NCBI GenBank assembly: GCA_002269645.1
Contig: NIVC01002892.1
Span: forward strand, 62,001 to 126,000
Length of the DNA: 64,000 nucleotides
From: Macrostomum lignano
Taxonomy: Eukaryota
Reading direction: 5' to 3'
Part shown: piece after piece, positions 1 through 64,000 of the stretch
Layout: every line of letters begins with the position of its first letter
Position numbering within the stretch: position 1 is the first letter of the stretch
Made by a program: the position numbers and the translations under genes
Notes under the pieces: generated by a model
What the model was told of the DNA's origin: nothing
Seen by the model: only the letters and a program-made list of their open reading frames with translations
The model's database searches: none

Positions 1-3000
1 TTACATGATCTACTTTCCACTTACATGATCTACTTTCCACTTACATGATCTACTGTCCACTTACAGGATCTACTTTCCACTTACAGGATCTACTTTCCAC
101 TCACAGGATCTACTTTCCACTTACAGGATCTACTTTCCACTCACAGGATCTACTTTCCACTTACAGGATCTACTTTCCACTCACAGGATCTACTTTCCAC
201 TCACAGGATCTACTTTCCACTCACAGGATCTACTTTCCACTTACAGGATCTACTTTCCACTCACAGGATCTACTTTCCACTTACAGGATCTACTTTCCAC
301 TCACAGGATCTACTTTCCACTTACAGGATCTACTTTCCACTTACCTACTTTCCACTTACAGGATCTACTTTCCACTTACAGGATCTACTTTCCACTTACC
401 TACTTTCCACTCACAGGATCTACTTTCCACTTACAGGATCTACTTTCCACTTACAGGATCTACTTTCCACTTACAGGATCTACTTTCCACTCATCGGTCT
501 ACTTTTCACTCACCGGATCTACGAGTACTTTCCACTTACAGGATCTACTTTCCACTTACAGGATCTACTTTCCACTTACAGGATCTACTTTCCACTTACC
601 TACTTTCCACTCACAGGATCTACTTTCCACTTACAGGATCTACTTTCCACTCATGGGTCTACTTTCCACTCATGGGTCTACTTTCCACTTACAGGATCTA
701 CTTTCCACTTACAGGATCAACTTTCCACTTACAGGATCTACTTTCCACTTACAGGATCTACTTTCCACTCATCGGTCTACTTTTCACTCACCGGATCTAC
801 GAGTACTTTCCACTCACAGGATCTACTTTCCACTTACAGGATCTACTTTCCACTTACAGGATCTACTTTCCACTCACAGGATCTACTTTCCACTCACAGG
901 ATCTACTTTCCACTTACAGGATCTACTTTCCACTTACAGGATCTACTTTCCACTTACAGGATCTACTTTCCACTTACCTACTTTCCACTCACAGGATCTA
1001 CTTTCCACTTACAGGATCTACTTTCCACTCATGGGTCTACTTTCCACTCATGGGTCTACTTTCCACTCATGGGTCTACTTTCCACTCATGGGTCTACTTT
1101 CCACTTACAGGATCTACTTTCCACTTACAGGATCAACTTTCCACTTACAGGATCTACTTTCCACTTACAGGATCTACTTTCCACTCATCGGTCTACTTTT
1201 CACTCACCGGATCTACGAGTACTTTCCACTTACAGGATCTACTTTCCACTTACAGGATCTACTTTCCACTTACAGGATCTACTTTCCACTCACAGGATCT
1301 ACTTTCCACTTACAGGATCTACTTTCCACTCATGGGTCTACTTTCCACTCATGGGTCTACTTTCCACTTACAGGATCTACTTTCCACTTACAGGATCTAC
1401 TTTCCACTTACAGGATCTACTTTCCACTTACATGATCTACTTTCCACTTACAGGATCTACTTTCCACTCATGGGTCTACTTTCCACTCATGGGTCTACTT
1501 TCCACTTACAGGATCTACTTTCCACTTACAGGATCAACTTTCCACTTACAGGATCTACTTTCCACTTACAGGATCTACTTTCCACTTACAGGATCTACTT
1601 TCCACTCATGGGTCTACTTTCCACTCATGGGTCTACTTTCCACTTACAGGATCTACTTTCCACTTACAGGATCTACTTTCCACTTACAGGATCAACTTTC
1701 CACTTACAGGATCTACTTTCCACTTACAGGGTCTACTTTTCACTCACCGGATCTACGAGTACTTTCCACTTACAGGATCAACTTTCCACTTACAGGATCT
1801 ACTTTCCACTTACAGGATCAACTTTCCACTTACAGGATCTACTTTCCACTTACAGGATCTACTTTCCACTCATGGGTCTACTTTCCACTCATGGGTCTAC
1901 TTTCCACTTACAGGATCTACTTTCCACTTACAGGATCTACTTTCCACTTACAGGATCTACTTTCCACTTACAGGATCTACTTTCCACTTACAGGATCTAC
2001 TTTCCACTTACAGGATCTACTTTCCACTTACAGGATCTACTTTCCACTCATGGGTCTACTTTCCACTCATGGGTCTACTTTCCACTTACAGGATCTACTT
2101 TCCACTTACAGGATCAACTTTCCACTTACAGGATCTACTTTCCACTTACAGGGTCTACTTTTCACTCACCGGATCTACGAGTACTTTCCACTTACAGGAT
2201 CAACTTTCCACTTACAGGATCTACTTTCCACTTACAGGATCTACTTTCCACTTACAGGATCTACTTTCCACTCATGGGTCTACTTTCCACTCATGGGTCT
2301 ACTTTCCACTTACAGGATCTACTTTCCACTTACAGGATCTACTTTCCACTTACAGGATCTACTTTCCACTCATGGGTCTACTTTCCACTCATGGGTCTAC
2401 TTTCCACTTACAGGATCTACTTTCCACTTACAGGATCAACTTTCCACTTACAGGATCTACTTTCCACTTACAGGGTCTACTTTTCACTCACCGGATCTAC
2501 GAGTACTTTCCACTTACAGGATCAACTTTCCACTTACAGGATCTACTTTCCACTTACAGGATCAACTTTCCACTTACAGGATCTACTTTCCACTTACAGG
2601 ATCTACTTTCCACTTACAGGATCTACTTTCCACTCATGGGTCTACTTTCCACTCATGGGTCTACTTTCCACTTACAGGATCTACTTTCCACTTACAGGAT
2701 CTACTTTCCACTTACAGGATCTACTTTCCACTTACAGGATCTACTTTCCACTTACAGGATCTACTTTCCACTTACAGGATCTACTTTCCACTTACAGGAT
2801 CTACTTTCCACTTACAGGATCTACTTTCCACTTACAGGATCTACTTTCCACTTACAGGATCTACTTTCCACTTACAGGATCTACTTTCCACTTACAGGAT
2901 CTACTTTCCACTTACAGGATCTACTTTCCACTTACAGGATCTACTTTCCACTTACAGGATCTACTTTCCACTTACAGGATCTACTTTCCACTTACAGGAT

Positions 3001-3040
3001 CTACTTTCCACTTACAGGATCTACTTTCCACTTACAGGAT
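1..3040. repeat. Minisatellite, 20-bp unit TTACAGGATCTACTTTCCAC with 19-bp (TCATGGGTCTACTTTCCAC) and other variants; begins before the window
   Basis: Tandem units read directly; homogeneous run at ~2650-3040. The long ORFs here are repeat artefacts. Confidence 0.97.
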
Positions 3041-3396
3041 TTCCCACAAGCTCTGTCTGCTCTGTCTGCTTTCCTCTCTTCCCTTGCCTCTGAACACTTG
3101 AAGAGTCATGCATCATCGATGAAATTTCAAATCCTGAATTTCCAACATCAGTTTCGGCAACTGGAGGATGAAGCAAAATTTATGGTTTTTCTCTGCAGCT
3201 GCAGCTTCTATAATTCTCTTTCCAAATCAAAATACTCTCCTACCGAGTAGGTGGCGCAGCAGCCATCAAGCAAACTGCGCGTTGAAATTGTAGCAAAATG
3301 CGCGCATGGGAAACCCTTACCGCACAGCATTACCGTATCTGCACCTGTTTGCGGGAATACTCATAAAGAATTGAAGCGCAATTATACTTTATTTTA

Positions 3397-5038
3397 TCTA
3401 CTGCACGATGGATCTGTATATCTACTGCACCATCTGTACATCTACTGCACCATCTGTATATCTACTGCACCATCTGTATGTCTACTGCACCATCTGTACA
3501 TCTACTGCACCATCTGTATACCTACTGCACCTTCTGTATATCTACTGCACCATCTGTATGTCTACTGCACCATCTGTACATCTACTGCACCATCTGTATA
3601 CCTACTGCACCATCTGTATGTCTACTGCACCATCTGTATATCTACTGCACCTTCTGTATATCTACTGCACCTTCTGTATATCTACTGCACCTTCTGTATA
3701 TCTACTGCACCATCTGTATATCTACTGCACCTTCTGTATATCTACTGCACCATCTGTATATCTACTGCACCTTCTGTATATCTACTGCACCATCTGTATG
3801 TCTACTGCACCATCTATATAAATATCTACTGCACCATCTGTATACCTACTGCACCATCTGTATATCTACTGCACCATCTGTAAATCTACTGCACCGTCTG
3901 TATATTCTACTGCACCATCTGTATACCTACTGCACCTTCTGTATATCTACTGCACCATCTGTATGTCTACTGCACCATCTGTACATCTACTGCACCATCT
4001 GTATACCTACTGCACCTTCTGTATATCTACTGCACCATCTGTATGTCTACTGCACCATCTGTACATCTACTGCACCATCTGTATACCTACTGCACCATCT
4101 GTATGTCTACTGCACCATCTGTATATTCTACTGCACCATCTGTATATCTACTGCACCTTCTGTATATCTACTGCACCTTCTGTATATCTACTGCACCTTC
4201 TGTATATCTACTGCACCATCTGTATATCTACTGCACCTTCTGTATATCTACTGCACCATCTGTATATCTACTGCACCTTCTGTATATCTACTGCACCATC
4301 TGTATGTCTACTGCACCATCTATATAAATATCTACTGCACCATCTGTATACCTACTGCACCATCTGTATATCTACTGCACCATCTGTAAATCTACTGCAC
4401 CGTCTGTATATTCTACTGCACCATCTGTATATCTACTGCACTTTCTGTATATCTACTGCACCATCTGTATGTCTACTGCACCATCTATATAAATATCTAC
4501 TGCACCATCTGTATATCTACTGCACCTTCTGTAAATCTACTGCACCGTCTGTATATTCTACTGCACCATCTGTATATCTACTGCACCATCTGTAAATCTA
4601 CTGCACCATCTGTATATCTACTGCACCATCTGTATATCTACTGCACCTTCTGTATATCTACTGCACCATCTGTATATCTACTGCACCATCTGTAAATCTA
4701 CTGCACCGTCTGTATATTCTACTGCACCATCTGTATATCTACTGCACCTTCTGTATATCTACTGCACCATCTGTATGTCTACTGCACCATCTATATAAAT
4801 ATCTACTGCACCATCTGTATATCTACTGCACCTTCTGTAAATCTACTGCACCGTCTGTATATTCTACTGCACCATCTGTATATTCTACTGCACCATCTGT
4901 ACATCTACTGCACCATCTGTATATTCTACTGCACCATCTGTACATCTACTGCACCATCTGTATATCTACTGCACCATCTGTATATCTACTGCACCATCTG
5001 TATATCTACTGCACCATCTGTATATCTACTGCACCATC
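3397..5038. repeat. Minisatellite, 20-bp unit TCTACTGCACCATCTGTATA
   Basis: Tandem units with point variants (CCTTCTG, TATG, TACA, TAAA). Confidence 0.97.
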
Positions 5039-5554
5039 GAAATCTCATTGTTAATACATCAAATTCTTACTGTTAATTCCTCGAAGTCTTTCAATGTAGA
5101 GAATCATTGTGTCCAATCAAAGTTACATGGATATTACACACGCCGCGCTTCCGTAATTGTTAATACAGTCTGCATTGCAACTGACTTTTTCTAGCTCAAA
5201 AAGTTGCTATTAGAATTTGATTTTGCATAAATTTTGTTTACAAACTTTTGACGTCCTTATTTTGAGTTTCTAAACTATACAAAATTTACAATGCTTATGG
5301 CAAATCAAAGCAAATTTTGAAGTTGCTACAGTAAGGGGAATTTCGGAAATGAGATTCTTATGCATGATAGGGAGTTTCTCTGTTTCTACTGTAATTTTAT
5401 GTTTCTGAAATTTCAAAGGTATGATTTTATTCAAGTGCAGAAATCAATAATTTTCGGACAAATTTCTGTTACATATTGTCGGCACATGGTGCAAGGATTT
5501 CTAGGGAATCAAAATGTCATGGATTATCTTTATCTTCGATTTTTGTATGCATCC

Positions 5555-6508
5555 TCTGCTTGATGCATGGCGCCCTCCCTTAGCGCCTCTACTTGATGCA
5601 TTGCGCCCTCCCCTAGCGCCTCTGCTTGATGCATTGCGCCCTCCCAAAGCGCCTCTGCTTGATGCATGGCGCCCTCCCTTAGCGCTTCTGCTTGATGCAT
5701 GGCGCCCTCCCTTAGCGCCTCTGCTTGATGCATGGCGCCCTCCCTTAGCGCCTCTGCTTGATACATGGCGCCCTACAGAATCCAGATTAGCTCTGCTTGA
5801 TACATGGTGCCCTACAGAATCCAGATTAGCTCTGCTTGATACATGGCGCCCTACAGAATCCAGATTAGCTCTGCTTGATGCAAGGCGCCCTACAGAATCC
5901 AGATTAGCTATGCTTGATGCAAGGCGCCCTACAGAATCCAGATTAGCTATGCTTGATGCATGGCGCCCTACAGAATCCAGATTAGCTATGCTTGATGCAT
6001 GGCGCCCTACAGAATCCAGATTAGCTCTGCTTGATGCAAGGCGCCCTACAGAATCCAGATTAGCTCTGCTTGATACGGCGCCCCAGAGAATCCAGATTAG
6101 CTATGCTTGATGCAAGGCGCCCTACAGAATCCAGATTAGCTATGCTTGATGCATGGCGCCCTACAGAATCCAGATTAGCTATGCTTGATGCAAGGCGCCC
6201 TACAGAATCCAGATTAGCTCTGCTTGATGCAAGGCGCCCTACAGAATCCAGATTAGCTCTGCTTGATACATGGCGCCCCAGAGAATCCAGATTAGCTATG
6301 CTTGATGCATGGCGCCCTACAGAATCCAGATTAGCTATGCTTGATGCAAGGCGCCCTACAGAATCCAGATTAGCTCTGCTTGATGCAAGGCGTCCTACAG
6401 AATCCAGATTAGCTCTGCTTGATACATGGCGCCCTACAGAATCCAGATTAGCTATGCTTGATGCATGGCGCCCTACAGAATCCAGATTAGCTCTATGCTT
6501 GATGCATG
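5555..6508. repeat. Compound minisatellite: 33-bp units (to ~5757) switching to 39-bp units, sharing the core TGCTTGATGCATGGCGCCCT
   Basis: The translation periodicity changes from 11 aa (LLDAWRPPLAP) to 13 aa (LLDTWRPTESRLA). Confidence 0.93.
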
Positions 6509-6949
6509 GCATTAGCCGACAAAAAATAACATAAGTCATCAACGTTACCACAATGTATTTGCAGGGGGCTATGCATGCTATATGAGCCATGTACAGCTCT
6601 GCGCTATACAAGCCAGTTGTATTTTATCGGAAATAAAATCGCTCCTAAATGCTATATGCTAAAGCCGAATAGCTGACTGTGAATTTTTCGTAATACATTC
6701 GAATCTGTGTCTGACAACTGGGCCATATTTTCGATATTCTATTCCTATAATTCTTTGCTAGCTGTATAGGCTATAGTTATTGCAAGGGCTTTTAACGGAA
6801 CCCAAGCCCTGCTTTTTTATATATGCGCACAGTTACCCATATGGCCCATAGTCTGTGCGAGTTACAGTTCAAATGTATTATTTGCTTGAGGCTCAACGTT
6901 CAAGATGAAGCATTCTATTGCACGTTGTATGGATAAAGACTATAGCGCC

Positions 6950-7690
6950 GTCTTATAGATGAATCTGATGTCCTATAGATGAATCAGATATCTTGTAGAT
7001 GAATCAGATATCTTTCAGATGATTCAGATGTCTCTTAGATTAATCAGATCTCTTCTAATTCAGACTCTAATATAAATGTCTTATAGATGAATAATATTTC
7101 TTATAGATGAATCGGATGTCTTATAGATGAATCCGATGTTTTATAGATAGATCCTGTCTTATAGATGAATCAGATATCTTATAGATAAATCGGATGTCTT
7201 AGATGAATCAGATATCATTGCAGTTGTTTTATAGATAGATCCTGTCTTATAGATGAATCAGGTGTCTTATAGATGAATCAGGTGTCTTATAGATGAATCG
7301 AATGTCTAATAGATGAATTCGATGTCTAATAGATAAATCAGATGTCTTATAGATGAATCAGATGTCTTATAGATGAATCAGATGTCTTATAGATGAATCA
7401 GATGTCTAATAGATGAATCAGGTGTCTTTTGAATGAATCGAATGTCTTATAGATTAATCAAATGTCTTTCAGATGAATCAGATTTCTTATAGATTAATCA
7501 AATGTCTTTCAGATGAATCAGATTTCTTATAGATTAATAAAATGTCTTTCAGATAAATCAGATTTCTTATAGATGAATCAGATGTCTTATACTTCAAGTT
7601 AATAGATTAATCAAATTTCTTGTAAATGAATCCAGATTAATATGCTTTTTTCTAGATGATTCCGATGTCTTATAGATGGCTCCGCTGTCT
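6950..7690. repeat. Degenerate ~20-bp minisatellite ATAGATGAATCAGATGTCTT
   Basis: Tandem units, cleanest at ~7250-7600. Confidence 0.9.
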
Positions 7691-7864
7691 TATATACTCT
7701 TAGGAGAATAGTAAATAAGTAAAAAGTCAGTAAGCCGGTCCAAGACTTCGCGTCTTTTTGCAATAAATATTAGTTAGTTTTACATTTTCGTTATTTTTGC
7801 GATTGTATATCACAGTAAACATTCTGGTGTCTAAAGTATAAGCACTGTGGCGCTGAAATAAGCA

Positions 7865-9420
7865 ACAACAACAACAACAACAACAAAATACGCGACCCCG
7901 CATGCACAGTCACAGTTAGAGCAGGGCGCGTCAGAAGGCGCGCGCTGTAGAGCCTTGGAGCGAATAAAGTCCGCTCCGTTGGCAGTGTCGGGCGCCCCAG
8001 CGTCGCACAGCAGGCAGTCCACGTATCGACGGGTTCGGGCCTGACCCCGCCTGAACGGACCCTGCAAGGTGAGCAGCAGGACGTCCTGAACAGGTTGGGG
8101 GCAGTGCAGTAGCCCTCGGCCCGGATCACGTGACCCGCCAGTTGAAGTCGCCGCCGGCGCAGGATGGTGGACGGGCGCTGCAGCTTGGCCCGATCGTACA
8201 GGGCCTCGGTCCCGACGCTCTCGTCAGCTCGAAAGGCCGCACGGAGCAGCCCTGAGTGCGCCGAGTCCAGCTGCCGCTCCAGCGTAGCCGTCAGCGTCCA
8301 CGTCTCGGCGTTGTACAGCAGGACGGTCTTGACCACCGCCTGCCACAGCCGAGCCCTCTGGCGGTCGGGCAGCGCTTCGGACTGAAGGACGGCTCGGATC
8401 GAACGAAAGGCCACCCAGGCAAGTCCTCTGCGCCTCCGGAGGTCCTCTTCCACGTGGGGCACCAGACCGCCGAGGTAGGTGAACCGCTGGCAGCGTGCGA
8501 GCCTGCAGCCTGGTCGTCTGCCCGTCTGCGCCGCGGCACGTCAGGTCCGCTGGGATGTCGGCCGGCACAGTCAGCACCTCGGTCTTCAGCGTGTTGATGA
8601 TCAGACCGACGCTCGATGCCACTTCGACCAGCCTGTCGATCTGGCCCTGGGCGCCTTCAACGGACGAGGACAGGAGGGCGAGGTCGTCGGCGTAGCCAAG
8701 CACGCTTAGGCGCTTTTCGCCGTGGCGGCGACCGATGCGTCTGCGCAGCAGGAAGCCGTCATTAGCCGTGGGAGTGCGGTCCGAAGCACCCAGTCCAGCA
8801 GCAGCACGAAGAGGAACGGCGCTAGCGTGTCGCCCTGCAGAACTCCTGATGAAGTATCGAACAGGTCAGACAGGCCGTCCGCCGTCACCACAGCAGCTCG
8901 AGTATCGCAATACAGCGCCATGACAGCGTCGATTAGCTGCTGGGGTACCTGGTAGGCTCGAAAGACAAAGGGAAGCGCGGCTCTCAGCACCGAGTCAAAC
9001 GCCTTTCGAAAGTCAACGAAGACAATGATCAGCGTAGACTGGCGGATGCGCGCCTCCTCGATGACACGGCGGAGTGCAAGGATCTGTGTCACTGTACCGC
9101 ATTGCGGCCGGAATCCGTTCTGCTCGTACCGCAGGTACGGGTCCAGCACCGACTGCAGACGATCGAGCAGCAGCCGGTTGAAGAGCTTCGCGAGACATCA
9201 GCGAGATCCCGCGGTGGCCTTCCTTCCGCGTTGTCCCTGCCTTCTTCGGGATGTGCGCGACGGTCCACTCGGTAGGCGCAGGAGCGCCGGCGAGCACGCG
9301 GTTCATGACGCCTGTGACCTGGGAGGCCACACAACGGAGCCGCAGCGCTTCGACCGGGACTTCGTTGGGGCCGAGCGCCTTGCCGCCTGCCTGATCTTTT
9401 CCGAGCGAACAGCACAACTG
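7865..9420 (-). mobile_element. 5'-truncated, frameshifted RTE-like non-LTR retrotransposon (RT and C-terminal region) with a (TTG)n 3' tail
   Basis: Minus-strand ORF pieces in RT order: GKALGPNEVP...HRGISLMS (9013-9417), EQNGFR...VDFRKAFDSV...GVLQGDTLAPFLF (8706-9149), YADDLALL (8224-8703), VLLYNAETW...RRRRLQLAGHVIR (7791-8462). A (CAA)n run on the + strand lies at ~7863-7886. Confidence 0.88.
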
Positions 9421-9434
9421 TTATTTTACAACAG

Positions 9435-10040
9435 TGAAATAAGCACTGTGGCGCTAAAGTAAGCATTGTGGCGCTGAAATAAGCACTGTGGCGCTGAAAT
9501 AAGCACTATGGCGCTAAAGTAAGCATTGTGGCGCTGAAATAAGCACTGTGGCGCTGAAATAAGCACTATGGCGCTAAAGTAAGCATTGTGGCGCTTAAAT
9601 AAGCACTGTGGCGCTGAAATAAGCACTGTGGCGCTGAAATAAGCACTGTGGCGCTGAAATAAGCACTGTGGCGCTGAAGTAAGCACTGTGGCGCTGAAAT
9701 AAGCACTGTGGCGCTAAAGTAAGCATTGTGGCGCTGAAATAAGCACTGTGGCGCTGAAATAAGCACTATGGCGCTAAAGTAAGCATTGTGGCGCTTAAAT
9801 AAGCACTGTGGCGCTGAAATAAGCACTGTGGCGCTGAAATAAGCACTGTGGCGCTGAAATAAGCACTGTGGCGCTGAAGTAAGCATTGTGGCGCTGAAAT
9901 AAGCACTGTGGCGCTGAAATAAGCACTGTGGCGCTGAAATAAGCACTGTGGCGCTGAAGTAAGCCTTGTGGCGCTGAAATAAGCACTGTGGCGCTAAATC
10001 AAGCATTGTGGCGCTGAAATAAGCACTGTGGCGCTAAATC
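9435..10040. repeat. Minisatellite, 20-bp unit AAGCACTGTGGCGCTGAAAT (one further unit at 7839-7864, left of the RTE insertion)
   Basis: Tandem units read directly. Confidence 0.96.
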
Positions 10041-10430
10041 AAGCATTGTGGCGCCTAAATGACGCCATGGTAAGCATTTTGCACCAAATTAAGCATCGTG
10101 GCGCCATAATAAGCAGTGTGAGAATGGGGCTATAGCAAGCATTGTGGCGCCAAAGTAAGCATTGTGGCGCCATAATAAGCAGTGTGAGAATGGGGCTATA
10201 GCAAGCATTGTGGCGCCAAAGTAAGCATTGTGGCGCCATAATAAGCAGTGTGAGTATGGGGCTATAGCAAGCATTGTGGCGCCAAAGTAAGCATTGTGGC
10301 GCCATAATAAGCAGTGTGAGTGTGGGGCTATAGCAAGCATTGTGGCGCCAAAGTAAGCATTGTGGCGCCAAAGTAAGCATTGTGGCGCTATAATAAGCAG
10401 TGTGAGTGTGAGGCTATAGTACGCATTGCG
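10040..10430. repeat. 66-bp higher-order repeat (20+20+26 bp) derived from the adjacent 20-bp satellite
   Basis: AAGCATTGTGGCGCCAAAGT + AAGCATTGTGGCGCCATAAT + AAGCAGTGTGAGAATGGGGCTATAGC, repeated about four times. Confidence 0.85.
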
Positions 10431-11142
10431 GACAGGAGCGTTGCCAAGGGGTGGACACCGGGGACATGTCCCCCTTTGGAGAGGGGACAAATTTTTTGCT
10501 GCTTTTGTATTTTGCTTTTCGTTTCTGCATGTCATATAATAAGGAGATGGATTGGTGTCTCTGCTCTCTCCCCCTGACGGGAATCCTGGCTAAGCGCCTG
10601 ATTGTGGCGTAAAAATGGCGCTTTAGTAAGCATTTTGGCGCCAAAGTAATCAGTGTGGTAAATTAAAATCCACTGGGAAGTAAATATATTGTATTTATAT
10701 AATGAAGTAAATATTCGATCCTATTGGCTACAGTCTCCCAATGCTATAGCAGCGACACTATAAGAGCTGAGGGGAGGCCTCCCTCTCCCACCCCCCCCCC
10801 ACCGACCACCCCACGCCCACCTCCACTCCTCTGCTTCTTCAGTGTCATTCCCGCCGCACAAGCCGCAGCAACCCCATGGCCCCTTGCCCCCCAAGCCGTT
10901 GTTTGATTTTATATCCCCAACCCCCTGTCGCCTCTGCGTTCCTTCCTCTTCCCTCGTCCCGCTCCCCACCCGGTCCCGCCACCCCGCGCGCCCAATGGGG
11001 AAGAGGCTGCTGCATCCGACTGCGCCGCCTTCTACAGGGGATCAGAGCATGTTATTTAGCCTGCTTTGTGATTGTTGATCGACACCTGTTTACCTATCCT
11101 AACCTTTTTGCTGATAATTCTCCAAAGATCACTGATTACTGC

Positions 11143-13697
11143 GTGACTCTAAATAGCACTGTGAATTGTGAATCAGTCCCTGCGACTCTAAATAGCACTG
11201 TGAATTGTGAATCAGTCCCTGCGACTCTAAATAGCACTGTGAATTGTGAATCAGTCCCTTCAACTCTAAATAGCACTGTGAATTGTGAATCAGTCACTTC
11301 AACTCTAAATAGCACTGTGAATTGTGAATCAGTCACTTCAACTCTAAATAGCACTGTGAATTGTGAATCAGTCACTTCAACTCTAAATAGCACTGTGAAT
11401 TGTGAATCAGTCCCTGCGACTCTAAATAGCACTGTGAATTGTGAATCAGTCACTGCGACTCTAAATAGCACTGTGAATTGTGAATCAGTCCCTTCAACTC
11501 TAAATAGCACTGTGAATTGTGAATCAGTCCCTGCGACTCTAAATAGCACTGTGAATTGTGAATCAGTCACTGCGACTCTAAATAGCACTGTGAATTGTGA
11601 ATCAGTCACTGCGACTCTAAATAGCACTGTGAATTGTGAATCAGTCCCTTCAACTCTAAATAGCACTGTGAATTGTGAATCAGTCCCTTCAACTCTAAAT
11701 AGCACTGTGAATTGTGAATCAGTCCCTTCAACTCTAAATAGCACTGTGAATTGTGAATCAGTCACTTCAACTCTAAATAGCACTGTGAATTGTGAATCAG
11801 TCCCTTCAACTCTAAATAGCACTGTGAATTGTGAATCAGTCACTGCGACTCTAAATAGCACTGTGAATTGTGAATCAGTCCCTGCGACTCTAAATAGCAC
11901 TGTGAATTGTGAATCAGTCCCTTCAACTCTAAATAGCACTGTGAATTGTGAATCAGTCACTGCGACTCTAAATAGCACTGTGAATTGTGAATCAGTCACT
12001 GCGACTCTAAATAGCACTGTGAATTGTGAATCAGTCACTTCAACTCTAAATAGCACTGTGAATTGTGAATCAGTCCCTTCAACTCTAAATAGCACTGTGA
12101 ATTGTGAATCAGTCCCTTCAACTCTAAATAGCACTGTGAATTGTGAATCAGTCACTGCGACTCTAAATAGCACTGTGAATTGTGAATCAGTCCCTGCGAC
12201 TCTAAATAGCACTGTGAATTGTGAATCAGTCCCTGCGACTCTAAATAGCACTGTGAATTGTGAATCAGTCCCTGCGACTCTAAATAGCACTGTGAATTGT
12301 GAATCAGTCCCTTCAACTCTAAATAGCACTGTGAATTGTGAATCAGTCACTGCGACTCTAAATAGCACTGTGAATTGTGAATCAGTCACTGCGACTCTAA
12401 ATAGCACTGTGAATTGTGAATCAGTCCCTGCGACTCTAAATAGCACTGTGAATTGTGAATCAGTCCCTTCAACTCTAAATAGCACTGTGAATTGTGAATC
12501 AGTCCCTTCAACTCTAAATAGCACTGTGAATTGTGAATCAGTCACTTCAACTCTAAATAGCACTGTGAATTGTGAATCAGTCCCTTCAACTCTAAATAGC
12601 ACTGTGAATTGTGAATCAGTCACTGCGACTCTAAATAGCACTGTGAATTGTGAATCAGTCCCTGCGACTCTAAATAGCACTGTGAATTGTGAATCAGTCC
12701 CTTCAACTCTAAATAGCACTGTGAATTGTGAATCAGTCACTGCGACTCTAAATAGCACTGTGAATTGTGAATCAGTCACTGCGACTCTAAATAGCACTGT
12801 GAATTGTGAATCAGTCACTTCAACTCTAAATAGCACTGTGAATTGTGAATCAGTCCCTTCAACTCTAAATAGCACTGTGAATTGTGAATCAGTCCCTTCA
12901 ACTCTAAATAGCACTGTGAATTGTGAATCAGTCACTGCGACTCTAAATAGCACTGTGAATTGTGAATCAGTCCCTGCGACTCTAAATAGCACTGTGAATT
13001 GTGAATCAGTCCCTGCGACTCTAAATAGCACTGTGAATTGTGAATCAGTCCCTGCGACTCTAAATAGCACTGTGAATTGTGAATCAGTCCCTTCAACTCT
13101 AAATAGCACTGTGAATTGTGAATCAGTCACTGCGACTCTAAATAGCACTGTGAATTGTGAATCAGTCACTGCGACTCTAAATAGCACTGTGAATTGTGAA
13201 TCAGTCACTTCAACTCTAAATAGCACTGTGAATTGTGAATCAGTCCCTTCAACTCTAAATAGCACTGTGAATTGTGAATCAGTCCCTTCAACTCTAAATA
13301 GCACTGTGAATTGTGAATCAGTCACTGCGACTCTAAATAGCACTGTGAATTGTGAATCAGTCCCTGCGACTCTAAATAGCACTGTGAATTGTGAATCAGT
13401 CACTGCGACTCTAAATAGCACTGTGAATTGTGAATCAGTCCCTGCGACTCTAAATAGCACTGTGAATTGTGAATCAGTCCCTTCAACTCTAAATAGCACT
13501 GTGAATTGTGAATCAGTCACTGCGACTCTAAATAGCACTGTGAATTGTGAATCAGTCACTGCGACTCTAAATAGCACTGTGAATTGTGAATCAGTCACTT
13601 CAACTCTAAATAGCACTGTGAATTGTGAATCAGTCACTTCAACTCTAAATAGCACTGTGAATTGTGAATCAGTCACTTCAACTCTAAATAGCACTGT
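11143..13697. repeat. Minisatellite, 39-bp unit ACTCTAAATAGCACTGTGAATTGTGAATCAGTC(C/A)CT(GCG/TCA), about 65 copies, with higher-order structure
   Basis: Units are invariant except for two binary sites. Units 14-32 recur as units 34-52. Confidence 0.97.
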
Positions 13698-13814
13698 AAA
13701 GCCTCACAGAACATTCTGTTTTCTCCCGACTATATAAAAAGTTGGATTAAAAAGAGTCCCTTTTCGAAAATTGCTTTATATAAAGTGTTGTTCAAAACTA
13801 CACTTAATCTAGAA

Positions 13815-14030
13815 TCTCCCATCTCCACTTCCCCATCTCTCTCTCTCTCCCATCTTCGCCTTCCCATCTGTCCCATCTCCACCTTCCCATCTGTCCCATC
13901 TCCACCTTCCCATCTCTCTCTCATCTTCACCTTCCCATCTCTCCTATCTCCGCCTTCCCATCTCTCCCATCTCCACTTTCCCATCTCTCTCTCCTATCTC
14001 TAATTTCTCATCTCTCTCTCCCATCTTCTC
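13815..14030. repeat. CT-rich minisatellite (CCCATCTCTCCCATCTCCGCCTT-like), left part
   Basis: Same motif family as 14779-16385. Confidence 0.85.
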
Positions 14031-14039
14031 GCAGCAAGA

Positions 14040-14775
14040 GCCTGGCAACCATGGGGTTGTACTTCAAGCCCACCGACAGCCGAGCCCTCATCCACTGCGG
14101 CTCCTTTCATCCTATAAGCGGAAGTCCCAGCTCCTCAGGTACGCCCGGCAGTGCTCCCGGGTGGCCGACTTCGACGTATAGCGTGCACCGGGCTGATGTC
14201 GAATCTGGTGCAGCACCAAGGCTACAGCCGGTATACGACTGACTGAGCTGGGCTTCTACCCGACCAGGCGGTGGGAGCCCTGGCTGCCATAAGGTGAAGG
14301 ACAGGATGACACGGCACTGCGAGACCCCGGTGCTGCCCACCTACACCAAGGCGAGAAGCCTCCGAACTCTATACCTCTTGACGAATTTTCTCGCAGCCTT
14401 TTATTCAAATTCAAACTTTTTATTTACCTTGCCTACTTATTTTCATGCCTTTTATTTTTTCAATTGTTATCTTACACTAAAAGGTTGTTTAGGCCCGGCC
14501 CGCTTGTAATGTTTTAGCCACCCTCTGCATTTCTCAGAGTCTCTGACTCGTTTTAATTTTACGCCTTGCGTACTGTTTTATTCTCTTGTGCACTCCCTCT
14601 TTATCGATTTTTCCTCCCTGGCGTTATCGCCTTGACGGCAATTCGCGCTAAATAAATTTTATTCGCATTCTGCCCTGACCGGACGAACAGTAAACCTACT
14701 CGAAATATCGGCAATAATAAATTTATTGACTTATCAGCCCTTTTTCATCGTGTCAGCGCCTGATATTGGAGGTGC
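14040..14775 (+). mobile_element. Degenerate Penelope-like element fragment (RT thumb/linker remnants, internally deleted) inside the CT satellite
   Basis: GLYFKPTDSRALIHCGSFHP (from 14051), then, after a shift, SQLLRYARQCSRVADF, then LPTYTKARSLRTLYL. These resemble Penelope-type 'LYRKPTD...S.HP...SQ.LR...CS...F' and 'aYrr..nLr..L' motifs. Recognised from memory, not by HMM. Confidence 0.55.
14671..14713 (+). ncRNA. Candidate minimal type I hammerhead ribozyme (non-canonical core) at the end of the Penelope-like fragment
   Basis: TGCC-CTGA...AGTA-AACC-TACT-C-GAAA-TA-TC-GGCA: stem I TGCC/GGCA, stem II AGTA/TACT, palindromic ATAT in place of stem III. CUGA is not followed by the canonical NGA. 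Confidence 0.35.
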
Positions 14776-14778
14776 CCT

Positions 14779-16385
14779 CCTCTCTCTCTCTCTTTCTCTC
14801 TCCCATCTCCGCCTTCCCATCTCTCTCCCATCTTCACTTTCCCATCTCTCTCCCATCTCCGCCTTCCCATCTCTCCCATCTCCGTCTTCCCATCTCTCTC
14901 CCATCTCCGCCTTCTTATCTCTCCCATCTCCGCCTTCCCATCTCTCCCTCATCTTCACCTTCCCATCTCTCTCATCTTCACCTTCCCATCTCTCCCATCT
15001 CCGCCTTCCCATCTCTCTCCCATCTCCGCCTTCCCATCTCTCCCTCATCTTCACCTTCCCATCTCTCCCTCATCTTCACCTTCCCATCTCTCCCATCTCC
15101 GCCTTCCCATCTCTCTCCCATCTCCGCCTTCCCATCTCTCTCCCATCTCCGCCTTCCCATCTCTCTCCCATCTCCGCCTTCCCATCTCTATCTCATCTTC
15201 ACCTTCCCATCTCTCCCATCTCCGTCTTCCCATCTCTCCCATCTCCGTCTTCCCATCTCTCTCCCATCTCCGCCTTCCCATCTCTCTCCCATCTTCACTT
15301 TCCCATCTCTCTCCCATCTCCGCCTTCCCATCTCTCTCCCATCTCCGCCTTCCCATCTCTCTCCCATCTCCGCCTTCCCATCTCTCTCCCATCTCCGCCT
15401 TCCCATCTCTCTCCCATCTCCGCCTTCCCATCTCTCTCCCATCTCCGCCTTCCCATCTCTCTCCCTCATCTTCACCTTCCCATCTCTCCCATCTCCGCCT
15501 TCCCATCTCTCCCATCTCCGTCTTCCCATCTCTCTCCCATCTCCGCCTTCTTATCTCTCCCATCTCCGCCTTCCCATCTCTCCCTCATCTTCACCTTCCC
15601 ATCTCTCTCATCTTCACCTTCCCATCTCTCCCATCTCCGCCTTCCCATCTCTCTCCCATCTCCGCCTTCCCATCTCTCCCTCATCTTCACCTTCCCATCT
15701 CTCCCTCATCTTCACCTTCCCATCTCTCCCATCTCCGCCTTCCCATCTCTCTCCCATCTTCGCCTTCCCATCTCTCTCATCTTCACCTTCCCATCTCTCC
15801 CATCTCCGCCTTCCCATCTCTCTCCCATCTCCGCCTTACCATCTCTCCCTCATCTTCACCTTCCCATCTCTCCTATCTCCGCCTTCCCATCTCTCTCCCA
15901 TCTTCGCCTTCCCATCTCTCTCATCTTCACCTTCCCATCTTTATCTCATCTTCACCTTCCCATCTCTCCCATCTCCGCCTTCCCATCTCTCCCATCTCCG
16001 TCTTCCCATCTCTCCCATCTACGCCTTCCCATCTCTCCCATCTCCGGCTTTCCATCTCTCCCATCTCCGCCTTCCCATCTCTCTCATCTTCACCTTCCCA
16101 TCTCTCCCATCTCCGCCTTCCCATCTCTCCCATCTCCGTCTTCCCATCTCTCCCATCTCCGCCTTTCCATCTCTCCCATCTCCGCCTTTCCATCTCTCTC
16201 ATCTCCGCCTTCCCATCTCTCTCATCTTCACCTTCCCATCTCTCTCATCTCCACCTTCCCATCTCTCCCATCTCCGCCTTCCCATCTCTCTCATCTTCAC
16301 CTTCCCATCTCTCCCATCTCCGCCTTCCCATCTCTCCCATCTCCGCCTTCCCATCTCTCCCATCTCCGCCTTCCTATCTCTCTGC
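14779..16385. repeat. CT-rich minisatellite (CCCATCTCTC / TCCGCCTT / TCTTCACCTT modules), right part
   Basis: Tandem 21-25-bp modules; strongly pyrimidine-skewed + strand. Confidence 0.95.
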
Positions 16386-16722
16386 CTTCTTGCTCATCCA
16401 ATGATATTTACCAACTAATTGTGGTAGCAAACAAATATTTTTGTGAATTCATTTTAGTTGACATGCTCATAGAATGATAGAAACAATTGCCAACAACAAG
16501 TCATACCTGCCTTAAACCTGGGCAATACAAACGTATAATAATAAAAATGTAAATATTTTGTACATAACATTATAGCAAGTCAGATAAGCTTAAATAAAAT
16601 AGTTAAATCGAAAATAGAGCTTCTCTGTATATTTAAAAACTATGTACGCTCGTACAAAGAAGGCGGAGCTTTGAGCAGGACTATAATAGTAAGCTGCACG
16701 ATATTAAATTATCACACCTATA

Positions 16723-16942
16723 CGAGGGTAAACTGCAGGAACTGACTGATGAAGAATACTCTTCACTTTCTCGTGTCGTGGGCGTGTCGTTTTCGAGAGG
16801 CTTAATAAATGTAATATTATACTTCATACTCGCATAGATAGAAGGCCAAAAGCACGCAGTCATTGAGTCCGCCTTATTATACGTCACAATAAGCTATTTT
16901 ATTAAGCTGATGTAAATAGCTGTCATGCAATTTCATCCCGCG
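16723..16942. mobile_element. Possible degenerate Tc1/mariner-like MITE flanked by TA
   Basis: Left end TA-CGAGGGTAAACTGCAGGA; the right end reverse-complements to TA-CGCGGGATGAAATTGCATGA (imperfect inverted match). Confidence 0.3.
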
Positions 16943-17147
16943 TACGAGTATATATTGGATAAGATGGGATGGCTCCTTTATCATTAAAATCTCTTTAATT
17001 ATTTTTTAGTTTGAGTCGCCTTTTCTTTCTTTGACTCAGAGAGCTTTATTAGGCGTCATAACTTGTGCAATTTGTACAATTTGAAAATGAGTCTAACTAT
17101 TTCATTTATACTATTGTTCGATCCTCTGCTTAATTACCTACTGCCTA

Positions 17148-17990
17148 CCATCTCTACCCTCCCTGCCCTCTCTACCCTCCCTGGCCTCTCTACCCTCCCT
17201 GGCCTCTCTACCCTCTCTGGCCTCTCTACCCTCCCTGCCCTCTCTACCCTCTCTGGCCTCTCTACCCTCCCTGGCCTCTCTACCCTCTCTGGCCTCTCTA
17301 CCCTCCCTGCCCTCTCTACCCTCTCTGGCCTCTCTACCCTCCCTGGCCTCTCTACCCTCCCTGGCCTCTCTACCCTCTCTGGCCTCTCTACCCTCCCTGC
17401 CCTCTCTACCCTCTCTGGCCTCTCTACCCTCCCTGGCCTCTCTACCCTCTCTGGCCTCTCTACCCTCCCTGCCCTCTCTACCCTCTCTGGCCTCTCTACC
17501 CTCCCTGGCCTCTCTACCCTCCCTGGCCTCTCTACCCTCTCTGGCCTCTCTACCCTCCCTGCCCTCTCTACCCTCTCTGGCCTCTCTACCCTCCCTGGCC
17601 TCTCTACCCTCTCTGGCCTCTCTACCCTCCCTGCCCTCTCTACCCTCTCTGGCCTCTCTACCCTCCCTGGCCTCTCTACCCTCTCTGGCCTCTCTACCCT
17701 CCCTGCCCTCTCTACCCTCCCTGGCCTCTCTACCCTCCCTCAGGCTCCCCCTGCCCTCTTTACCCGCCCTGCCCCCTCTCTACCCTCCCTGCCCTCTCTA
17801 CCCTCTCTGGCCTCTCTACCCTCCCTGCCCTCTCTACCCTCCCTGGCCTCTCTACCCTCCCTGCCCTCTCTACCCTCCCTGGCCTCTCTACCCTCCCTCA
17901 GGCTCCCCCTGCCCTCTTTACCCGCCCTGCCCCTCTCTACCCTCCCTACCCTCTCTACCCTCCGCACCCTTTGCCTCCATTCTCTCTACA
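17148..17990. repeat. Minisatellite, 18-bp unit CTCTCTACCCTC(C/T)CTG(G/C)C
   Basis: Tandem units; the LSTLPG/LSTLSG translation is an artefact. Confidence 0.95.
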
Positions 17991-19089
17991 CTCTCTCCAC
18001 TCTTTACCCTTCCCTTTAATGCTTAAGTGTCGTCTTTGCGCCCACCCAGACCGAAGGAAAAGTACAAGACCAGAAAACTCGACTATCAGGAAATTCTCTC
18101 CTTAGTCCCCTTACATAATATTTCTCTAATCTCTATAGATAATCTCCTTCCTCATAGCAGGCCTTCCTTGGTCAGATATTACTTTAATAGCAACAACAAC
18201 TAAGCGTAGTAACTAACTCATGCAGTTTTGCTTCACGACCCCATGCAGCTCATTAAATAAATTGTTCGTTTGCTTAGCAAAGTTTAGCAGTTGCCCAGCG
18301 CCTATACTAAAGTAAGCTAAAAAAATTTATGAAAATTATAGTAGCCCAGCTATGCTGCATGGTGCCTTGAAGTATAGAAGGAAATGTAAATGACTGACAA
18401 TCTCTGTACGTCCTATAGTTGCACAGGCCATCGACTATTATTAAGGCTGTATAGTGTTTCAATTCAAGCTTCTTTTTTTGCGGAATTTTCTGCTTTTTAA
18501 AGCCGCGGTTATATAAGCTAGGCTAATGTATAGTTGGAAGTAGTAAAGAGTTGGCCATGGAGAGCGGGGCGGGGGTGGGAGGGTCTGCCCGAGTCCTGCT
18601 CCTGCATATGCTGCATACCTTACTAAGTATTGATCCGGTGGGGGGCAGAGGAGGTTCACAGCCTGTCTCTCCTTTTCGCTCAGTTCGGCCCAACAGGGCC
18701 ACCGTAATTCCGCACTGCATGCCTCTGCCCTGCAGCCTGTGCCAAACTCTACCCCATGGTGTACACTGCACTATGCTAAATGTACACCCGCTGCTGCTGC
18801 AGTTCCTAACCCTGCTCTTCTCTGCCTGTCCCTAATCCTCCCTCTCTTTAGCTGTCCCGCGGCCTCTCTCTCTCGCCCTGGCCTTGCTTCATTTTTAGTT
18901 TTCTAGTATATTCCATCCTTCTTTCGCGCTCTCTCTCTCTCCCCCTCTCTCTCTCTGCTTTGGTGGGCCTACTGCATAAACCAATACTAATGTTATACGG
19001 CTTGTCCTTATGACATTCTTTAAACTGACTAACTAGAAATGCTGTGCATTCCATTGAGTAAAGTTTATTTCAAATATTTCCTCATGGAG

Positions 19090-19323
19090 GGCCCTACAGG
19101 GACATCAGGGCGGTGACCATGGCCCTCTCGGGTCATGGCTGTTTTGTCTGGCATCGTTACCTCCAGGGGAAATCCGCAGTGAGGAATGCCCTTTCTGCCT
19201 CTCGATGGTGTTGAGAATGCGGAGCACTTCATCTGTGAATGCCCCGCCTTTACTCAGGACAGGCTCACTTTTCAGGCCCGAGAATCTTTGCCAGCTCGTC
19301 CGCTACAGAAGGGCTACCGGGTG
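19090..19323 (+). pseudogene. 3'-terminal remnant of a LINE ORF2 (C-terminal CCHC zinc-finger region; I/R1/LOA-type)
   Basis: Reads RDIRAVTMALSGHGCF...EECPFC / DGVENAEHFICECPAFTQDR across a frameshift, ending ...RYRRATG-stop. Matches the 'TGHG...CxxC...eH....C.a....R' signature. Confidence 0.65.
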
Positions 19324-20039
19324 AGCGACCATCCACCTCCTGGACTCTCCGGAGGGGAACCGCGCTGCGGACGCCGGCACCACCGGACGCCGCAAAACCG
19401 CAGGGGCGGCGAAAGGGCGAAATTGATCGAGAAATGTTTCATATATTATAAGCAATGGTATGTGGTGTATGTAGAACTTGGGATTTGGAGGGCTTTGAGA
19501 ATCTTTTAGAGTCTATACTTATTTTAGTCGATGCAGTCAAAGTCTATAATAATCCGAAATCTCCCGTCAATCTCCTCGATTTTTCTCCCGAACCGTTCGT
19601 TCTATACAGCCGCTCCCCGCACTGCAAGAGATGACTCAGCGCTCGCCTCCGCAGCTTTTGGGGAAATTGGGATTTGGGGAATGCAGTCGCGTAATCCCCT
19701 CGGGGGGAGAGGGGAGGAGTGGGGTAGGTTAGGTATACTGAAACTCCCCCACTACAGAGCCTACTCCCCTCCCCGCTTAGCCCGCCTTCCCCACCAAGCC
19801 AGCCTTGCATGCACAGCAGAGCCCATCGAGAAATTCGGACGCATGCAGGGGGGGGGGGACACAGACACATACAGCTGGGGGAAGGCAGTCAATATTATAT
19901 TTTTCCTCAAGTGGATTCCGCTCCGCTAAGTAGTATGTGGGCAGTCCGGTTTTATAAAGTTTCTTGCCATTTTCATGTGCGACTGCTGGGTGAGCTCAGA
20001 TCACAGTTAGTAGCCTTAGGGATGACATTGTCATTGGAA

Positions 20040-20435
20040 GGGGTGACAGTAGCGCTAGATGGGGTGACAGTAGCGCTAGATGGGGTGACAGTTGCGCTAG
20101 ATGGGGTGACAGTTGCGCTAGATGGGGTGACAGTAGCGCTAGATGGGGTGACAGTTGCGCTAGATGGGGTGACAGTAGCGCTAGATGGGGTGACAGTAGC
20201 GCTAGATGGGGTGACAGTAGCGCTAGATGGGGTGACAGTAGCGCTAGATGGGTTGACAGTAGCGCTAGATGGGGTGACAGTTGCGCTAGATGGGGTGACA
20301 GTTGCGCTAGATGGGGTGACAGTTGCGCTAGATGGGGTGACAGTTACGCTAGATGGGGTGACAGTTGCGCTAGATGGGGTGACAGTTACGCTAGATGGGG
20401 TGACAGTTGCGCTAGATGGGGTGACAGTAGCGCTC
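20040..20435. repeat. Minisatellite, 21-bp unit GATGGGGTGACAGT(A/T)GCGCTA
   Basis: About 19 tandem units. Confidence 0.95.
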
Positions 20436-20475
20436 TAAAGCTGACGTTAGACCCAGCTGGATTGAAAACGTCGCC

Positions 20476-20704
20476 AGGGGTGCTAGATAGGTGACAGGGG
20501 TGCTAGATAGGTGACAGGGGTGCTAGATAGGTGACAGGGGTGCTAGATAGGCGACAGGGGGTGCTAGATAGCTGACAGGGGTGCTAGATAGGCGACAGGG
20601 GTGCTAGATAGCTGACAGGGGTGCTAGATAGGCGACAGGTGTGCTAGATAGGCGACAGGGGTGCTAGATAGGCGACAGGGGTGCTAGATAGGCGACAGGG
20701 GTGC
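20476..20704. repeat. Minisatellite, 20-bp unit GGGGTGCTAGATAGG(T/C)GACA, related to the 21-bp array
   Basis: Tandem units share CTAGAT and TGACA with the preceding array. Confidence 0.9.
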
Positions 20705-21099
20705 CTATGTTGAGATCTGGCAGGGGCAATCAAGAAACTGGAGACATTCCGCCAAAACTCATGGACCAGGTAGGAATATTTGATTTGAGAATTAATAAAT
20801 AGTAATTCTATTTGTAGCCAACAGTTTAAATTTCCCATCCCTATGAAGCATCGAATTCAGCTATTGGGAAAACCAATATGCTGACATGGCCTCAATATAC
20901 TTTTAATAACCTCTATGCTTCATCTCGCAGACATGAGACAGTCCAAGCTCCTCCATTGACTCATACGCACCCATATAACAGGGACTACATAGCAGGAAGA
21001 AAAGAAATTAAGCAAAAAAATATTAAACTATAAAAATCTTTAAAAAACTAAAACTCACTGTTAGCGATCGAAAAAAAAATTATAAAATCGTGGTGCTAA

Positions 21100-21609
21100 T
21101 CTGTGTCAGATGCTGTAAGTGTCCATCTGTGTCAGATGCTGTAAGTGTCCATCTGTGTCAGATGCTGTAAGTGTCCATCTGTGTCAGATGCTGTAAGTGT
21201 CCATCTGTGTCAGATGCTGTAAGTGTCCATCTGTGTCAGATGCTGTAAATGTCCATCTGTGTCAGATGCTGTAAGTGTCCATCTGTGTCAGATGCTGTAA
21301 GTGTCCATCTGTGTCAGATGCTGTAAGTGTCCATCTGTGTCAGATGCTGTAAGTGTCCATCTGTGTCAGATGCTGTAAGTGTCCATCTGTGTCAGATGCT
21401 GTAAGTGTCCATCTGTGTCAGATGCTGTAAGTGTCCATCTGTGTCAGATGCTGTAAATGTCCATCTGTGTCAGATGCTGTAAGTGTCCATCTGTGTCAGA
21501 TGCTGTAAGTGTCCATCTGTGTCAGATGCTGTAAGTGTCCATCTGTGTCAGATGCTGTAAGTGTCCATCTGTGTCAGATGCTGTAAGTGTCCATCTGTGT
21601 CAGATGCTG
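21100..21609. repeat. Minisatellite, 26-bp unit GTCCATCTGTGTCAGATGCTGTAAGT, nearly invariant, with an internal hairpin
   Basis: About 19-20 units; CATCTG-TGT-CAGATG inverted repeat in each. Confidence 0.96.
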
Positions 21610-22127
21610 CACATGCCCAGTGAAACAGTAAAGCGACCAAATGATTACAAATAGTTGAGGAGTAAAAGAGGGCCAAACGGGATCGAAAGGGAAAATTGGC
21701 AAGCTGTGGCGGCGGGGGGTTCGCAAGGATCGGGTTGGGCGCGGGGGATTTTGGGGGGGACAAAGACCTATATTTTGCCTCCGGCCCTCCCCTCCGCCCC
21801 GCTAAAGCTTCCTCCTGCGCAATATTTGGCTTTTAGAGAGGGGAGAAGGGGCCAAATCAAGTGGGGAAGGCGCGGGCGAAGACCGGAATAGAATTATCCC
21901 ATAGGTCCTGCATGCTAAATATGTACGAGCGTATTTTGGGGAGAAAAATCCCCCATGGGAATTGGCCGCCTGCTTTCAGCCGAGCTCAGCTCATTATGCA
22001 CCAACGAGCTTCATTTGTGCCTGGCTTTGATAGCTGGGTGGAAACGGACTACCTCTGCTGAAGCCGAATCAGCTTTGCCGTGCGTGAGCGGATTGCGGCT
22101 TAGATTTCCCCTGCGCTGCGGTGCAGT

Positions 22128-22921
22128 CCTGCCGCCTGTCTGCTTGTGCCGCCTGTCTGCTTGTGCCGCCTGTCTGCTTGTGTGCCGCCTGTCTGCTTGT
22201 GTGCCGCCTGTCTGCTTGTGCCGCCTGTCTGCTTGTGTGCCGCCTGTCTGCTTGTGTGCCGCCTGTCTGCTTGTGCCGCCTGTCTGCTTGTGTGCCGCCT
22301 GTCTGCTTGTGTGCCGCCTGTCTGCTTGTGCCGCCTGTCTGCTTGTGTGCCGCCTGTCTGCTTGTGCCGCCTGTCTGCTTGTGTGCCGCCTGTCTGCTTG
22401 TGTGCCGCCTGTCTGCTTGTGCCGCCTGTCTGCTTGTGTGCCGCCTGTCTGCTTGTGCCGCCTGTCTGCTTGTGTGCCGCCTGTCTGCTTGTGCCGCCTG
22501 TCTGCTTGTGTGCTGCCTGTCTGCTTCTGTGCCGCCTGTCTGCTTGTGTGCCGCCTGTCTGCTTGTGCCGCCTGTCTGCTTGTGCCGCCTGTCTGCTTGT
22601 GTGCCGCCTGTCTGCTTGTGTGCCGCCTGTCTGCTTGTGCCGCCTGTCTGCTTGTGTGCTGCCTGTCTGCTTCTGTGCTGCCTGTCTGCTTCTGAGCCGC
22701 CTGTCTGCTTGTGTGCCGCCTGTCTGCTTGTGTGCCGCCTGTCTGCTTGTGCCGCCTGTCTGCTTGTGTGCTGCCTGTCTGCTTCTGTGCCGCCTGTCTG
22801 CTTCTGTGCCGCCTGTCTGCTTGTGTGCTGCCTGTCTGCTTCTGTGCCGCCTGTCTGCTTCTGTGCCGCCTGTCTGCTTCTGTGCCGCCTGTCTGCTTCT
22901 GTGCCGCCTGTCTGCTTCTGT
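22128..22921. repeat. Minisatellite, 18/20-bp unit GCCGCCTGTCTGCTT(GT/CT)GT (resumes at 23360-23465)
   Basis: Tandem units interrupted by the foldback element. Confidence 0.95.
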
Positions 22922-23358
22922 GGGGACGCTTTCATAAGACCTAAATTTCACATCGCCTAAAACCACCACACTTCACATCGCCTAAATTTCATATCGCCTA
23001 AATTTAACAACGCCTAAAACCACCACACTTCACAACGCCTAAATTTCATATCGCCTAAATTTAACAACGCCTAAAATCTTTGCCTCTCTCCTTCACATTC
23101 AGTTTTAGGTGTTGTGAAATTTAGGCGATATGAAGTAGGATGCATTTTCGGTTTTAGGCGCTATGAAATTTAGGCGATATGAAATTTAGGCGATGTGAAG
23201 GAGCGTGCAGAAATTTTAGGCGTTGTGAAATTTAGGCGTTGTGAAGGAGGCTGCATTTTCGATTTTAGGCGTTGTGAAATTTAGGCGTTATGAAATTTAG
23301 GTGATGTGAAGTCATGTGCTTTAGGCGTTGTGAAATTTAGGTCTTATGAAGCGCCCCC
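22922..23358. mobile_element. Foldback/MITE-like element with long modular terminal inverted repeats
   Basis: TTCATAAGACCTAAATTTCACATCGCCTAAA (22931-22961) matches the reverse complement of 23320-23350 at 30/31. Outer ends are GGGGACGC and GCGCCCCC. Arms are built of CGCCTAAATTTC subrepeats. Confidence 0.8.
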
Positions 23359-23489
23359 CTTGTGTGCCGCCTGTCTGTTTCTGTGCCGCCTGTCTGCTTC
23401 TGTGCCGCCTGTCTGCTTCTGTGCCGCCTGTCTGCTTCTGTGCCGCCTGTCTGCTTCTGTGCCGCTTCTTCTTCTTCTGCTTCTTGTGT

Positions 23490-24546
23490 CTGCGATTCTG
23501 TCTGTCTGCAATTCTGTCTGTCTACAATTCTATCTGTCTGCAATTCTGTCTGTCTGTCTACAATTCTGTCTGTCTGCAATTCTATCTCTCTGCAATTCTG
23601 TCTGTCTGTCTGCAATTCTATCTGTCTGCAATTCTGTCTGTCTGCAATTCTGTCTGTCTGCAATTCTATCTGTCTGCAATTCTGTCTGTCTGTCTGCAAT
23701 TCTATCTGTCTGCAATTCTATCTGTCTGCAATTCTGTCTGTCTGTCTGCAATTCTATCTGTCTGCAATTCTGTCTGTCTGTCTGCAATTCTATCTGTCTG
23801 CAATTCTGTCTGTCTGTCTGCAATTCTGTCTGTCTGTCTGCAATTCTATCTGACTGTCTGCAATTGTGTCTGTCTGCAATTCTGTTTGTCTGCAATTCTA
23901 TCTGTCTGCAATTCTATCTGTCTGCAATTCTATCTGTCTGCAATTCTGTCTGTCTGTCTGCAATTCTGTCTGTCTGCAATTCTGTCTGTCTGCAATTCTG
24001 TCTCTCTGCAATTCTGTCTCTCTGCAATTCTATCTGTCTGCAATTCTGTCTGTCTGTCTGCAATTCTGTCTGTCTGCAATTCTATCTGTCTGCAATTCTG
24101 TCTGTCTGTCTGCAATTCTGTCTGTCTGCAATTCTGTCTGTCTGCAATTCTGTCTGTCTGCAATTCTGTCTGTCTGTCTGCTATTCTATCTGACTGTCTG
24201 CAATTCTGTCTGTCTGCAATTCTGTTTGTCTGCAATTCTGTCTGTCTGCAATTCTGTCTGTCTGCAATTCTATCTGTCTGCAATTCTGTCTGTCTGTCTG
24301 CAATTCTATCTGTCTGCAATTCTATCTGTCTGCAATTCTATCTGTCTGCAATTCTGTCTGTCTGTCTGCAATTCTATCTGTCTGCAATTCTATCTGTCTG
24401 CAATTCTGTCTGTCTGTCTGCAATTCTATCTGTCCTATCTGTCTGCAATTCTATCTGTCTGCAATTCTATCTGTCTGCAATTCTGTCTGTCTGTCTGCAA
24501 TTCTATCTGACTGTCTGCAATTCTGTCTCTCTGCAATTCTGTCTGT
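23490..24546. repeat. Minisatellite, 16/20-bp unit TCTGCAATTCT(G/A)TCTG(TCTG)
   Basis: Tandem units read directly. Confidence 0.95.
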
Positions 24547-25164
24547 CTTGGCTTCCTCAGAGATTCGTCATTAGCTGAACTGAGACAACCCTTGGCGCCA
24601 TTGTGGCAACCAAGTCGAATTTACCAACCTGTTCTTACTCCTTACTCACCTTAGTAACAATTTCTAATAATTTGAAAAATCATTAACATTTCTAAAATTC
24701 AACAGCTCAAGCGTAAGATCTTGAAACTTCAAGAATTAATTTTAATAAGTTAGGCGACTAATAAGTTTGCTCTGACCATTGTTGACAATAGATTGATTGT
24801 AATGATGGCAATCGGAACCACTTAACGAGGCAAGAGCTGGATTGATTAAAGAAAGCGATTGAGCCAATCCATGCTGGAACAATAGTTAAGTATGGCCTAT
24901 ATTATACACGTATAGCTAAGATATGTCATTATAGGGTATTGGCATACACCATGTAATTCCATGACACTGTTCAAACACCACTAAAGTATTGCGTAATAAC
25001 TCCTTATTATTAACTGGGTGGGGGGCGCCCAACGTTAGCCTGTCTTGCTGACAGGCGGTTCCTGAAAACTCGGCAGTCACCTCACTGCACACTGTAGTTC
25101 ACCTAAGCAATGTTTTGTCAAGTATATTGTAGAATCTGGCTGGCTTTAAATAAGACTAGGTACT

Positions 25165-26173
25165 GGGGGGACATCACAAACCCGAAATATCACAAACCCG
25201 AAATGTCACAAACCCGAAATATCACAAACCCGAAATGCCACAAACCAGAAATATCACAAACCCGAAATGTCACAAACCCGAAATATCACAAACCCGAAAT
25301 GTCACAAACTCGAAATATCACAAACCCGAAATGTCACAAACCAGAAATATCACAAACCCGAAATGTCACAAACCCGAAATGTCACAAACCCGAAATATCA
25401 CAAACCAGAAATATCACAAACCCGAAATGTCACAAACCCGAAATGTCACAAACCCGAAATGTCACAAACCCGAAATATCACAAACCCGAAATATCACAAA
25501 CCCGAAATATCACAAACCCGAAATGTCACAAACCCGAAATGTCACAAACCCGAAATATCACAAACCCGAAATGTCACAAACCAGAAATATCACAAACCCG
25601 AAGTGTCACAAACCCGAAATGTCACAAACCCGAAATATCACAAACCCGAAATGTCACAAACCCGAAATGTCACAAACCCGAAATATCACAAACCAGAAAT
25701 ATCACAAACCCGAAATATCACAAACCCGAAATATCACAAACCCGAAATGTCACAAACCCGAAATATCACAAACCCGAAATATCACAAACCCGAAATATCA
25801 CAAACCCGAAATATCACAAACCCGAAATATCACAAACCCGAAATATCACAAACCGGAAATATCACAAACTCGAAATATCACACACCCGAAATATCACAAA
25901 CCCGAAATATCACAAACCCGAAATATCACAAACCCGAAATATCACAAACCCGAAATATCACAAACCCGAAATATCAAACCCGAATTACCATAACTCCGAA
26001 AACCAAAATAGTGATGACATTGCTAGAACATTCGGAGTTATGATATTTCGGGTTTATGATGGGCGTTGCTATTTTGTTTTTCGGAGTTATGATATATCGG
26101 GCTTGTGATATTTCGGGTTTATGATGGGAAATGCTTTCGGAGTTGTTATTTTTCGGGTTTATGATGCCGACCC
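25165..26173. mobile_element. Foldback-like element whose left arm is expanded into a 16-bp minisatellite (ATCACAAACCCGAAAT, ~50 copies, ~25172-25980)
   Basis: Left end GGGGGGACATCACAAACCCGAAAT. The right part has inverted copies ATTTCGGGTTTATGAT (~26045-26165) and ends ATGATGCCGACCC. Confidence 0.65.
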
Positions 26174-26563
26174 ACCGAAATTTTCCTGCCTACCCTTCCC
26201 ACTTTTTACAGCATAGAAAAAATATTGCCTAGACTAAAACTGGCTTTCGTGCACAAATAATGCCACTTATGTCAGTAGAGAGATTTAGCATGCACGGAAA
26301 TAGTTTGAATACAAAAACCACTAAATCATAAAAAACTAGCTTAAGAATCTGTAAAAAAATTTATGAAAATCGTTTGTGTATTACGAGCCAGTGAAACATT
26401 TAACTTAAAGTTGAATTAGTCACATTAATTGTTCGGAGATTGTTAAAAACTGCCTTTAAAATCTTCAATGCTTTTTTTAATAATTGCTTTACGAAAACGA
26501 AGGTTTCATTCAGGCTGTAGAAAATATTTCTATATAATCTAAGCTATCCCTTCTACAATCCCC

Positions 26564-26679
26564 AGCTCTGGTTTCTCTTCATTCCACGATTAAATCTTTC
26601 GCCTTTTACTAAAGATTTCCGTGGAGGGATACTTTTAGGAGAATTCTCTAGTTTTTGCAGGCCTTTCCTAGAAAGGCTT
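26564..26679 (+). ncRNA. U5: U5 spliceosomal snRNA gene, full length
   Basis: 5' CTCTGGTTTCTCTTC; stem AAATCTTT/AAAGATTT enclosing the invariant loop 1 CGCCTTTTACT (26600-26610); CCGTGGAG; Sm-like site AGTTTTTG (26650-26657); 3' hairpin GCCTTTC-CTA-GAAAGGC. Colinear with metazoan U5 as I know it; the ends are approximate. Confidence 0.92.
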
Positions 26680-26705
26680 ATTGGAAGTTGAATAGTTTAG
26701 ACTAG
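26611..26705 (+). repeat. 95-bp direct repeat DR1 = U5 3' half plus ~26 nt of downstream flank
   Basis: AAAGATTTCC...TTTAGACTAG, repeated at 33068-33161, 39519-39613, 45996-46090 and 52337-52431. Confidence 0.95.
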
Positions 26706-26897
26706 CCTAGCTTAGCTCTTGAAAGTACTTTAGTTAGCCTTCCATTCCACTGTACATTTGTTTTTATCTCTACCCCACCCCTAGTCTTATCTTGCAGTCG
26801 CCCCACCCCTCTCAGCGAGCGCACTTTGTGTGCCTCCTGACTCATTAGTTAGTTGTAGTTTAGGTTTAGTTTGAGTGTACCCAAATAATCACGCCAT

Positions 26898-29602
26898 ATG
26901 GCTGCAAATCGCGCCAGCGCTAAAAAGATGGACTGCCGGCCCTCTCTCGAGCACCGGTATCGTCCGAACGAAGCCTACGGTCGCCAGCTTCTTGGACTGA
27001 CGCCGACAGCTGAGCCATCGACTGCGAGCCCGCCGCCAGCAGGCCTGATGCGAGCTCGACGCAGTCTGGAAGGCCGCCACTCGATCAGCCCACCGGCCGG
27101 CGAGCTCTTGCGCAACGCAGAGGAGATCCTGCGAGAGAATGAGCAGCTGCCGGAGGCTGCAGGCGCAGAGGCAGAGCAGCGCATGTCTCTCGACTGCGAC
27201 GAGCCAGGCCAGACAAGCGCCCTGCCATCCAACGAGGCCGCAGCAACCACCGAGCCACCAACTGCCGAGTCCAGCGAGCTCAGTGCGGCAGCGGCAGCGC
27301 CGACGTCTGAGGAGCGCCAGCAATCGGCTGCAGACCAGGCCTCGACGCTGCCAAAGCCCCCTGCCGAGCAACTGGACGCTGACATCAGTCAAATCATCTT
27401 CCCTGATGAGCCTGACTTGACTGACTGTCAGCAGACGATCTACGCCAGCGACAGCACCATCATCTATGCGCCCAAGTTCCTGAGCGAGGTCGCGGACCAA
27501 GTCTACGAGCGCCTGATCACCGACCTGCTGCCTCAAGCCTTTCAGCATCGTCCGAGTGAGCAGCGCCGCGTCTACTGGATCGGCCCGTCGTACACCTACA
27601 GCGGGGTTGAGCTGAAGGAAAATCTAGACTGGCATCAGGTAATTGAAGACATTCGTGACTTCATTTACCATGATACCCAGTTCGATGTCCCGAAGTTCAA
27701 CTCCGTGTTGGTGAACTTCTACACCGAGCCGGGAGACCGGATTCCCTGGCACTCGGACGATGAGGATGAGCTCGGCGACAGGCCGACGATCGCGACCGTG
27801 TCCTTCGGCGCTGAGCGGCTGTTCATGCTGCGCCGTCGGGACGGCAACGTGACGCACCGCTTTCCAACGCTGCCAGGCTCGCTGATTCTGATGGCAGGAA
27901 ACTGCCAGAAACGCCTGCAGCACCAGGTGCCCGCCGCCCACTCTCAGAATGGCGTCCGCATCTCGCTAACATTCCGTGTCACCAAGCCGGAGCTGCGGCG
28001 CAAGCGGCTCTGCCGGATGACCCGACCTACAGCCAGCCGCTAAACGGCGGCCCATTCGGCGACGACCAAGGCGGTCGGGACGACGACCAAGGCGGCCACG
28101 ACGACGACCAGGGCGGCCGGGGCGACGACAGGCCCCAGGAGCGGCAGGCGACGGCGACGCGAGACCGCGAAGGCGATCGGGGTCGGCGCGGCCGTGGCGG
28201 CCACCAGCGAGGCAGGCGAGGAGGTCGCGGCGCGGCGTCCGGTGCGGCGGCGGCTTCGGCGGCTTCCTGGCCGGCCGGTGCGGCGGCGGCTTCGGCGACA
28301 AGCGCGCAGGCGGCTGCGGCAGCGCGGCCCTACGCGCAGGTTGCGGCGCGCCCTGCGCCGCCCAGAAGGCCCCAGGCTGCCATCCCGCCGATCGTTTTTG
28401 AGGTGCACCGGGACGCGGCCAACAAGCTGATGCAGTTCGTTGCCTGGCTGCAGACCAACTTTGCCGGCGAAGCTAGAGCCGTCAACACTGCGCCGATGGC
28501 GAATCAGCCGGCCTATCTCGTGTTCCCAGCGTCGGAGCGGGACTACAACGTCTTCCTGGGCGGCGCGCTGCGCGAGGAGAAGCTGCTCGAGCATCCCGTA
28601 AAGCGCCGTCCAGCCCGAGCCCGACCGCTGGACAACAGAACAGGGCCCGACAGAGTGCAGCAGCAGCCGGTACGCACCTTCGTCGCTACTGAGGTGCCCC
28701 TCGCATTCTCGGAGGCTGACTTCGCGACCCTGTTGCGCGGCACGCTCAAGCTGGACATTGTCAGCGTCCACAGAATCCGAGCCAGAGCGACTGGGAAGGC
28801 AACCCAGTTCGTGCGCATCTTCACAAAGTCGGCGATGACCTACGAGAAGTGCCTCCGCGATGGCATCTGCACCGACTTCTTGAAGTTCAACTGCGAGGAC
28901 AGCCGCACAGACGAGCCGGTCCGCGCTCTGCAATGCCAGCGCTGCCAGGAGTTCGGCCACCGCGCTGCTCAGTGTCGGGGGCAGCAGCGCTGCCGGATTT
29001 GCGGCGGCCAGCATTCCTGGAAGGAGTGCCAGCACGAGGGCCCAGCGGTCTGCGCCAACTGCGGCGGCTCGCACCGAACCACCAGTCGAGCCTGCACCGT
29101 CGCCAAGGCGGAGCACGACAAGGCGACCAGAGCGGCTGCTGAGGCCAAAGCCGCGGCGCGAGCTGCGGAAGCTGCGGCCGCTGCTGCCCCAGTGTCAAGT
29201 GAGACCGACGACGCCGCCGCCGACGACGACTCCGACAGCGGCTGGCTGATCCGCCGAGGCAGGCGCACGGTGCCGGTACCCGCCGCGATCCGGCCGCTTG
29301 TCATCGTGACCGATGATGCCAGGAGCGCTCCGGCGGCAGAGACCGAGTCTGATGTCAATGCGACTGCTCCGTCAGCTGATGCCGGCCAGGCGGTGCAGCT
29401 GCAGCTTAGTGACTTTATGTCGGTGGTGAGCATGCTGTTGCCCCTGATCACCCGCTCTCTGACTCAAGTGGTTGTGCAGGCCCTGTCCCGACCGCCTGGG
29501 GAGGTCCTCACTGTGGAATCAACCAGTAAAATGGTTGAGGACATTGTGCGGGCTGCACTCCAGGAAGTGCCGGGCATGGCTGGCATGACCACTGAGTCCT
29601 AG
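26898..29602 (+). CDS. ORF1 copy 1: AlkB (ALKBH2/3-like 2OG-Fe(II) dioxygenase) fused to a gag-like RRM/triple zinc-knuckle protein; 1-nt frameshift at ~28006
   Basis: AlkB at ~27459-27980: YTYSG, FNSVLVNFY, WHSD (H at 27750), QHQVP, RISLTFR. Knuckles CQRCQEFGHRAAQC, CRICGGQHSWKEC, CANCGGSHRTTSRAC. Copies 2-4 have CAAGCGAGCTC where this copy has CAAGCGGCTC. Confidence 0.9.
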
Positions 29603-29688
29603 TCTCAGGCAGCTAAACTCAAGACTTGAATTGAAACTTCAGTGCGTTAACTGTAGACTCAAACAATCAAACCACAGCCCTGAAGATT

Positions 29689-32469
29689 ATGCATTTAAAC
29701 TGCAGGGGATTCAACCCGAAAATCAGAGAGCTGACACAGTGGGTCGTCAGTCAGGAGCTAGACATTGCCCTCTTTTCTGAGACCATTCTCAAAAGTTGTC
29801 ACACTGTCCAGATTCCCGGGTACTCCATCATTCGGTATGATACCCCGCAAGTCAAACGCGGGCTTCTCCTTGCCCACTCTCCTCGCGTCAAACTCACAAA
29901 TGTGCGCTTGCAGTATGACAATGTCAACCATGAAGCCATCTCTTGCACCGTGAGCTTGTCTGACAACTCTGGTCCTGACTTCAATCTCGCTCTGGTGTAC
30001 AGGTCTCCAGCACCGTACCATCTGAACCTGAACCTACTCAAAAATCTTCTCTCTCGTAGGCGCAGTGTGCTCATGGGTGACCTCAATGCCAGACACCGCT
30101 TCCTCGGGGGTGACAGCAGCAACAACATGGCTGGCTACCAGCTGCACGACTGGCTGTCTGAGGGCCCCACCTCGCCCACCATTCTCAATCAAGCCGGTCA
30201 GTTCACCAGACTGGCCACCAAAAACGGGCTGATTTCTAGGAATGTCTTGGACCTCGCCCTGGCCACTGAGGACTTTCTCCCATTTGTGCAGAACTTTGAG
30301 GTGGGTCCTGACCTGGGCAGTGACCACTTACCTATAATCCTCACGCTCAATATTCAGTCGAAGAAATGGGCTGGTCCCCCCAGACCCAAAAACTTCTCAA
30401 AAACAAACTGGGACGAGTTCAGACTCAAAATCAGTGAAGCTTTGAGCTCAGATCAGAATATTAAATTATCAAATGCTGACCAAATCAATGCCGAAGTGGA
30501 TCACATCACAAAGGCCATTCACACCGTGATTGACTCCACAGTACCAGACTGTGGTGCCAAAAACGCCCTACCCAAGTACATCCTCGACCTGATCAAAGAG
30601 CGCAGACGACTCAGACGCCTCTTCTTCAGCACACGGGATCAAAATTTCAAAACCCAAGCAAACCAGCTCGCAAATCGCATAAAGAGAGAAATTAACTCCT
30701 TCCAGAATGGAAAGCTCACCAAAGTCTGTGAGAGTATTGTTGAAAACAGCAAGAACAAGAAAGTGAAGAATTTCTGGCATGACACTAAAAAGCTGATGGG
30801 CAAATTTAAGCCAACCTCGATCCCCAGCCTCACCCTGGGTCAAACAACTGCGCACACAGATCTGGAGAAGGCTAACCTTCTAGCCGAGACTCTGGACTCA
30901 AAGATGCGCCCAGTCCCTTCCACATGCGAACAGCTCAAACGTGAGGTGGCCGATGTGGCACAGCTCACCTCATTCTACCCCGTTCCTGAGGGAATCGAAC
31001 CCATCGAGACCCACCCACTTGATGCTGCATTCTCTGTGGCAGACACAGTGTGGGAACTGGAGCACCTCAGGCCTGATGGAGCACCCGGGCTGGACAAGAT
31101 TCCCAACTGCGTCCTCAAGCTGGGCTTAGAGGGGGTGGCAATCACGAGACTCACTAACCTCTTCAACGCCTGCTACGGTCGAGGGATTTTCCCCAGCGCC
31201 TGGAAGAAAGCTGTGGTGACAATGATCCCCAAGCCGGACAAACCGCCCGAACACCCCAACTCCTACAGACCAATCAGCCTGACCTCATGTCTGGGCAAAG
31301 TGTTTGAGAAGCTTATAGCAAAAAGACTCACCAAGCACCTTGAGGATAATAAGACCCTAGGAGATGACCAATGCGCCTACCGCAAAATTCACTCCACGTA
31401 TGACAACCTGTGCCGTCTGGCACAAGATGTCATGGTAGCAAAGTGCAAAGCTAAAAAGTCCGCTGCAGTCTTCCTGGATGCAGAGGCAGCTTTTGACTCC
31501 ACCTGGCACGACAAGATCAGGCATAGCATGCTCACCGATGGTTTTCCACCTATGCTCATGCGAATCCTGTCTGACTACCTGCGAGACAGACAGATCCAGG
31601 TTCGAATCGAGGGGGCCCTAAGCGATCCCCACACCATCCAGGCTGGCGTCCCTCAGGGAGGCATTCTGAGCCCTCTCCTGTACCTCCTCTTCGTCAGCTC
31701 AATGCCGACTCCCACCATCTCAAGCGTCAAACGCAGTCAATTCGCAGACGACATGGCCGTCTGGGCCTCAGCAGACACCTTTGCGGGGCTCCGAACATCC
31801 CTTCAAAGCTACCTCAGACGAGTCTTTGACTGGTGCGGTAAACAAGGCATTAGACTGAATGCCGGTAAAAGCAAAGCAATCGCTTTCAACTACAAACCCA
31901 CTAGGCGCATGGACTTGCGACCCAAACTGTATCTGGGGGACACTGAGGTTCCGTACTGTCAGGAGGTGAAATTCCTGGGTGTCCTCCTTGACCAGAGCCT
32001 CTGCCTGAACAAACATGTGGACAACATGGCAGATACCAGCAGAGCCATTGTAATGTCACTGTGCAGAATTGCAAAAATGACAAAGCTGAGTAGCACCACC
32101 CTCAGAATGCTGTACAGGGCATACGGAGAAAGCGCTCTCACCTACGGAGCGCCAATCCTGAGCCAAATCTGTGCGACTAACCAAATCAAATTGCAGAAAA
32201 TTCAAAACCTGGCTCTCCGTATCTGCTATGGTGTGCCATCCTACATCAGCATTGAATACCTGCACAAGCTGGCAGGTATGCCGATGCTCGCAGACAGGGT
32301 CAAGCAGCTGGGGGTGGCTTGGCTGCTCAAGATGAGGGCAGCCAAGCTCCACAGCTTCCACATTGAGCCGGAAGCCCCTCGGGCTCCGGGCCGAACCCCT
32401 GTCCTCAATGTCCTCTGGGATGCCATGAGGCGTCGGGAAAGAAACAGGGGATTCCCACCCCAGGGTTAG
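29689..32469 (+). CDS. ORF2 copy 1: APE endonuclease plus reverse transcriptase, intact, 926 aa, no RNase H
   Basis: APE: HLNCRG, FSET, GDLNARH, SDHLPI. RT: PGLDKIP, YRPISLTS, FLDAEAAFD, GVPQGGILSPLLY, FADD. Confidence 0.96.
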   Translation: MHLNCRGFNPKIRELTQWVVSQELDIALFSETILKSCHTVQIPGYSIIRYDTPQVKRGLLLAHSPRVKLTNVRLQYDNVNHEAISCTVSLSDNSGPDFNLALVYRSPAPYHLNLNLLKNLLSRRRSVLMGDLNARHRFLGGDSSNNMAGYQLHDWLSEGPTSPTILNQAGQFTRLATKNGLISRNVLDLALATEDFLPFVQNFEVGPDLGSDHLPIILTLNIQSKKWAGPPRPKNFSKTNWDEFRLKISEALSSDQNIKLSNADQINAEVDHITKAIHTVIDSTVPDCGAKNALPKYILDLIKERRRLRRLFFSTRDQNFKTQANQLANRIKREINSFQNGKLTKVCESIVENSKNKKVKNFWHDTKKLMGKFKPTSIPSLTLGQTTAHTDLEKANLLAETLDSKMRPVPSTCEQLKREVADVAQLTSFYPVPEGIEPIETHPLDAAFSVADTVWELEHLRPDGAPGLDKIPNCVLKLGLEGVAITRLTNLFNACYGRGIFPSAWKKAVVTMIPKPDKPPEHPNSYRPISLTSCLGKVFEKLIAKRLTKHLEDNKTLGDDQCAYRKIHSTYDNLCRLAQDVMVAKCKAKKSAAVFLDAEAAFDSTWHDKIRHSMLTDGFPPMLMRILSDYLRDRQIQVRIEGALSDPHTIQAGVPQGGILSPLLYLLFVSSMPTPTISSVKRSQFADDMAVWASADTFAGLRTSLQSYLRRVFDWCGKQGIRLNAGKSKAIAFNYKPTRRMDLRPKLYLGDTEVPYCQEVKFLGVLLDQSLCLNKHVDNMADTSRAIVMSLCRIAKMTKLSSTTLRMLYRAYGESALTYGAPILSQICATNQIKLQKIQNLALRICYGVPSYISIEYLHKLAGMPMLADRVKQLGVAWLLKMRAAKLHSFHIEPEAPRAPGRTPVLNVLWDAMRRRERNRGFPPQG

Positions 32470-33067
32470 GCTGGCTACCAGCCTTCCAAACCGGAAGTGA
32501 CCACGCTCTGAAACGCAACTAATAAAACTAAACTTGCTGCCTGAGACAGAGATCGGTTGATCAGTCATTAGGACTGATTAGGTAATCTCTATGTCTCCTC
32601 GCGTTTCTTTTTACAATTTTCCCAACTGTGTTTTTTACCCAACTGCTCTACAAATATCACTAATTGCTTTTTTACACCTTTACTATATTCATTCTATTTT
32701 TACAACTAAATTCAAATATGCGCTATTGCATTTTAATCTCTTTTTTTTACTTAAATGTCTTGCTTTTATTCTCAATAGGCCTTCAAATATCTAGCACGTA
32801 TTTTTTAGATGTCCTGTTTTTATTAGATCCCTTCTTTGTGCGGGATTTCCCTCCCCTCTTTTTTATCCCCAAATGCGTGCAAAATACTGCAAAATATTGA
32901 AAAATAGTTTTATATATGTATATTTTTAATTTCAATATTCGTATTAAATATTCAAATCGAAATCTTGTAAATATTTTTAATTCTTTCGATCAAATACAAA
33001 ATATAACTGCGGCAGAGTTCTTCGGAACTGACCCGCGCCGGTTTCGACGGCACCTCGTTTTAACAAC

Positions 33068-33161
33068 AAAGATTTCCGTGGAGGGATACTCTTAGGAGAA
33101 TTCTCTAGTTTTTGCAGGCCTTTCCTAGAAAGGCTTATTGAAGTTGAATAGTTTAGACTAG
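33068..33161 (+). repeat. DR2: orphan U5 3' half (94 bp) between copies 1 and 2
   Basis: Matches DR1 apart from one substitution and a 1-nt deletion at a site polymorphic among DRs. Confidence 0.93.
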
Positions 33162-33350
33162 CCTAGCTTAGCTCTTAAAGTACTTTAGTTAGCCTTCCAT
33201 TCCACTGTACATTTGTTTTTATCTCTACCCCACCCCTAGTCTTATCTTGCAGTCGCCCCACCCCTCTCAGCGAGCGCACTTTGTGTGCCTCCTGACTCAT
33301 TAGTTAGTTGTAGTTTAGTTTAGTTGAGTGCACCCAAATAATCACGCCAT

Positions 33351-36052
33351 ATGGCTGCAAATCGCGCCAGCGCTAAAAAGATGGACTGCCGGCCCTCTCT
33401 CGAGCACCGGTATCGTCCGAACGAAGCCTACGGTCGCCAGCTTCTTGGACTGACGCCGACAGCTGAGCCATTGACTGCGAGCCCGCCGCCAGCAGGCCAG
33501 ATGCGAGCTCGACGCAGTCTGGAAGGCCGCCACTCGATCAGCCCACCGGCCGGCGAGCTCTTGCGCAACGCAGAGGAGATCCTGCGAGAGAATGAGCAGC
33601 TGCCGGAGGCTGCAGGCGCAGAGGCAGAGCAGCGCATGTCTCTCGACTGCGACGAGCCAGGCCAGACAAGCGCCCTGCCATCCAACGAGGCCGCAGCAAC
33701 CACCGAGCCACCAACTGCCGAGTCCAGCGAGCTCAGTGCGGCAGCGGCAGCGCCGACGTCTGAGGAGCGCCAGCAATCGGCTGCAGACCAGGCCTCGACG
33801 CTGCCAAAGCCCCCTGCCGAGCAACTGGACGCTGACATCAGTCAAATCATCTTCCCTGATGAGCCTGACTTGACTGACTGTCAGCAGACGATCTACGCCA
33901 GCGACAGCACCATCATCTATGCGCCCAAGTTCCTGAGCGAGGTCGCGGACCAAGTCTACGAGCGCCTGATCACCGACCTGCTGCCTCTGCCTTTCAGCAT
34001 CGTCCGAGTGAGCAGCGCCGCGTCTACTGGATCGGCCCGTCGTACACCTACAGCGGGGTTGAGCTGAAGGAAAATCTAACTGGCATCAGGTAATTGAAGA
34101 CATTCGTGACTTCATTTACCATGATACCCAGTTCGATGTCCCGAAGTTCAACTCCGTGTTGGTGAACTTCTACACCGAGCCGGGAGACCGGATTCCCTGG
34201 CACTCGGACGATGAGGATGAGCTCGGCGACAGGCCGACGATCGCGACCGTGTCCTTCGGCGCTGAGCGGCTGTTCATGCTGCGCCGTCGGGACGGCAACG
34301 TGACGCACCGCTTTCCAACGCTGCCAGGCTCGCTGATTCTGATGGCAGGAAACTGCCAGAAACGCCTGCAGCACCAGGTGCCCGCCGCCCACTCTCAGAA
34401 TGGCGTCCGCATCTCGCTAACATTCCGTGTCACCAAGCCGGAGCTGCGGCGCAAGCGAGCTCTGCCGGATGACCCGACCTACAGCCAGCCGCTAAACGGC
34501 GGCCCATTCGGCGACGACCAAGGCGGTCGGGACGACGACCAAGGCGGCCACGACGACGACCAGGGCGGCCGGGGCGACGACAGGCCCCAGGAGCGGCAGG
34601 CGACGGCGACGCGAGACCGCGAAGGCGATCGGGGTCGGCGCGGCCGTGGCGGCCACCAGCGAGGCAGGCGAGGAGGTCGCGGCGCGGCGTCCGGTGCGGC
34701 GGCGGCTTCGGCGGCTTCCTGGCCGGCCGGTGCGGCGGCGGCTTCGGCGACAAGCGCGCAGGCGGCTGCGGCAGCGCGGCCCTACGCGCAGGTTGCGGCG
34801 CGCCCTGCGCCGCCCAGAAGGCCCCAGGCTGCCATCCCGCCGATCGTTTTTGAGGTGCACCGGGACGCGGCCAACAAGCTGATGCAGTTCGTTGCCTGGC
34901 TGCAGACCAACTTTGCCGGCGAAGCTAGAGCCGTCAACACTGCGCCGATGGCGAATCAGCCGGCCTATCTCGTGTTCCCAGCGTCGGAGCGGGACTACAA
35001 CGTCTTCCTGGGCGGCGCGCTGCGCGAGGAGAAGCTGCTCGAGCATCCCGTAAAGCGCCGTCCAGCCCGAGCCCGACCGCTGGACAACAGAACAGGGCCC
35101 GACAGAGTGCAGCAGCAGCCGGTACGCACCTTCGTCGCTACTGAGGTGCCCCTCGCATTCTCGGAGGCTGACTTCGCGACCCTGTTGCGCGCACGCTCAA
35201 GCTGGACATTGTCAGCGTCCACAGAATCCGAGCCAGAGCGACTGGGAAGGCAACCCAGTTCGTGCGCATCTTCACAAAGTCGGCGATGACCTACGAGAAG
35301 TGCCTCCGCGATGGCATCTGCACCGACTTCTTGAAGTTCAACTGCGAGGACAGCCGCACAGACGAGCCGGTCCGCGCTCTGCAATGCCAGCGCTGCCAGG
35401 AGTTCGGCCACCGCGCTGCCAGTGTCGGGGGCAGCAGCGCTGCCGGATTTGCGGCGGCCAGCATTCCTGGAAGGAGTGCCAGCACGAGGGCCCAGCGGTC
35501 TGCGCCAACTGCGGCGGCTCGCACCGAACCACCAGTCGAGCCTGCACCGTCGCCAAGGCGGAGCACGACAAGGCGACCAGAGCGGCTGCTGAGGCCAAAG
35601 CCGCGGCGCGAGCTGCGGAAGCTGCGGCCGCTGCTGCCCCAGTGTCAAGTGAGACCGACGACGCCGCCGCCGACGACGACTCCGACAGCGGCTGGCTGAT
35701 CCGCCGAGGCAGGCGCACGGTGCCGGTACCCGCCGCGATCCGGCCGCTTGTCATCGTGACCGATGATGCCAGGAGCGCTCCGGCGGCAGAGACCGAGTCT
35801 GATGTCAATGCGACTGCTCCGTCAGCTGATGCCGGCCAGGCGGTGCAGCTGCAGCTTAGTGACTTTATGTCGGTGGTGAGCATGCTGTTGCCCCTGATCA
35901 CCCGCTCTCTGACTCAAGTGGTTGTGCAGGCCCTGTCCCGACCGCCTGGGGAGGTCCTCACTGTGGAATCAACCAGTAAAATGGTTGAGGACATTGTGCG
36001 GGCTGCACTCCAGGAAGTGCCGGGCATGGCTGGCATGACCACTGAGTCCTAG
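33351..36052 (+). pseudogene. ORF1 copy 2 (AlkB-gag) with 1-nt deletions at ~33989, ~34078, ~35191 and ~35420
   Basis: Same motifs as copy 1, split over several ORF pieces; the shifts may be assembly errors. Confidence 0.85.
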
Positions 36053-36138
36053 TCTCAGGCAGCTAAACTCAAGACTTGAATTGAAACTTCAGTGCGTTAA
36101 CTGTAGACTCAAACAATCAAACCACAGCCCTGAAGATT

Positions 36139-38918
36139 ATGCATTTAAACTGCAGGGGATTCAACCCGAAAATCAGAGAGCTGACACAGTGGGTCGTCAG
36201 TCAGGAGCTAGACATTGCCCTCTTTTCTGAGACCATTCTCAAAAGTTGTCACACTGTCCAGATTCCCGGGTACTCCATCATTCGGTATGATACCCCGCAA
36301 GTCAAACGCGGGCTTCTCCTTGCCCACTCTCCTCGCGTCAAACTCACAAATGTGCGCTTGCAGTATGACAATGTCAACCATGAAGCCATCTCTTGCACCG
36401 TGAGCTTGTCTGACAACTCTGGTCCTGACTTCAATCTCGCTCTGGTGTACAGGTCTCCAGCACCGTACCATCTGAACCTGAACCTACTCAAAAATCTTCT
36501 CTCTCGTAGGCGCAGTGTGCTCATGGGTGACCTCAATGCCAGACACCGCTTCCTCGGGGGTGACAGCAGCAACAACATGGCTGGCTACCAGCTGCACGAC
36601 TGGCTGTCTGAGGGCCCCACCTCGCCCACCATTCTCAATCAAGCCGGTCAGTTCACCAGACTGGCCACCAAAAACGGGCTGATTTCTAGGAATGTCTTGG
36701 ACCTCGCCCTGGCCACTGAGGACTTTCTCCCATTTGTGCAGACTTTGAGGTGGGTCCTGACCTGGGCAGTGACCACTTACCTATAATCCTCACGCTCAAT
36801 ATTCAGTCGAAGAAATGGGCTGGTCCCCCCAGACCCAAAAACTTCTCAAAAACAAACTGGGACGAGTTCAGACTCAAAATCAGTGAAGCTTTGAGCTCAG
36901 ATCAGAATATTAAATTATCAAATGCTGACCAAATCAATGCCGAAGTGGATCACATCACAAAGGCCATTCACACCGTGATTGACTCCACAGTACCAGACTG
37001 TGGTGCCAAAAACGCCCTACCCAAGTACATCCTCGACCTGATCAAAGAGCGCAGACGACTCAGACGCCTCTTCTTCAGCACACGGGATCAAAATTTCAAA
37101 ACCCAAGCAAACCAGCTCGCAAATCGCATAAAGAGAGAAATTAACTCCTTCCAGAATGGAAAGCTCACCAAAGTCTGTGAGAGTATTGTTGAAAACAGCA
37201 AGAACAAGAAAGTGAAGAATTTCTGGCATGACACTAAAAAGCTGATGGGCAAATTTAAGCCAACCTCGATCCCCAGCCTCACCCTGGGTCAAACAACTGC
37301 GCACACAGATCTGGAGAAGGCTAACCTTCTAGCCGAGACTCTGGACTCAAAGATGCGCCCAGTCCCTTCCACATGCGAACAGCTCAAACGTGAGGTGGCC
37401 GATGTGGCACAGCTCACCTCATTCTACCCCGTTCCTGAGGGAATCGAACCCATCGAGACCCACCCACTTGATGCTGCATTCTCTGTGGCAGACACAGTGT
37501 GGGAACTGGAGCACCTCAGGCCTGATGGAGCACCCGGGCTGGACAAGATTCCCAACTGCGTCCTCAAGCTGGGCTTAGAGGGGGTGGCAATCACGAGACT
37601 CACTAACCTCTTCAACGCCTGCTACGGTCGAGGGATTTTCCCCAGCGCCTGGAAGAAAGCTGTGGTGACAATGATCCCCAAGCCGGACAAACCGCCCGAA
37701 CACCCCAACTCCTACAGACCAATCAGCCTGACCTCATGTCTGGGCAAAGTGTTTGAGAAGCTTATAGCAAAAAGACTCACCAAGCACCTTGAGGATAATA
37801 AGACCCTAGGAGATGACCAATGCGCCTACCGCAAAATTCACTCCACGTATGACAACCTGTGCCGTCTGGCACAAGATGTCATGGTAGCAAAGTGCAAAGC
37901 TAAAAAGTCCGCTGCAGTCTTCCTGGATGCAGAGGCAGCTTTTGACTCCACCTGGCACGACAAGATCAGGCATAGCATGCTCACCGATGGTTTTCCACCT
38001 ATGCTCATGCGAATCCTGTCTGACTACCTGCGAGACAGACAGATCCAGGTTCGAATCGAGGGGGCCCTAAGCGATCCCCACACCATCCAGGCTGGCGTCC
38101 CTCAGGGAGGCATTCTGAGCCCTCTCCTGTACCTCCTCTTCGTCAGCTCAATGCCGACTCCCACCATCTCAAGCGTCAAACGCAGTCAATTCGCAGACGA
38201 CATGGCCGTCTGGGCCTCAGCAGACACCTTTGCGGGGCTCCGAACATCCCTTCAAAGCTACCTCAGACGAGTCTTTGACTGGTGCGGTAAACAAGGCATT
38301 AGACTGAATGCCGGTAAAAGCAAAGCAATCGCTTTCAACTACAAACCCACTAGGCGCATGGACTTGCGACCCAAACTGTATCTGGGGGACACTGAGGTTC
38401 CGTACTGTCAGGAGGTGAAATTCCTGGGTGTCCTCCTTGACCAGAGCCTCTGCCTGAACAAACATGTGGACAACATGGCAGATACCAGCAGAGCCATTGT
38501 AATGTCACTGTGCAGAATTGCAAAAATGACTAAGCTGAGTAGCACCACCCTCAGAATGCTGTACAGGGCATACGGAGAAAGCGCTCTCACCTACGGAGCG
38601 CCAATCCTGAGCCAAATCTGTGCGACTAACCAAATCAAATTGCAGAAAATTCAAAACCTGGCTCTCCGTATCTGCTATGGTGTGCCATCCTACATCAGCA
38701 TTGAATACCTGCACAAGCTGGCAGGTATGCCGATGCTCGCAGACAGGGTCAAGCAGCTGGGGGTGGCTTGGCTGCTCAAGATGAGGGCAGCCAAGCTCCA
38801 CAGCTTCCACATTGAGCCGGAAGCCCCTCGGGCTCCGGGCCGAACCCCTGTCCTCAATGTCCTCTGGGATGCCATGAGGCGTCGGGAAAGAAACAGGGGA
38901 TTCCCACCCCAGGGTTAG
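36139..38918 (+). pseudogene. ORF2 copy 2 (APE-RT) with a 1-nt deletion at ~36741
   Basis: ORF pieces 36139-36786 and 36750-38918 join to give the copy 1 protein. Confidence 0.88.
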
Positions 38919-39518
38919 GCTGGCTACCAGCCTTCCAAACCGGAAGTGACCACGCTCTGAAACGCAACTAATAAAACTAAACTTGCTGCCTGAGACAGAG
39001 ATCGGTTGATCAGTCATTAGGACTGATTAGGTAATCTCTATGTCTCCTCGCGTTTCTTTTTACAATTTTCCCAACTGTGTTTTTTACCCAACTGCTCTAC
39101 AAATATCACTAATTGCTTTTTTACACCTTTACTATATTCATTCTATTTTTACAACTAAATTCAAATATGCGCTATTGCATTTTTAATCTCTATTTTTTTA
39201 CTTAAATGTCTTGCTTTTACTCTCAATAGGCCTTCAAATATCTAGCACGTATTTTTTAGATGTCCTGTTTTTATTAGATCCCTTCTTTGTGCGGGATTTC
39301 CCTCCCCTCTTTTTTATCCCCAAATGCGTGCAAAATACTGCAAAATATTGAAAAATAGTTTTATATATGTATATTTTTAATTTCAATATTCGTATTAAAT
39401 ATTCAAATCGAAATCTTGTAAATATTTTTAATTCTTTCGATCAAATACAAAATATAACTGCGGCAGAGTTCTTCGGAACTGACCCGCGCCGGTTTCGACG
39501 GCACCTCGTTTTAACAAC

Positions 39519-39613
39519 AAAGATTTCCGTGGAGGGATACTCTTAGGAGAATTCTCTAGTTTTTGCAGGCCTTTCCTAGAAAGGCTTATTAGAAGTTGAA
39601 TAGTTTAGACTAG
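39519..39613 (+). repeat. DR3: orphan U5 3' half (95 bp)
   Basis: Direct match to DR1 and DR5. Confidence 0.93.
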
Positions 39614-39804
39614 CCTAGCTTAGCTCTTAAAGTACTTTAGTTAGCCTTCCATTCCACTGTACATTTGTTTTTATCTCTACCCCACCCCTAGTCTTATCTT
39701 GCAGTCGCCCCACCCCTCTCAGCGAGCGCACTTTGTGTGCCTCCTGACTCATTAGTAGTTGTCTAGTTTAGTTTAGTGTGAGTGCACCCAAATAATCACG
39801 CCAT

Positions 39805-42527
39805 ATGGCTGCAAATCGCGCCAGCGCTAAAAAGATGGACTGCCGGCCCTCTCTCGAGCACCGGTATCGTCCGAACGAAGCCTACGGTCGCCAGCTTCTT
39901 GGACTGACGCCGACAGCTGAGCCATTGACTGCGAGCCCGCCGCCAGCAGGCCAGATGCGAGCTCGACGCAGTCTGGAAGGCCGCCACTCGATCAGCCCAC
40001 CGGCCGGCGAGCTCTTGCGCAACGCAGAGGAGATCCTGCGAGAGAATGAGCAGCTGCCGGAGGCTGCAGGCGCAGAGGCAGAGCAGCGCATGTCTCTCGA
40101 CTGCGACGAGCCAGGCCAGACAAGCGCCCTGCCATCCAACGAGGCCGCAGCAACCACCGAGCCACCAACTGCCGAGTCCAGCGAGCTCAGTGCGGCAGCG
40201 GCAGCGCCGACGTCTGAGGAGCGCCAGCAATCGGCTGCAGACCAGGCCTCGACGCTGCCAAAGCCCCCTGCCGAGCAACTGGACGCTGACATCAGTCAAA
40301 TCATCTTCCCTGATGAGCCTGACTTGACTGACTGTCAGCAGACGATCTACGCCAGCGACAGCACCATCATCTATGCGCCCAAGTTCCTGAGCGAGGTCGC
40401 GGACCAAGTCTACGAGCGCCTGATCACCGACCTGCTGCCTCTGCCTTTCAGCATCGTCCGAGTGAGCAGCGCCGCGTCTACTGGATCGGCCCGTCGTACA
40501 CCTACAGCGGGGTTGAGCTGAAGGAAAATCTAGACTGGCATCAGGTAATTGAAGACATTCGTGACTTCATTTACCATGATACCCAGTTCGATGTCCCGAA
40601 GTTCAACTCCGTGTTGGTGAACTTCTACACCGAGCCGGGAGACCGGATTCCCTGGCACTCGGACGATGAGGATGAGCTCGGCGACAGGCCGACGATCGCG
40701 ACCGTGTCCTTCGGCGCTGAGCGGCTGTTCATGCTGCGCCGTCGGGACGGCAACGTGACGCACCGCTTTCCAACGCTGCCAGGCTCGCTGATTCTGATGG
40801 CAGGAAACTGCCAGAAACGCCTGCAGCACCAGGTGCCCGCCGCCCACTCTCAGAATGGCGTCCGCATCTCGCTAACATTCCGTGTCACCAAGCCGGAGCT
40901 GCGGCGCAAGCGAGCTCTGCCGGATGACCCGACCTACAGCCAGCCGCTAAACGGCGGCCCATTCGGCGACGACCAAGGCGGTCGGGACGACGACCAAGGC
41001 GGCCACGACGACGACCAGGGCGGCCGGGGCGACGACAGGCCCCAGGAGCGGCAGGCGACGGCGACGCGAGACCGCGAAGGCGATCGGGGTCGGCGCGGCC
41101 GTGGCGGCCACCAGCGAGGCAGGCGAGGAGGTCGCGGCGCGGCGTCCGGTGCGGCGGCGGCTTCGGCGGCTTCCTGGCCGGCCGGTGCGGCGGCGGCTTC
41201 GGCGACAAGCGCGCAGGCGGCTGCGGCAGCGCGGCCCTACGCGCAGGTTGCGGCGCGCCCTGCGCCGCCCAGAAGGCCCCAGGCTGCCATCCCGCCGATC
41301 GTTTTTGAGGTGCACCGGGACGCGGCCAACAAGCTGATGCAGTTCGTTGCCTGGCTGCAGACCAACTTTGCCGGCGAAGCTCGAGCCGTCAACACTGCGC
41401 CGATGGCGAATCAGCCGGCCTATCTCGTGTTCCCAGCGTCGGAGCGGGACTACAACGTCTTCCTGGGCGGCGCGCTGCGCGAGGAGAAGCTGCTCGAGCA
41501 TCCCGTAAAGCGCCGTCCAGCCCGAGCCCGACCGCTGGACAACAGAACAGGGCCCGACAGAGTGCAGCAGCAGCCGGTACGCACCTTCGTCGCTACTGAG
41601 GTGCCCCTCGCATTCTCGGAGGCTGACTTCGCGACCCTGTTGCGCGACACGCTCAAGCTGGACATTGTCAGCGTCCACAGAATCCGAGCCAGAGCGACTG
41701 GGAAGGCAACCCAGTTCGTGCGCATCTTCACAAAGTCGGCGATGACCTACGAGAAGTGCCTCCGCGATGGCATCTGCACCGACTTCTTGAAGTTCAACTG
41801 CGAGGACAGCCGCACAGACGAGCCGGTCCGCGCTCTGCAATGCCAGCGCTGCCAGGAGTTCGGCCACCGCGCTGCCCAGTGTCGGGGGCAGCAGCGCTGC
41901 CGGATTTGCGGCGGCCAGCATTCCTGGAAGGAGTGCCAGCACGAGGGCCCAGCGGTCTGCGCCAACTGCGGCGGCTCGCACCGAACCACCAGTCGAGCCT
42001 GCACCGTCGCCAAGGCGGAGCACGACAAGGCGACCAGAGCGGCTGCTGAGGCCAAAGCCGCGGCGCGAGCTGCGGAAGCTGCGGCCGCTGCTGCCCCAGT
42101 GTCAAGTGAGACCGACGACGCCGCCGCCGACGACGACTCCGACAGCGGCTGGCTGATCCGCCGAGGCAGGCGCACGGTGCCGGTACCCGCCGCGATCCGG
42201 CCGCTTGTCATCGTGACCGATGATGCCAGGAGCGCTCCGGCGGCAGAGACCGAGTCTGCAGCAGCTGCCAGCGCTGATGTCAATGCGACTGCTCCGTCAG
42301 CTGATGCCGGCCAGGCGGTGCAGCTGCAGCTTAGTGACTTTATGTCGGTGGTGAGCATGCTGTTGCCCCTGATCACCCGCTCTCTGACTCAAGTGGTTGT
42401 GCAGGCCCTGTCCCGACCGCCTGGGGAGGTCCTCACTGTGGAATCAACCAGTAAAATGGTTGAGGACATTGTGCGGGCTGCACTCCAGGAAGTGCCGGGC
42501 ATGGCTGGCATGACCACTGAGTCCTAG
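39805..42527 (+). CDS. ORF1 copy 3 (AlkB-gag, 907 aa if the single 1-nt deletion at ~40443 is corrected)
   Basis: ORF 40611-42527 runs unbroken from the AlkB catalytic core through all three zinc knuckles, which proves the fusion. Confidence 0.88.
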
Positions 42528-42613
42528 TCTCAGGCAGCTAAACTCAAGACTTGAATTGAAACTTCAGTGCGTTAACTGTAGACTCAAACAATCAAACCAC
42601 AGCCCTGAAGATT

Positions 42614-45393
42614 ATGCATTTAAACTGCAGGGGATTCAACCCGAAAATCAGAGAGCTGACACAGTGGGTCGTCAGTCAGGAGCTAGACATTGCCCTCTTC
42701 TCTGAGACCATTCTCAAAAGTTGTCACACTGTCCAGATTCCCGGGTACTCCATCATTCGGTATGATACCCCGCAAGTCAAACGCGGGCTTCTCCTTGCCC
42801 ACTCTCCTCGCGTCAAACTCACAAATGTGCGCTTGCAGTATGACAATGTCAACCATGAAGCCATCTCTTGCACCGTGAGCTTGTCTGACAACTCTGGTCC
42901 TGACTTCAATCTCGCTCTGGTGTACAGGTCTCCAGCACCGTACCATCTGAACCTGAACCTACTCAAAAATCTTCTCTCCGTAGGCGCAGTGTGCTCATGG
43001 GTGACCTCAATGCCAGACACCGCTTCCTCGGGGGTGACAGCAGCAACAACATGGCTGGCTACCAGCTGCACGACTGGCTGTCTGAGGGCCCCACCTCGCC
43101 CACCATTCTCAATCAAGCCGGTCAGTTCACCAGACTGGCCACCAAAAACGGGCTGATTTCTAGGAATGTCTTGGACCTCGCCCTGGCCACTGAGGACTTT
43201 CTCCCATTTGTGCAGGACTTTGAGGTGGGTCCTGACCTGGGCAGTGACCACTTACCTATAATCCTCACGCTCAATATTCAGTCGAAGAAATGGGCTGGTC
43301 CCCCCAGACCCAAAAACTTCTCAAAAACAAACTGGGACGAGTTCAGACTCAAAATCAGTGAAGCTTTGAGCTCAGATCAGAATATTAAATTATCAAATGC
43401 TGACCAAATCAATGCCGAAGTGGATCACATCACAAAGGCCATTCACACCGTGATTGACTCCACAGTACCAGACTGTGGTGCCAAAAACGCCCTACCCAAG
43501 TACATCCTCGACCTGATCAAAGAGCGCAGACGACTCAGACGCCTCTTCTTCAGCACACGGGATCAAAATTTCAAAACCCAAGCAAACCAGCTCGCAAATC
43601 GCATAAAGAGAGAAATTAACTCCTTCCAGAATGGAAAGCTCACCAAAGTCTGTGAGAGTATTGTTGAAAACAGCAAGAACAAGAAAGTGAAGAATTTCTG
43701 GCATGACACTAAAAAGCTGATGGGCAAATTTAAGCCAACCTCGATCCCCAGCCTCACCCTGGGTCAAACAACTGCGCACACAGATCTGGAGAAGGCTAAC
43801 CTTCTAGCCGAGACTCTGGACTCAAAGATGCGCCCAGTCCCTTCCACATGCGAACAGCTCAAACGTGAGGTGGCCGATGTGGCACAGCTCACCTCATTCT
43901 ACCCCGTTCCTGAGGGAATCGAACCCATCGAGACCCACCCACTTGATGCTGCATTCTCTGTGGCAGACACAGTGTGGGAACTGGAGCACCTCAGGCCTGA
44001 TGGAGCACCCGGGCTGGACAAGATTCCCAACTGCGTCCTCAAGCTGGGCTTAGAGGGGGTGGCAATCACGAGACTCACTAACCTCTTCAACGCCTGCTAC
44101 GGTCGAGGGATTTTCCCCAGCGCCTGGAAGAAAGCTGTGGTGACAATGATCCCCAAGCCGGACAAACCGCCCGAACACCCCAACTCCTACAGACCAATCA
44201 GCCTGACCTCATGTCTGGGCAAAGTGTTTGAGAAGCTTATAGCAAAAAGACTCACCAAGCACCTTGAGGATAATAAGACCCTAGGAGATGACCAATGCGC
44301 CTACCGCAAAATTCACTCCACGTATGACAACCTGTGCCGTCTGGCACAAGATGTCATGGTAGCAAAGTGCAAAGCTAAAAAGTCCGCTGCAGTCTTCCTG
44401 GATGCAGAGGCAGCTTTTGACTCCACCTGGCACGACAAGATCAGGCATAGCATGCTCACCGATGGTTTTCCACCTATGCTCATGCGAATCCTGTCTGACT
44501 ACCTGCGAGACAGACAGATCCAGGTTCGAATCGAGGGGGCCCTAAGCGATCCCCACACCATCCAGGCTGGCGTCCCTCAGGGAGGCATTCTGAGCCCTCT
44601 CCTGTACCTCCTCTTCGTCAGCTCAATGCCGACTCCCACCATCTCAAGCGTCAAACGCAGTCAATTCGCAGACGACATGGCCGTCTGGGCCTCAGCAGAC
44701 ACCTTTGCGGGGCTCCGAACATCCCTTCAAAGCTACCTCAGACGAGTCTTTGACTGGTGCGGTAAACAAGGCATTAGACTGAATGCCGGTAAAAGCAAAG
44801 CAATCGCTTTCAACTACAAACCCACTAGGCGCATGGACTTGCGACCCAAACTGTATCTGGGGGACACTGAGGTTCCGTACTGTCAGGAGGTGAAATTCCT
44901 GGGTGTCCTCCTTGACCAGAGCCTCTGCCTGAACAAACATGTGGACAACATGGCAGATACCAGCAGAGCCATTGTAATGTCACTGTGCAGAATTGCAAAA
45001 ATGACTAAGCTGAGTAGCACCACCCTCAGAATGCTGTACAGGGCATACGGAGAAAGCGCTCTCACCTACGGAGCGCCAATCCTGAGCCAAATCTGTGCGA
45101 CTAACCAAATCAAATTGCAGAAAATTCAAAACCTGGCTCTCCGTATCTGCTATGGTGTGCCATCCTACATCAGCATTGAATACCTGCACAAGCTGGCAGG
45201 TATGCCGATGCTCGCAGACAGGGTCAAGCAGCTGGGGGTGGCTTGGCTGCTCAAGATGAGGGCAGCCAAGCTCCACAGCTTCCACATTGAGCCGGAAGCC
45301 CCTCGGGCTCCGGGCCGAACCCCTGTCCTCAATGTCCTCTGGGATGCCATGAGGCGTCGGGAAAGAAACAGGGGATTCCCACCCCAGGGTTAG
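42614..45393 (+). pseudogene. ORF2 copy 3 (APE-RT) with a 1-nt deletion at ~42978
   Basis: ORF pieces 42614-43156 and 42991-45393. Confidence 0.88.
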
Positions 45394-45995
45394 GCTGGCT
45401 ACCAGCCTTCCAAACCGGAAGTGACCACGCTCTGAAACGCAACTAATAAAACTAAACTTGCTGCCTGAGACAGAGATCGGTTGATCAGTCATTAGGACTG
45501 ATTAGGTAATCTCTATGTCTCCTCGCGTTTCTTTTTACAATTTTCCCAACTGTGTTTTTTACCCAACTGCTCTACAAATATCACTAATTGCTTTTTTACA
45601 CCTTTACTATATTCATTCTATTTTTACAACTAAATTCAAATATGCGCTATTGCATTTTTAATCTCTATTTTTTTTTACTTAAATGTCTTGCTTTTACTCT
45701 CAATAGGCCTTCAAATATCAAGCACGTATTTTTTAGATGTCCTGTTTTTATTAGATCCCTTCTTTGTGTGGGATTTCCCTCCCCTCTTTTTTATCCCCAA
45801 ATGCGTGCAAAATACTGCAAAATATTGAAAAATAGTTTTATATATGTATATTTTTAATTTCAATATTCGTATTAAATATTCAAATCGAAATCTTGTAAAT
45901 ATTTTTAATTCTTTCGATCAAATACAAAATATAACTGCGGCAGAGTTCTTCGGAACTGACCCGCGCCGGTTTCGACGGCACCTCGTTTTAACAAC

Positions 45996-46090
45996 AAAGA
46001 TTTCCGTGGAGGGATACTCTTAAGAGAATTCTCTAGTTTTTGCAGGCCTTTCCTAGAAAGGCTTATTAGAAGTTGAATAGTTTAGACTAG
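45996..46090 (+). repeat. DR4: orphan U5 3' half (95 bp)
   Basis: Direct match, with a G>A variant at 46023. Confidence 0.93.
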
Positions 46091-46173
46091 CCTAGCTTAG
46101 CTCTTAAAAGTACTTTAGTTAGCCTTCCATTCCACTGTACATTTGTTTTTATCTCTACCCCACCCCTAGTCTT

Positions 46174-48864
46174 GGACTGCCGGCCCTCTCTTGAGCACCG
46201 GTATCGTCCGAACGAAGCCTACGGTCGCCAGCTTCTTGGACTGACGCCGACAGCTGAGCCATCGACCGCGAGCCCGCCGCCAGCAGGCCAGATGCGAGCT
46301 CGACGCAGTCTGGAAGGCCGCCACTCGATCAGCCCACCGGCCGGCGAGCTCTTGCGCAACGCAGAGGAGATCCTGCGAGAGAATGAGCAGCTGCCGGAGG
46401 CTGCAGGCGCAGAGGCAGAGCAGCGCATGTCTCTCGACTGCGACGAGCCAAGCCAGACAAGCGCCCTGCCATCCAACGAGGCCGCAGCAACCACCGAGCC
46501 ACCAACTGCCGAGTCCAGCGAGCTCAGTGCGGCAGCGGCAGCGCCGACGTCTGAGGAGCGCCAGCAATCGGCTGCAGACCAGGCCTCGACGCTGCCAAAG
46601 CCCCCTGCCGAGCAACTGGACGCTGACATCAGTCAAATCATCTTCCCTGATGAGCCTGACTTGACTGACTGTCAGCAGACGATCTACGCTAGCGACAGCA
46701 CCATCATCTATGCGCCCAAGTTCCTGAGCGAGGTCGCGGACCAAGTCTACGAGCGCCTGATCACCGACCTGCTGCCTCTGGCCTTTCAGCATCGTCCGAG
46801 TGAGCAGCGCCGTGTCTACTGGATCGGCCCGTCGTACACCCACAGCGGGGTTGAGCTGAAGGAAAATCTAGACTGGCATCAGGTAATTGAAGACATTCGT
46901 GACTTCATTTACCATGATACCCAGTTCGATGTCCCGAAGTTCAACTCCGTGTTGGTGAACTTCTACACCGAGCCGGGAGACCGGATTCCCTGGCACTCGG
47001 ACGATGAGGATGAGCTCGGCGACAGGCCGACGATCGCGACCGTGTCCTTCGGCGCTGAGCGGCTGTTCATGCTGCGCCGTCGGGACGGCAACGTGACGCA
47101 CCGCTTTCCAACGCTGCCAGGCTCGCTGATTCTGATGGCAGGAAACTGCCAGAAACGCCTGCAGCACCAGGTGCCCGCCGCCCACTCTCAGAATGGCGTC
47201 CGCATCTCGCTAACATTCCGTGTCACCAAGCCGGAGCTGCGGCGCAAGCGAGCTCTGCCGGATGACCCGACCTACAGCCAGCCGCTAAACGGCGGCCCAT
47301 TCGGCGACGACCAAGGCGGTCGGGACGACGACCAAGGCGGCCACGACGACGACCAGGGCGGCCGGGGCGACGACAGGCCCCAGGAGCGGCAGGCGACGGC
47401 GACGCGAGACCGCGAAGGCGATCGGGTCGGCGCGGCCGTGGCGGCCACCAGCGAGGCAGGCGAGGAGGTCGCGGCGCGGCGTCCGGTGCGGCGGCGGCTT
47501 CGGCGGCTTCCTGGCCGGCCGGTGCGGCAGCGGCTTCGGCGACAAGCGCGCAGGCGGCTGCGGCAGCGCGGCCCTACGCGCAGGTTGCGGCGCGCCCTGC
47601 GCCGCCCAGAAGGCCCCAGGCTGCCATCCCGCCGATCGTCTTTGAGGTGCACCGGGACGCGGCCAACAAGCTGATGCAGTTCGTTGCCTGGCTGCAGACC
47701 AACTTTGCCGGCGAAGCTCGAGCCGTCAACACTGCGCCGATGGCGAATCAGCCGGCCTATCTCGTGTTCCCAGCGTCGGAGCGGGACTACAACGTCTTCC
47801 TGGGCGGCGCGCTGCGCGAGGAGAAGCTGCTCGAGCATCCCGTAAAGCGCCGTCCAGCCCGAGCCCGACCGCTGGACAACAGAACAGGGCCCGACAGAGT
47901 GCAGCAGCAGCCGGTACGCACCTTCGTCGCTACTGAGGTGCCCCTCGCATTCTCGGAGGCTGACTTCGCGACCCTGTTGCGCGACACGCTCAAGCTGGAC
48001 ATTGTCAGCGTCCACAGAATCCGAGCCAGAGCGACTGGGAAGGCAACCCAGTTCGTGCGCATCTTCACAAAGTCGGCGATGACCTACGAGAAGTGCCTCC
48101 GCGATGGCATCTGCACCGACTTCTTGAAGTTCAACTGCGAGGACAGCCGCACAGACGAGCCGGTCCGCGCTCTGCAATGCCAGCGCTGCCAGGAGTTCGG
48201 CCACCGCGCTGCCCAGTGTCGGGGGCAGCAGCGCTGCCGGATTTGCGGCGGCCAGCATTCCTGGAAGGAGTGCCAGCACGAGGGCCCAGCGGTCTGCGCC
48301 AACTGCGGCGGCTCGCACCGAACCACCAGTCGAGCCTGCACCGTCGCCAAGGCGGAGCACGACAAGGCGACCAGAGCGGCTGCTGAGGCCAAAGCCGCGG
48401 CGCGTGCTGCGGAAGCTGCGGCCACTGCCGCCCCTGAGTCAAGTGAGACCGACGACACCGCCGCCGCCGACGACTCCGACAGCGGCTGGCTGATCCGCCG
48501 AGGCAGGCGCACGGTGCCGGTACCCGCCGCGATCCGGCCGCTTGTCATCGTGACCGATGATGCCAGGAGCGCTCCGGCGGCAGAGACCGAGTCTGCAGCA
48601 GCTGCCAGCGCTGATGTCAATGCGACTGCTCCGTCAGCTGATGCCGGCCAGGCGGTGCAGCTGCAGCTTAGTGACTTTATGTCGGTGGTGAGCATGCTGT
48701 TGCCCCTGATCACCCGCTCTCTGACACAAGTGGTTGTGCAGGCCCTGTCCCGACCGCCTGGGGAGGTCCTCACTGTGGAATCAACCAGTAAAATGGTTGA
48801 GGACATTGTGCGGGCTGCACTCCAGGAAGTGCCGGGCATGGCTGGCATGACCACTGAGTCCTAG
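46174..48864 (+). pseudogene. ORF1 copy 4 (AlkB-gag), start codon deleted, 1-nt homopolymer deletion at ~47425
   Basis: ORF 46172-47674 runs unbroken from the N-terminus through the whole AlkB domain; the gag part is in 47647-48864. Confidence 0.85.
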
Positions 48865-48950
48865 TCTCAGGCAGCTAAACTCAAGACTTGAATTGAAACT
48901 TCAGTGCGTTAACTGTAGACTCAAACAATCAAACCACAGCCCTGAAGATT

Positions 48951-51732
48951 ATGCATTTAAACTGCAGAGGATTCAACCCGAAAATCAGAGAGCTGACACA
49001 GTGGGTCGTCAGTCAGGAGCTAGACATTGCCCTCTTCTCTGAGACCATTCTCAAAAGCTGTCACACTGTCCAGATTCCCGGGTACTCCATCATTCGGTAT
49101 GATACCCCGCATGTAAAACGCGGGCTGCTCCTTGCTCACTCTCCTCGCGTCAAACTCACAAATGTGCGCTTGCAGTATGACAATGTCAACCATGAAGCCA
49201 TCTCCTGCACCGTGAGCTTGTCTGACAACTCTGGTCCTGACTTCAATCTCGCTCTGGTGTACAGGTCTCCAGCACCGTACCACCTGAACCTGAACCTACT
49301 CAAAAATCTTCTCTCCCGTAGGCGCAGTGTGCTCATGGGTGACCTCAATGCTAGACACCGCTTCCTCGGGGGTGACAGCAGCAACAACATGGCTGGCTAC
49401 CAGCTGCACGACTGGCTGTCTGAGGGTCCCACTTCGCCCACCATACTCAATCAGGCCGGTCAGTTCACCAGACTGGCCACCAAAAACGGGCTGATTTCTA
49501 GGAATGTCTTGGACCTCGCCCTGGCCACTGAGGACTTTCTCCCATTTGTGCAGGACTTTGAGGTGGGTCCTGACCTGGGCAGTGACCACTTACCTATAAT
49601 CCTCACGCTCAATATTCAGTCGAAGAAATGGGCTGGTCCCCCCAGACCCAAAAACTTCTCAAAAACAAACTGGGACGAGTTCAGACTCAAAATCAGTGAA
49701 GCTTTGAGCTCAGATCAGAATATTAAATTATCAAATGCTGACCAAATCAATGCCGAAGTGGATCACATCACAAAGGCCATTCACACCGTGATTGACTCCA
49801 CAGTACCAGACTGTGGTGCCAAAAAACGCCCTACCCAAGTACATCCTCGACCTGATCAAAGAGCGCAGACGACTCAGACGCCTCTTCTTCAGCACACGGG
49901 ATCAAAATTTCAAAACCCAAGCAAACCAGCTCGCAAATCGCATAAAGAGAGAAATTAGCGCCTTCCAGAATGGAAAGCTCACCAAAGTCTGTGAGAGCAT
50001 TGTTGAAAATAGCAAGAACAAGAAAGTGAAGAATTTCTGGCACGACACTAAAAAGCTGATGGGCAAATTTAAGCCAACCTCCATCCCCAGCCTCACCCTG
50101 GGTCAAACAACTGCGCACACAGATCTGGAGAAGGCTAACCTTCTAGCCGAAACTCTGGACTCAAAGATGCGCCCAGTCCCTTCCACATGCGAACAGCTCA
50201 AACGTGAGGTGGCCGAGGTGGCACAGCTCACCTCATTCTACCCCGTTCCTGAGGGAATCGAACCCATCGAGACCCACCCACTTGATGCTGCATTCTCTGT
50301 GGCAGACACAGTGTGGGAACTGGAGCACCTCAGGCCTGATGGAGCACCCGGGCTAGACAAGATTCCCAACTGCGTCCTCAAGCTGGGCTTAGAGGGGGTG
50401 GCAATCACGAGACTCACTAACCTCTTCAACGCCTGCTACGGTCGAGGGATTTTCCCCAGCGCCTGGAAGAAAGCTGTGGTGACAATGATCCCCAAGCCGG
50501 ACAAACCGCCCGAACACCCCAACTCCTACAGACCAATCAGCCTGACCTCATGTCTGGGCAAAGTGTTTGAGAAGCTTATAGCAAAAAGACTCACCAAGCA
50601 CCTTGAGGATAATAAGACCCTAGGAGATGACCAATGCGCCTACCGCAAAATTCACTCCACGTATGACAACCTGTGCCGTCTGGCACAAGATGTCATGGTA
50701 GCAAAGTGCAAAGCTAAAAAGTCCGCTGCAGTCTTCCTGGATGCAGAGGCAGCTTTTGACTCCACCTGGCACGACAAGATCAGGCATAGCATGCTCACCG
50801 ATGGTTTTCCACCTATGCTCATGCGAATCCTGTCTGACTACCTGCGAGACAGACAGATCCAGGTTCGAATCGAGGGGGCCCTAAGCGATCCCCACACCAT
50901 CCAGGCTGGCGTCCCTCAGGGAGGCATTCTGAGCCCTCTCCTGTACCTCCTCTTCGTCAGCTCAATGCCGACTCCCACCATCTCAAGCGTCAAACGCAGT
51001 CAATTCGCAGACGACATGGCCGTCTGGGCCTCAGCAGACACCTTTGCGGGGCTCCGAACATCCCTTCAAAGCTACCTCAGACGAGTCTTTGACTGGTGCG
51101 GTAAACAAGGCATTAGACTGAATGCCGGTAAAAGCAAAGCAATCGCTTTCAACTACAAACCCACTAGGCGCATGGACTTGCGACCCAAACTGTATCTGGG
51201 GGACACTGAGGTTCCGTACTGTCAGGAGGTGAAATTCCTGGGTGTCCTCCTTGACCAGAGCCTCTGCCTGAACAAACATGTGGACAACATGGCAGATACC
51301 AGCAGAGCCATTGTAATGTCACTGTGCAGAATTGCAAAAATGACAAAGCTGAGTAGCACCACCCTCAGAATGCTGTACAGGGCATACGGAGAAAGCGCTC
51401 TCACCTACGGAGCGCCAATCCTGAGCCAAATCTGTGCGACTAACCAAATCAAATTGCAGAAAATTCAAAACCTGGCTCTCCGTATCTGCTATGGTGTGCC
51501 ATCCTACATCAGCATTGAATACCTGCACAAGCTGGCAGGTATGCCGATGCTCGCAGACAGGGTCAAGCAGCTGGGGGTGGCTTGGCTGCTCAAGATGAGG
51601 GCAGCCAAGCTCCACAGCTTCCACATTGAGCCGGAAGCCCCTCGGGCTCCGGGCCGAACCCCCGTCCTCAATGTCCTCTGGGATGCCATGAGGCGTCGGG
51701 AAAGAAACAGGGGAATCCCACCCCAGGGTTAG
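48951..51732 (+). pseudogene. ORF2 copy 4 (APE-RT) with a +1 A in a homopolymer at ~49821-49826
   Basis: A6 versus A5 in copy 1; pieces 48951-49958 and 49792-51732. Confidence 0.88.
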
Positions 51733-52336
51733 GCTGGCTACCAGCCTTCCAAACCGGAAGTGACCACGCTCTGAAACGCAACTAATAAAACTAAACTTGC
51801 TGCCTGAGACAGAGATCGGTTGATCAGTCATTAGGACTGATTAGGTAATCTCTATGTCTCCTCGCGTTTCTTTTTACAATTTACCCAACTGTGTTTTTTA
51901 CCCAACTGCTCTACAAATATCACTAATTGCTTTTTTACACCTTTACTATATTCATTCTATTTTTACAACTAAATTCAAATATGCGCTATTGCATTTTTAA
52001 TCTCTATTTTTTTTACTTAAATGTCTTGCTTTTACTCTCAATAGGCCTTCAAATATCTAGCACGTATTTTTTAGATGTCCTGTTTTTATTAGATCCCTTC
52101 TTTGTGCGGGATTCCCCTCCCCTCTTTTTTATCCCCAAATGCGTGCAAAATTCTGCAAAATATTGAAAAATAGTTTTATATATGTATATTTTTAATTTCA
52201 ATATTCGTATTAAATATTCAAATCGAAATCTTGTAAATATTTTTAATTCTTTCGATCAAATACAAAATATAACTGCGGCAGAGTTCTTCGGAACTGACCC
52301 GCGCCGGTTTCGACGGCACCTCGTTTTAACAACAAC

Positions 52337-52431
52337 AAAGATTTCCGTGGAGGGATACTCTTAGGAGAATTCTCTAGTTTTTGCAGGCCTTTCCTAGAAA
52401 GGCTTATTAGAAGTTGAATAGTTTAGACTAG
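52337..52431 (+). repeat. DR5: terminal U5 3' half, followed by unrelated flank (ATTGAAGG...)
   Basis: Similarity to the unit stops abruptly after TTTAGACTAG. Confidence 0.93.
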
Positions 52432-53450
52432 ATTGAAGGTGTGCCACCTTAGCAGGTCGAAGTGCATTAATTGCTCAATATTTCGAAATTATTTTTGATT
52501 TCTTTGAGTACAGTTTTGCAACACATAAAACCCTAAAAATGTTAAACTATTGTAAACTACTTAGATGCTACGTATTTTAGTTACATATGTCCTATGTGAC
52601 TAATTAATTATAATTTACCATTCATTAATTTTTTAATCACAAAGTTCTATTAAATAGACTCAAAAAATCAAACTGAGACACATGAATTAACATCATATAC
52701 TAAGGTCCAAGAAATAATACTCATAATAAATATCTTGGACATTTGGACTTACGAAAAATAATCTTGCAATTAACAACGAAATTAGTTAAAAAAAATTTTC
52801 GCCGCTCCGATTCTGTTCACTGTAATTTGAAATGAGATTTTCCTAGAAATTCAGCATTTCAAATGTACAGTTTAACGCCCACAGGTACGTGAAACCACCG
52901 GATGCGACTTTGCAGTGAAATGCTTTGCCATTTGATACAAGTTACCCAACATTAGGTAGCCTGATCATTTAGCTAAATCCATAATTAGGCACAGCAGCTT
53001 TCAAAACTCCGAAAAAACGAATTAATCAATAAATATGTAAACTATTATATGAGAAAAATACTGCCGTGTCTAAAACAAAAAGCGTCGAGCATTTAACTAA
53101 CCTCACACAGTGCAATGAGAATTAAAAACAAAGATATTTTTATGGAAACTTTACACCATTTTTTACACTGTAAATTTTTTTACACTGTGAAAGGTTAATC
53201 AATGCTACTCACACTTTTAGGGACTTTCACTGCACATTTTGTGGGCGGTGCTGCGCGCAATAATAGTTTCGCAAATTTGTATCAAAACCGCCAAACGGCA
53301 AACATGCGCGCAGTACCCACTCAATAGAGTGTTCGTTTTTGGAAAGAATATTTAAATTGTAACTCGAGCAGACATTAGCTTTTTAAGTGCTTTGCTTATG
53401 AGAATTCAGCAGCCACTGCAACGCAAATTACGCAATTTATCGTAAATAAT

Positions 53451-56400
53451 TGGATGGTTGTTGACTGGACGTATGGTTGTGACTGGATTGTTGCTGACTG
53501 GATGGTTGCTGACTGGATGGACGGTTGCTGACTGGATGGTTGCTGACTGGACGTATGGTTGTGACTGGATTGTTGCTGACTGGAATGGTTGCTGACTGGA
53601 CGGATGGTTGCTGACTGGATGGTTGCTGACTGGACGTATGGTTGTGACTGGATTGTTGCTGACTGGATGGTTGCTAACTGGATGGACGGTTGCTCACTGG
53701 ATGGCTGCTGACTCGATGGCTGCTGACTAGATGGCTGCTGACTGGATGGTTGCTGACTGGATGTATGGTTGTGACTGGATTGTTGCTGACTGGATTGTTG
53801 CTGACTGGATGGACTGTTGTTGACTGGATGGTTGCTGACTGGATGGATGTTTGCTGACTGGATGGTTGCTGACTGGATGGTTGCTGACTGGATGGTCGCT
53901 GACTGGATGGTTGTTGACTGGATGGGTGCTGACTGGATGGATGGTTGCTGACTGGATGGATGTTTGCTGACTGGATGGCTGCTGACAGGATGGCTGCTGA
54001 CTGGATGGTTGCTGACTGGACGGTTGCTGACTCGATGGATGGTTGCTGACTAGATGGTTGCTGCCTGGATGGTTTCCGACTGGATGGATGTTTGCTGACT
54101 GGATGGTTGCTGACTGGACGGATGGTTGTGACTGGATTGTTGCTGACTGGATGGACGGTTGCTGACTGGATGGTTGCTGACTGGATGGTTGCTGACTGGA
54201 TTGTTCCTGACTGGATTGTTGCTGACTGGACGGACGGTTGCTGACTGGATGGTTGCTGACTGGATGTATGGTTGTGACTGGATTGTTGCTGACTGGATTG
54301 TTGCTGACTGGATGGACGGTTGCTGACTGGATGGTTGCTGACTGGATGTATGGTTGTGACTGGATTGTTGCTGACTGGATGGATGGTTGCTGACTGGATG
54401 GACTGTTGTTGACTGGATGGTTGCTGACTGGATGGATGTTTGCTGACTGGATGGTTGCTGACTGGATGGTTGCTGACTGGATGGTTGCTGACTGGATGGT
54501 CGCTGACTGGATGGTTGTTGACTGGATGGTTGCTGACTGGATGGACGGTTGTTGACTGGATGGTTGCTGACTGGATGGATGATTGCTGACTGGATGGTTG
54601 CTGACTGGACGGTTGCTGACTGGATGGATGGTTGCTGACTGGATAGTTGCTGACTGGATGGACGGTTGCTGACTGGATTGTTGCTGACTGGATTGTTGCT
54701 GACTGGATGGACGGTTGCTGACTGGATGGTTGCTGACTGGATGTATGGTTGTGACTGGATTGTTGCTGACTGGATTGTTGCTGACTGGATTGTTGCTGAC
54801 TGGATGATTGGTTGCTGACTTGATGGACTGTTGTTGACTGGATGGTTGCTGACTGGATGGATGTTTGCTGACTGGATGGTTGCTGACTGGATGGTTGCTG
54901 ACTGGATGGTCGCTGACTGGATGGTTGTTGACTGGATGGGTGCTGACTGGATGGACGGTTGCTGACTGGATGGCTGCTGACTGGATGGCTGCTGACAGGA
55001 TGGCTGCTGACTGGATGGTTGCTGACTGGACGGATGGTTGCTGACTGGATGGTTGCTAACTGGATGGACGGTTGCTCACTGGATGGCTGCTGACTCGATG
55101 GCTGCTGACTAGATGGCTGCTGACTGGATGGTTGCTGACTGGATGTATGGTTGTGACTGGATTGTTGCTGACTGGATTGTTGCTGACTGGATGGACTGTT
55201 GTTGACTGGATGGTTGCTGACTGGATGGATGTTTGCTGACTGGATGGTTGCTGACTGGATGGTTGCTGACTGGATGGTCGCTGACTGGATGGTTGTTGAC
55301 TGGATGGGTGCTGACTGGATGGATGGTTGCTGACTGGATGAATGTTTGCTGACTGGATGGCTGCTGACAGGATGGCTGCTGACAGGATGGTTGCTGACTG
55401 GACGGTTGCTGACTCGATGGATGGTTGCTGACTAGATGGTTGCTGCCTGGATGGTTTCCGACTGGATGGATGTTTGCTGACTGGATGGTTGCTGACTGGA
55501 CGGATGGTTGTGACTGGATTGTTGCTGACTGGATGGACGGTTGCTGACTGGATGGTTGCTGACTGGATGGTTGCTGACTGGATTGTTCCTGACTGGATTG
55601 TTGCTGACTGGATGGACGGTTGCTGACTGGATGGTTGCTGACTGGATGTATGGTTGTGACTGGATTGTTGCTGACTGGATTGTTGCTGACTGGATGGACG
55701 GTTGCTGACTGGATGGTTGCTGACTGGATGTATGGTTGTGACTGGATTGTTGCTGACTGGATGGATGGTTGCTGACTGGATGGACTGTTGTTGACTGGAT
55801 GGTTGCTGACTGGATGGATGTTTGCTGACTGGATGGTTGCTGACTGGATGGTTGCTGACTGGATGGTTGCTGACTGGATGGTCGCTGACTGGATGGTTGT
55901 TGACTGGATGGTTGCTGACTGGATGGACGGTTGTTGACTGGATGGTTGCTGACTGGATGGATGATTGCTGACTGGATGGTTGCTGACTGGACGGTTGCTG
56001 ACTGGATGGATGGTTGCTGACTGGATAGTTGCTGACTGGATGGACGGTTGCTGACTGGATTGTTGCTGACTGGATTGTTGCTGACTGGATGGACGGTTGC
56101 TGACTGGATGGTTGCTGACTGGATGTATGGTTGTGACTGGATTGTTGCTGACTGGATTGTTGCTGACTGGATTGTTGCTGACTGGATGATTGGTTGCTGA
56201 CTTGATGGACTGTTGTTGACTGGATGGTTGCTGACTGGATGGATGTTTGCTGACTGGATGGTTGCTGACTGGATGGATGTTTGCTGACTGGATGGTTGCT
56301 GACTGGATGGTTGCTGACTGGATGGTCGCTGACTGGATGGTTGTTGACTGGATGGGTGCTGACTGGATGGATGGTTGCTGACTGGATGAATGTTTGCTGA

Positions 56401-59400
56401 CTGGATGGCTGCTGACAGGATGGCTGCTGACTGGATGGTTGCTGACTGGACGGTTGCTGACTCGATGGATGGTTGCTGACTAGATGGTTGCTGCCTGGAT
56501 GGTTTCCGACTGGATGGATGTTTGCTGACTGGATGGTTGCTGACTGGACGGATGGTTGTGACTGGATTGTTGCTGACTGGATGGACGGTTGCTGACTGGA
56601 TGGTTGCTGACTGGATGGTTGCTGACTGGATTGTTCCTGACTGGATTGTTGCTGACTGGATGGACGGTTGCTGACTGGATGGTTGCTGACTGGATGTATG
56701 GTTGTGACTGGATTGTTGCTGACTGGATTGTTGCTGACTGGATGGACGGTTGCTGACTGGATGGTTGCTGACTGGATGTATGGTTGTGACTGGATTGTTG
56801 CTGACTGGATGGATGGTTGCTGACTGGATGGACTGTTGTTGACTGGATGGTTGCTGACTGGATGGATGTTTGCTGACTGGATGGTTGCTGACTGGATGGT
56901 TGCTGACTGGATGGTTGCTGACTGGATGGTCGCTGACTGGATGGTTGTTGACTGGATGGTTGCTGACTGGATGGACGGTTGTTGACTGGATGGTTGCTGA
57001 CTGGATGGATGATTGCTGACTGGATGGTTGCTGACTGGACGGTTGCTGACTGGATGGATGGTTGCTGACTGGATAGTTGCTGACTGGATGGACGGTTGCT
57101 GACTGGATTGTTGCTGACTGGATTGTTGCTGACTGGATGGACGGTTGCTGACTGGATGGTTGCTGACTGGATGTATGGTTGTGACTGGATTGTTGCTGAC
57201 TGGATTGTTGCTGACTGGATTGTTGCTGACTGGATGATTGGTTGCTGACTTGATGGACTGTTGTTGACTGGATGGTTGCTGACTGGATGGATGTTTGCTG
57301 ACTGGATGGTTGCTGACTGGATGGTTGCTGACTGGATGGTCGCTGACTGGATGGTTGTTGACTGGATGGGTGCTGACTGGATGGACGGTTGCTGACTGGA
57401 TGGCTGCTGACTGGATGGCTGCTGACAGGATGGCTGCTGACTGGATGGTTGCTGACTGGACGGATGGTTGCTGACTGGATGGTTGCTGACTGGATGTATG
57501 GTTGTGACTGGATTGTTGCTGACTGGATGGATGGTTGCTGACTGGATGGACTGTTGTTGACTGGATGGTTGCTGACTGGATGGATGTTTGCTGACTGGAT
57601 GGACTGTTGTTGACTGGATGGTTGCTGACTGGATGGTTGCTGACTGGATGGTCGCTGACTGGATGGTTGTTGACTGGACGGTTGCTGACTGGATGGATGG
57701 TTGCTGACTGGATAGTTGCTGACTGGATGGACGGTTGCTGACTGGATTGTTGCTGACTGGATTGTTGCTGACTGGATGGACGGTTGCTGACTGGATGGTT
57801 GCTGACTGGATGTATGGTTGTGACTGGATTGTTGCTGACTGGATTGTTGCTGACTGGATTGTTGCTGACTGGATGATTGGTTGCTGACTTGATGGACTGT
57901 TGTTGACTGGATGGTTGCTGACTGGATGGATGTTTGCTGACTGGATGGTTGCTGACTGGATGGTTGCTGACTGGATGGTCGCTGACTGGATGGTTGTTGA
58001 CTGGATGGGTGCTGACTGGATGGACGGTTGCTGACTGGATGGCTGCTGACTGGATGGCTGCTGACAGGATGGCTGCTGACTGGATGGTTGCTGACTGGAC
58101 GGATGGTTGCTGACTGGATGGTTGCTGACTGGATGTATGGTTGTGACTGGATTGTTGCTGACTGGATGGATGGTTGCTGACTGGATGGACTGTTGTTGAC
58201 TGGATGGTTGCTGACTGGATGGATGTTTGCTGACTGGATGGACTGTTGTTGACTGGATGGTTGCTGACTGGATGGTTGCTGACTGGATGGTCGCTGACTG
58301 GATGGTTGTTGACTGGATGGGTGCTGACTGGATGGACGGTTGCTGACTGGATGGCTGCTGACTGGATAGCTGCTGACAGGATGGCTGCTGACTGGATGGT
58401 TGCTGACTGGACGGATGGTTGCTGACTGGATGGTTGCTGACTGGATGGTTGCTGACTGGATTGTTGCTGACTGGATGGATGGTTGCTGGACGAATGGTTG
58501 CTGACTGGATGGTTGCTGACTGGATGGTTGCTGACTGGATGGTTGCTGAATGGATGGATGGTTGCTGACTGGATGGTTGCTGACTGGATGGTTGCTGACT
58601 GGACGTATGGTTGTGACTGGATGGTTGCCGACTGGATGGTCGCTGACTGGACGGATGATTGCTGACTGGACGGATGGTTGCTGACTGGACGGATGGTTGC
58701 TGACTGGATGACTGCTGACTGGATGGTTGTGACTGGATGGTTGCTGACTGGATGATTGCTGACTGGATTGTTGCTGACTGGATGGACGGTTGCTGACTGG
58801 ATGGCTGCTGACTGGACGGATGCTGACTGGATGGTTGCTGACTGGATGGTTGCTGACTGGATGGATGCTGACTGGACGAATGGTTGCTGACTGGATGGAT
58901 GTTTGCTGACTGGATGGTTGCTGACTGGATTGTTGCTGACTGGATGGATGGTTGCTGGACGAATGGTTGCTGACTGGATGGTTGCTGACTGGATGGTTGC
59001 TGACTGGATGGTTGCTGACTGGATGGTTGCTGATGGATGGATGGTTGCTGACTGGATGGTTGCTGACTGGATGGTTGCTGACTGGACGTATGGTTGTGAC
59101 TGGATGGTTGCCGACTGGATGGTCGCTGACTGGACGGATGATTGCTGACTGGACGGATGGTTGCTGACTGGACGGATGGTTGCTGACTGGATGACTGCTG
59201 ACTGGATGGTTGTGACTGGATGGTTGCTGACTGGATGATTGCTGACTGGATTGTTGCTGACTGGATGGACGGTTGCTGACTGGATGGCTGCTGACTGGAC
59301 GGATGCTGACTGGATGGTTGCTGACTGGATGGTTGCTGACTGGATGGATGCTGACTGGACGAATGGTTGCTGACTGGATGGATGTTTGCTGACTGGATGG

Positions 59401-59502
59401 TTGCTGACTGGATGGTTGCTGACTGGATTGTTGCTGACTGACGGCTGCTGACTGGACGGATGCTGACTGGATGGATAGTTGCTGACTAAATAGTTGCCGA
59501 CT
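53451..59502. repeat. 6-kb minisatellite, 15-bp unit GTTGCTGACTGGATG (19-bp variants), with kb-scale internal duplications
   Basis: The rare variant GGTTTCCGAC recurs at 54071, 55453 and 56501. Confidence 0.97.
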
Positions 59503-59515
59503 TTAGAATAGCAAG

Positions 59516-62500
59516 TTAGCGGCTATCAGAATTCGCGGATGAGCACATTCTCAGCAAACGCTTTTGCTCATGCAACTGCGTCTGCACTTTTTGTGCAGAA
59601 AAAAGGCTCACGAAATTGTTGTAATCGCAACTTGATACTCGCAAATCTGCAAATGCACGAACTCTACTCACCGCAGTATAAAATAATCCAGCTGGAATAG
59701 CTTTCCTGGCGCCTCCTTTGCTAAACGCCACGTACGCTTTTGGAATTGTAAGTCCTTGGCTCTTGTGAATCGTACTAGCCCAAGCCAATCGTAGTGGAAA
59801 TTGTTGACGCGACAATTGGGCTCCTCCTTTAAACTTTTCATTCGTTACTGACAGAATTGGCACTACACGAATTGCACGATTATCTTGTACAATTGCCCCC
59901 ATTGCTGGGCCAGAATAATTGTCAAATTCAACCCAAATACAATCTGGCCAATCCTTTGGTGATTGCCTTCCAGGAGCGTAGCAAATTCCTCGTACAGTTC
60001 CAACTGATCCATTCACAAGTCCATTGCGTACTGACAGATTTCTAGTTAGCATTACTCGAGCACCAATACACAAATAGAGTCGCTTCTCCAGATTCGTATC
60101 CGATTTTTTATGTTCCTTCTTTTTGCCACACAATTTTGCTTCGTCTCCTTTACAAATTGCGTTAATTTGCCGCACAGGATTCAATTCGGAAACCATCTTT
60201 CCCAATAGCATGTAGTTGCGATTTCTCACATCCTCGTTAGTGTGATATAAAAATGTACACCCGCTTTGGAAACCTTCAGGCAAAAGGTCGGGAGCATAGA
60301 CGCGACAATTGTTCATCAACGAATTCCAGCAGGCTTCGTCGGCCTTGCCTTCGCGAAGTTTATCCAACAACTGGGCGAATTCCGTATCGTTTGCTTGTCG
60401 GACTTGTTCTGTCAGATGCACAACCTTTTTGAACTCCATGTACAATTTATAGCCTTCAGATTTCAATATATCGTGCTTCTTTTGATTTGGATTGTAAACG
60501 TACAGTTGCGTGTCCAAAACTGGAGGCAATTGAAACACGTCGCCAATTAGGATTACAGATCGACCACCAAAACTCTGTTTACTGTGTTCTGGAAACAATT
60601 CGCGCAAACGAGCATCCACCTTACGGAGTAACCTTTGGCCAAGCATGCTAAATTCGTCAATAAAAATGTAGCGCACATCTTTCCACTGCTCTTGCATCTC
60701 CATTAGGGATTTCTTGCCAACACCAGCACTAAAATTTACATTCAATTTCAAAGCCGAGTGCAAAGTTTCGCCTGCAATATTGAAAGCGGCTACGCCTGTT
60801 GATGCCATAATTCTGCATCTTGATTCTCCAATCAACCGACGCAATGTAGAAATCAAGTAGCTTTTTCCAGTTCCAGCGCTACCATACAAAATTGCTTTGA
60901 GAGGCTCCGGCTTTTCGCCTTGGTTTTCTTCGGCTAGTCTTGAAAGCTGCAAATGACTTTCAATTAGGTTGTACATTTCTCGCTGCCGAACATTAAGCGA
61001 TTCAACACTGTTTATCGGCATGTCAGCGACCTCTCTTGCGCCAAGTTTTAGGTCGCTACTTAAAAACGCCTTTGCTTCTCCAACCGTTGGAAACTGGCCG
61101 CCACTAGCTGCGCTCCAGTCAAAATTTTCTGGCGGCTTTGGCAATTGATCTTCTGGACAGGCCAATAGATTTCTCTCGCGATGAAGTGCCCCCACTGCAA
61201 CCATCCAATCTTCTTGCTCTTCGTGCTCATAAGTTGGCTGAGCAGCAGATTGCGCATTTGCGTTGGTCATTTCGGGTAGCTCCGCAACTGCTTCGACTTC
61301 TTCGTCAGCTTCGTCGTTGCGCAAATCGTCCAAATTGGGCAGCTGCAGCTCGCATCGATTCTCAGCAGGCATGGCTTCGTACGCTTGCTGCCAGCTTGTG
61401 TGCAAACCTTTGGCTTCTCGCTCATTTCGCCAACAACTGTACAACAAAACCTGCTGCCGATAATAGCCTTCGCGTCTTTCGTCTGATTGCTCATTCGGTC
61501 GAAAAAATGGACTGATTAGCAAAACTACTTGTTTCGGCCTTTTTGTGCACCTCCCATTAGGGCTGAGACAGTAGTCGGAAAAGAAACGAAACATTGTTAC
61601 ATTTTCCAAATTCTTTGCACGCTTTGAATACTTGTCGCAACTATTCCTGCAAACACCCTTTTCCTCCACTGCGCGGGTTTCGCCAGTCTGAACAAAAACA
61701 AATTCTCGCGAACCCTTGTACATTGACGTCTGCAATAGCAAATGCATTGCCTCTTGCGCCGAATAATCACGCGCTCCAACTTGCGCCATCAAGTGTTGTT
61801 GTACAACACGCCTTGCAGTGTTGCTACGCTGAAAATTGTTATCGGCATTCTGTTCTGCATTATCTTCCAACTCCTTATGAAGACGCTTTGTCAGCTCCGC
61901 CATATAATCCGACTCCTTTTCGCTTTTTGTCGCATACTTGATCAAATAGCGAATCAAATTCTTCACGGACGAAATCATTTGAACATCGACATTGGCTCTC
62001 CACATGCACAGCAACTGCGGACTGTGAGAAATCATTCGCTCGTCGTTGCGCTGCGTCTCAACTTGCCAATTTAAACGGGATACTCGCTTTGCAACAGTCT
62101 TTTCCTGCGGCTCGCGCGGATACTTGAATCGGCACTCTTGTTTGCCTTTTACTGTTCGCAAGCACTTTTTACTGCAAATAGTGTGCCTCTCTGTCAAATG
62201 CGAAATTAACTGCAAATCTTGCTTGTCATTTTCAATCTCTTCCGGTTTCAGTTGAGCTGGATGACCTTGACCTGCTAAACTGCCATTCAAAACTTGATTT
62301 CCATAATCCGATTCGTCCATGGCCAAATTCCAACTACAGATGTACTTGTCAACAAAGCTCGTCAATTCTTCTGCATTCAATGTATTCGATGTCACATCAA
62401 CACCATCTGGCATCCAAATGCAACCGTGAACGTGTGGACTTCCGCGACTCTGATATTCTATGCGAAACCAATAATCGTTTACTTTCCAGTGCTCGACCAA

Positions 62501-64000
62501 AAAACGTTTCAAACATGTTTCAAATCGCAACCAAAACACAGTGTCTGCCATTCCGGGATCTTTTTGCAACTTTGACAACATTTCTGCTCTTAGTTCTACA
62601 TTGCTTTCATATTGCTCTGCATCGATTCCCCAGGCATGCTGCAACTCTGGCCAATGTACATCTGCTGCCGATAGTGTCACGAAAAAATGAGGAACACCAA
62701 GCGTTCGAATCATGGCTTCCAATTGCCGTCCTTTACTCTGCCAATAAGCGCTTGTGCCTCGCAAATCTGATGCTCGAACTGACACGCTAGCCAATACTGC
62801 CGGGTCATTTAGTGCTTCAATCATTTCCTTGGCACTTAATCCAGCATACTTGTTGTCGTGTACAAACACGCGACCAACTTCCAGCGCCCTCCAACGCATC
62901 ACCATATTTTCAATGTAAAATTTAAACCGCAAATCGGTACGAAATCTTGGACACCGGAATTGCATCAAATGCTTTGCATAGTCGCCCAAACTTAGTCCAA
63001 AATTACGTGGCGTACTATAATCTCCTGCTCCATCCGGAAAGAGATGAGGATAAGCCAATGTAAAATATCCTTCATCCTGAAATTCGTTTACCGGCTCGTT
63101 GCTTCTTGCTGGCCATTTCAATTTTTCACTCAAAAATTTGTCTCGTACTGCCGATTCCAATCGACGCAAAGGAGTCTCCAACAGCGAACTAATTGTTTCC
63201 TCGAGCTCGTTCGTCTCGTCCGCATTTTTTTCTACTTGTTGCTGCAATCGCTCAGCTCTGGCTGAGCCGCCTTCTTGCTGTGCCGCCTCGAAATTCACTT
63301 CATTGTCAGACTGCATTTCGACAATCATACCTTCTACTTGATGAGCATAACCATCTTCAGGCAGATGTAGCAACGCATCATTATTCATTGAAACCTGATA
63401 CTGTCTAAAGTACTTGTTGTTTGCCATTAAATAGCGCATCGCATTAGTCACTTTGTCGCGTCGAACTCGCAAATTGTTCATTGTGCCGCTTTGCGCTTCT
63501 CCAGGCTGAACACGGGCTCTTTCGTCGTACATTAAAACAACTGGCAGAGATCGTCTTGGCAGCTCTCGCAAAACGTGCGACTGATCTTGAGGCAACATGA
63601 TTCCGTGTCCTCTCGATTTTGTTTGCTTTTGGGGAAAAATTTGTACCACAACAATAACCGACAAAACTGGCGAAATCAACATTTGCTCTGCTACACTCAA
63701 ATCTTGCAAATCTTCTGGCTGCTCCAACATCGGAATCGCATTGTTTTCTTGGCTAAACGATTTCGGCTCATTGTCATCTCTGAAACAACGATCGCACATG
63801 TCTTCAGAATCGATGCTAAAATATTTTCCAGGAAACTTTTCCCTACACACGTAGCACTGTTTCAAATGTGATACTTTTGTTATGTTTTCATTGAAAAAGT
63901 CTTGCCTCATCTTTTTGAACTGGTCTGTGAACGGATTGCGAAGGCACTTTGGCAGATTAGGATCTCCGATTTCATCTTCAACAATTGGAGCATCTTGAGC
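59516..64000 (-). CDS. Helitron/Helentron-type RepHel (HUH Rep plus PIF1-family SF1 helicase), intronless, 5'-incomplete
   Basis: Rep motifs FFVTLSAAD, RIEYQSRGSPHVHGCIW, YLIKYATK. Helicase GSAGTGKS, FIDEFSM, GDVFQLPPV, QFPLRLAWASTIHKSQGLT, YTAVSRV. N-terminal CxxC...CxxC. The frame stays open from the ATG at 63910 to the window end (30 more codons). Confidence 0.93.
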   Translation of the reverse strand, partial: AQDAPIVEDEIGDPNLPKCLRNPFTDQFKKMRQDFFNENITKVSHLKQCYVCREKFPGKYFSIDSEDMCDRCFRDDNEPKSFSQENNAIPMLEQPEDLQDLSVAEQMLISPVLSVIVVVQIFPQKQTKSRGHGIMLPQDQSHVLRELPRRSLPVVLMYDERARVQPGEAQSGTMNNLRVRRDKVTNAMRYLMANNKYFRQYQVSMNNDALLHLPEDGYAHQVEGMIVEMQSDNEVNFEAAQQEGGSARAERLQQQVEKNADETNELEETISSLLETPLRRLESAVRDKFLSEKLKWPARSNEPVNEFQDEGYFTLAYPHLFPDGAGDYSTPRNFGLSLGDYAKHLMQFRCPRFRTDLRFKFYIENMVMRWRALEVGRVFVHDNKYAGLSAKEMIEALNDPAVLASVSVRASDLRGTSAYWQSKGRQLEAMIRTLGVPHFFVTLSAADVHWPELQHAWGIDAEQYESNVELRAEMLSKLQKDPGMADTVFWLRFETCLKRFLVEHWKVNDYWFRIEYQSRGSPHVHGCIWMPDGVDVTSNTLNAEELTSFVDKYICSWNLAMDESDYGNQVLNGSLAGQGHPAQLKPEEIENDKQDLQLISHLTERHTICSKKCLRTVKGKQECRFKYPREPQEKTVAKRVSRLNWQVETQRNDERMISHSPQLLCMWRANVDVQMISSVKNLIRYLIKYATKSEKESDYMAELTKRLHKELEDNAEQNADNNFQRSNTARRVVQQHLMAQVGARDYSAQEAMHLLLQTSMYKGSREFVFVQTGETRAVEEKGVCRNSCDKYSKRAKNLENVTMFRFFSDYCLSPNGRCTKRPKQVVLLISPFFRPNEQSDERREGYYRQQVLLYSCWRNEREAKGLHTSWQQAYEAMPAENRCELQLPNLDDLRNDEADEEVEAVAELPEMTNANAQSAAQPTYEHEEQEDWMVAVGALHRERNLLACPEDQLPKPPENFDWSAASGGQFPTVGEAKAFLSSDLKLGAREVADMPINSVESLNVRQREMYNLIESHLQLSRLAEENQGEKPEPLKAILYGSAGTGKSYLISTLRRLIGESRCRIMASTGVAAFNIAGETLHSALKLNVNFSAGVGKKSLMEMQEQWKDVRYIFIDEFSMLGQRLLRKVDARLRELFPEHSKQSFGGRSVILIGDVFQLPPVLDTQLYVYNPNQKKHDILKSEGYKLYMEFKKVVHLTEQVRQANDTEFAQLLDKLREGKADEACWNSLMNNCRVYAPDLLPEGFQSGCTFLYHTNEDVRNRNYMLLGKMVSELNPVRQINAICKGDEAKLCGKKKEHKKSDTNLEKRLYLCIGARVMLTRNLSVRNGLVNGSVGTVRGICYAPGRQSPKDWPDCIWVEFDNYSGPAMGAIVQDNRAIRVVPILSVTNEKFKGGAQLSRQQFPLRLAWASTIHKSQGLTIPKAYVAFSKGGARKAIPAGLFYTAVSRVRAFADLRVSSCDYNNFVSLFSAQKVQTQLHEQKRLLRMCSSANSDSR

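Follow-up and report, generated by a model that had tools for sequence, protein, structure and literature searches.

One U5 snRNA gene lies in the window, the 64,000-nt stretch of contig NIVC01002892.1 of Macrostomum lignano that was analysed as a whole, and downstream of it follow, head to tail, four 6.3–6.5 kb copies of a LINE encoding an APE endonuclease and a reverse transcriptase (RT). The gene was the only hit in the window in a scan at the Rfam gathering threshold (26563–26678, plus strand; U5, RF00020, 83.8 bits, gathering score 40, model positions 1–117), so that the covariance model bears out the U5 gene proposed in an earlier note on this DNA; the position given there, 26564–26679, was one base off. 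All consensus features of this unit, ‘U5a’, align: the invariant loop 1 CGCCUUUUACU (26600–26610, plus strand, CGCCTTTTACT), the Sm site AGUUUUUG and the terminal 3′ hairpin. The Rfam alignment shows CGCCUUUUACU as an 11-nt loop closed by a stem of 8 bp, with AAAGAUUU as the 3′ side of that stem; this places the insertion site, between 26610 and 26611 (U5 nt 48/49), exactly at the loop/stem boundary, at the first base after loop 1, as the earlier note had held.

The array and its junctions

The sequence AAAGATTTCCGTGGAG occurs exactly five times in the window, at 26611, 33068, 39519, 45996 and 52337 (chance expectation ~0.05 matches; five reached in 0/100 shuffles), and the loop-1 side, AATCTTTCGCCTTTTACT, only once. 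The four tandem units, 98.7–99.6% identical by self-BLAST, all lie on the plus strand and are separated by copies of a 95-bp segment comprising U5 nt 49–116 and 27 bp of 3′ flank, present as a direct duplication on either side of full-length insertions. Copy 0 of this segment (26611–26705, from self-BLAST and the junctions) is the 3′ half of the intact U5a gene. LINE copy 1 (26706–33067, 6362 bp), leftmost and best preserved, is followed by segment copy 1, which at 94 bp is 1 nt short (33068–33161), the frameshifted LINE copy 2 (33162–39518, from self-BLAST), segment copy 2 (39519–39613), LINE copy 3 (39614–45995), frameshifted, with its AlkB domain and ORF1 core in a shared frame, segment copy 3 (45996–46090) and LINE copy 4 (46091–52336), rightmost and most diverged. 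A terminal 95-bp segment (52337–52431, from self-BLAST and the junctions), made up of the native 3′ half of U5 and the 27 bp that follow it, runs into unique flank from 52432.

There is a gradient of age from left to right. Among the window copies ORF2 is open in copy 1 alone, whose ORF1 is split by a private 1-nt deletion; copies 1–3 are 4–16 substitutions apart and could be products of unequal crossing-over; copy 4 shows ~0.8% substitutions relative to copies 1–3, has lost ~140 bp of its 5′ UTR and ends in the tail AACAACAAC. The copies are separated by 44 indel events, many of 1 nt, and none of those found in the three contigs described below is entirely intact.

The 3′ UTR (32470–33067 in copy 1, plus strand) ends ...GGCACCTCGTTTTAACAAC, a short (AAC)n repeat and not poly(A). 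All four window junctions read ...GTTTTAACAAC abutting AAAGATTTCC, with one extra AAC in the fourth, and in every copy the (AAC)n tail runs directly into U5 nt 49, immediately past loop 1. The four 3′ junctions onto U5 sequence described in the earlier note (33067/8, 39518/9, 45995/6 and 52336/7) are confirmed, AAAGATTTCCGTGGAG standing at each. Since the target begins AAA and one tail elsewhere ends AAA, the position of the nick is uncertain by up to ~3 nt. Hairpins predicted at the 3′ terminus of the element were no better than those of shuffled sequences (z = −1.4), and an R2-like self-cleaving ribozyme at its 5′ end was rejected, no Rfam family matching 26680–26960 even at E≤10.

Coding capacity, relatives and lineage

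ORF1 is in two pieces in copy 1: an N-terminal part, listed as ‘ORF0’ (381 aa, 26898–28043, plus strand), and a remainder made up of a Gly/Asp/Arg-rich linker, core and knuckles (27815–29602, plus strand). The frame of the core is continuous with the AlkB part in the five other full-length copies, giving a consensus of ~901 aa. Behind a low-complexity N-terminal region lies an AlkB/ALKBH3-like 2OG-Fe(II) dioxygenase domain (~27558–27998, plus strand; Pfam PF13532, E = 8.1e-22, 78.8 bits against a cutoff of 31.2). Its closest solved structure is human ALKBH3 (PDB 2iuw; E = 3.6e-23, compared with 6e-15 for ALKBH2), with the HxD, H and RxxxxxR motifs aligned: WHSDDE, QHQVP and RISLTFR of the element stand opposite WHSDDE, QHRVP and RVNLTFR of ALKBH3. 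The iron-binding HxD...H triad and the 2OG-binding RxxxxxR are also kept in a relative from another sample (L001).

The three CCHC knuckles of ORF1, CQRCQEFGHRAAQC, CRICGGQHSWKEC and CANCGGSHRTTSRAC (~28934–29095, plus strand; motif check, with a weak Pfam zf-CCHC match), are spaced CX2CX4HX4C, CX2CX3HX4C and CX2CX3HX6C, which is the pattern of R1, I, Jockey and LOA ORF1 proteins; R1 combines such an ORF1 with an APE endonuclease and a 14-bp target site duplication (TSD). Two distant relatives (L127 and L128) have the same three-knuckle pattern, and no AlkB domain was found in them. To judge by its sequence, ORF1 unites a three-knuckle protein that binds nucleic acids with an AlkB domain resembling that of ALKBH3. 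Neither the AlkB domain nor the 95-bp target duplication featured in the earlier reading of this DNA. As a consequence for annotation, PAA61448.1 and PAA49615.1, listed in GenBank as host ‘Fe2OG dioxygenase domain-containing’ proteins, are ORFs of the element.

A literature search found no report of AlkB domains in LINEs. RNA-based replicons with an AlkB-type 2OG-Fe(II) domain are nevertheless known: plant RNA viruses carry such domains (PMC544882), and in orchid Ty3/Gypsy elements the domain, called ALKBH5-like, binds RNA and removes m6A (PMC9289625). Unlike the orchid case, the domain here sits in an animal non-LTR element, is fused to ORF1 and is closest, among solved structures, to ALKBH3.

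ORF2 (926 aa from its ATG, 29689–32469, plus strand, copy 1; PF03372, PF14529 and PF00078) has intact catalytic motifs, namely N/E/D-N-H/SDH in the APE endonuclease domain (~29689–30339, plus strand, Pfam) and FADD at the active site of the RT (~31225–31983, plus strand, PF00078 and motif check). Neither Pfam nor the motif check found an RNase H domain in ORF2, and its last ~150 residues contain no CX2C; members of the Tx1/Keno group carry a Cys-rich (CCHC) motif at the ORF2 C-terminus. The APE endonuclease and triple-knuckle ORF1 that the earlier note had described are both borne out by Pfam domains and the motif check, and because of this pairing the element is neither Utopia, which is of RLE type, nor like Tx1/Keno; on these features, it is not Tx1-like. 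Comparison with PDB structures gave no discrimination between LINE clades: against human L1 ORF2p structures the RT core alone of ORF2 aligns (E = 6.6e-18), R2 gives a similar value (2.4e-16), and the APE domain has equal, weak similarity (E = 0.004) to TRAS1 EN and to an L1 EN variant.

The closest database proteins to ORF2 share 27–31% identity with it and bear no family name, and an exact look-up returned no identical ORF2 protein on record. Its closest relatives (L001–L003, from other samples) have 46–59% identity and lie on contigs of 4–5.5 kb; a profile search built on four ORF2s added no further close relatives. Two of these three contigs end within the 3′ UTR, short of any target junction, L002 has no U5 in the 2.4 kb downstream, and no UTR sequence is common to L001–L003 and the window. 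Among the 120 metagenome stretches listed, none has a LINE junction at VAAAGATTTCCGTGGAG, the U5 3′ stem without the preceding loop 1; the listed matches to this sequence are nearly all due to chance and apparently coding, and one is a variant of U5 containing an additional A.

Insertion into snRNA genes has precedents. Keno, of the Tx1 group in the L1 clade, is an APE-type LINE found in U2 snRNA genes (PMC4640811), and has in common with the present element its APE-type non-LTR nature and a precise 3′ junction in a multicopy spliceosomal snRNA gene. In contrast to Keno, our element targets U5, has no C-terminal Cys motif in ORF2, and bears both three knuckles and an AlkB domain in ORF1. Utopia, another inhabitant of U2, has a single ORF with N-terminal zinc fingers and a C-terminal restriction-like endonuclease (RLE); its 3′ junction is precise, its 5′ junctions and TSDs vary, and some of its insertions stand in tandem or in arrays with U2 fragments (PMC4640811). 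The snRNA gene target, precise 3′ junction and tandem insertions recur in the present element, which differs from Utopia in its two ORFs, its N-terminal APE domain and the absence of an RLE.

For U5 itself, the legend to Fig. 3 of Kojima 2015 enters U5 snRNA among the targets of unnamed Tx1 families (PMC4494074), in an entry carrying no name, position or description; no U5 case figures among those that the Utopia paper, also of 2015, treats as reported (PMC4640811). This legend entry was the only U5 record in the literature searched, where snRNA-gene targeting otherwise comprised Keno and Utopia (U2) and the DNA transposons Dada-U1 and Dada-U6. As far as the legend goes, it is a precedent for a LINE in the same target gene class, and it weakens any claim to a first U5 specialist. 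The earlier note had proposed a U5 specialist from a different lineage: the lineage part stands, the element being unlike both Utopia and Keno, and novelty of kind is the part that is weakened. If the Tx1 record holds, U5 targeting would have arisen a second time, independently, in the present element, which is not Tx1-like.

Insertions in three contigs

GenBank gene models of AlkB ORF clusters map to exactly three contigs, that of the window and the only two others on record with this family (L005 and L006), both of which hold arrays at U5 genes; a second full U5 gene is on L006 (RF00020, 83.5 bits). The contigs were retrieved through protein records, a route to which truncated copies at non-U5 sites are invisible. 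The earlier note had inferred U5 targeting from a single locus and had proposed tabulating the 3′ flanks of the family: over the three contigs, and in three U5 contexts, 8/8 clear element tails abut the same U5 base, before AAAGATTTCCGTGGAG, and none was seen at any other site. The targeting claim is thereby supported, with junctions that differ in detail and events that are only partly independent.

A single chance insertion of a non-specific LINE with no preference for U5, multiplied by unequal crossing-over and by segmental or whole-genome duplication, would account for the tandem arrangement, the high identity of the units and the few substitutions between copies 1–3. Moreover, the window and L005 differ by 0.9% in their distal flanks, making the loci recent paralogues or homeologues, and PMC10733133 and related papers describe M. 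lignano as a neopolyploid. Several junctions, however, argue against it. In L005, U5 nt 1–62 is followed by 8 nt of filler and then by a ~570 bp 5′-truncated copy, which has its own 14-bp duplication, where full-length copies have 95 bp, and the same 3′ junction base. Downstream of this copy a duplicated segment and a full element were already in place, so that it is a second strike on the intact U5 gene. (A template-switch U5/LINE chimera was considered for the truncated copy and rejected, its U5 5′ half keeping the upstream flank of the intact gene of L006.) In L006, at 12114/12115, the sequence that follows a tail starts at the same base but belongs to a variant U5-like 3′ half, beyond which the flank is unrelated; the variant is a truncated and weak match to U5 (model 38–117, 15.1 bits, E = 8.9), of which an Sm-like AUUUGUG and the terminal hairpin align to the model.

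Tail lengths also vary among junctions (AAC once, twice or three times, or AACAACAAA), and nearest relatives are not found within the same array: two copies of the L006 array, L6a and L6b, are 1.0% apart, more than either is from copies elsewhere. Upstream of U5, the unit of the window can be aligned with those of L005/L006 in two short promoter-proximal blocks only, at ~82%, whereas the elements of these loci are 0.4–0.6% apart. That elements are younger than the duplication of the locus holds solely for the promoter-proximal 1.4 kb; as a general argument it fails for the distal flank, given the divergence there. The differing junctions, tail lengths and non-nearest copies within arrays indicate several independent insertions rather than one amplified accident, which we consider unlikely. 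Independence is only partial: all three contigs represent a single chromosomal region, as paralogues or homeologues, and some of these patterns could also result from exchange between arrays.

That the same 95-bp segment precedes every full-length copy would also fit a U5 3′ half that belongs to the element, whether captured as a 5′ ‘head’ or acquired when the RT switched template to U5 snRNA (compare U6/L1 chimeras), the chimeric tandem having come to lie beside U5 by chance. Variants of the 27-mer common to several loci, and not specific to arrays, agree with this, and snRNA-derived heads occur in SINEU elements (PMC4494074). Yet the array begins, in two gene units, where the segment completes a full U5 with a conserved upstream block, and the last element of the window is followed by the terminal segment and its unique flank. 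Further, the truncated copy of L005 has the usual 3′ junction and no 5′ head, and the variant U5 3′ half of L006 is downstream of a tail, not at the 5′ end of an element. A captured head is accordingly very improbable.

A collapsed or mis-joined repeat has to be weighed as well, the source being a long-read draft assembly with many 1-nt indels between copies and a gap within the L005 array. Against such an artefact, the same architecture is present in three contigs with differing details, each copy has distinct substitutions, and the junction sequences are clean and reproducible; we regard it as the least credible of these alternatives, with hardly any chance of being correct. The element is, on this comparison of sequences, very likely a young, site-specific APE-type non-LTR retrotransposon of M. 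lignano with the U5 snRNA gene as its target, and it is probably still active.

A proposed mechanism and its significance

Read from the junctions, insertion would begin with the endonuclease nicking the bottom strand opposite the boundary of loop 1 and the 3′ stem (U5 nt 48/49, ± ~3 nt). The candidate bottom-strand nick is 5′-GGAAATCTTT^AGTAAAAGG-3′, with a top-strand nick predicted ~14 or 95 nt downstream, and the freed ...AATCTTT-3′ end would prime reverse transcription of element RNA with its (AAC)n tail. As with R1 and R2 of the rDNA, this would be target-primed reverse transcription (TPRT) into a conserved, multicopy RNA gene at a single nucleotide; the element departs from R1 and R2 in its target, in a 95-bp duplication that rebuilds the target gene and in its AlkB domain, which R1 and R2 do not have.

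The 95-bp duplication may mean that the two nicks are truly 95 bp apart, or else may come from a U5-derived 5′ RNA leader, acquired by read-through from the U5 promoter and joined by homology. For R1 and R2, co-transcription with the target and target-derived RNA ends for precise joining have been discussed (PMC4494074). Variants in the 27-mer and the U5 3′ half form a mixed pattern between the stagger and leader models. By virtue of the duplication, one complete U5 gene stays upstream of the element; this leftmost U5 would be the only copy in which the two target halves are still joined, and so could be hit again. Arrays would then be extended at the left, where the youngest copy would lie, each element being separated from the next by a U5 3′ half. 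The predicted role of the AlkB domain would be to remove methyl lesions or marks from element RNA or cDNA.

A more far-reaching reading is possible, at somewhat less than an even chance: the element may represent a new LINE lineage that came to target U5 independently, rebuilds U5 at every full-length insertion, and is the first non-LTR element with a nucleic-acid demethylase. The rebuilding would be by the 95-bp duplication or by the leader from U5-promoter read-through. Were this reading true, the host's U5 would stay functional and the element's target reusable, and methylation or alkylation of LINE RNA or cDNA would limit retrotransposition in this animal.

Site-specific LINEs serve as models for safe-harbour gene insertion, as in work on R2, and for the life of parasites inside essential multicopy genes. 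Rare as snRNA genes are among LINE targets, the element would supply a well-resolved example for U5 from another LINE lineage, in a model flatworm amenable to transgenesis, with an insertion architecture that spares the target gene and junctions that predict the cut sites on both DNA strands. The fusion of AlkB to ORF1 is potentially the more general point: it has parallels in plant RNA viruses and in one lineage of orchid LTR retrotransposons, and suggests that LINE replication is affected by the methylation of bases in its RNA or cDNA intermediate.

The U5 gene and the element array

An Rfam gathering-threshold scan of the window returned a single match, to U5 snRNA (RF00020), at 26563–26678 (+) and spanning the full model (83.8 bits; gathering score 40). 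The earlier note, which had proposed the covariance model as a check, was right about the identity of this gene, although its coordinates (26564–26679) were one base off. In the Rfam alignment, the 11-nt loop 1 (CGCCUUUUACU) sits atop an 8-bp stem, the 3′ strand of which is AAAGAUUU. The 16-mer AAAGATTTCCGTGGAG occurs at 26611, 33068, 39519, 45996 and 52337 (approximately 0.05 matches expected by chance in the window), and the loop-1 side of the target occurs once. The four copies further downstream have ...GGCACCTCGTTTTAACAAC directly 5′ of them, or, in the case of the last, ...AACAACAAC: the four 3′ junctions described previously, joining element tail to the base after loop 1, are therefore correct.

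Self-BLAST resolved four tandem units, beginning at 26611, 33068, 39519 and 45996 and 98.7–99.6% identical, followed by a partial terminal unit of 95 bp (52337–52431) and then unique sequence. Each unit comprises U5 nt 49–116 (68 bp), 27 bp of U5 3′ flank, and a LINE of ~6.36 kb with 5′ end CCTAGCTTAGCTC (26706 in unit 1) and 3′ end (AAC)n. This composition gives, for the four head-to-tail copies E1–E4, the order [U5 5′ half][95 bp]-E1-[95]-E2-[95]-E3-[95]-E4-[95]-flank, a 95-bp direct duplication of the target with one complete U5 gene at the left end.

Minisatellite arrays with units of 15–39 bp dominate the window (1–3040, 3412–5038, 11145–13697, 14795–16390, 22130–22922, 23487–24548, 25173–25984 and 53451–59502), and most long ‘ORFs’ 5′ of the U5 gene lie inside such repeats. 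A weak Rfam match to MIR8562 at 25899–26119 (9002–9222 in L004 coordinates; 58 bits, gathering score 211), in and beside the 16-bp satellite, is almost certainly spurious. A 6-kb array of TGGATGGTTGCTGAC separates the LINE array from an unbroken 1464-aa ORF at 59516–63910 (−) with Helitron_like_N (E=6.5e-30) and PIF1 helicase (E=4.5e-27) domains, apparently an intact Helitron Rep/Hel gene.

Insertions at other loci

By exact match of its AlkB ORF, the window belongs to contig NIVC01002892.1 of the M. lignano assembly Mlig_3_7 (GCA_002269645.1). The two protein clusters holding this ORF had members elsewhere only on contigs NIVC01002030.1 (PAA61448.1) and NIVC01003829.1 (PAA49615.1); GenBank labels both as host ‘Fe2OG dioxygenase domain-containing’ proteins. 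These two contigs, L005 and L006, each carry an array of the same element at a U5 gene. L005 opens with U5 nt 1–62 and 8-nt filler, after which come a 5′-truncated copy (last ~570 bp, tail AACAACAAA), the 95-bp segment, a full element, the segment again, and finally a partial element, the third of the array, broken off at a gap in the assembly (Ns from 16548). L006 reads full U5 (83.5 bits), internally deleted element, 95-bp segment and full element, the tail of which joins, at the same base, another U5-like 3′ half (AAAGATTTCCGTGGAG AGGAACATTCAATGAGTGTTCCCTGATTTGTGAAACCCCTTCCAAGAAGGGG) with unrelated flank beyond. This variant half (L006 12115–12183) shares the first 16 nt, continues AGGAACA..., and has a Sm-like GAUUUGUG and a CCCCUUCCAAGAAGGGG hairpin; the 3′ half alone is visible and its CM score is not significant, but it suggests that M. 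lignano has U5 genes of two types. Some 40 bp further on (L006 12221–12295), TGTACCTCATTTTAACAATAA abuts TTTCCATGGTGAG..., followed by CTTCCAAGAAAAGGTACT; this resembles a junction between an element tail and a U5-like 3′ half, both decayed, and may be all that is left of an ancient insertion that was extremely truncated.

Across the three contigs, the U5 3′ stem follows 8/8 clear tail occurrences. Amplification of a single chance insertion would be an unlikely source of this pattern. The truncated copy in L005, with its own 14-bp duplication, is a second insertion into the intact gene of a pre-existing array, and the right-hand junction in L006 lies in a different U5-like gene. Tails vary, with one, two or three AAC units, or AACAACAAA. 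Moreover, elements are only 0.4–0.6% apart even though the U5 gene units of the window and of L005/L006 differ in their first transcribed bases and align upstream in just two short blocks (~82%), and the two elements of the L006 array differ by 1.0%, more than either does from copies at other loci. Window copies 1–3 are 4–16 substitutions apart and may have multiplied locally. The distal upstream flanks of the window and L005 have diverged by only 0.9%, indicating that all three contigs represent a single region, as recent paralogues or homeologues, and arrays could conceivably have exchanged sequence.

That the U5 fragment is instead a captured head of the element is very improbable: a 95-bp segment closes the array, one copy is truncated, and the intact genes bear promoters. 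An assembly artefact is harder still to credit, as three contigs share the architecture but differ in their substitutions. The observation made from one locus is thus confirmed, and its interpretation as a site-specific, U5-targeting LINE supported, by insertion events that are partly independent. A conserved block, TTTAYGAAAACGAAKGTTTMATT, lies ~45–75 bp 5′ of both U5 gene units in otherwise diverged flanks (window 26485–26562; L005 8978–9057; L006 1043–1122), and may be the snRNA proximal sequence element.

Mode of insertion

The 3′ junction is precise at U5 nt 48/49, with an uncertainty of up to ~3 nt because the target begins AAA. The 5′ junctions are variable, and the target duplication is 95 bp in full-length copies and 14 bp in the truncated one. 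Target-primed reverse transcription would start where the bottom strand is nicked, at 5′-...GGAAATCTTT^AGTAAAAGG-3′, a site similar to the T-rich/A sequences that LINE APE nucleases prefer (L1 consensus cited as TTTTT/AA, PMC8565326). Only the leftmost gene would keep both target halves, so arrays would be expected to grow at the left; that copy 1 is in the best condition, and that divergence is greatest in copy 4, fits this. The 95-bp duplication could reflect staggered nicks truly 95 bp apart, a model favoured by the identical 27-bp flank sequence in the window's native right flank. Alternatively, a transcript begun at the upstream U5 promoter could have a leader made up of U5 and the 27 bp, and homology would then guide the joining of its 5′ end. 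This read-through model is favoured by the 14-bp duplication at the truncated copy, which has no leader, and by variants of the 27-mer common to different loci. No ribozyme was detected at the element's 5′ end.

Coding capacity and affinities

Copy 1 has three reading frames on the + strand: a low-complexity N-terminal region followed by an AlkB-type 2OG-Fe(II) domain (26898–28043; Pfam PF13532, E=8e-22), an ORF1 frame with three CCHC knuckles (open 27815–29599), and ORF2 (29689–32469), encoding APE and RT with catalytic motifs intact. Pfam domains and motif checks thus bore out the APE endonuclease and triple-knuckle ORF1 noticed earlier; neither an RNase H domain nor a C-terminal Cys motif is present in ORF2 of copy 1, the only copy in which ORF2 is open. 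The AlkB domain (27558–27998, also in copies 2–4) has human ALKBH3 as its closest solved relative (E=3.6e-23), and retains HxD, H and RxxxxxR. The split into ‘ORF0’ and ORF1 results from a 1-nt deletion at ~28009 private to copy 1 (GCG-GCT; GCGAGCT in 5/5 other full-length copies), which may be either a genuine mutation or an error in the long-read consensus; 44 indel events were found among the six full-length copies. AlkB is in frame with the knuckle protein in all five others, and AlkB (2–330) and knuckles share one ORF in L001, a relative sequenced in an unrelated run (ORF2 56% identical), so the family consensus is one ORF1 of ~901 aa with an AlkB domain.

Targeting of snRNA genes is reported only for Keno and Utopia (U2), Dada-U1 and Dada-U6 according to the Utopia paper (PMC4640811), but the Fig. 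3 legend of Kojima 2015 (PMC4494074) lists ‘U5, U5 snRNA’, with no names or detail there, among known Tx1-family targets. On that legend, U5 targeting has precedent. The element is not Utopia, since its endonuclease is of the APE and not the RLE type, and by indirect tests it is not Tx1-like. Its three-knuckle ORF1 places it in the I/R1/Jockey/LOA group, as a group rather than in any single clade. AlkB domains are known from an orchid Ty3/Gypsy lineage (PMC9289625) and plant viruses (PMC544882); our literature search found no paper describing one in a non-LTR retrotransposon. The more distant LINE relatives L127 and L128 have none, which makes it a lineage-specific acquisition. The interest of the element lies chiefly in the fusion of AlkB to ORF1, and also in a second lineage targeting U5 and in a mode of insertion by which the target gene is kept intact.

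What the first reader, a model, noticed from the sequence alone, without database searches (positions are those of the whole stretch)
26611..26705. The insertion preserves, or rebuilds, the host U5 gene through a 95-bp duplication
The duplicated block holds everything downstream of loop 1 (Sm site, 3' hairpin, putative 3'-end signal), so a complete U5 remains upstream of the array. 95 bp is very long for a target-site duplication. DR1 differs from DR3-5 at 26634 (T vs C) and 26683 (G vs A), and copy 1 has other private variants. That fits the U5 3' half travelling as the element's own 5' end, for example through read-through from the U5 promoter. The element would then deliver a variant 3' half to the host snRNA and borrow its promoter. 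This is inference.
Basis: partly seen in the sequence, partly recalled or inferred. Interest (0 to 1): 0.85.

Follow-up and report, generated by a model that had tools for sequence, protein, structure and literature searches.

The report
LINE that rebuilds its U5 target
A flatworm jumping gene (LINE) inserts only into U5 spliceosomal RNA genes and carries its own copy of the U5 back half, so each full-length insertion rebuilds the gene it splits, with the element's version of that half.

Summary
The window (Macrostomum lignano, NIVC01002892.1) has U5(1-48) | [95-nt block + 6.4-kb LINE] x4 | 95-nt block | flank, and a complete U5 (Rfam 83.8 bits) lies upstream.

Two other U5 loci of the same genome show that the 95 nt are not a target-site duplication.
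- In L005, the native sequence downstream of the array is a different, more canonical U5 3' half. It shares only 14-16 nt (AAAGATTTCCGTGG[AG]) with the block.
- In L006, a 5'-truncated copy has only a 14-nt duplication and destroys U5.

So the true duplication is 14 bp. The other ~81 nt (U5 nt 63-116 plus a 27-nt 3' flank) are the element's own 5' leader.

Leader variants co-segregate with element-body variants across loci. All seven substitution sites in the leader fall in the U5 internal loop or the 3' spacer.

Read-through from the U5 promoter remains untested.

Arrays grow by re-insertion into the rebuilt gene, as in R1 tandem arrays.

I found no published LINE that rebuilds its target gene. 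Separately, ORF1 carries a conserved ALKBH3-like AlkB domain.

The parts
26485..26539 (+). Candidate U5 promoter: a conserved block TGCTTTAYGAAAACGAAKGTTTMATTMARGC (26485-26515) and a TATA-like CTAnATAA (26530-26539)
   Evidence: These are the only upstream stretches conserved (~80%) among the three U5 loci (window, L005, L006). Sequence further upstream differs. Function is inferred.
26563..26678 (+). Complete U5 snRNA gene: 5' part native (to 26624), 3' part identical in type to the element's leader
   Evidence: Rfam RF00020, 83.8 bits, model positions 1-117.
26611..26624 (+). True target-site duplication AAAGATTTCCGTGG. Bottom-strand nick inferred at 26610/26611 (in the loop 1 coding region), top-strand nick at 26624/26625
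   Evidence: This is the only part of the block duplicated at the 5'-truncated copy in L006 and shared with the native B-type half in L005. It is invariant in all 9 blocks.
26625..26705 (+). Element-borne 5' leader of unit 1: U5 nt 63-116 (stem I 3' strand, internal loop, Sm site, 3' hairpin) plus a 27-nt U5 3' flank with an invariant 3'-box-like end GAATAGTTTAGACTAG
   Evidence: The leader sits 5' of every 5'-complete copy at three loci, including B-type loci where the native half differs. Its variants are linked to body variants.
26706..33067 (+). LINE unit 1 body: 5'UTR 26706-26897; ORF1 26898-29602 (one 1-nt deletion near 28006); ORF2 29689-32469, intact, 926 aa; 3'UTR ending in (AAC)2
   Evidence: Pfam hits are AlkB (PF13532), APE (PF14529/PF03372) and RT (PF00078). 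ORF1 has three CCHC knuckles.
33068..39518 (+). Unit 2: 14-nt TSD + leader + LINE
   Evidence: 99.9% identical to unit 1.
39519..45995 (+). Unit 3: 14-nt TSD + leader + LINE
   Evidence: It has an 18-nt in-frame insertion shared with unit 4.
45996..52336 (+). Unit 4, the oldest: leader + LINE with a 143-bp deletion that removes the end of the 5'UTR and the ORF1 start; (AAC)3 tail
   Evidence: 0.8-0.9% diverged from units 1-3, with 34 private substitutions.
52337..52431 (+). Terminal block: most likely the resident (native, A-type) U5 3' half and flank displaced by the first insertion
   Evidence: It lies where L005 has its native B-type half and is identical to the leader of unit 3. Native status is not proven, because no empty allele was available.

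Best explanation
This is a young, probably active, U5-snRNA-gene-specific non-LTR retrotransposon (LINE with APE + RT) of Macrostomum lignano.

Its endonuclease nicks the bottom strand of a U5 gene inside the loop 1 coding sequence (TTTTACT|AAAGATTT), and reverse transcription is primed there. The top strand is cut 14 bp downstream, which gives a 14-bp target-site duplication.

The full-length RNA begins with a leader that is itself a U5 3' half (nt 63-116) plus 27 nt of U5 3' flank. The leader joins seamlessly to native U5 nt 62. Each full-length insertion therefore recreates a complete U5 gene (native promoter and 5' half, element-supplied 3' half and 3'-end signal). The original 3' half is pushed downstream.

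The rebuilt gene is again a target, so elements pile up head to tail, with the newest next to the U5 5' half. The 95-nt repeats in the window are these leaders (each preceded by the 14-nt duplication) plus the resident 3' half, which is of the same type.

Shown: the anatomy, the 14-bp duplication, the leader as part of the element, replacement of a different native half (L005), and loss of U5 when the copy is 5'-truncated (L006).

Inferred: the nick positions; homology-guided 5' joining that needs an RNA extending upstream of nt 63, most simply a read-through transcript from the U5 promoter; and that the rebuilt U5 is functional.
For: - Three U5 loci with different flanks carry the element at the same site. 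Window versus L005/L006 flanks are ~80% identical only in promoter blocks, and L005 versus L006 flanks differ at 2.9% of sites.
- Element bodies differ by only 0.06-1.2%. 3' tails vary: (AAC)1, (AAC)2, (AAC)3, and (AAC)2+AAA. Variation among copies is mostly synonymous, with pN/pS 0.22 for ORF1 and 0.10 for ORF2. These points indicate separate retrotransposition events from selected masters.
- L005: the rebuilt U5 scores 83.5 bits with an A-type half. The native half after the last element is B type and shares only 14-16 nt with the block.
- L006: the 5'-truncated copy has a 14-nt duplication plus ~6 extra nt, and U5 is reduced to Rfam model positions 14-63.
- Leader variants are linked to body variants across loci. 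L5b and L6f share 2 leader and 6 body substitutions. W1 and L5a share leader G73 and 5'UTR G112.
- All 7 leader substitution sites lie in the 6-nt internal loop or the 11-nt spacer; none lie in stems, Sm site, hairpin or the last 16 nt (chance about 6e-6).
- Precedents come from Stage & Eickbush 2009 (PMC2718515): R1 tandem arrays are made by re-insertion into the duplicated target, and precise full-length versus variable truncated junctions are explained by target sequence at the RNA 5' end.
Against: - Only three loci could be reached, and there is only one 5'-truncated copy and only one locus with a non-A native half.
- L005 and L006 are paralogous loci, so the sharing between L5b and L6f could partly reflect gene conversion.
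- No empty allele and no RNA data were available, so the transcription start and the use of the U5 promoter are untested.
- An snRNA-type promoter with a 3' box would be expected to end most transcripts before the LINE.
- The assembly is long-read based with many 1-nt deletions, so single-base indel variants are unreliable.
- The leader is more variable than the body (7/95 versus 102/6405 sites, p=0.001). Simple inheritance with the element does not fully explain this.
- Relatives in other species (L001-L003, L007-L009) show no U5 at all.
Confidence: 0.8

Rival explanations
1. The block is a genuine 95-bp target-site duplication. The endonuclease cuts the two strands 95 bp apart, and arrays arise by re-insertion, as for R9 elements with their exceptionally long duplication.
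For: In the window alone, every element is flanked by the same 95 nt. Very long duplications are reported for R9 (Gladyshev & Arkhipova 2009, cited in PMC5035012).
Against: In L005 the two flanks of the array share only 14-16 nt. The rest of the upstream block is A type and the downstream native sequence is B type. The truncated copy in L006 has a 14-nt duplication. Different block variants coexist within one locus and are shared between loci.
Confidence: 0.04
2. One chance insertion of a non-specific LINE into a U5 gene was amplified in place by unequal crossing-over between the repeats and spread to other loci by segmental duplication or ectopic recombination. There is no site specificity and no leader.
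For: Units 1-3 differ by only 4-14 substitutions. 95-nt repeats are good substrates for unequal exchange. Relatives in other species are not in U5 genes. M. lignano has large recent duplications (general knowledge).
Against: The flanks of the three loci differ far more than the elements do: 2.9% and ~20% versus at most 1.2%. 3' tail lengths differ between copies. Differences among copies are mainly synonymous. One copy is 5'-truncated with its own 14-nt duplication. The right junction in L005 would need recombination within 14-16 nt. Some unequal exchange within the window array cannot be excluded.
Confidence: 0.08
3. The leader is not inherited. It is re-acquired at each event, when reverse transcriptase jumps from the 5' end of the LINE RNA onto a 3'-extended pre-U5 RNA. 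This would resemble U6-L1 chimeras or the snRNA heads of SINEU.
For: Template switching onto snRNAs is documented for LINE machinery (Kojima 2015, PMC4494074). The leader ends 27 nt past the mature U5 3' end, near a 3'-box-like motif. The leader is more variable than the body. This may well be how the leader first arose.
Against: The leader-to-body junction GACTAG|CCTAGC is identical in all 8 copies. Leader variants are linked to body variants. A-type leaders occur in B-type loci.
Confidence: 0.06

Closest known systems
R1 elements of arthropod 28S rRNA genes (APE-type, site-specific)
   Same: R1 has strict site specificity, a 14-bp target-site duplication, and tandem arrays at the canonical site made by re-insertion into the duplicated target. 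Its full-length copies have precise 5' junctions, attributed to target sequence at the RNA 5' end, whereas truncated copies have variable junctions (PMC2718515). ORF1 has three CCHC knuckles.
   Different: R1 disrupts the 28S gene and carries no functional part of it. Here ~81 nt of target-gene sequence plus a 3'-end signal are a heritable part of the element and restore the gene. The target is U5, not rDNA. Membership of the R1 clade was not established.
R2 elements (co-transcription with 28S rRNA, 5' processing)
   Same: R2 depends on the target gene's promoter, and upstream target sequence in the RNA helps 5' joining (discussed in PMC4494074; PMC2718515).
   Different: R2 has a restriction-like endonuclease, a single ORF and a ribozyme, and it inactivates the rRNA unit. 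Co-transcription is not shown here.
snRNA-gene-targeting transposons: Keno and Utopia (U2), Dada-U1 and Dada-U6, and an unnamed Tx1-clade family marked 'U5' in Kojima 2015, Fig. 3
   Same: They make sequence-specific insertions into low-copy spliceosomal RNA genes (PMC4640811; PMC4494074).
   Different: In 2015 the reported list for snRNA genes held only U1, U2 and U6 targets. U5 appears only as a figure label for a Tx1 family. This element lacks the ORF2 C-terminal Cys-His motif of L1/Tx1-type elements. None of the papers I read describes rebuilding of the target gene.
Bacterial integrative elements and phages at tRNA/tmRNA genes
   Same: The mobile element carries a copy of the 3' part of the target RNA gene, so integration regenerates an intact gene with an element-derived 3' end (established knowledge, not tested here).
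   Different: Those are DNA elements that use site-specific recombinases in prokaryotes. This is a retrotransposon that uses target-primed reverse transcription in an animal.
5' transduction and snRNA-LINE chimeras (SVA/L1 5' transduction, U6-L1 chimeras, SINEU heads)
   Same: Upstream or snRNA-derived sequence becomes the 5' end of a retrotransposed copy (PMC4494074).
   Different: Those are sporadic or non-autonomous and do not reconstitute a gene at a specific target.

Membership tests
APE-type non-LTR retrotransposon (LINE) | ORF2 with an apurinic-endonuclease-like domain followed by reverse transcriptase | tested here: met
   PF14529 (E 2e-11), PF03372 and PF00078 (E 1.6e-36) hit the 926-aa ORF at 29689-32469. 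The RT region matches L1 ORF2p and R2 structures.
APE-type non-LTR retrotransposon (LINE) | Hallmarks of target-primed reverse transcription: fixed 3' junction with a variable short tail, target-site duplication, 5'-truncated copies | tested here: met
   The (AAC)1-3 tails always abut AAAGATTTCC. A 14-nt duplication and a 5'-truncated copy occur in L006.
Sequence-specific (target-specific) LINE | Independent insertions at the same nucleotide of the same target in different loci | tested here: met
   Three U5 loci with different flanks hold 9 copies, all at U5 nt 48/49. Only three loci were reachable, and no non-U5 copy was seen.
Tx1 clade (includes Keno and the Repbase 'U5' family) | RT phylogeny within Tx1 | not testable with these tools
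   No reference LINE library was available. The endonuclease domain is equally distant from TRAS1 EN and an L1 EN variant (E 0.004 each).
Tx1 clade (includes Keno and the Repbase 'U5' family) | L1/Tx1-type ORF2 with a C-terminal Cys-His motif | tested here: not met
   No CCHC-like motif was found in ORF2. Three CCHC knuckles lie in ORF1 instead. That this motif defines the clade rests on my own knowledge.
Long-TSD elements (R9 type) | The whole repeated block is native target sequence on both sides of the insertion | tested here: not met
   L005: A-type block upstream and B-type native half downstream, with only 14-16 nt shared.
Target co-transcribed elements (R2, melanogaster-type R1) | The element RNA starts in upstream target sequence and uses the target gene's promoter | not testable with these tools
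   Support is indirect only: 8 of 8 seamless junctions for leader-bearing copies against a messy junction for the truncated copy.
U5 spliceosomal snRNA gene (the rebuilt copy) | Full-length match to the U5 covariance model, with loop 1, Sm site and 3' hairpin | tested here: met
   83.8 bits in the window and 83.5 bits in the L005 chimera, against a gathering score of 40. Expression and function were not tested.
AlkB family 2OG-Fe(II) dioxygenase (ORF1 domain) | HxD...H iron triad and the RxxxxxR 2-oxoglutarate motif | tested here: met
   PF13532, E 8e-22. The alignment to human ALKBH3 (E 3.6e-23) conserves WHSDDE, QHxVP and RxSLTFR.

The most novel reading that the evidence does not exclude
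The element is transcribed from the U5 promoter as a U5-LINE fusion RNA. It uses the U5 part (Sm site, possibly snRNP-type cap and import) both to reach the nucleus and to anneal to its target. By overwriting the 3' half of every U5 gene it enters, it drives its own U5 variant through the host's U5 gene family. Part of the flatworm's spliceosomal U5 would then be retrotransposon-encoded. The strong splice-acceptor-like site in the 5'UTR would let the same transcript be trans-spliced into a translatable mRNA.
Probability: 0.25. Interest if true: 0.9.

Novelty: new variant of a known kind. Interest (0 to 1): 0.74.

Why it matters
Site-specific LINEs are thought to survive by hitting redundant genes and tolerating the damage. 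This one appears to avoid the damage: it carries the part of the gene it displaces, as phages and integrative elements do at bacterial tRNA genes. I found no published LINE that does this.

That would explain how an element can live in a low-copy essential snRNA gene family, a niche that Kojima & Jurka called a poor survival strategy.

It also means a transposon can rewrite the sequence of a spliceosomal RNA gene; L005 shows a B-type half replaced by an A-type half.

It gives a natural example of gene-preserving, site-specific retrotransposon insertion, of the kind now sought for R2-based gene delivery.

The questions are directly testable with existing M. lignano genome and RNA data.

Tried and rejected
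- Repeat finder on the whole window: swamped by satellites, so I used BLAST instead.
- Exact-protein look-ups of ORF2 and of the Helitron protein: not on record.
- Word-indexed protein searches with ORF1: returned only the window's own clusters, probably because low-complexity linkers saturated the candidate list. They did reveal the source genome through cluster members.
- Close and distant relatives in other species (L001-L003, L007-L009): no U5 by Rfam or by motif. U5 targeting could therefore not be generalised, and most of those contigs probably end inside the element.
- Test for homology between the window's flank beyond the block and the L005 native flank: not above shuffles. Whether the terminal block is native stays open.
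- Clade assignment from solved endonuclease structures: uninformative.
- Minimum-free-energy folding of the A-type, chimeric and reconstructed B-type U5: not informative, and my B reconstruction was off by one base, so I did not use it.
- 3'-transduction reading (the U5 part carried at the element's 3' end): rejected, because in L005 the A-type blocks sit 5' of each element and the last element abuts native sequence directly.

Full report
**Observation.** Rfam finds a single complete U5 snRNA gene at 26563-26678 on the + strand (83.8 bits). The block 26611-26705 covers U5 nt 49-116 (counted from 26563) plus 27 nt of 3' flank. It recurs at 33068, 39519, 45996 and 52337 at 97-98% identity. The layout is U5(1-48) | [block + 6.4-kb element] x4 | block | unrelated flank.

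**The element.** Each unit holds two reading frames.
- ORF1 is 901 aa in the majority reading. It has a disordered N-terminus, an AlkB-type 2OG-Fe(II) dioxygenase domain and three CCHC knuckles.
- ORF2 is 926 aa, with an AP-endonuclease-like domain and a reverse transcriptase. It has no RNase H and no C-terminal Cys-His motif.
- The 3' end is ...CGTTTTAAC(AAC)n.

This is an APE-type LINE. In the six full-length copies, every frame break is a 1-nt indel (all but one a deletion) or, in unit 4, the 143-bp deletion at the ORF1 start. None of the six has a stop codon created by substitution. Differences among copies are mostly synonymous, with pN/pS 0.22 for ORF1 and 0.10 for ORF2. The family is therefore young, and its copies descend from masters under selection. 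Many of the frameshifts are probably long-read assembly errors.

**Source and other loci.** Cluster look-up identified the source as Macrostomum lignano, assembly GCA_002269645.1, contig NIVC01002892.1. Two further loci of the same genome were fetched, L005 and L006. Both are U5 genes carrying the same element at the same nucleotide.

The flanks show these are separate loci. The window's flank matches L005 and L006 only in two promoter-proximal blocks, at ~80% identity. The L005 and L006 flanks differ at 2.9% of sites. The elements themselves differ by only 0.06-1.2%, and their 3' tails vary: (AAC)1, (AAC)2, (AAC)3 and (AAC)2+AAA. These are separate insertion events into the same site, so the element is U5-specific as far as three loci can show.

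**What the 95 nt are.**
- *L005.* The array ends ...AACAAC|AAAGATTTCCGTGGAG|AGGAACATTCAATGAGTGTTCCCTGATTTGTGAAACCCCTTCCAAGAAGGGGTAC.... This is a U5 3' half of a different, more canonical type (B). The rebuilt U5 upstream (83.5 bits) carries the A-type half seen in the window. Only 14-16 nt are duplicated native sequence.
- *L006.* The copy next to the U5 5' half is 5'-truncated to its last ~575 nt. It follows U5 nt 1-62 directly, with a 14-nt duplication (AAAGATTTCCGTGG) and about six extra nucleotides. U5 there is reduced to a fragment.

The true target-site duplication is therefore 14 bp. The remaining ~81 nt of the block are part of the full-length element: a 5' leader made of U5 nt 63-116 plus 27 nt of U5 3' flank.

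L005 also excludes a 3'-transduction reading. Its A-type blocks equal the number of elements and sit 5' of each one, and the last element abuts native sequence directly.

**The leader is inherited with the element.**
- L5b and L6f share two leader substitutions and six body substitutions.
- W1 and L5a, which sit in unrelated flanks, share leader G73 (window 26683) and the adjacent 5'UTR G.
- The junction GACTAG|CCTAGC is identical in all eight leader-bearing copies.
- All seven substitution sites in the leader fall in the 6-nt internal loop of U5 (four sites) or in the 11-nt spacer after the U5 3' end (three sites).
- None falls in the stem, the Sm site, the 3' hairpin or the last 16 nt. The chance of that placement is about 6e-6.

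The leader evolves like a working U5 3' half with its 3'-end signal.

**Mechanism.**
- *Shown:* the site, the 14-bp duplication, the leader, rebuilding of U5 by full-length copies, and destruction of U5 by a truncated copy.
- *Inferred:* bottom-strand nick at 26610/26611 and top-strand nick at 26624/26625.
- *Inferred:* the 5' end is joined by annealing of U5-complementary cDNA to the native top strand. This needs an RNA extending upstream of nt 63, most simply a read-through transcript from the U5 promoter of an already rebuilt gene.

Stage & Eickbush used the same reasoning for R1, where full-length junctions are precise and truncated ones are variable. They also showed that R1 tandem arrays arise by re-insertion into the duplicated target (PMC2718515).

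In the window, the most diverged and damaged unit (unit 4) lies farthest from the U5 5' half, as that model predicts. The terminal block 52337-52431 lies where L005 has its native half. It is most simply the window's resident A-type half. I could not prove this.

**Comparison with known systems.**
- Keno and Utopia (U2) and Dada-U1 and Dada-U6 were the only snRNA-gene-targeting transposons listed in 2015 (PMC4640811).
- A Tx1-clade family with a U5 target appears only as a figure label (PMC4494074).
- Mutsu disrupts its 5S rRNA target (PMC5340908).
- R9 makes a truly long duplication (reference seen).
- I found no description of a LINE that carries part of its target gene and restores it, and nothing on this element in M. 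lignano.
- The nearest functional analogue is the regeneration of tRNA genes by bacterial integrative elements (established knowledge).

The clade of this LINE is unresolved. Relatives in other species show no U5 association.

**Verdict.** Promoter borrowing remains a hypothesis. I rate this a new variant of a known kind, with high interest.

Noticed in passing
window 27375-27998 (unit 1); the same region in units 2-4; L001 2-330; L007 1752-4283: ORF1 of this LINE contains an ALKBH3-like AlkB dioxygenase domain with the HxD...H and RxxxxxR motifs intact. The domain is 66% identical in a relative whose ORF2 is 56% identical and whose gag-like region is 48% identical. At least four further 50%-identity clusters combine AlkB with the gag-like region. 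One of them (L007) sits in a complete element with an APE+RT ORF2. AlkB is reported in orchid Ty3/Gypsy elements (PMC9289625), but my search found no report for LINEs.
   Followed up: partly
window 26760-26797 (5'UTR of unit 1; the same in units 2-3): A long pyrimidine tract ends in TTATCTTGCAG and looks like a strong 3' splice acceptor about 100 nt upstream of the ORF1 ATG. In a species with spliced-leader trans-splicing, it could turn a read-through transcript into a capped mRNA. The 143-bp deletion in unit 4 starts exactly here.
   Followed up: no
window 33056-33067 versus 26600-26610: The element's 3' end CGTTTTAACAAC resembles the U5 sequence just upstream of the nick (CGCCTTTTACT). Internal junctions therefore partly recreate the loop 1 target. 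This could be chance or could help re-targeting.
   Followed up: no
window 26611-26705 and the equivalent blocks in L005 and L006: The leader has about five times more variable sites than the element body (7/95 versus 102/6405, Fisher p=0.001). Four of its six internal-loop positions vary. This is more than simple co-inheritance predicts and is unexplained; possible causes are a mutational hot spot or exchange with host U5 genes.
   Followed up: partly
window 59516-63910 (-): An uninterrupted 1464-aa Helitron Rep/helicase ORF (Helitron_like_N, PIF1, DUF6570), possibly from an intact Helitron.
   Followed up: partly
window 1-5038, 5752-6510, 9435-10404, 11145-13697, 14795-16390, 17144-17963, 20040-25984, 53451-59502: The U5 locus is embedded in a dense mosaic of unrelated satellite arrays, with periods of 15-66 bp and lengths up to 6 kb. 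A degraded RT fragment lies at 8706-9149 (-).
   Followed up: no
L005 2169 and 3371-3377; window ~46172: Unit L5a has internal deletions of ~1.8 kb and ~0.18 kb. Window unit 4 lacks 143 bp across the ORF1 start. Old copies decay by deletion, while substitutions remain few.
   Followed up: partly
window 26485-26539; L005 1043-1100; L006 8978-9035: The three U5 genes share a ~30-nt upstream block and a TATA-like CTAnATAA at about -35, while the surrounding sequence differs. These are candidate flatworm snRNA promoter elements.
   Followed up: no

What the first reader, a model, noticed from the sequence alone, without database searches (positions are those of the whole stretch)
26706..52336. Head-to-tail array of four full-length LINEs, each separated by one U5 half
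The structure is DR-E-DR-E-DR-E-DR-E-DR, with units of 6457, 6451, 6477 and 6341 bp. Because each insertion recreates the target, repeated site-specific insertion would give this pattern, as for R1 arrays in rDNA. So would unequal crossover between DRs. The copies are not clones: an 18-bp indel splits copies 1-2 from 3-4, and the tail has two AAC units in copies 1-3 and three in copy 4.
Basis: partly seen in the sequence, partly recalled or inferred. Interest (0 to 1): 0.7.

Follow-up and report, generated by a model that had tools for sequence, protein, structure and literature searches.

The report
U5 snRNA gene-targeting LINE array
A flatworm (Macrostomum lignano) jumping gene that inserts at one exact position in the U5 spliceosomal RNA gene has stacked up about four copies there. 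Each copy is preceded by a spare 3' part of U5, so a whole U5 gene survives upstream, and the element's first protein carries an unexpected RNA/DNA-demethylase domain.

Summary
Four head-to-tail copies of a ~6.36-kb non-LTR retrotransposon lie at 26706-52336. A 95-bp direct repeat separates them: the last 68 nt of a U5 snRNA gene plus 27 bp of its 3' flank. An intact U5 gene (26563-26678) sits upstream of copy 1.

The window is Macrostomum lignano contig NIVC01002892.1, a PacBio/Canu/Pilon assembly.

A second, non-homologous U5 locus (L006) carries two more copies. The 3' junction is identical at every copy and falls in three different U5 variants, always (AAC)n|AAAGATTTCC just after loop 1. 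The element is therefore U5-site-specific.

The array is not a locus-specific clade. Copy 4 is further from copies 1-3 than the L006 copies are. Its private coding changes are 24 synonymous to 9 non-synonymous, so it diverged as a separate active lineage. At least two independent insertions occurred here.

Copies 1-3 differ by under 0.25%. Copy 2 is a mosaic with 1-bp deletions at variant sites, so their number is not secure.

Whether the repeat is a true 95-bp target-site duplication or a co-transcribed U5 leader is unresolved.

ORF1 contains an ALKBH3-like dioxygenase domain, for which I found no published description in a LINE.

The parts
26563..26678 (+). Intact U5 snRNA gene. The 5' 48 nt are unique and the 3' 68 nt are the first repeat. 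The insertion point lies between 26610 and 26611, just 3' of the invariant loop 1 (CGCCTTTTACT|AAAGATTTCC).
   Evidence: Rfam RF00020, 83.8 bits, model positions 1-117. The fold shows stem-loop 1 and the 3' hairpin.
26611..26705 (+). Repeat 1 (95 bp): U5 nt 49-116 plus 27 bp of 3' flank ending in GACTAG. It carries the variants ACTTTTAGG and ATTGGAAG.
26706..33067 (+). Element copy 1 (6362 bp). 5' UTR 26706-26897. ORF1 26898-29599, with one frameshift near 28006. ALKBH3-like domain about 27564-27977, with HxD at 27747-27764, the second His at 27915-27932 and RxxxxxR at 27957-27977. Three CCHC zinc knuckles at 28934-29095. ORF2 from the ATG at 29689 to the stop at 32469, intact: stop-free 29635-32466 (944 codons), endonuclease about 29689-30339, reverse transcriptase about 31225-31983. 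AT-rich 3' UTR. Tail AACAAC at 33062-33067.
33068..33161 (+). Repeat 2 (94 bp; ACTCTTAGG; ATTG-AAG).
33162..39518 (+). Element copy 2 (6357 bp). It is a mosaic of copy-1-like and copy-3-like variants. It has five 1-bp deletions, three of them at sites where copies 1 and 3 differ.
39519..39613 (+). Repeat 3 (95 bp; identical to repeat 5).
39614..45995 (+). Element copy 3 (6382 bp). It carries the in-frame 18-bp insert at 42256-42273. The longest open stretch of ORF1 is 40332-42524 (731 aa).
45996..46090 (+). Repeat 4 (95 bp; private G>A giving TTAAGAG).
46091..52336 (+). Element copy 4 (6246 bp). It is a separate lineage with 36 private substitutions. A 138-bp deletion removes the ORF1 start. 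It carries the 18-bp insert at 48593-48610. Tail AACAACAAC.
52337..52431 (+). Repeat 5 (95 bp), followed at 52432 by unique flank (ATTGAAGGTGTGCC...).

Best explanation
This is a sequence-specific, two-ORF LINE of Macrostomum lignano with an APE-type endonuclease. It inserts at one position in U5 snRNA genes. Its endonuclease nicks the bottom strand just 3' of U5 loop 1, opposite CTTTTACT|AAAGATTTCC. Reverse transcription is primed there from an RNA that ends in a short (AAC)n tail. Every full-length copy is preceded by a 95-bp segment: the 3' 68 nt of U5 plus 27 bp of flank. Each insertion therefore leaves a complete U5 gene, and so a fresh target, upstream of itself. Later insertions into that regenerated target built the head-to-tail array, as in R1 arrays in rDNA. 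Copy 4 and the copy 1-3 lineage are at least two independent insertions from different active sublineages. Copies 1-3 are either very recent further insertions or local duplicates or conversions, and their count may be blurred by the assembly. My reading of the 95-bp segment is inferred, not shown. It began as a long target-site duplication, with the top strand cut about 95 bp downstream. Full-length RNAs made by read-through from the U5 promoter now carry it as a leader. That leader anneals to the target's U5 5' half and gives a seamless 5' junction. Copies truncated at the 5' end still show a plain long duplication. The ALKBH3-like domain in ORF1 most likely removes m1A/m3C-type methyl lesions or marks from the element's RNA or single-stranded cDNA. 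This too is inferred.
For: Element identity: ORF2 has Exo_endo_phos and RVT_1 domains. ORF1 has three CCHC knuckles. Site specificity: the 3' junction ...TTTTAAC(AAC)n|AAAGATTTCCGTGGAG is identical at six copies in two loci. The flanks of those loci share only a 135-bp stretch at 81% identity. The junction falls in three different U5 3' halves: type A, type B at L006 12115, and a degenerate relic at L006 about 12223. Joining the L006 5' half to the type-B 3' half gives a canonical U5 fold. Independent insertions: the distances are star-like, with copy 4 further from copies 1-3 than L006 copies A and B are. Private coding changes are 24 synonymous to 9 non-synonymous for copy 4 (P = 5e-9). For copy B they are 12 to 3 (P = 8e-6). 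The internally deleted copy A has 0 to 6. Tail length differs among copies: one, two or three AAC units. Long duplication: in the window, repeat 5 equals repeat 3 at 95 of 95 positions and is followed by unique flank. In L006, a type-B repeat of about 91-95 bp precedes a roughly 40-bp relic of the element's 3' end and a degenerate U5 3' half. Leader model: copy B has a type-A repeat on its 5' side but a type-B U5 half on its 3' side. B's private variants are spread evenly along it, so it is not an obvious chimera. The two U5 genes have promoters only roughly 65-70% alike by eye over the proximal ~80 bp, with a further 135-bp upstream block at 81%. Yet their 3' flanks are identical up to the element. 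Copies 1 and A, both next to the U5 gene, share linked variants in the repeat (ATTGGAAG) and in the first 350 bp of the element. Precedent for both modes in one element: R1 of the melanogaster group (PMC2718515).
Against: Only two loci could be read, so 'site-specific' rests on six junctions and I did not see an empty type-A site. The mismatch between type-A and type-B repeats around copy B could come from gene conversion, from ectopic exchange between arrays, or from a Canu mis-join inside a 6.4-kb repeat. No transcript data exist to show U5-to-element read-through. As assembled, no copy has both ORFs open. More distant relatives carrying the same ORF1 domain show no U5 sequence in their contigs (L001-L004, L007). 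The assembly is from noisy long reads polished with short reads (PMC5730564), so the number of near-identical copies 1-3 could be wrong.
Confidence: 0.72

Rival explanations
1. One insertion was amplified in place. A single element landed in the U5 gene with a 95-bp duplication, and unequal crossing-over between the repeats (or between elements) expanded it to four copies. The differences between copies are then later neutral mutations.
For: All four 5' junctions are identical (GACTAG|CCTAGC). Copies 1-3 differ by only 0.06-0.22% and copy 2 is a mosaic of copies 1 and 3. Copies 3 and 4 share the 18-bp insert and one more variant, as expected from exchange between neighbours. The megabase R1 array of D. 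melanogaster is thought to have expanded this way from a dimer (PMC5932611).
Against: Copy 4 is further from copies 1-3 than copies at another locus are. Its private coding changes are 73% synonymous (P = 5e-9), which neutral decay in place does not produce. The tail has three AAC units in copy 4 against two in the others.
Confidence: 0.12
2. The array is an assembly artefact. One or two real copies were mis-expanded, or reads from different loci were merged, by the long-read assembler and the short-read polisher.
For: The assembly is PacBio/Canu polished with Pilon in a very repeat-rich, partly duplicated genome (PMC5730564). Five of nine 1-bp indels lie exactly on sites where the copies differ. 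Copy 2 switches between copy-1-like and copy-3-like states.
Against: Copy 4 differs from copy 3 by 47 substitutions, a 138-bp deletion and an extra AAC. The copy 3 / repeat 4 / copy 4 junction is continuous sequence with its own private variant in repeat 4. So at least two different adjacent units exist. Copies 1 and 3 differ at 14 substitution sites and by an 18-bp indel. A second contig shows the same tandem layout.
Confidence: 0.1
3. The 95-bp spacer is purely a target-site duplication made afresh at every insertion, with staggered nicks 95 bp apart. The type-A spacer upstream of copy B in L006 comes from later gene conversion or recombination between arrays, or from a chimeric contig.
For: In the window, both ends of the array fit a textbook duplication. 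In L006, a type-B spacer of similar length brackets a truncated relic. A very long duplication made by another rDNA-specific LINE (R9 of rotifers) is known to me from the literature; I did not retrieve the paper.
Against: Copy B needs an extra event. The two U5 loci have divergent promoters but identical 27-bp flanks. Repeat variants are linked to variants at the element's 5' end across loci.
Confidence: 0.35

Closest known systems
R1 elements of arthropod 28S rDNA, including their tandem arrays
   Same: It is an APE-type, two-ORF LINE with CCHC knuckles in ORF1 and an invariant bottom-strand nick in a multicopy RNA gene. Tandem arrays have copies separated by exactly the duplicated target and are built by re-insertion into the duplication 5' of a resident copy. 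In melanogaster-type R1, transcripts carry upstream target sequence that anneals to give precise 5' junctions, while truncated copies show plain duplications (PMC2718515; PMC5932611).
   Different: The target is the U5 snRNA gene, not 28S. The spacer is 95 bp rather than 14 or 33 bp and is long enough to rebuild a whole functional-looking gene. ORF1 carries an ALKBH3-like domain. Membership of the R1 clade was not tested.
snRNA-gene-targeting LINEs: Keno (Tx1 group) and Utopia (restriction-like endonuclease) in U2, and an unnamed Tx1-group family listed as targeting U5
   Same: These are LINEs specific for a conserved site in a low-copy spliceosomal RNA gene. Utopia-1_NVit is 'occasionally inserted in tandem in U2 genes' (PMC4640811). 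The legend of Fig. 3 in Kojima 2015 lists 'U5, U5 snRNA' among Tx1 targets (PMC4494074).
   Different: ORF2 here is short (944 codons) and has no C-terminal zinc finger. The gag-like part of ORF1 finds Jockey-type PRE_C2HC proteins, which argues against the Tx1 group but does not settle it. I could not obtain the insertion site or the name of the Repbase U5 family. No AlkB domain is reported for any of these elements.
Retroelements and viruses that carry AlkB domains (orchid Ty3/Gypsy elements; plant flexiviruses)
   Same: A 2OG-Fe(II) AlkB-type domain with intact catalytic motifs is encoded by a selfish RNA-based replicon. In the orchid element, demethylase activity was shown (PMC9289625).
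   Different: Here the domain sits in ORF1 of a non-LTR element in an animal. It is closest to ALKBH3 (m1A/m3C on single-stranded DNA and RNA), not to the ALKBH5-like m6A erasers.

Membership tests
Non-LTR retrotransposon (LINE) with APE-type endonuclease | ORF2 has an N-terminal apurinic-like endonuclease followed by a reverse transcriptase | tested here: met
   PF03372/PF14529 at aa 19-235 and PF00078 at aa 531-783 of the 944-codon ORF2 of copy 1. The RT matches L1 ORF2p and R2 structures.
Non-LTR retrotransposon (LINE) with APE-type endonuclease | No LTRs, and a 3' end with a simple-repeat or A-rich tail joined directly to the target | tested here: met
   All copies end in TTTTAAC(AAC)0-2 joined to AAAGATTTCC. 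No terminal repeats exist other than the target-derived 95 bp.
Sequence-specific LINE (R1/Tx1-like behaviour) | Independent insertions at the same nucleotide of the same target sequence | tested here: met
   Six 3' junctions in two non-homologous loci and three U5 variants, all at the same position. Only two loci were available.
Sequence-specific LINE (R1/Tx1-like behaviour) | Absence or rarity of copies outside the target | not testable with these tools
   The rest of the M. lignano genome could not be searched by DNA. Only three annotated ORF1 proteins exist, and all are at these two loci.
R1 clade or Tx1 group (phylogenetic membership) | The RT groups within the clade in a tree with reference elements | not tested
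   No reference LINE sequences were on hand. The endonuclease hits TRAS1 and L1 endonucleases equally weakly (E = 0.004 each).
R1-type tandem array formed by re-insertion | Copies separated by exactly the duplicated target, with the array at the normal insertion site | tested here: met
   95-bp spacers (94 bp for repeat 2 as assembled) with identical boundaries, and the array starts at the U5 insertion site.
R1-type tandem array formed by re-insertion | Array members derive from separate retrotransposition events | tested here: inconclusive
   Met for copy 4 against copies 1-3. Not resolvable within copies 1-3.
Target-site duplication of 95 bp | Each insertion is bracketed by two copies of its own target sequence | tested here: inconclusive
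   Met in the window (repeat 5 equals repeat 3) and plausibly at the L006 relic. Not met for L006 copy B, which has type A on the 5' side and type B on the 3' side.
U5 spliceosomal RNA (Rfam RF00020) | Full-length match above the gathering score, with loop 1 and the 3' hairpin | tested here: met
   83.8 bits in the window and 83.5 bits in L006, model positions 1-117.
AlkB-type 2OG-Fe(II) dioxygenase | HxD...H iron triad and the RxxxxxR 2-oxoglutarate motif | tested here: met
   PF13532 at E = 4e-22. Aligned to ALKBH3, WHSDDE, QHQVP and RISLTFR correspond to WHSDDE, QHRVP and RVNLTFR. Enzyme activity was not tested.

The most novel reading that the evidence does not exclude
This would be a LINE that never destroys its target. 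Full-length RNAs would be read-through transcripts from the U5 snRNA promoter, carrying the U5 3' part and its 3' flank as a leader. Each insertion into any U5 gene would then install a replacement 3' half, so the gene stays whole. It would also place the element behind a strong snRNA promoter and recreate the target for the next copy. Together with an ORF1 ALKBH3-like enzyme that cleans the element's RNA or cDNA, this would be a previously undescribed LINE lifestyle.
Probability: 0.3. Interest if true: 0.8.

Novelty: new variant of a known kind. Interest (0 to 1): 0.6.

Why it matters
Target-specific LINEs are models for how reverse transcription is primed at a target, and they are starting points for site-directed gene insertion tools. 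snRNA genes are rare targets because they are few and essential. This element shows how a LINE can live in such a target: each insertion leaves an intact gene and a new landing site. With two loci, it also gives a case where the mechanism of the second (5') junction can be inferred from sequence. An ALKBH3-like domain fused to a LINE ORF1 suggests that base methylation of LINE RNA or cDNA matters enough for the element to carry its own eraser. That idea can be tested directly in a flatworm that can be made transgenic.

Tried and rejected
- Relatives for junctions: I fetched contigs of the closest ORF2 relatives (P0001-P0004, 27-59% identity; L001-L004) and of an AlkB-ORF1 relative (P0040; L007, L008). 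None contains U5 sequence by Rfam or by pattern search. L001 is cut inside its 3' UTR. They say nothing decisive about target choice.
- 3' transduction: I considered that the repeat belongs to the element's 3' end. This is rejected, because copy B is joined directly to a different U5 half with no type-A repeat after it.
- Homeologous copy: I considered that L006 is the duplicated-genome counterpart of the window locus. This is rejected, because the flanks share only 135 bp at 81% identity.
- Chimeric copy B: I looked for clustering of its private variants and found none.
- Clade assignment through solved structures was uninformative.
- Literature: I found no paper describing a LINE ORF1 with an AlkB domain. 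One search was too broad to be useful. The name of the Tx1 family that targets U5 could not be recovered, because the figure and supplements are not held.
- The Rfam sub-threshold hits MIR8562 and mir-3140 at 25899-26119 lie on a 16-bp minisatellite and an inverted repeat. I dismissed them.
Full report
**1. What is in the sequence**

A repeat search and BLAST of one unit against the window find exactly four head-to-tail copies between 26706 and 52431. The element proper starts at 26706, 33162, 39614 and 46091 with CCTAGCTTAGCTCTT. It ends at 33067, 39518, 45995 and 52336 with ...CACCTCGTTTTAAC(AAC)n.

A 95-bp direct repeat lies between successive copies, before the first copy and after the last. 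Its positions are 26611-26705, 33068-33161, 39519-39613, 45996-46090 and 52337-52431.

Rfam finds one complete U5 snRNA at 26563-26678 (83.8 bits against a threshold of 40). The repeat is the last 68 nt of that gene, starting at AAAGATTTCC immediately 3' of the invariant loop 1. It also includes 27 bp of 3' flank ending in GACTAG. The layout is therefore: U5 5' half, then four units of repeat plus element, then a final repeat, then unique flank.

Copy 4 also lacks 138 bp that include the ORF1 start codons.

**2. What the element is**

ORF2 is open over 944 codons in copy 1 (29635-32466). It has an apurinic-type endonuclease followed by a reverse transcriptase.

ORF1 is about 900 codons (26898-29599 in copy 1). 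It ends in three CCHC zinc knuckles. Unexpectedly, it contains a 2OG-Fe(II) oxygenase domain (PF13532, E = 4e-22). That domain is closest to human ALKBH3 among solved structures (E = 2e-22). It keeps the HxD, second-His and RxxxxxR motifs.

The element is thus a two-ORF APE-type LINE with a short (AAC)n tail. I could not assign its clade. The endonuclease hits TRAS1 and L1 endonucleases equally weakly. The gag-like part of ORF1 finds Jockey-type PRE_C2HC proteins.

**3. Source and quality of the sequence**

An ORF1 fragment is identical to a protein of NCBI assembly GCA_002269645.1, contig NIVC01002892.1 (131.5 kb). The third member of its 90% cluster is named Macrostomum lignano BOX15_Mlig005735g2.

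That assembly (Mlig_3_7) was built from PacBio reads with Canu and polished with Pilon. The genome has about 15% simple and tandem repeats (PMC5730564), which explains the minisatellites that fill the window.

As assembled, each copy has one to five 1-bp indels in its ORFs. Five of the nine fall exactly where the other copies differ by a substitution, for example G/-/A/A. With about 1% of sites variable, that coincidence is not chance. It is what a consensus or polishing step produces when reads from different copies are mixed. The frameshifts are therefore probably not real.

Copy 2 switches between copy-1-like and copy-3-like variants. The number of near-identical copies 1-3 should be treated as provisional.

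**4. A second locus**

The named cluster member lies on another contig, NIVC01003829.1 (locus L006).

L006 has an intact U5 at 1123-1238 (83.5 bits). This is followed by the same 95-bp repeat and then copy A, which has two internal deletions and a single AAC. After that come a second repeat, full-length copy B with tail AACAAC, and then a different U5 3' half. I call this half type B: AAAGATTTCCGTGGAGAGGAACATTC...CCCCTTCCAAGAAGGGGTAC.

About 91-95 bp further on lies a relic of roughly 40 bp of the element's 3' end (ACCTCATTTTAACAAT). It is joined to a degenerate U5 3' half.

Outside the U5 gene and the element, L006 and the window share only 135 bp at 81% identity. The U5 promoters are clearly diverged. 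So L006 is a different U5 locus, not the duplicated-genome counterpart of this one. Joining the L006 5' half to the type-B 3' half gives a canonical U5 fold.

**5. Site specificity**

All six copies, plus the relic, are joined at the same U5 position. This holds in three different U5 3' halves and at two loci. A fixed bottom-strand nick with priming at the (AAC)n tail is the standard reading for such LINEs. The variable number of AAC units (one, two or three) fits separate priming events.

**6. Independent insertion or amplification in place**

I aligned the six copies.
- Copies 1-3 differ from one another by 0.06-0.22%.
- Copy 4 differs from copies 1-3 by 0.75-0.87%.
- L006 copies A and B differ from copies 1-3 by 0.50-0.59%.
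- Copy 4 differs from A and B by 1.06-1.16%.

The tree is star-like and the array is not a clade.

Private coding substitutions, against about 24% synonymous expected for random changes:

| Copy | Synonymous | Non-synonymous | P (vs 24% expected) | P (vs 35% expected) |
|---|---|---|---|---|
| Copy 4 | 24 | 9 | 5e-9 | 1e-5 |
| Copy B | 12 | 3 | 8e-6 | 5e-4 |
| Copy A (internally deleted) | 0 | 6 | not significant | not significant |

Copy 4 therefore separated from the copy 1-3 lineage while both were under selection as active elements. It was inserted independently.

Within copies 1-3 the data cannot separate new insertions from duplication, conversion or assembly effects. Copies 3 and 4 share the 18-bp insert and one other variant, which suggests some exchange between neighbours.

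**7. Origin of the 95-bp repeat**

Two readings remain.

- The window fits this. Repeat 5 is identical to repeat 3 and is followed by unique DNA.
- The L006 relic also fits. A type-B repeat of similar length brackets a truncated copy.

(b) A leader carried by the element.
- Copy B has a type-A repeat on its 5' side but a type-B U5 half on its 3' side. Its private variants are evenly spread, so it is not an obvious chimera.
- The two U5 genes have promoters only roughly 65-70% alike by eye, yet their 27-bp 3' flanks are identical.
- Copies 1 and A, both next to the U5 gene, share linked variants in the repeat (ATTGGAAG) and in the first 350 bp of the element.

Read-through transcription from the U5 promoter would produce such a leader. 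Annealing of its U5 part to the target's 5' half would give the seamless junction.

Stage & Eickbush (PMC2718515) describe just this dual behaviour for melanogaster-type R1. Full-length transcripts carry upstream 28S tags that anneal to the target. Truncated copies show plain duplications.

I favour a combined model: duplication at the founding locus and for truncated copies, and a leader for full-length copies. Gene conversion between arrays or a mis-join in L006 would explain the same facts, and only two loci were available.

**8. Comparison with what is known**

Tandem arrays built by re-insertion into the duplicated target are established for R1 (PMC2718515; PMC5932611). Tandem insertion is also noted for the U2-specific Utopia-1_NVit (PMC4640811). 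That paper lists only Keno and Utopia (U2), Dada-U1 and Dada-U6 as snRNA-gene-specific transposons. Kojima 2015 (PMC4494074) lists 'U5 snRNA' among the targets of Tx1-group families in a figure legend. So U5 targeting as such is not new.

Several things do appear new:
- the flatworm host;
- the 95-bp spacer that rebuilds an intact U5 gene;
- the evidence that the spacer may travel with the element;
- the ALKBH3-like domain in ORF1.

I found no publication on an AlkB domain in a LINE. An orchid Ty3/Gypsy element with an active AlkB domain is known (PMC9289625).

A full HMMER scan shows further ORF1-like proteins with the same domain. One is a second, 34%-identical family in M. lignano. Several others come from unnamed sequencing runs, and one of those lies next to an APE/RT ORF2. 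These relatives show no U5 sequence in the contigs available.

**9. Verdict**

The exact copy number and the origin of the spacer remain open. The thing itself is a new variant of a known kind, a target-specific LINE forming re-insertion arrays, with two features worth following up.

Noticed in passing
window 27564-27977 (copy 1); the same domain in copies 2-4, e.g. 40470-40883 in copy 3: ORF1 of the LINE carries an ALKBH3-like 2OG-Fe(II) dioxygenase domain with intact HxD, His and RxxxxxR motifs. It lies upstream of three CCHC knuckles. I found no published description of such a domain in a LINE. ORF1-like relatives with the same domain exist: a second family in M. lignano (UniRef A0A1I8JCX4 and A0A1I8GKP7) and several in unnamed sequencing runs (P0040-P0043, and the ORF1 of L001).
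   Followed up: partly
window alignment sites at about 27536, 28740, 28969, 30054 and 30292 (copy 1 coordinates) and their counterparts in copies 2 and 3: 1-bp deletions in one copy fall exactly on sites where the other copies differ by a substitution (patterns such as G/-/A/A). This is the signature of consensus or polishing error in near-identical repeats of a PacBio/Pilon assembly. The apparent frameshifts are probably not real.
   Followed up: partly
L006 12115-12215 and 12216-12330: Downstream of copy B lies a second U5 variant (type-B 3' half, which folds well with the shared 5' half). After it comes a relic made of about 40 bp of the element's 3' end plus a degenerate U5 3' half. This is evidence of an older, truncated insertion with a spacer of about 91-95 bp.
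   Followed up: partly
window 33045-33067 against 26587-26610: The last bases of the element (CCTCGTTTTAACAAC) resemble the U5 sequence just upstream of the nick (TCGCCTTTTACT). Each internal junction therefore recreates a near-native target context. This may allow insertion into internal repeats as well.
   Followed up: no
window 7791-9417, minus strand: A GC-rich (60%), frameshifted fragment of a different retroelement reverse transcriptase (RVT_1, E = 4e-13) is embedded between minisatellites.
   Followed up: partly
window 1-6510, 9437-10404, 11145-13697, 13842-17963, 20040-25984 and 53451-59502: More than half of the window outside the array is made of long minisatellites with 15-39-bp units, up to 6 kb long. 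Many have strong strand asymmetry in G/C. This fits the reported repeat richness of the M. lignano genome.
   Followed up: no
window 26174-26299 and 26485-26562, against L006 905-1038 and 1043-1122: The two U5 loci share a 135-bp upstream block at 81% identity and a roughly 65-70% similar (by eye) proximal region with a TATA-like motif near -30. These are candidate flatworm snRNA promoter elements.
   Followed up: no
window 25899-26119: Sub-threshold Rfam hits to MIR8562 and mir-3140 lie on the 16-bp minisatellite and an adjacent inverted repeat. They are almost certainly spurious.
   Followed up: yes

What the first reader, a model, noticed from the sequence alone, without database searches (positions are those of the whole stretch)
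27459..27980. Retrotransposon ORF1 carries a catalytically intact ALKBH2/3-like AlkB demethylase
All hallmark residues are present in every copy: N-x-Y (NFY), H-x-D (HSD), distal H (QHQVP), R-x5-R (RISLTFR), plus the YTYS substrate-lid motif. Overlapping unbroken ORFs in copies 3 and 4 prove an in-frame fusion to the gag-like knuckles. ALKBH2/3 enzymes remove m1A/m3C from single-stranded nucleic acid, these lesions stall reverse transcriptase, and plant RNA viruses carry AlkB domains. Tethered to the ORF1 RNP, the domain could repair the template RNA or cDNA, or counter host RNA methylation (inference).
Basis: partly seen in the sequence, partly recalled or inferred. Interest (0 to 1): 0.9.

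Follow-up and report, generated by a model that had tools for sequence, protein, structure and literature searches.

The report
LINE retrotransposon ORF1 carrying AlkB demethylase
A flatworm jumping gene (a LINE retrotransposon) has an ALKBH3-like nucleic-acid demethylase fused to its RNA-binding coat protein, and the fusion is conserved across a whole lineage of such elements, which suggests that base methylation of the template limits their copying.

Summary
Window 27459-27980 encodes an AlkB domain (Pfam PF13532, E=8e-22). Its best solved relatives are human ALKBH3 and then ALKBH2, by sequence and by predicted fold. All Fe(II)/2-oxoglutarate ligands are present.

The domain lies in ORF1 of a ~6.45 kb non-LTR retrotransposon. 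Four head-to-tail copies, 98.7-99.7% identical, occupy 26611-52432 on a Macrostomum lignano contig.

The inferred ORF1 is ~907 codons: disordered N-terminus, AlkB, low-complexity linker, two RRM folds, three CCHC knuckles. ORF2 is APE endonuclease plus reverse transcriptase.

No copy has an unbroken ORF1 in this assembly. Seven of 12 single-base indels sit on columns that vary among the other copies, so they are probably consensus artefacts. Copy 3 reads AlkB through to the stop in one frame.

The fusion is not a local accident. Complete, unbroken AlkB-RRM-CCHC ORF1s (757-962 aa, 25-37% identical) occur in other datasets, followed by APE-RT ORF2s. The catalytic residues are invariant and AlkB is the most conserved part of ORF1.

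AlkB-bearing ORF2s form a clade (bootstrap 100). The sister clade lacks AlkB. The element AlkBs cluster apart from host ALKBH3.

The function is inferred, not shown: removal of RT-blocking m1A/m3C from the element's own RNA or cDNA. I found no published report of AlkB in a LINE ORF1.

The parts
26611..52432 (+). Head-to-tail tandem array of 4 full units of the retrotransposon plus the first 95 bp of a fifth unit. Junctions read ...TTTTAACAAC|AAAGATTTCCG, with a (CAA)n tail.
   Evidence: Self-BLAST, 4-copy alignment, junction read-out
26898..29602 (+). Copy 1 ORF1 (inferred ~907 codons). It is broken once, by a missing A at 28006, so the called ORFs are 26898-28043 and 28403-29602.
27459..27980 (+). 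Copy 1 AlkB (2OG-Fe(II) dioxygenase) domain, the finding itself. Motifs: YTYS 27591, NFY 27714, HSD 27750, HQVP 27921, RISLTFR 27957.
   Evidence: Pfam E=8.1e-22; ALKBH3 E=8e-24; AF2 pLDDT 88.7 and Foldseek TM 0.83 to ALKBH3; motif coordinates
27981..28381 (+). Copy 1 low-complexity linker, Asp/Gly-, RGG- and Ala-rich. It is not conserved among family members.
   Evidence: aa identity 0.33 to L002
28382..28933 (+). Copy 1 tandem RRM-like region. Coordinates were carried over from copy 3 (41289-41840).
   Evidence: AF2 model of 41289-42077: two beta-alpha-beta-beta-alpha-beta folds with pLDDT >90; Foldseek hits to tandem-RRM proteins, E 5e-7
28934..29095 (+). Copy 1 three zinc knuckles: CX2CX4HX4C, CX2CX3HX4C, CX2CX3HX6C.
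   Evidence: cysteines and histidines invariant in alignment A5
29689..32469 (+). Copy 1 ORF2, 926 aa, unbroken: APE endonuclease plus reverse transcriptase, no RNase H.
   Evidence: Pfam RVT_1 1.6e-36, Exo_endo_phos_2 2.2e-11
33068..39518 (+). Copy 2. ORF1 33351-36052 has 4 frameshifts (33988, 34078, 35191, 35419). AlkB is ~33912-34431. ORF2 36139-38918 has a frameshift at 36741.
39519..45995 (+). Copy 3. ORF1 39805-42527 has one frameshift at 40442. AlkB is ~40366-40886. ORF2 42614-45393 has a frameshift at 42978.
40443..42527 (+). Copy 3 single unbroken frame (694 codons) from within AlkB through the linker, RRMs and knuckles to the ORF1 stop. This is the direct evidence in the window for the in-frame fusion.
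   Evidence: (Pfam AlkB 3e-21 in this frame)
45996..52339 (+). Copy 4, the most diverged. A 143-bp 5' deletion removes the ORF1 ATG. AlkB ~46703-47224 carries Tyr234His (YTHS). ORF1 has a frameshift at 47423. ORF2 48951-51732 has an extra A at 49821.

Best explanation
Shown:
- The window holds four tandem copies of a non-LTR (LINE) retrotransposon of Macrostomum lignano.
- ORF1 is a canonical RNA-binding ORF1p (two RRM folds plus three CCHC knuckles) with an N-terminal AlkB-family Fe(II)/2-oxoglutarate dioxygenase of the ALKBH3/ALKBH2 subtype added in frame. A ~130-residue low-complexity linker joins the two parts.
- The fusion defines a monophyletic lineage of LINEs. It was acquired once, after that lineage split from AlkB-less relatives.
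- The domain is kept under purifying selection with every catalytic ligand invariant.

Inferred:
- ORF1p coats the RNA that encoded it. The tethered AlkB then oxidatively removes N1-methyladenine and N3-methylcytosine, the ALKBH3 substrates. These block Watson-Crick pairing and stall reverse transcriptases.
- It would act on the single-stranded template RNA, and possibly on the nascent cDNA or exposed target DNA. ORF2p could then complete target-primed reverse transcription and make full-length, correct copies.
For: Identity of the domain:
- Pfam AlkB E=8e-22.
- Best PDB sequence hits: ALKBH3 8e-24, ALKBH2 1e-15.
- AF2 model pLDDT 88.7; Foldseek ALKBH3 TM 0.83, ALKBH2 0.82, ALKBH5 only 0.65.

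LINE context:
- APE+RT ORF2, tandem RRMs, three knuckles.
- In-frame fusion in copy 3.

Conservation elsewhere:
- L002: ORF2 56% identical; AlkB, RRM and CCHC in one frame.
- P0142-P0145: complete ORF1s of 757-962 aa with AlkB plus three knuckles.
- L005 and L007: those ORF1s are followed by APE-RT ORF2s.
- Further M. lignano subfamilies: P0146-P0148, P0150, P0151, P0291.

Selection:
- N-x-Y, H-x-D, distal H and R..LTFR are invariant in 10 ORF1s that are 24-42% identical overall.
- Window versus L002: AlkB has the highest aa identity (0.63) and the lowest dN (0.355, dN/dS ~0.25) of all ORF1 regions.
- Among the window copies: ORF2 has 22 synonymous and 6 non-synonymous differences, ORF1 has 12 and 10.

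Single origin:
- ORF2 tree: the AlkB+ clade has bootstrap 100. Sister-clade elements L009 and L010 have knuckle-bearing ORF1s without AlkB.
- AlkB tree: element AlkBs form one clade (bootstrap 66), apart from metazoan ALKBH3 including the M. lignano host gene P0198 (bootstrap 85).

From established knowledge (my own, not tested here):
- ALKBH3 demethylates m1A and m3C in ssDNA and RNA (Aas et al. 2003).
- AlkB pre-treatment is used to let RTs read through m1A/m3C/m1G in tRNA sequencing.
- Viral AlkB domains repair RNA (van den Born et al. 2008, as cited in PMC9289625).
Against: - There are no biochemical or genetic data. Substrate and target are inferred from homology to ALKBH3 alone.
- None of the four window copies has an unbroken ORF1 as assembled, and copy 4 has Tyr234His at the base-stacking position. 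Activity of these particular copies is therefore unproven.
- dS between the compared elements is near saturation (1.2-1.4), so dN/dS values are rough.
- Support for monophyly of the element AlkBs is moderate (66%), and the donor is unresolved.
- It is unknown whether LINE RNA in flatworms carries m1A/m3C at levels that matter.
- ALKBH3-type enzymes have also been reported on other substrates.
Confidence: 0.55

Rival explanations
1. Epitranscriptomic counter-defence or host manipulation. The ORF1p-borne AlkB erases a regulatory methyl mark (m6A or similar on the element's mRNA, or marks on host tRNA/mRNA) that the host uses to destabilise, sequester or silence the transcript. This is what has been proposed for the orchid Ty3/Gypsy AlkB and for some plant RNA viruses. 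On this reading it is not lesion repair.
For: - There is precedent. The orchid Gypsy ORF2 has an AlkB domain with m6A demethylase activity in vitro (PMC9289625).
- m6A writers and erasers modulate L1 retrotransposition (PMC7873242, listed).
- The catalytic residues are invariant, which fits any catalytic role.
Against: The domain is of the ALKBH3/ALKBH2 subtype by sequence and fold. It is clearly further from the m6A erasers: ALKBH5 gives TM 0.65 against 0.83 for ALKBH3, and no ALKBH5 or FTO hit appears in the sequence search. Nothing is known here about m6A on this RNA.
Confidence: 0.25
2. Non-catalytic or relic module. The AlkB fold serves only as an extra single-strand nucleic-acid-binding domain, or is a neutral passenger picked up by template switching and now decaying.
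For: - All four window copies carry frameshifts in ORF1, and copy 4 has Tyr234His.
- The region before the QRRVYWIGP strand is shortened relative to other AlkBs and has low model confidence.
Against: - The Fe(II) ligands (H-x-D...H) and the 2OG ligands (N-x-Y, R-x5-R) are invariant across ORF1s only 24-42% identical overall, while the linkers have diverged beyond recognition.
- AlkB has the lowest dN in ORF1.
- Intact ORFs exist in several datasets.
- The window frameshifts coincide with polymorphic columns and look like consensus artefacts.
Confidence: 0.07
3. Artefact. A host ALKBH3-like gene lies next to, or is mis-joined with, a LINE in a repeat-rich long-read assembly, so the fusion is not a real protein.
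For: The contig is extremely repeat-rich. It carries single-base consensus errors. The host does have an ALKBH3-like gene (P0198).
Against: - The same junction is present in all four copies.
- The same architecture occurs in unbroken ORFs in independent assemblies from other runs, followed by APE-RT ORF2s.
- The element AlkBs are a clade distinct from host ALKBH3.
Confidence: 0.02

Closest known systems
Human ALKBH3 (and ALKBH2), AlkB-family Fe(II)/2-oxoglutarate dioxygenases that remove m1A/m3C
   Same: - Best sequence match (E=8e-24, ~40% identity over 147 residues) and best structural match (TM 0.83).
- Same catalytic set: YTYS aromatic, N-x-Y, H-x-D, distal H, R-x5-R.
- Single-domain size, ~190 aa.
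   Different: - It is not an orthologue. The element AlkBs form their own clade outside metazoan ALKBH3, which includes the host's own gene.
- Here the domain is the N-terminal module of a ~900-aa retrotransposon ORF1p with RRMs and zinc knuckles.
- The segment before the PRLTAWYG-equivalent strand is ~8 residues shorter.
AlkB domains inside replicase polyproteins of plant RNA viruses (Alpha-/Betaflexiviridae, Closteroviridae) and invertebrate RNA viruses
   Same: - A selfish RNA-templated replicator carries its own AlkB demethylase fused to a replication protein.
- The proposed role is to keep the single-stranded RNA template free of methyl lesions.
- BFVD matches include Grapevine leafroll-associated virus 3, Little cherry virus 2, vitiviruses and Picornavirales polyproteins.
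   Different: - Those domains sit in RdRp/helicase polyproteins of viruses, not in a retrotransposon nucleocapsid-like protein.
- They are structurally more distant (TM 0.6-0.7, 19-27% identity) than ALKBH3 is.
AlkB (paALKBH5-like) ORF of Phalaenopsis Ty3/Gypsy (Ogre/Tat) LTR retrotransposons (PMC9289625)
   Same: A retrotransposon lineage that acquired and kept an AlkB-family demethylase. Activity was shown in vitro for that one.
   Different: - That is an LTR element of plants.
- Its AlkB is in a separate extra ORF, not fused to gag.
- It is of the ALKBH5/m6A-eraser type.
- It is a recent, genus-restricted acquisition.
- Here the element is a LINE of an animal, the domain is an ALKBH3-type in-frame ORF1p fusion, and it is shared by elements whose ORF2s are only 39% identical.
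Type I LINE ORF1p (RRM plus CCHC knuckles, as in the Drosophila I factor and Jockey; Khazina & Weichenrieder 2009, my own knowledge) and esterase-bearing ORF1p of CR1/L2-type LINEs
   Same: - The C-terminal two thirds of ORF1 are two RRM folds followed by knuckles spaced CX2CX4HX4C / CX2CX3HX4C / CX2CX3HX6C.
- AlkB-less relatives of 370-600 aa share this part.
- The esterase case is precedent for an enzymatic accessory domain in ORF1p.
   Different: - No AlkB or other dioxygenase has been described in any ORF1p type, as far as I could find.
- This ORF1 is about twice as long as that of its AlkB-less relatives.

Membership tests
AlkB family (Pfam PF13532, 2OG-FeII_Oxy_2) | Profile match above the curated gathering score | tested here: met
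   78.8 bits against a cut-off of 31.2, E=8.1e-22. The same holds for relatives, at 73-110 bits.
AlkB family (Pfam PF13532, 2OG-FeII_Oxy_2) | Fe(II) facial triad H-x-D...H and 2-oxoglutarate ligands N-x-Y and R-x5-R | tested here: met
   H285/D287, H343, N273/Y275 and R354/R360 in copy 1. They are invariant in alignments A1, A2, A3 and A4.
AlkB family (Pfam PF13532, 2OG-FeII_Oxy_2) | Double-stranded beta-helix fold with an N-terminal nucleotide-recognition lid | tested here: met
   AF2 model pLDDT 88.7, pTM 0.87. Foldseek TM is 0.83 to ALKBH3 and 0.82 to ALKBH2. The lid segment (residues 41-50 of the model) has low confidence.
AlkB family (Pfam PF13532, 2OG-FeII_Oxy_2) | Oxidative demethylase activity | not testable with these tools
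   This needs an enzyme assay.
ALKBH3/ALKBH2 subtype (m1A/m3C repair enzymes) as opposed to ALKBH5/FTO/ALKBH8 types | Closest to ALKBH3/2 by sequence and by fold | tested here: met
   phmmer against PDB returns only ALKBH3 (8e-24) and ALKBH2 (1e-15) at E<=0.01. The Foldseek order is ALKBH3, ALKBH2 >> ALKBH6, ALKBH8, E. coli AlkB, ALKBH5.
Orthologue or recent copy of host (metazoan) ALKBH3 | Nests within the metazoan ALKBH3 clade, next to the host gene | tested here: not met
   NJ tree. Metazoan ALKBH3 plus M. lignano P0198 form a clade (bootstrap 85) that excludes the element AlkBs, which form their own clade (bootstrap 66). The backbone is unresolved.
Non-LTR (LINE) retrotransposon, APE type | ORF2 with an N-terminal apurinic-like endonuclease followed by reverse transcriptase; no LTRs | tested here: met
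   Exo_endo_phos / Exo_endo_phos_2 plus RVT_1 in the 926-aa ORF2. No terminal repeats are seen; units abut head to tail with a (CAA)n tail.
Non-LTR (LINE) retrotransposon, APE type | Target-site duplications and 5'-truncated dispersed copies as evidence of retrotransposition | tested here: inconclusive
   Only one tandem array is visible and no TSD was recognised at its ends. The excess of synonymous differences between copy 4 and copies 1-3 implies descent from functional elements. The rest of the genome could not be searched.
Type I ORF1p (RRM plus CCHC) | At least one RRM followed by CCHC zinc knuckle(s) | tested here: met
   Two predicted RRM folds. Three knuckles have invariant Cys/His.
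Jockey / I superfamily clade of LINEs | RT phylogeny with reference elements of the named clades | not tested
   No reference set was available. The only hints: no RNase H; the element groups with RNase H-less hits, one of which NCBI labels 'transposon X-element'; and the knuckle spacing.

The most novel reading that the evidence does not exclude
Methylation of the Watson-Crick face of bases (m1A/m3C, from alkylation damage or deposited by host methyltransferases) is a real barrier, or even a host defence, against reverse transcription of retroelement RNA in some invertebrates. One LINE lineage, and apparently also a Penelope-like element (L008), answered by capturing an eraser and tethering it to the RNP. 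That would be an epitranscriptomic arms race played out on the retrotransposition template, parallel to the one in AlkB-bearing RNA viruses.
Probability: 0.3. Interest if true: 0.85.

Novelty: new variant of a known kind. Interest (0 to 1): 0.72.

Why it matters
LINE ORF1 proteins are thought of as RNA chaperones or packaging proteins. The only accessory enzyme described in them so far is an esterase.

An ALKBH3-type demethylase fused to ORF1p, conserved over deep divergence, implies that base methylation of the template RNA or cDNA affects the fitness of retrotransposition. That hypothesis can be tested directly with a catalytic-dead mutant and with demethylation assays.

It extends the 'selfish replicators carry AlkB' pattern from plant and invertebrate RNA viruses and one plant LTR element to animal non-LTR elements.

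It also corrects annotation. Several M. lignano UniProt entries named 'Fe2OG dioxygenase domain-containing protein' are retrotransposon ORF1 products, not host repair genes.

Finally, an RNP-tethered, single-strand-specific demethylase that works together with a reverse transcriptase could be useful for RT-based sequencing of modified RNA.

Tried and rejected
- **Word-indexed homologue search with copy 1 ORF1.** It found only its own contig plus stand-alone, mostly bacterial-type AlkBs. The family surfaced only in the exhaustive phmmer search.
- **Profile search with the AlkB-only family alignment.** It returned bacterial AlkBs (cyanobacteria, Bacteroidota, gamma-proteobacteria) and missed the known family members. 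It says little about taxonomic spread or about the donor.
- **Identifying the organisms behind the Logan/ENA runs** (SRR24204725, SRR28338156, SRR31628392/403/434, ERZ27299524). No paper cites them. The host range beyond M. lignano stays unknown.
- **Cluster names for AlkB-less ORF1 relatives.** They gave no clade label. LINE clade assignment (Jockey or I) is therefore untested.
- **Looking up the intact copy 1 ORF2 in other assemblies.** It is not on record, so the frameshift-as-artefact idea could not be checked against independent assemblies.
- **PDB sequence search with the RRM-knuckle region.** It found only a weak CCHC hit. The RRMs were seen only by structure prediction.
- **NCBIfam 'alkb' equivalog.** It scored 25 bits against a cut-off of 231, so this is not an E. 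coli-type AlkB equivalog.
- **DNA comparison of UTRs with related loci.** Only coding similarity was found, so the element termini could not be refined.
- **No telomere repeats in the window.** A telomeric-array explanation for the tandem arrangement has no support.
- **Rejected readings.** Host gene or chimeric assembly; decaying passenger domain; m6A-eraser-type AlkB. See the rivals.
Full report
**1. What is at the coordinates**

Window 27459-27980 (+) translates without stops to IIYAPKFLSEVADQVYERL...RISLTFRV. It lies in a 381-codon ORF, 26898-28043.

- Pfam assigns aa 223-360 to 2OG-FeII_Oxy_2 (the AlkB family) at E=8.1e-22, 78.8 bits against a gathering score of 31.2.
- A phmmer search of all PDB sequences returns only human ALKBH3 (E=8e-24) and ALKBH2 (E~1e-15) at E<=0.01. 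E. coli AlkB is not reached.
- The NCBIfam E. coli-type 'alkb' equivalog is far below threshold.
- An AlphaFold2 model of 27420-28005, built on a 19-sequence alignment, is confident (pLDDT 88.7, pTM 0.87).
- Its best Foldseek matches are ALKBH3 bound to ssDNA (TM 0.83, E=3.5e-17) and ALKBH2 (TM 0.82). ALKBH6, ALKBH8, E. coli AlkB (~0.7) and ALKBH5 (0.65) are well behind.

**2. Context: a tandem array of a LINE**

The window is part of contig NIVC01002892.1 of assembly GCA_002269645.1. Several papers use that assembly as the Macrostomum lignano genome.

Self-comparison shows four head-to-tail units of ~6.45 kb: 26611-33067, 33068-39518, 39519-45995 and 45996-52339. The first 95 bp of a fifth unit follow, to 52432. 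The units are 98.7-99.7% identical. Junctions read ...TTTTAACAAC|AAAGATTTCCG, so the unit ends in a short (CAA)n tail.

Each unit has two ORFs.
- ORF2 is intact in copy 1 (29689-32469, 926 aa). It is an APE-type endonuclease plus reverse transcriptase, without RNase H.
- ORF1, placed on the four-copy alignment, is ~907 codons.
  - A ~185-aa N-terminus, apparently disordered.
  - The AlkB domain.
  - A ~130-aa Asp/Gly-, RGG- and Ala-rich linker.
  - A region that AlphaFold2 predicts with pLDDT >90 as two beta-alpha-beta-beta-alpha-beta folds. These match tandem-RRM proteins such as nucleolin, Pub1, HuR and U2AF65.
  - Three knuckles: CX2CX4HX4C, CX2CX3HX4C, CX2CX3HX6C.
  - A C-terminal tail.

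This is a Type I ORF1p (RRM plus CCHC; classification from my own knowledge of Khazina & Weichenrieder 2009) with an AlkB module added at the N-terminal side.

**3. State of the four copies, gene by gene**

| Copy | ORF1 | ORF2 |
|---|---|---|
| 1 | one frameshift (A missing at 28006) | intact |
| 2 | four frameshifts (33988, 34078, 35191, 35419) | one (36741) |
| 3 | one frameshift (40442) | one (42978) |
| 4 | 143-bp 5' deletion removes the ATG; one frameshift (47423); Tyr234His (YTHS) | one extra A (49821) |

So 'every copy' is slightly overstated, and no copy has an unbroken ORF1 as assembled.

However, 7 of the 12 isolated one-base indels fall exactly on alignment columns where the remaining copies differ by a substitution. 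Only ~61 of 6480 columns are variable. That coincidence is what a consensus caller produces when reads from near-identical repeats are mixed. I therefore regard most frameshifts as probable assembly artefacts. This is an inference, and I could not check it against raw reads.

The in-frame fusion is directly visible. Copy 3 reads 40443-42527 as one frame of 694 codons, from AlkB residue ~213 to the ORF1 stop. Pfam finds AlkB in that same frame. Copy 4 reads the N-terminus, AlkB and linker in one frame.

**4. The fusion is a family trait, not a local accident**

The closest ORF2 relative, P0022, is 56% identical. Its contig L002 has an upstream ORF, cut by the contig end. That ORF contains the C-terminal half of an AlkB domain (Pfam 3.5e-20) in frame with the RRM-like region and three knuckles.

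An exhaustive phmmer search of 1.84 billion representatives with the copy 3 frame found further members.
- Complete, Met-initiated, unbroken proteins of 843, 757, 962 and 892 aa (P0142-P0145). Each has AlkB (Pfam E 1e-28 to 1e-31) followed by three knuckles.
- Several M. lignano UniProt entries: A0A1I8JCX4, A0A1I8GKP7, A0A1I8HIG4, A0A1I8JRS9 and A0A1I8G3B4. Most are named only 'Fe2OG dioxygenase domain-containing protein'.

On contig L005, P0142 is followed by a 948-aa APE+RT ORF2 that is 39% identical to the window ORF2 over its full length. On L007, P0144 is followed by an APE-bearing ORF2.

**5. Selection**

In an alignment of ten family ORF1s that are 24-42% identical overall, the invariant columns are concentrated in AlkB. 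They include N-x-Y, H-x-D-D-E-x-E-L-G, the distal His and R-x-x-L-T-F-R-x-T. The linkers cannot be aligned.

Window copy 3 against L002, by region:

| Region | aa identity | dN | dN/dS |
|---|---|---|---|
| AlkB | 0.63 | 0.355 | ~0.25 |
| Knuckles | 0.55 | 0.419 | ~0.32 |
| RRM-like | 0.47 | 0.535 | ~0.45 |
| Linker | 0.33 | 0.836 | ~0.65 |

dS is ~1.2-1.4 in these regions, which is near saturation, so the ratios are rough.

Within the window, copy 4 differs from copies 1-3 by 22 synonymous and 6 non-synonymous changes in ORF2, and by 12 and 10 in ORF1. The copies therefore descend from elements that were under protein-level selection. They did not simply decay in place.

**6. Origin**

In a neighbour-joining tree of ORF2 (845 columns, 100 bootstraps), the window element, L002/P0022, P0023, P0024 and L005 form a clade with 100% support. 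Its sister clade has 99% support.

Two sister-clade elements, L009 and L010, have full ORF1s of 603 and 811 aa. These have knuckles but no AlkB, by Pfam at E<=0.1 and by BLASTP. More distant AlkB-less ORF1 relatives are 370-600 aa. The simplest reading is a single acquisition at the base of the AlkB+ clade.

In a tree of AlkB domains (183 columns), the element AlkBs group together (bootstrap 66). Metazoan ALKBH3 forms a separate clade (bootstrap 85). That clade includes the M. lignano host protein P0198 and ALKBH3 of a crinoid, a nemertean and a bird. The deep branches, including bacterial AlkBs, are unresolved. The domain is therefore ALKBH3-like in type, but it is not a recent copy of the host gene. 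The donor is unknown.

**7. Mechanism (inferred)**

ORF1p of LINEs binds the RNA that encoded it and forms the RNP that ORF2p reverse-transcribes at the target site (established L1/I-factor biology, my own knowledge). ALKBH3-type enzymes use Fe(II), 2-oxoglutarate and O2 to remove the methyl group from N1 of adenine and N3 of cytosine in single-stranded DNA and RNA. Those lesions abolish Watson-Crick pairing and stop or mislead reverse transcriptases, which is why AlkB treatment is used in tRNA sequencing (my own knowledge).

A demethylase held on a long flexible linker next to two RRMs and three knuckles is well placed to sweep the coated single-stranded template, and perhaps the nascent cDNA or the exposed target strand. 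The expected benefit is more complete and more accurate copies. The parallel with AlkB domains in replicases of plant and invertebrate RNA viruses is close in logic, though those domains are structurally more distant (PMC9289625).

The main rival is erasure of a regulatory mark such as m6A, as shown in vitro for the orchid Ty3/Gypsy AlkB. The ALKBH3/2-type fold argues against this but does not exclude it. A non-catalytic role is hard to reconcile with the invariant metal and co-substrate ligands.

**8. Novelty**

Full-text searches of ~8.3 million papers and preprints were run for AlkB together with non-LTR, LINE, ORF1, retrotransposon and Penelope-like. They returned the orchid LTR case and host-factor studies (ALKBH5/FTO acting on L1). 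None describes an AlkB domain in a LINE ORF1.

Subscription-only literature and Repbase/Dfam entries could not be searched. I rate it a new variant of a known kind: retroelement- or virus-encoded AlkB, and LINE ORF1p with an accessory enzyme.

**9. Limits**

- There is no experimental evidence.
- The organisms of the non-M. lignano datasets are unknown.
- The LINE clade is unnamed.
- The trees are distance-based.
- The activity of the window copies themselves is uncertain.
- I did not build a mended full-length consensus of the element (see referred steps).

Noticed in passing
window 26611-52432: The four LINE units are arranged strictly head to tail with a (CAA)2-3 junction. The array starts exactly at the unit's 5' end and stops 95 bp into a fifth unit. 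No target-site duplication was recognised and there are no telomere repeats in the window. How such an array forms is open: repeated insertion at its own tail, unequal crossing-over, or assembly.
   Followed up: partly
window, alignment columns (e.g. 33988/40442, 35191, 35419, 36741, 42978): Seven of 12 isolated single-base indels among the copies fall on columns where the other copies differ by a substitution, although only ~1% of columns are variable. This looks like consensus-calling error in a long-read assembly of near-identical repeats rather than real frameshifts.
   Followed up: partly
window 29689-32469 versus 48951-51732: Differences between copy 4 and copies 1-3 in ORF2 are almost all synonymous (22 of 28) and are concentrated in codons 6-468 (25 of 28). 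Only 3 lie in codons 798-922. This suggests a mosaic history, by recombination or gene conversion between subfamilies.
   Followed up: no
L008:2120-7398 (Logan SRR19430222): A 1012-aa ORF carries an AlkB domain (Pfam 5e-31) that groups with the LINE AlkBs. It lies upstream of an ORF with weak RVT_1 (E=0.002) followed by GIY-YIG (E=0.002), the layout of a Penelope-like element. AlkB may therefore have been acquired or exchanged by a second class of retroelement.
   Followed up: partly
proteins P0147, P0291, P0150, P0151, P0146 (UniProt A0A1I8JCX4, A0A1I8GKP7, A0A1I8HIG4, A0A1I8JRS9, A0A1I8G3B4): These M. lignano gene models are named 'Fe2OG dioxygenase domain-containing protein', or in one case 'HTH La-type RNA-binding domain-containing protein'. 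They are fragments or versions of AlkB-bearing LINE ORF1 proteins. At least three or four subfamilies exist in this species.
   Followed up: partly
L005:4346-4717: In the intact related element, a 123-codon ORF with no Pfam match sits between ORF1 and ORF2. It ends 8 nt inside the ORF2 start (4710). It could be an extra small ORF, or the true N-terminus of ORF2 reached by frameshifting.
   Followed up: no
window 59516-63910 (-): A 1464-aa ORF carries Helitron_like_N, a Rep-like motif and a PIF1-type helicase. This is an apparently intact Helitron transposase.
   Followed up: no
window 1-5038, 5752-7591, 9435-10404, 11145-13697, 14795-17963, 20040-25984, 53451-59502: More than a third of the window is minisatellite arrays with 15-66 bp units. 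Some are strongly strand-skewed in G/C. The long 'ORFs' called there (e.g. 45-3101, 10876-13737, 23346-24578, 25110-26108) are repeat read-through, not genes.
   Followed up: partly
window 8718-9197 (-): A short, diverged reverse-transcriptase fragment, 26% identical to the array's ORF2 over 163 aa, lies on the minus strand in a GC-rich block. It is a remnant of another LINE.
   Followed up: no
window 28100-28260 (copy 1 linker; also P0146): The linker after AlkB contains an RGG/RG-rich stretch (GDRGRRGRGGHQRGRRGGRG), a motif type that often binds RNA. It is present in M. lignano subfamilies but not in the other family members.
   Followed up: no
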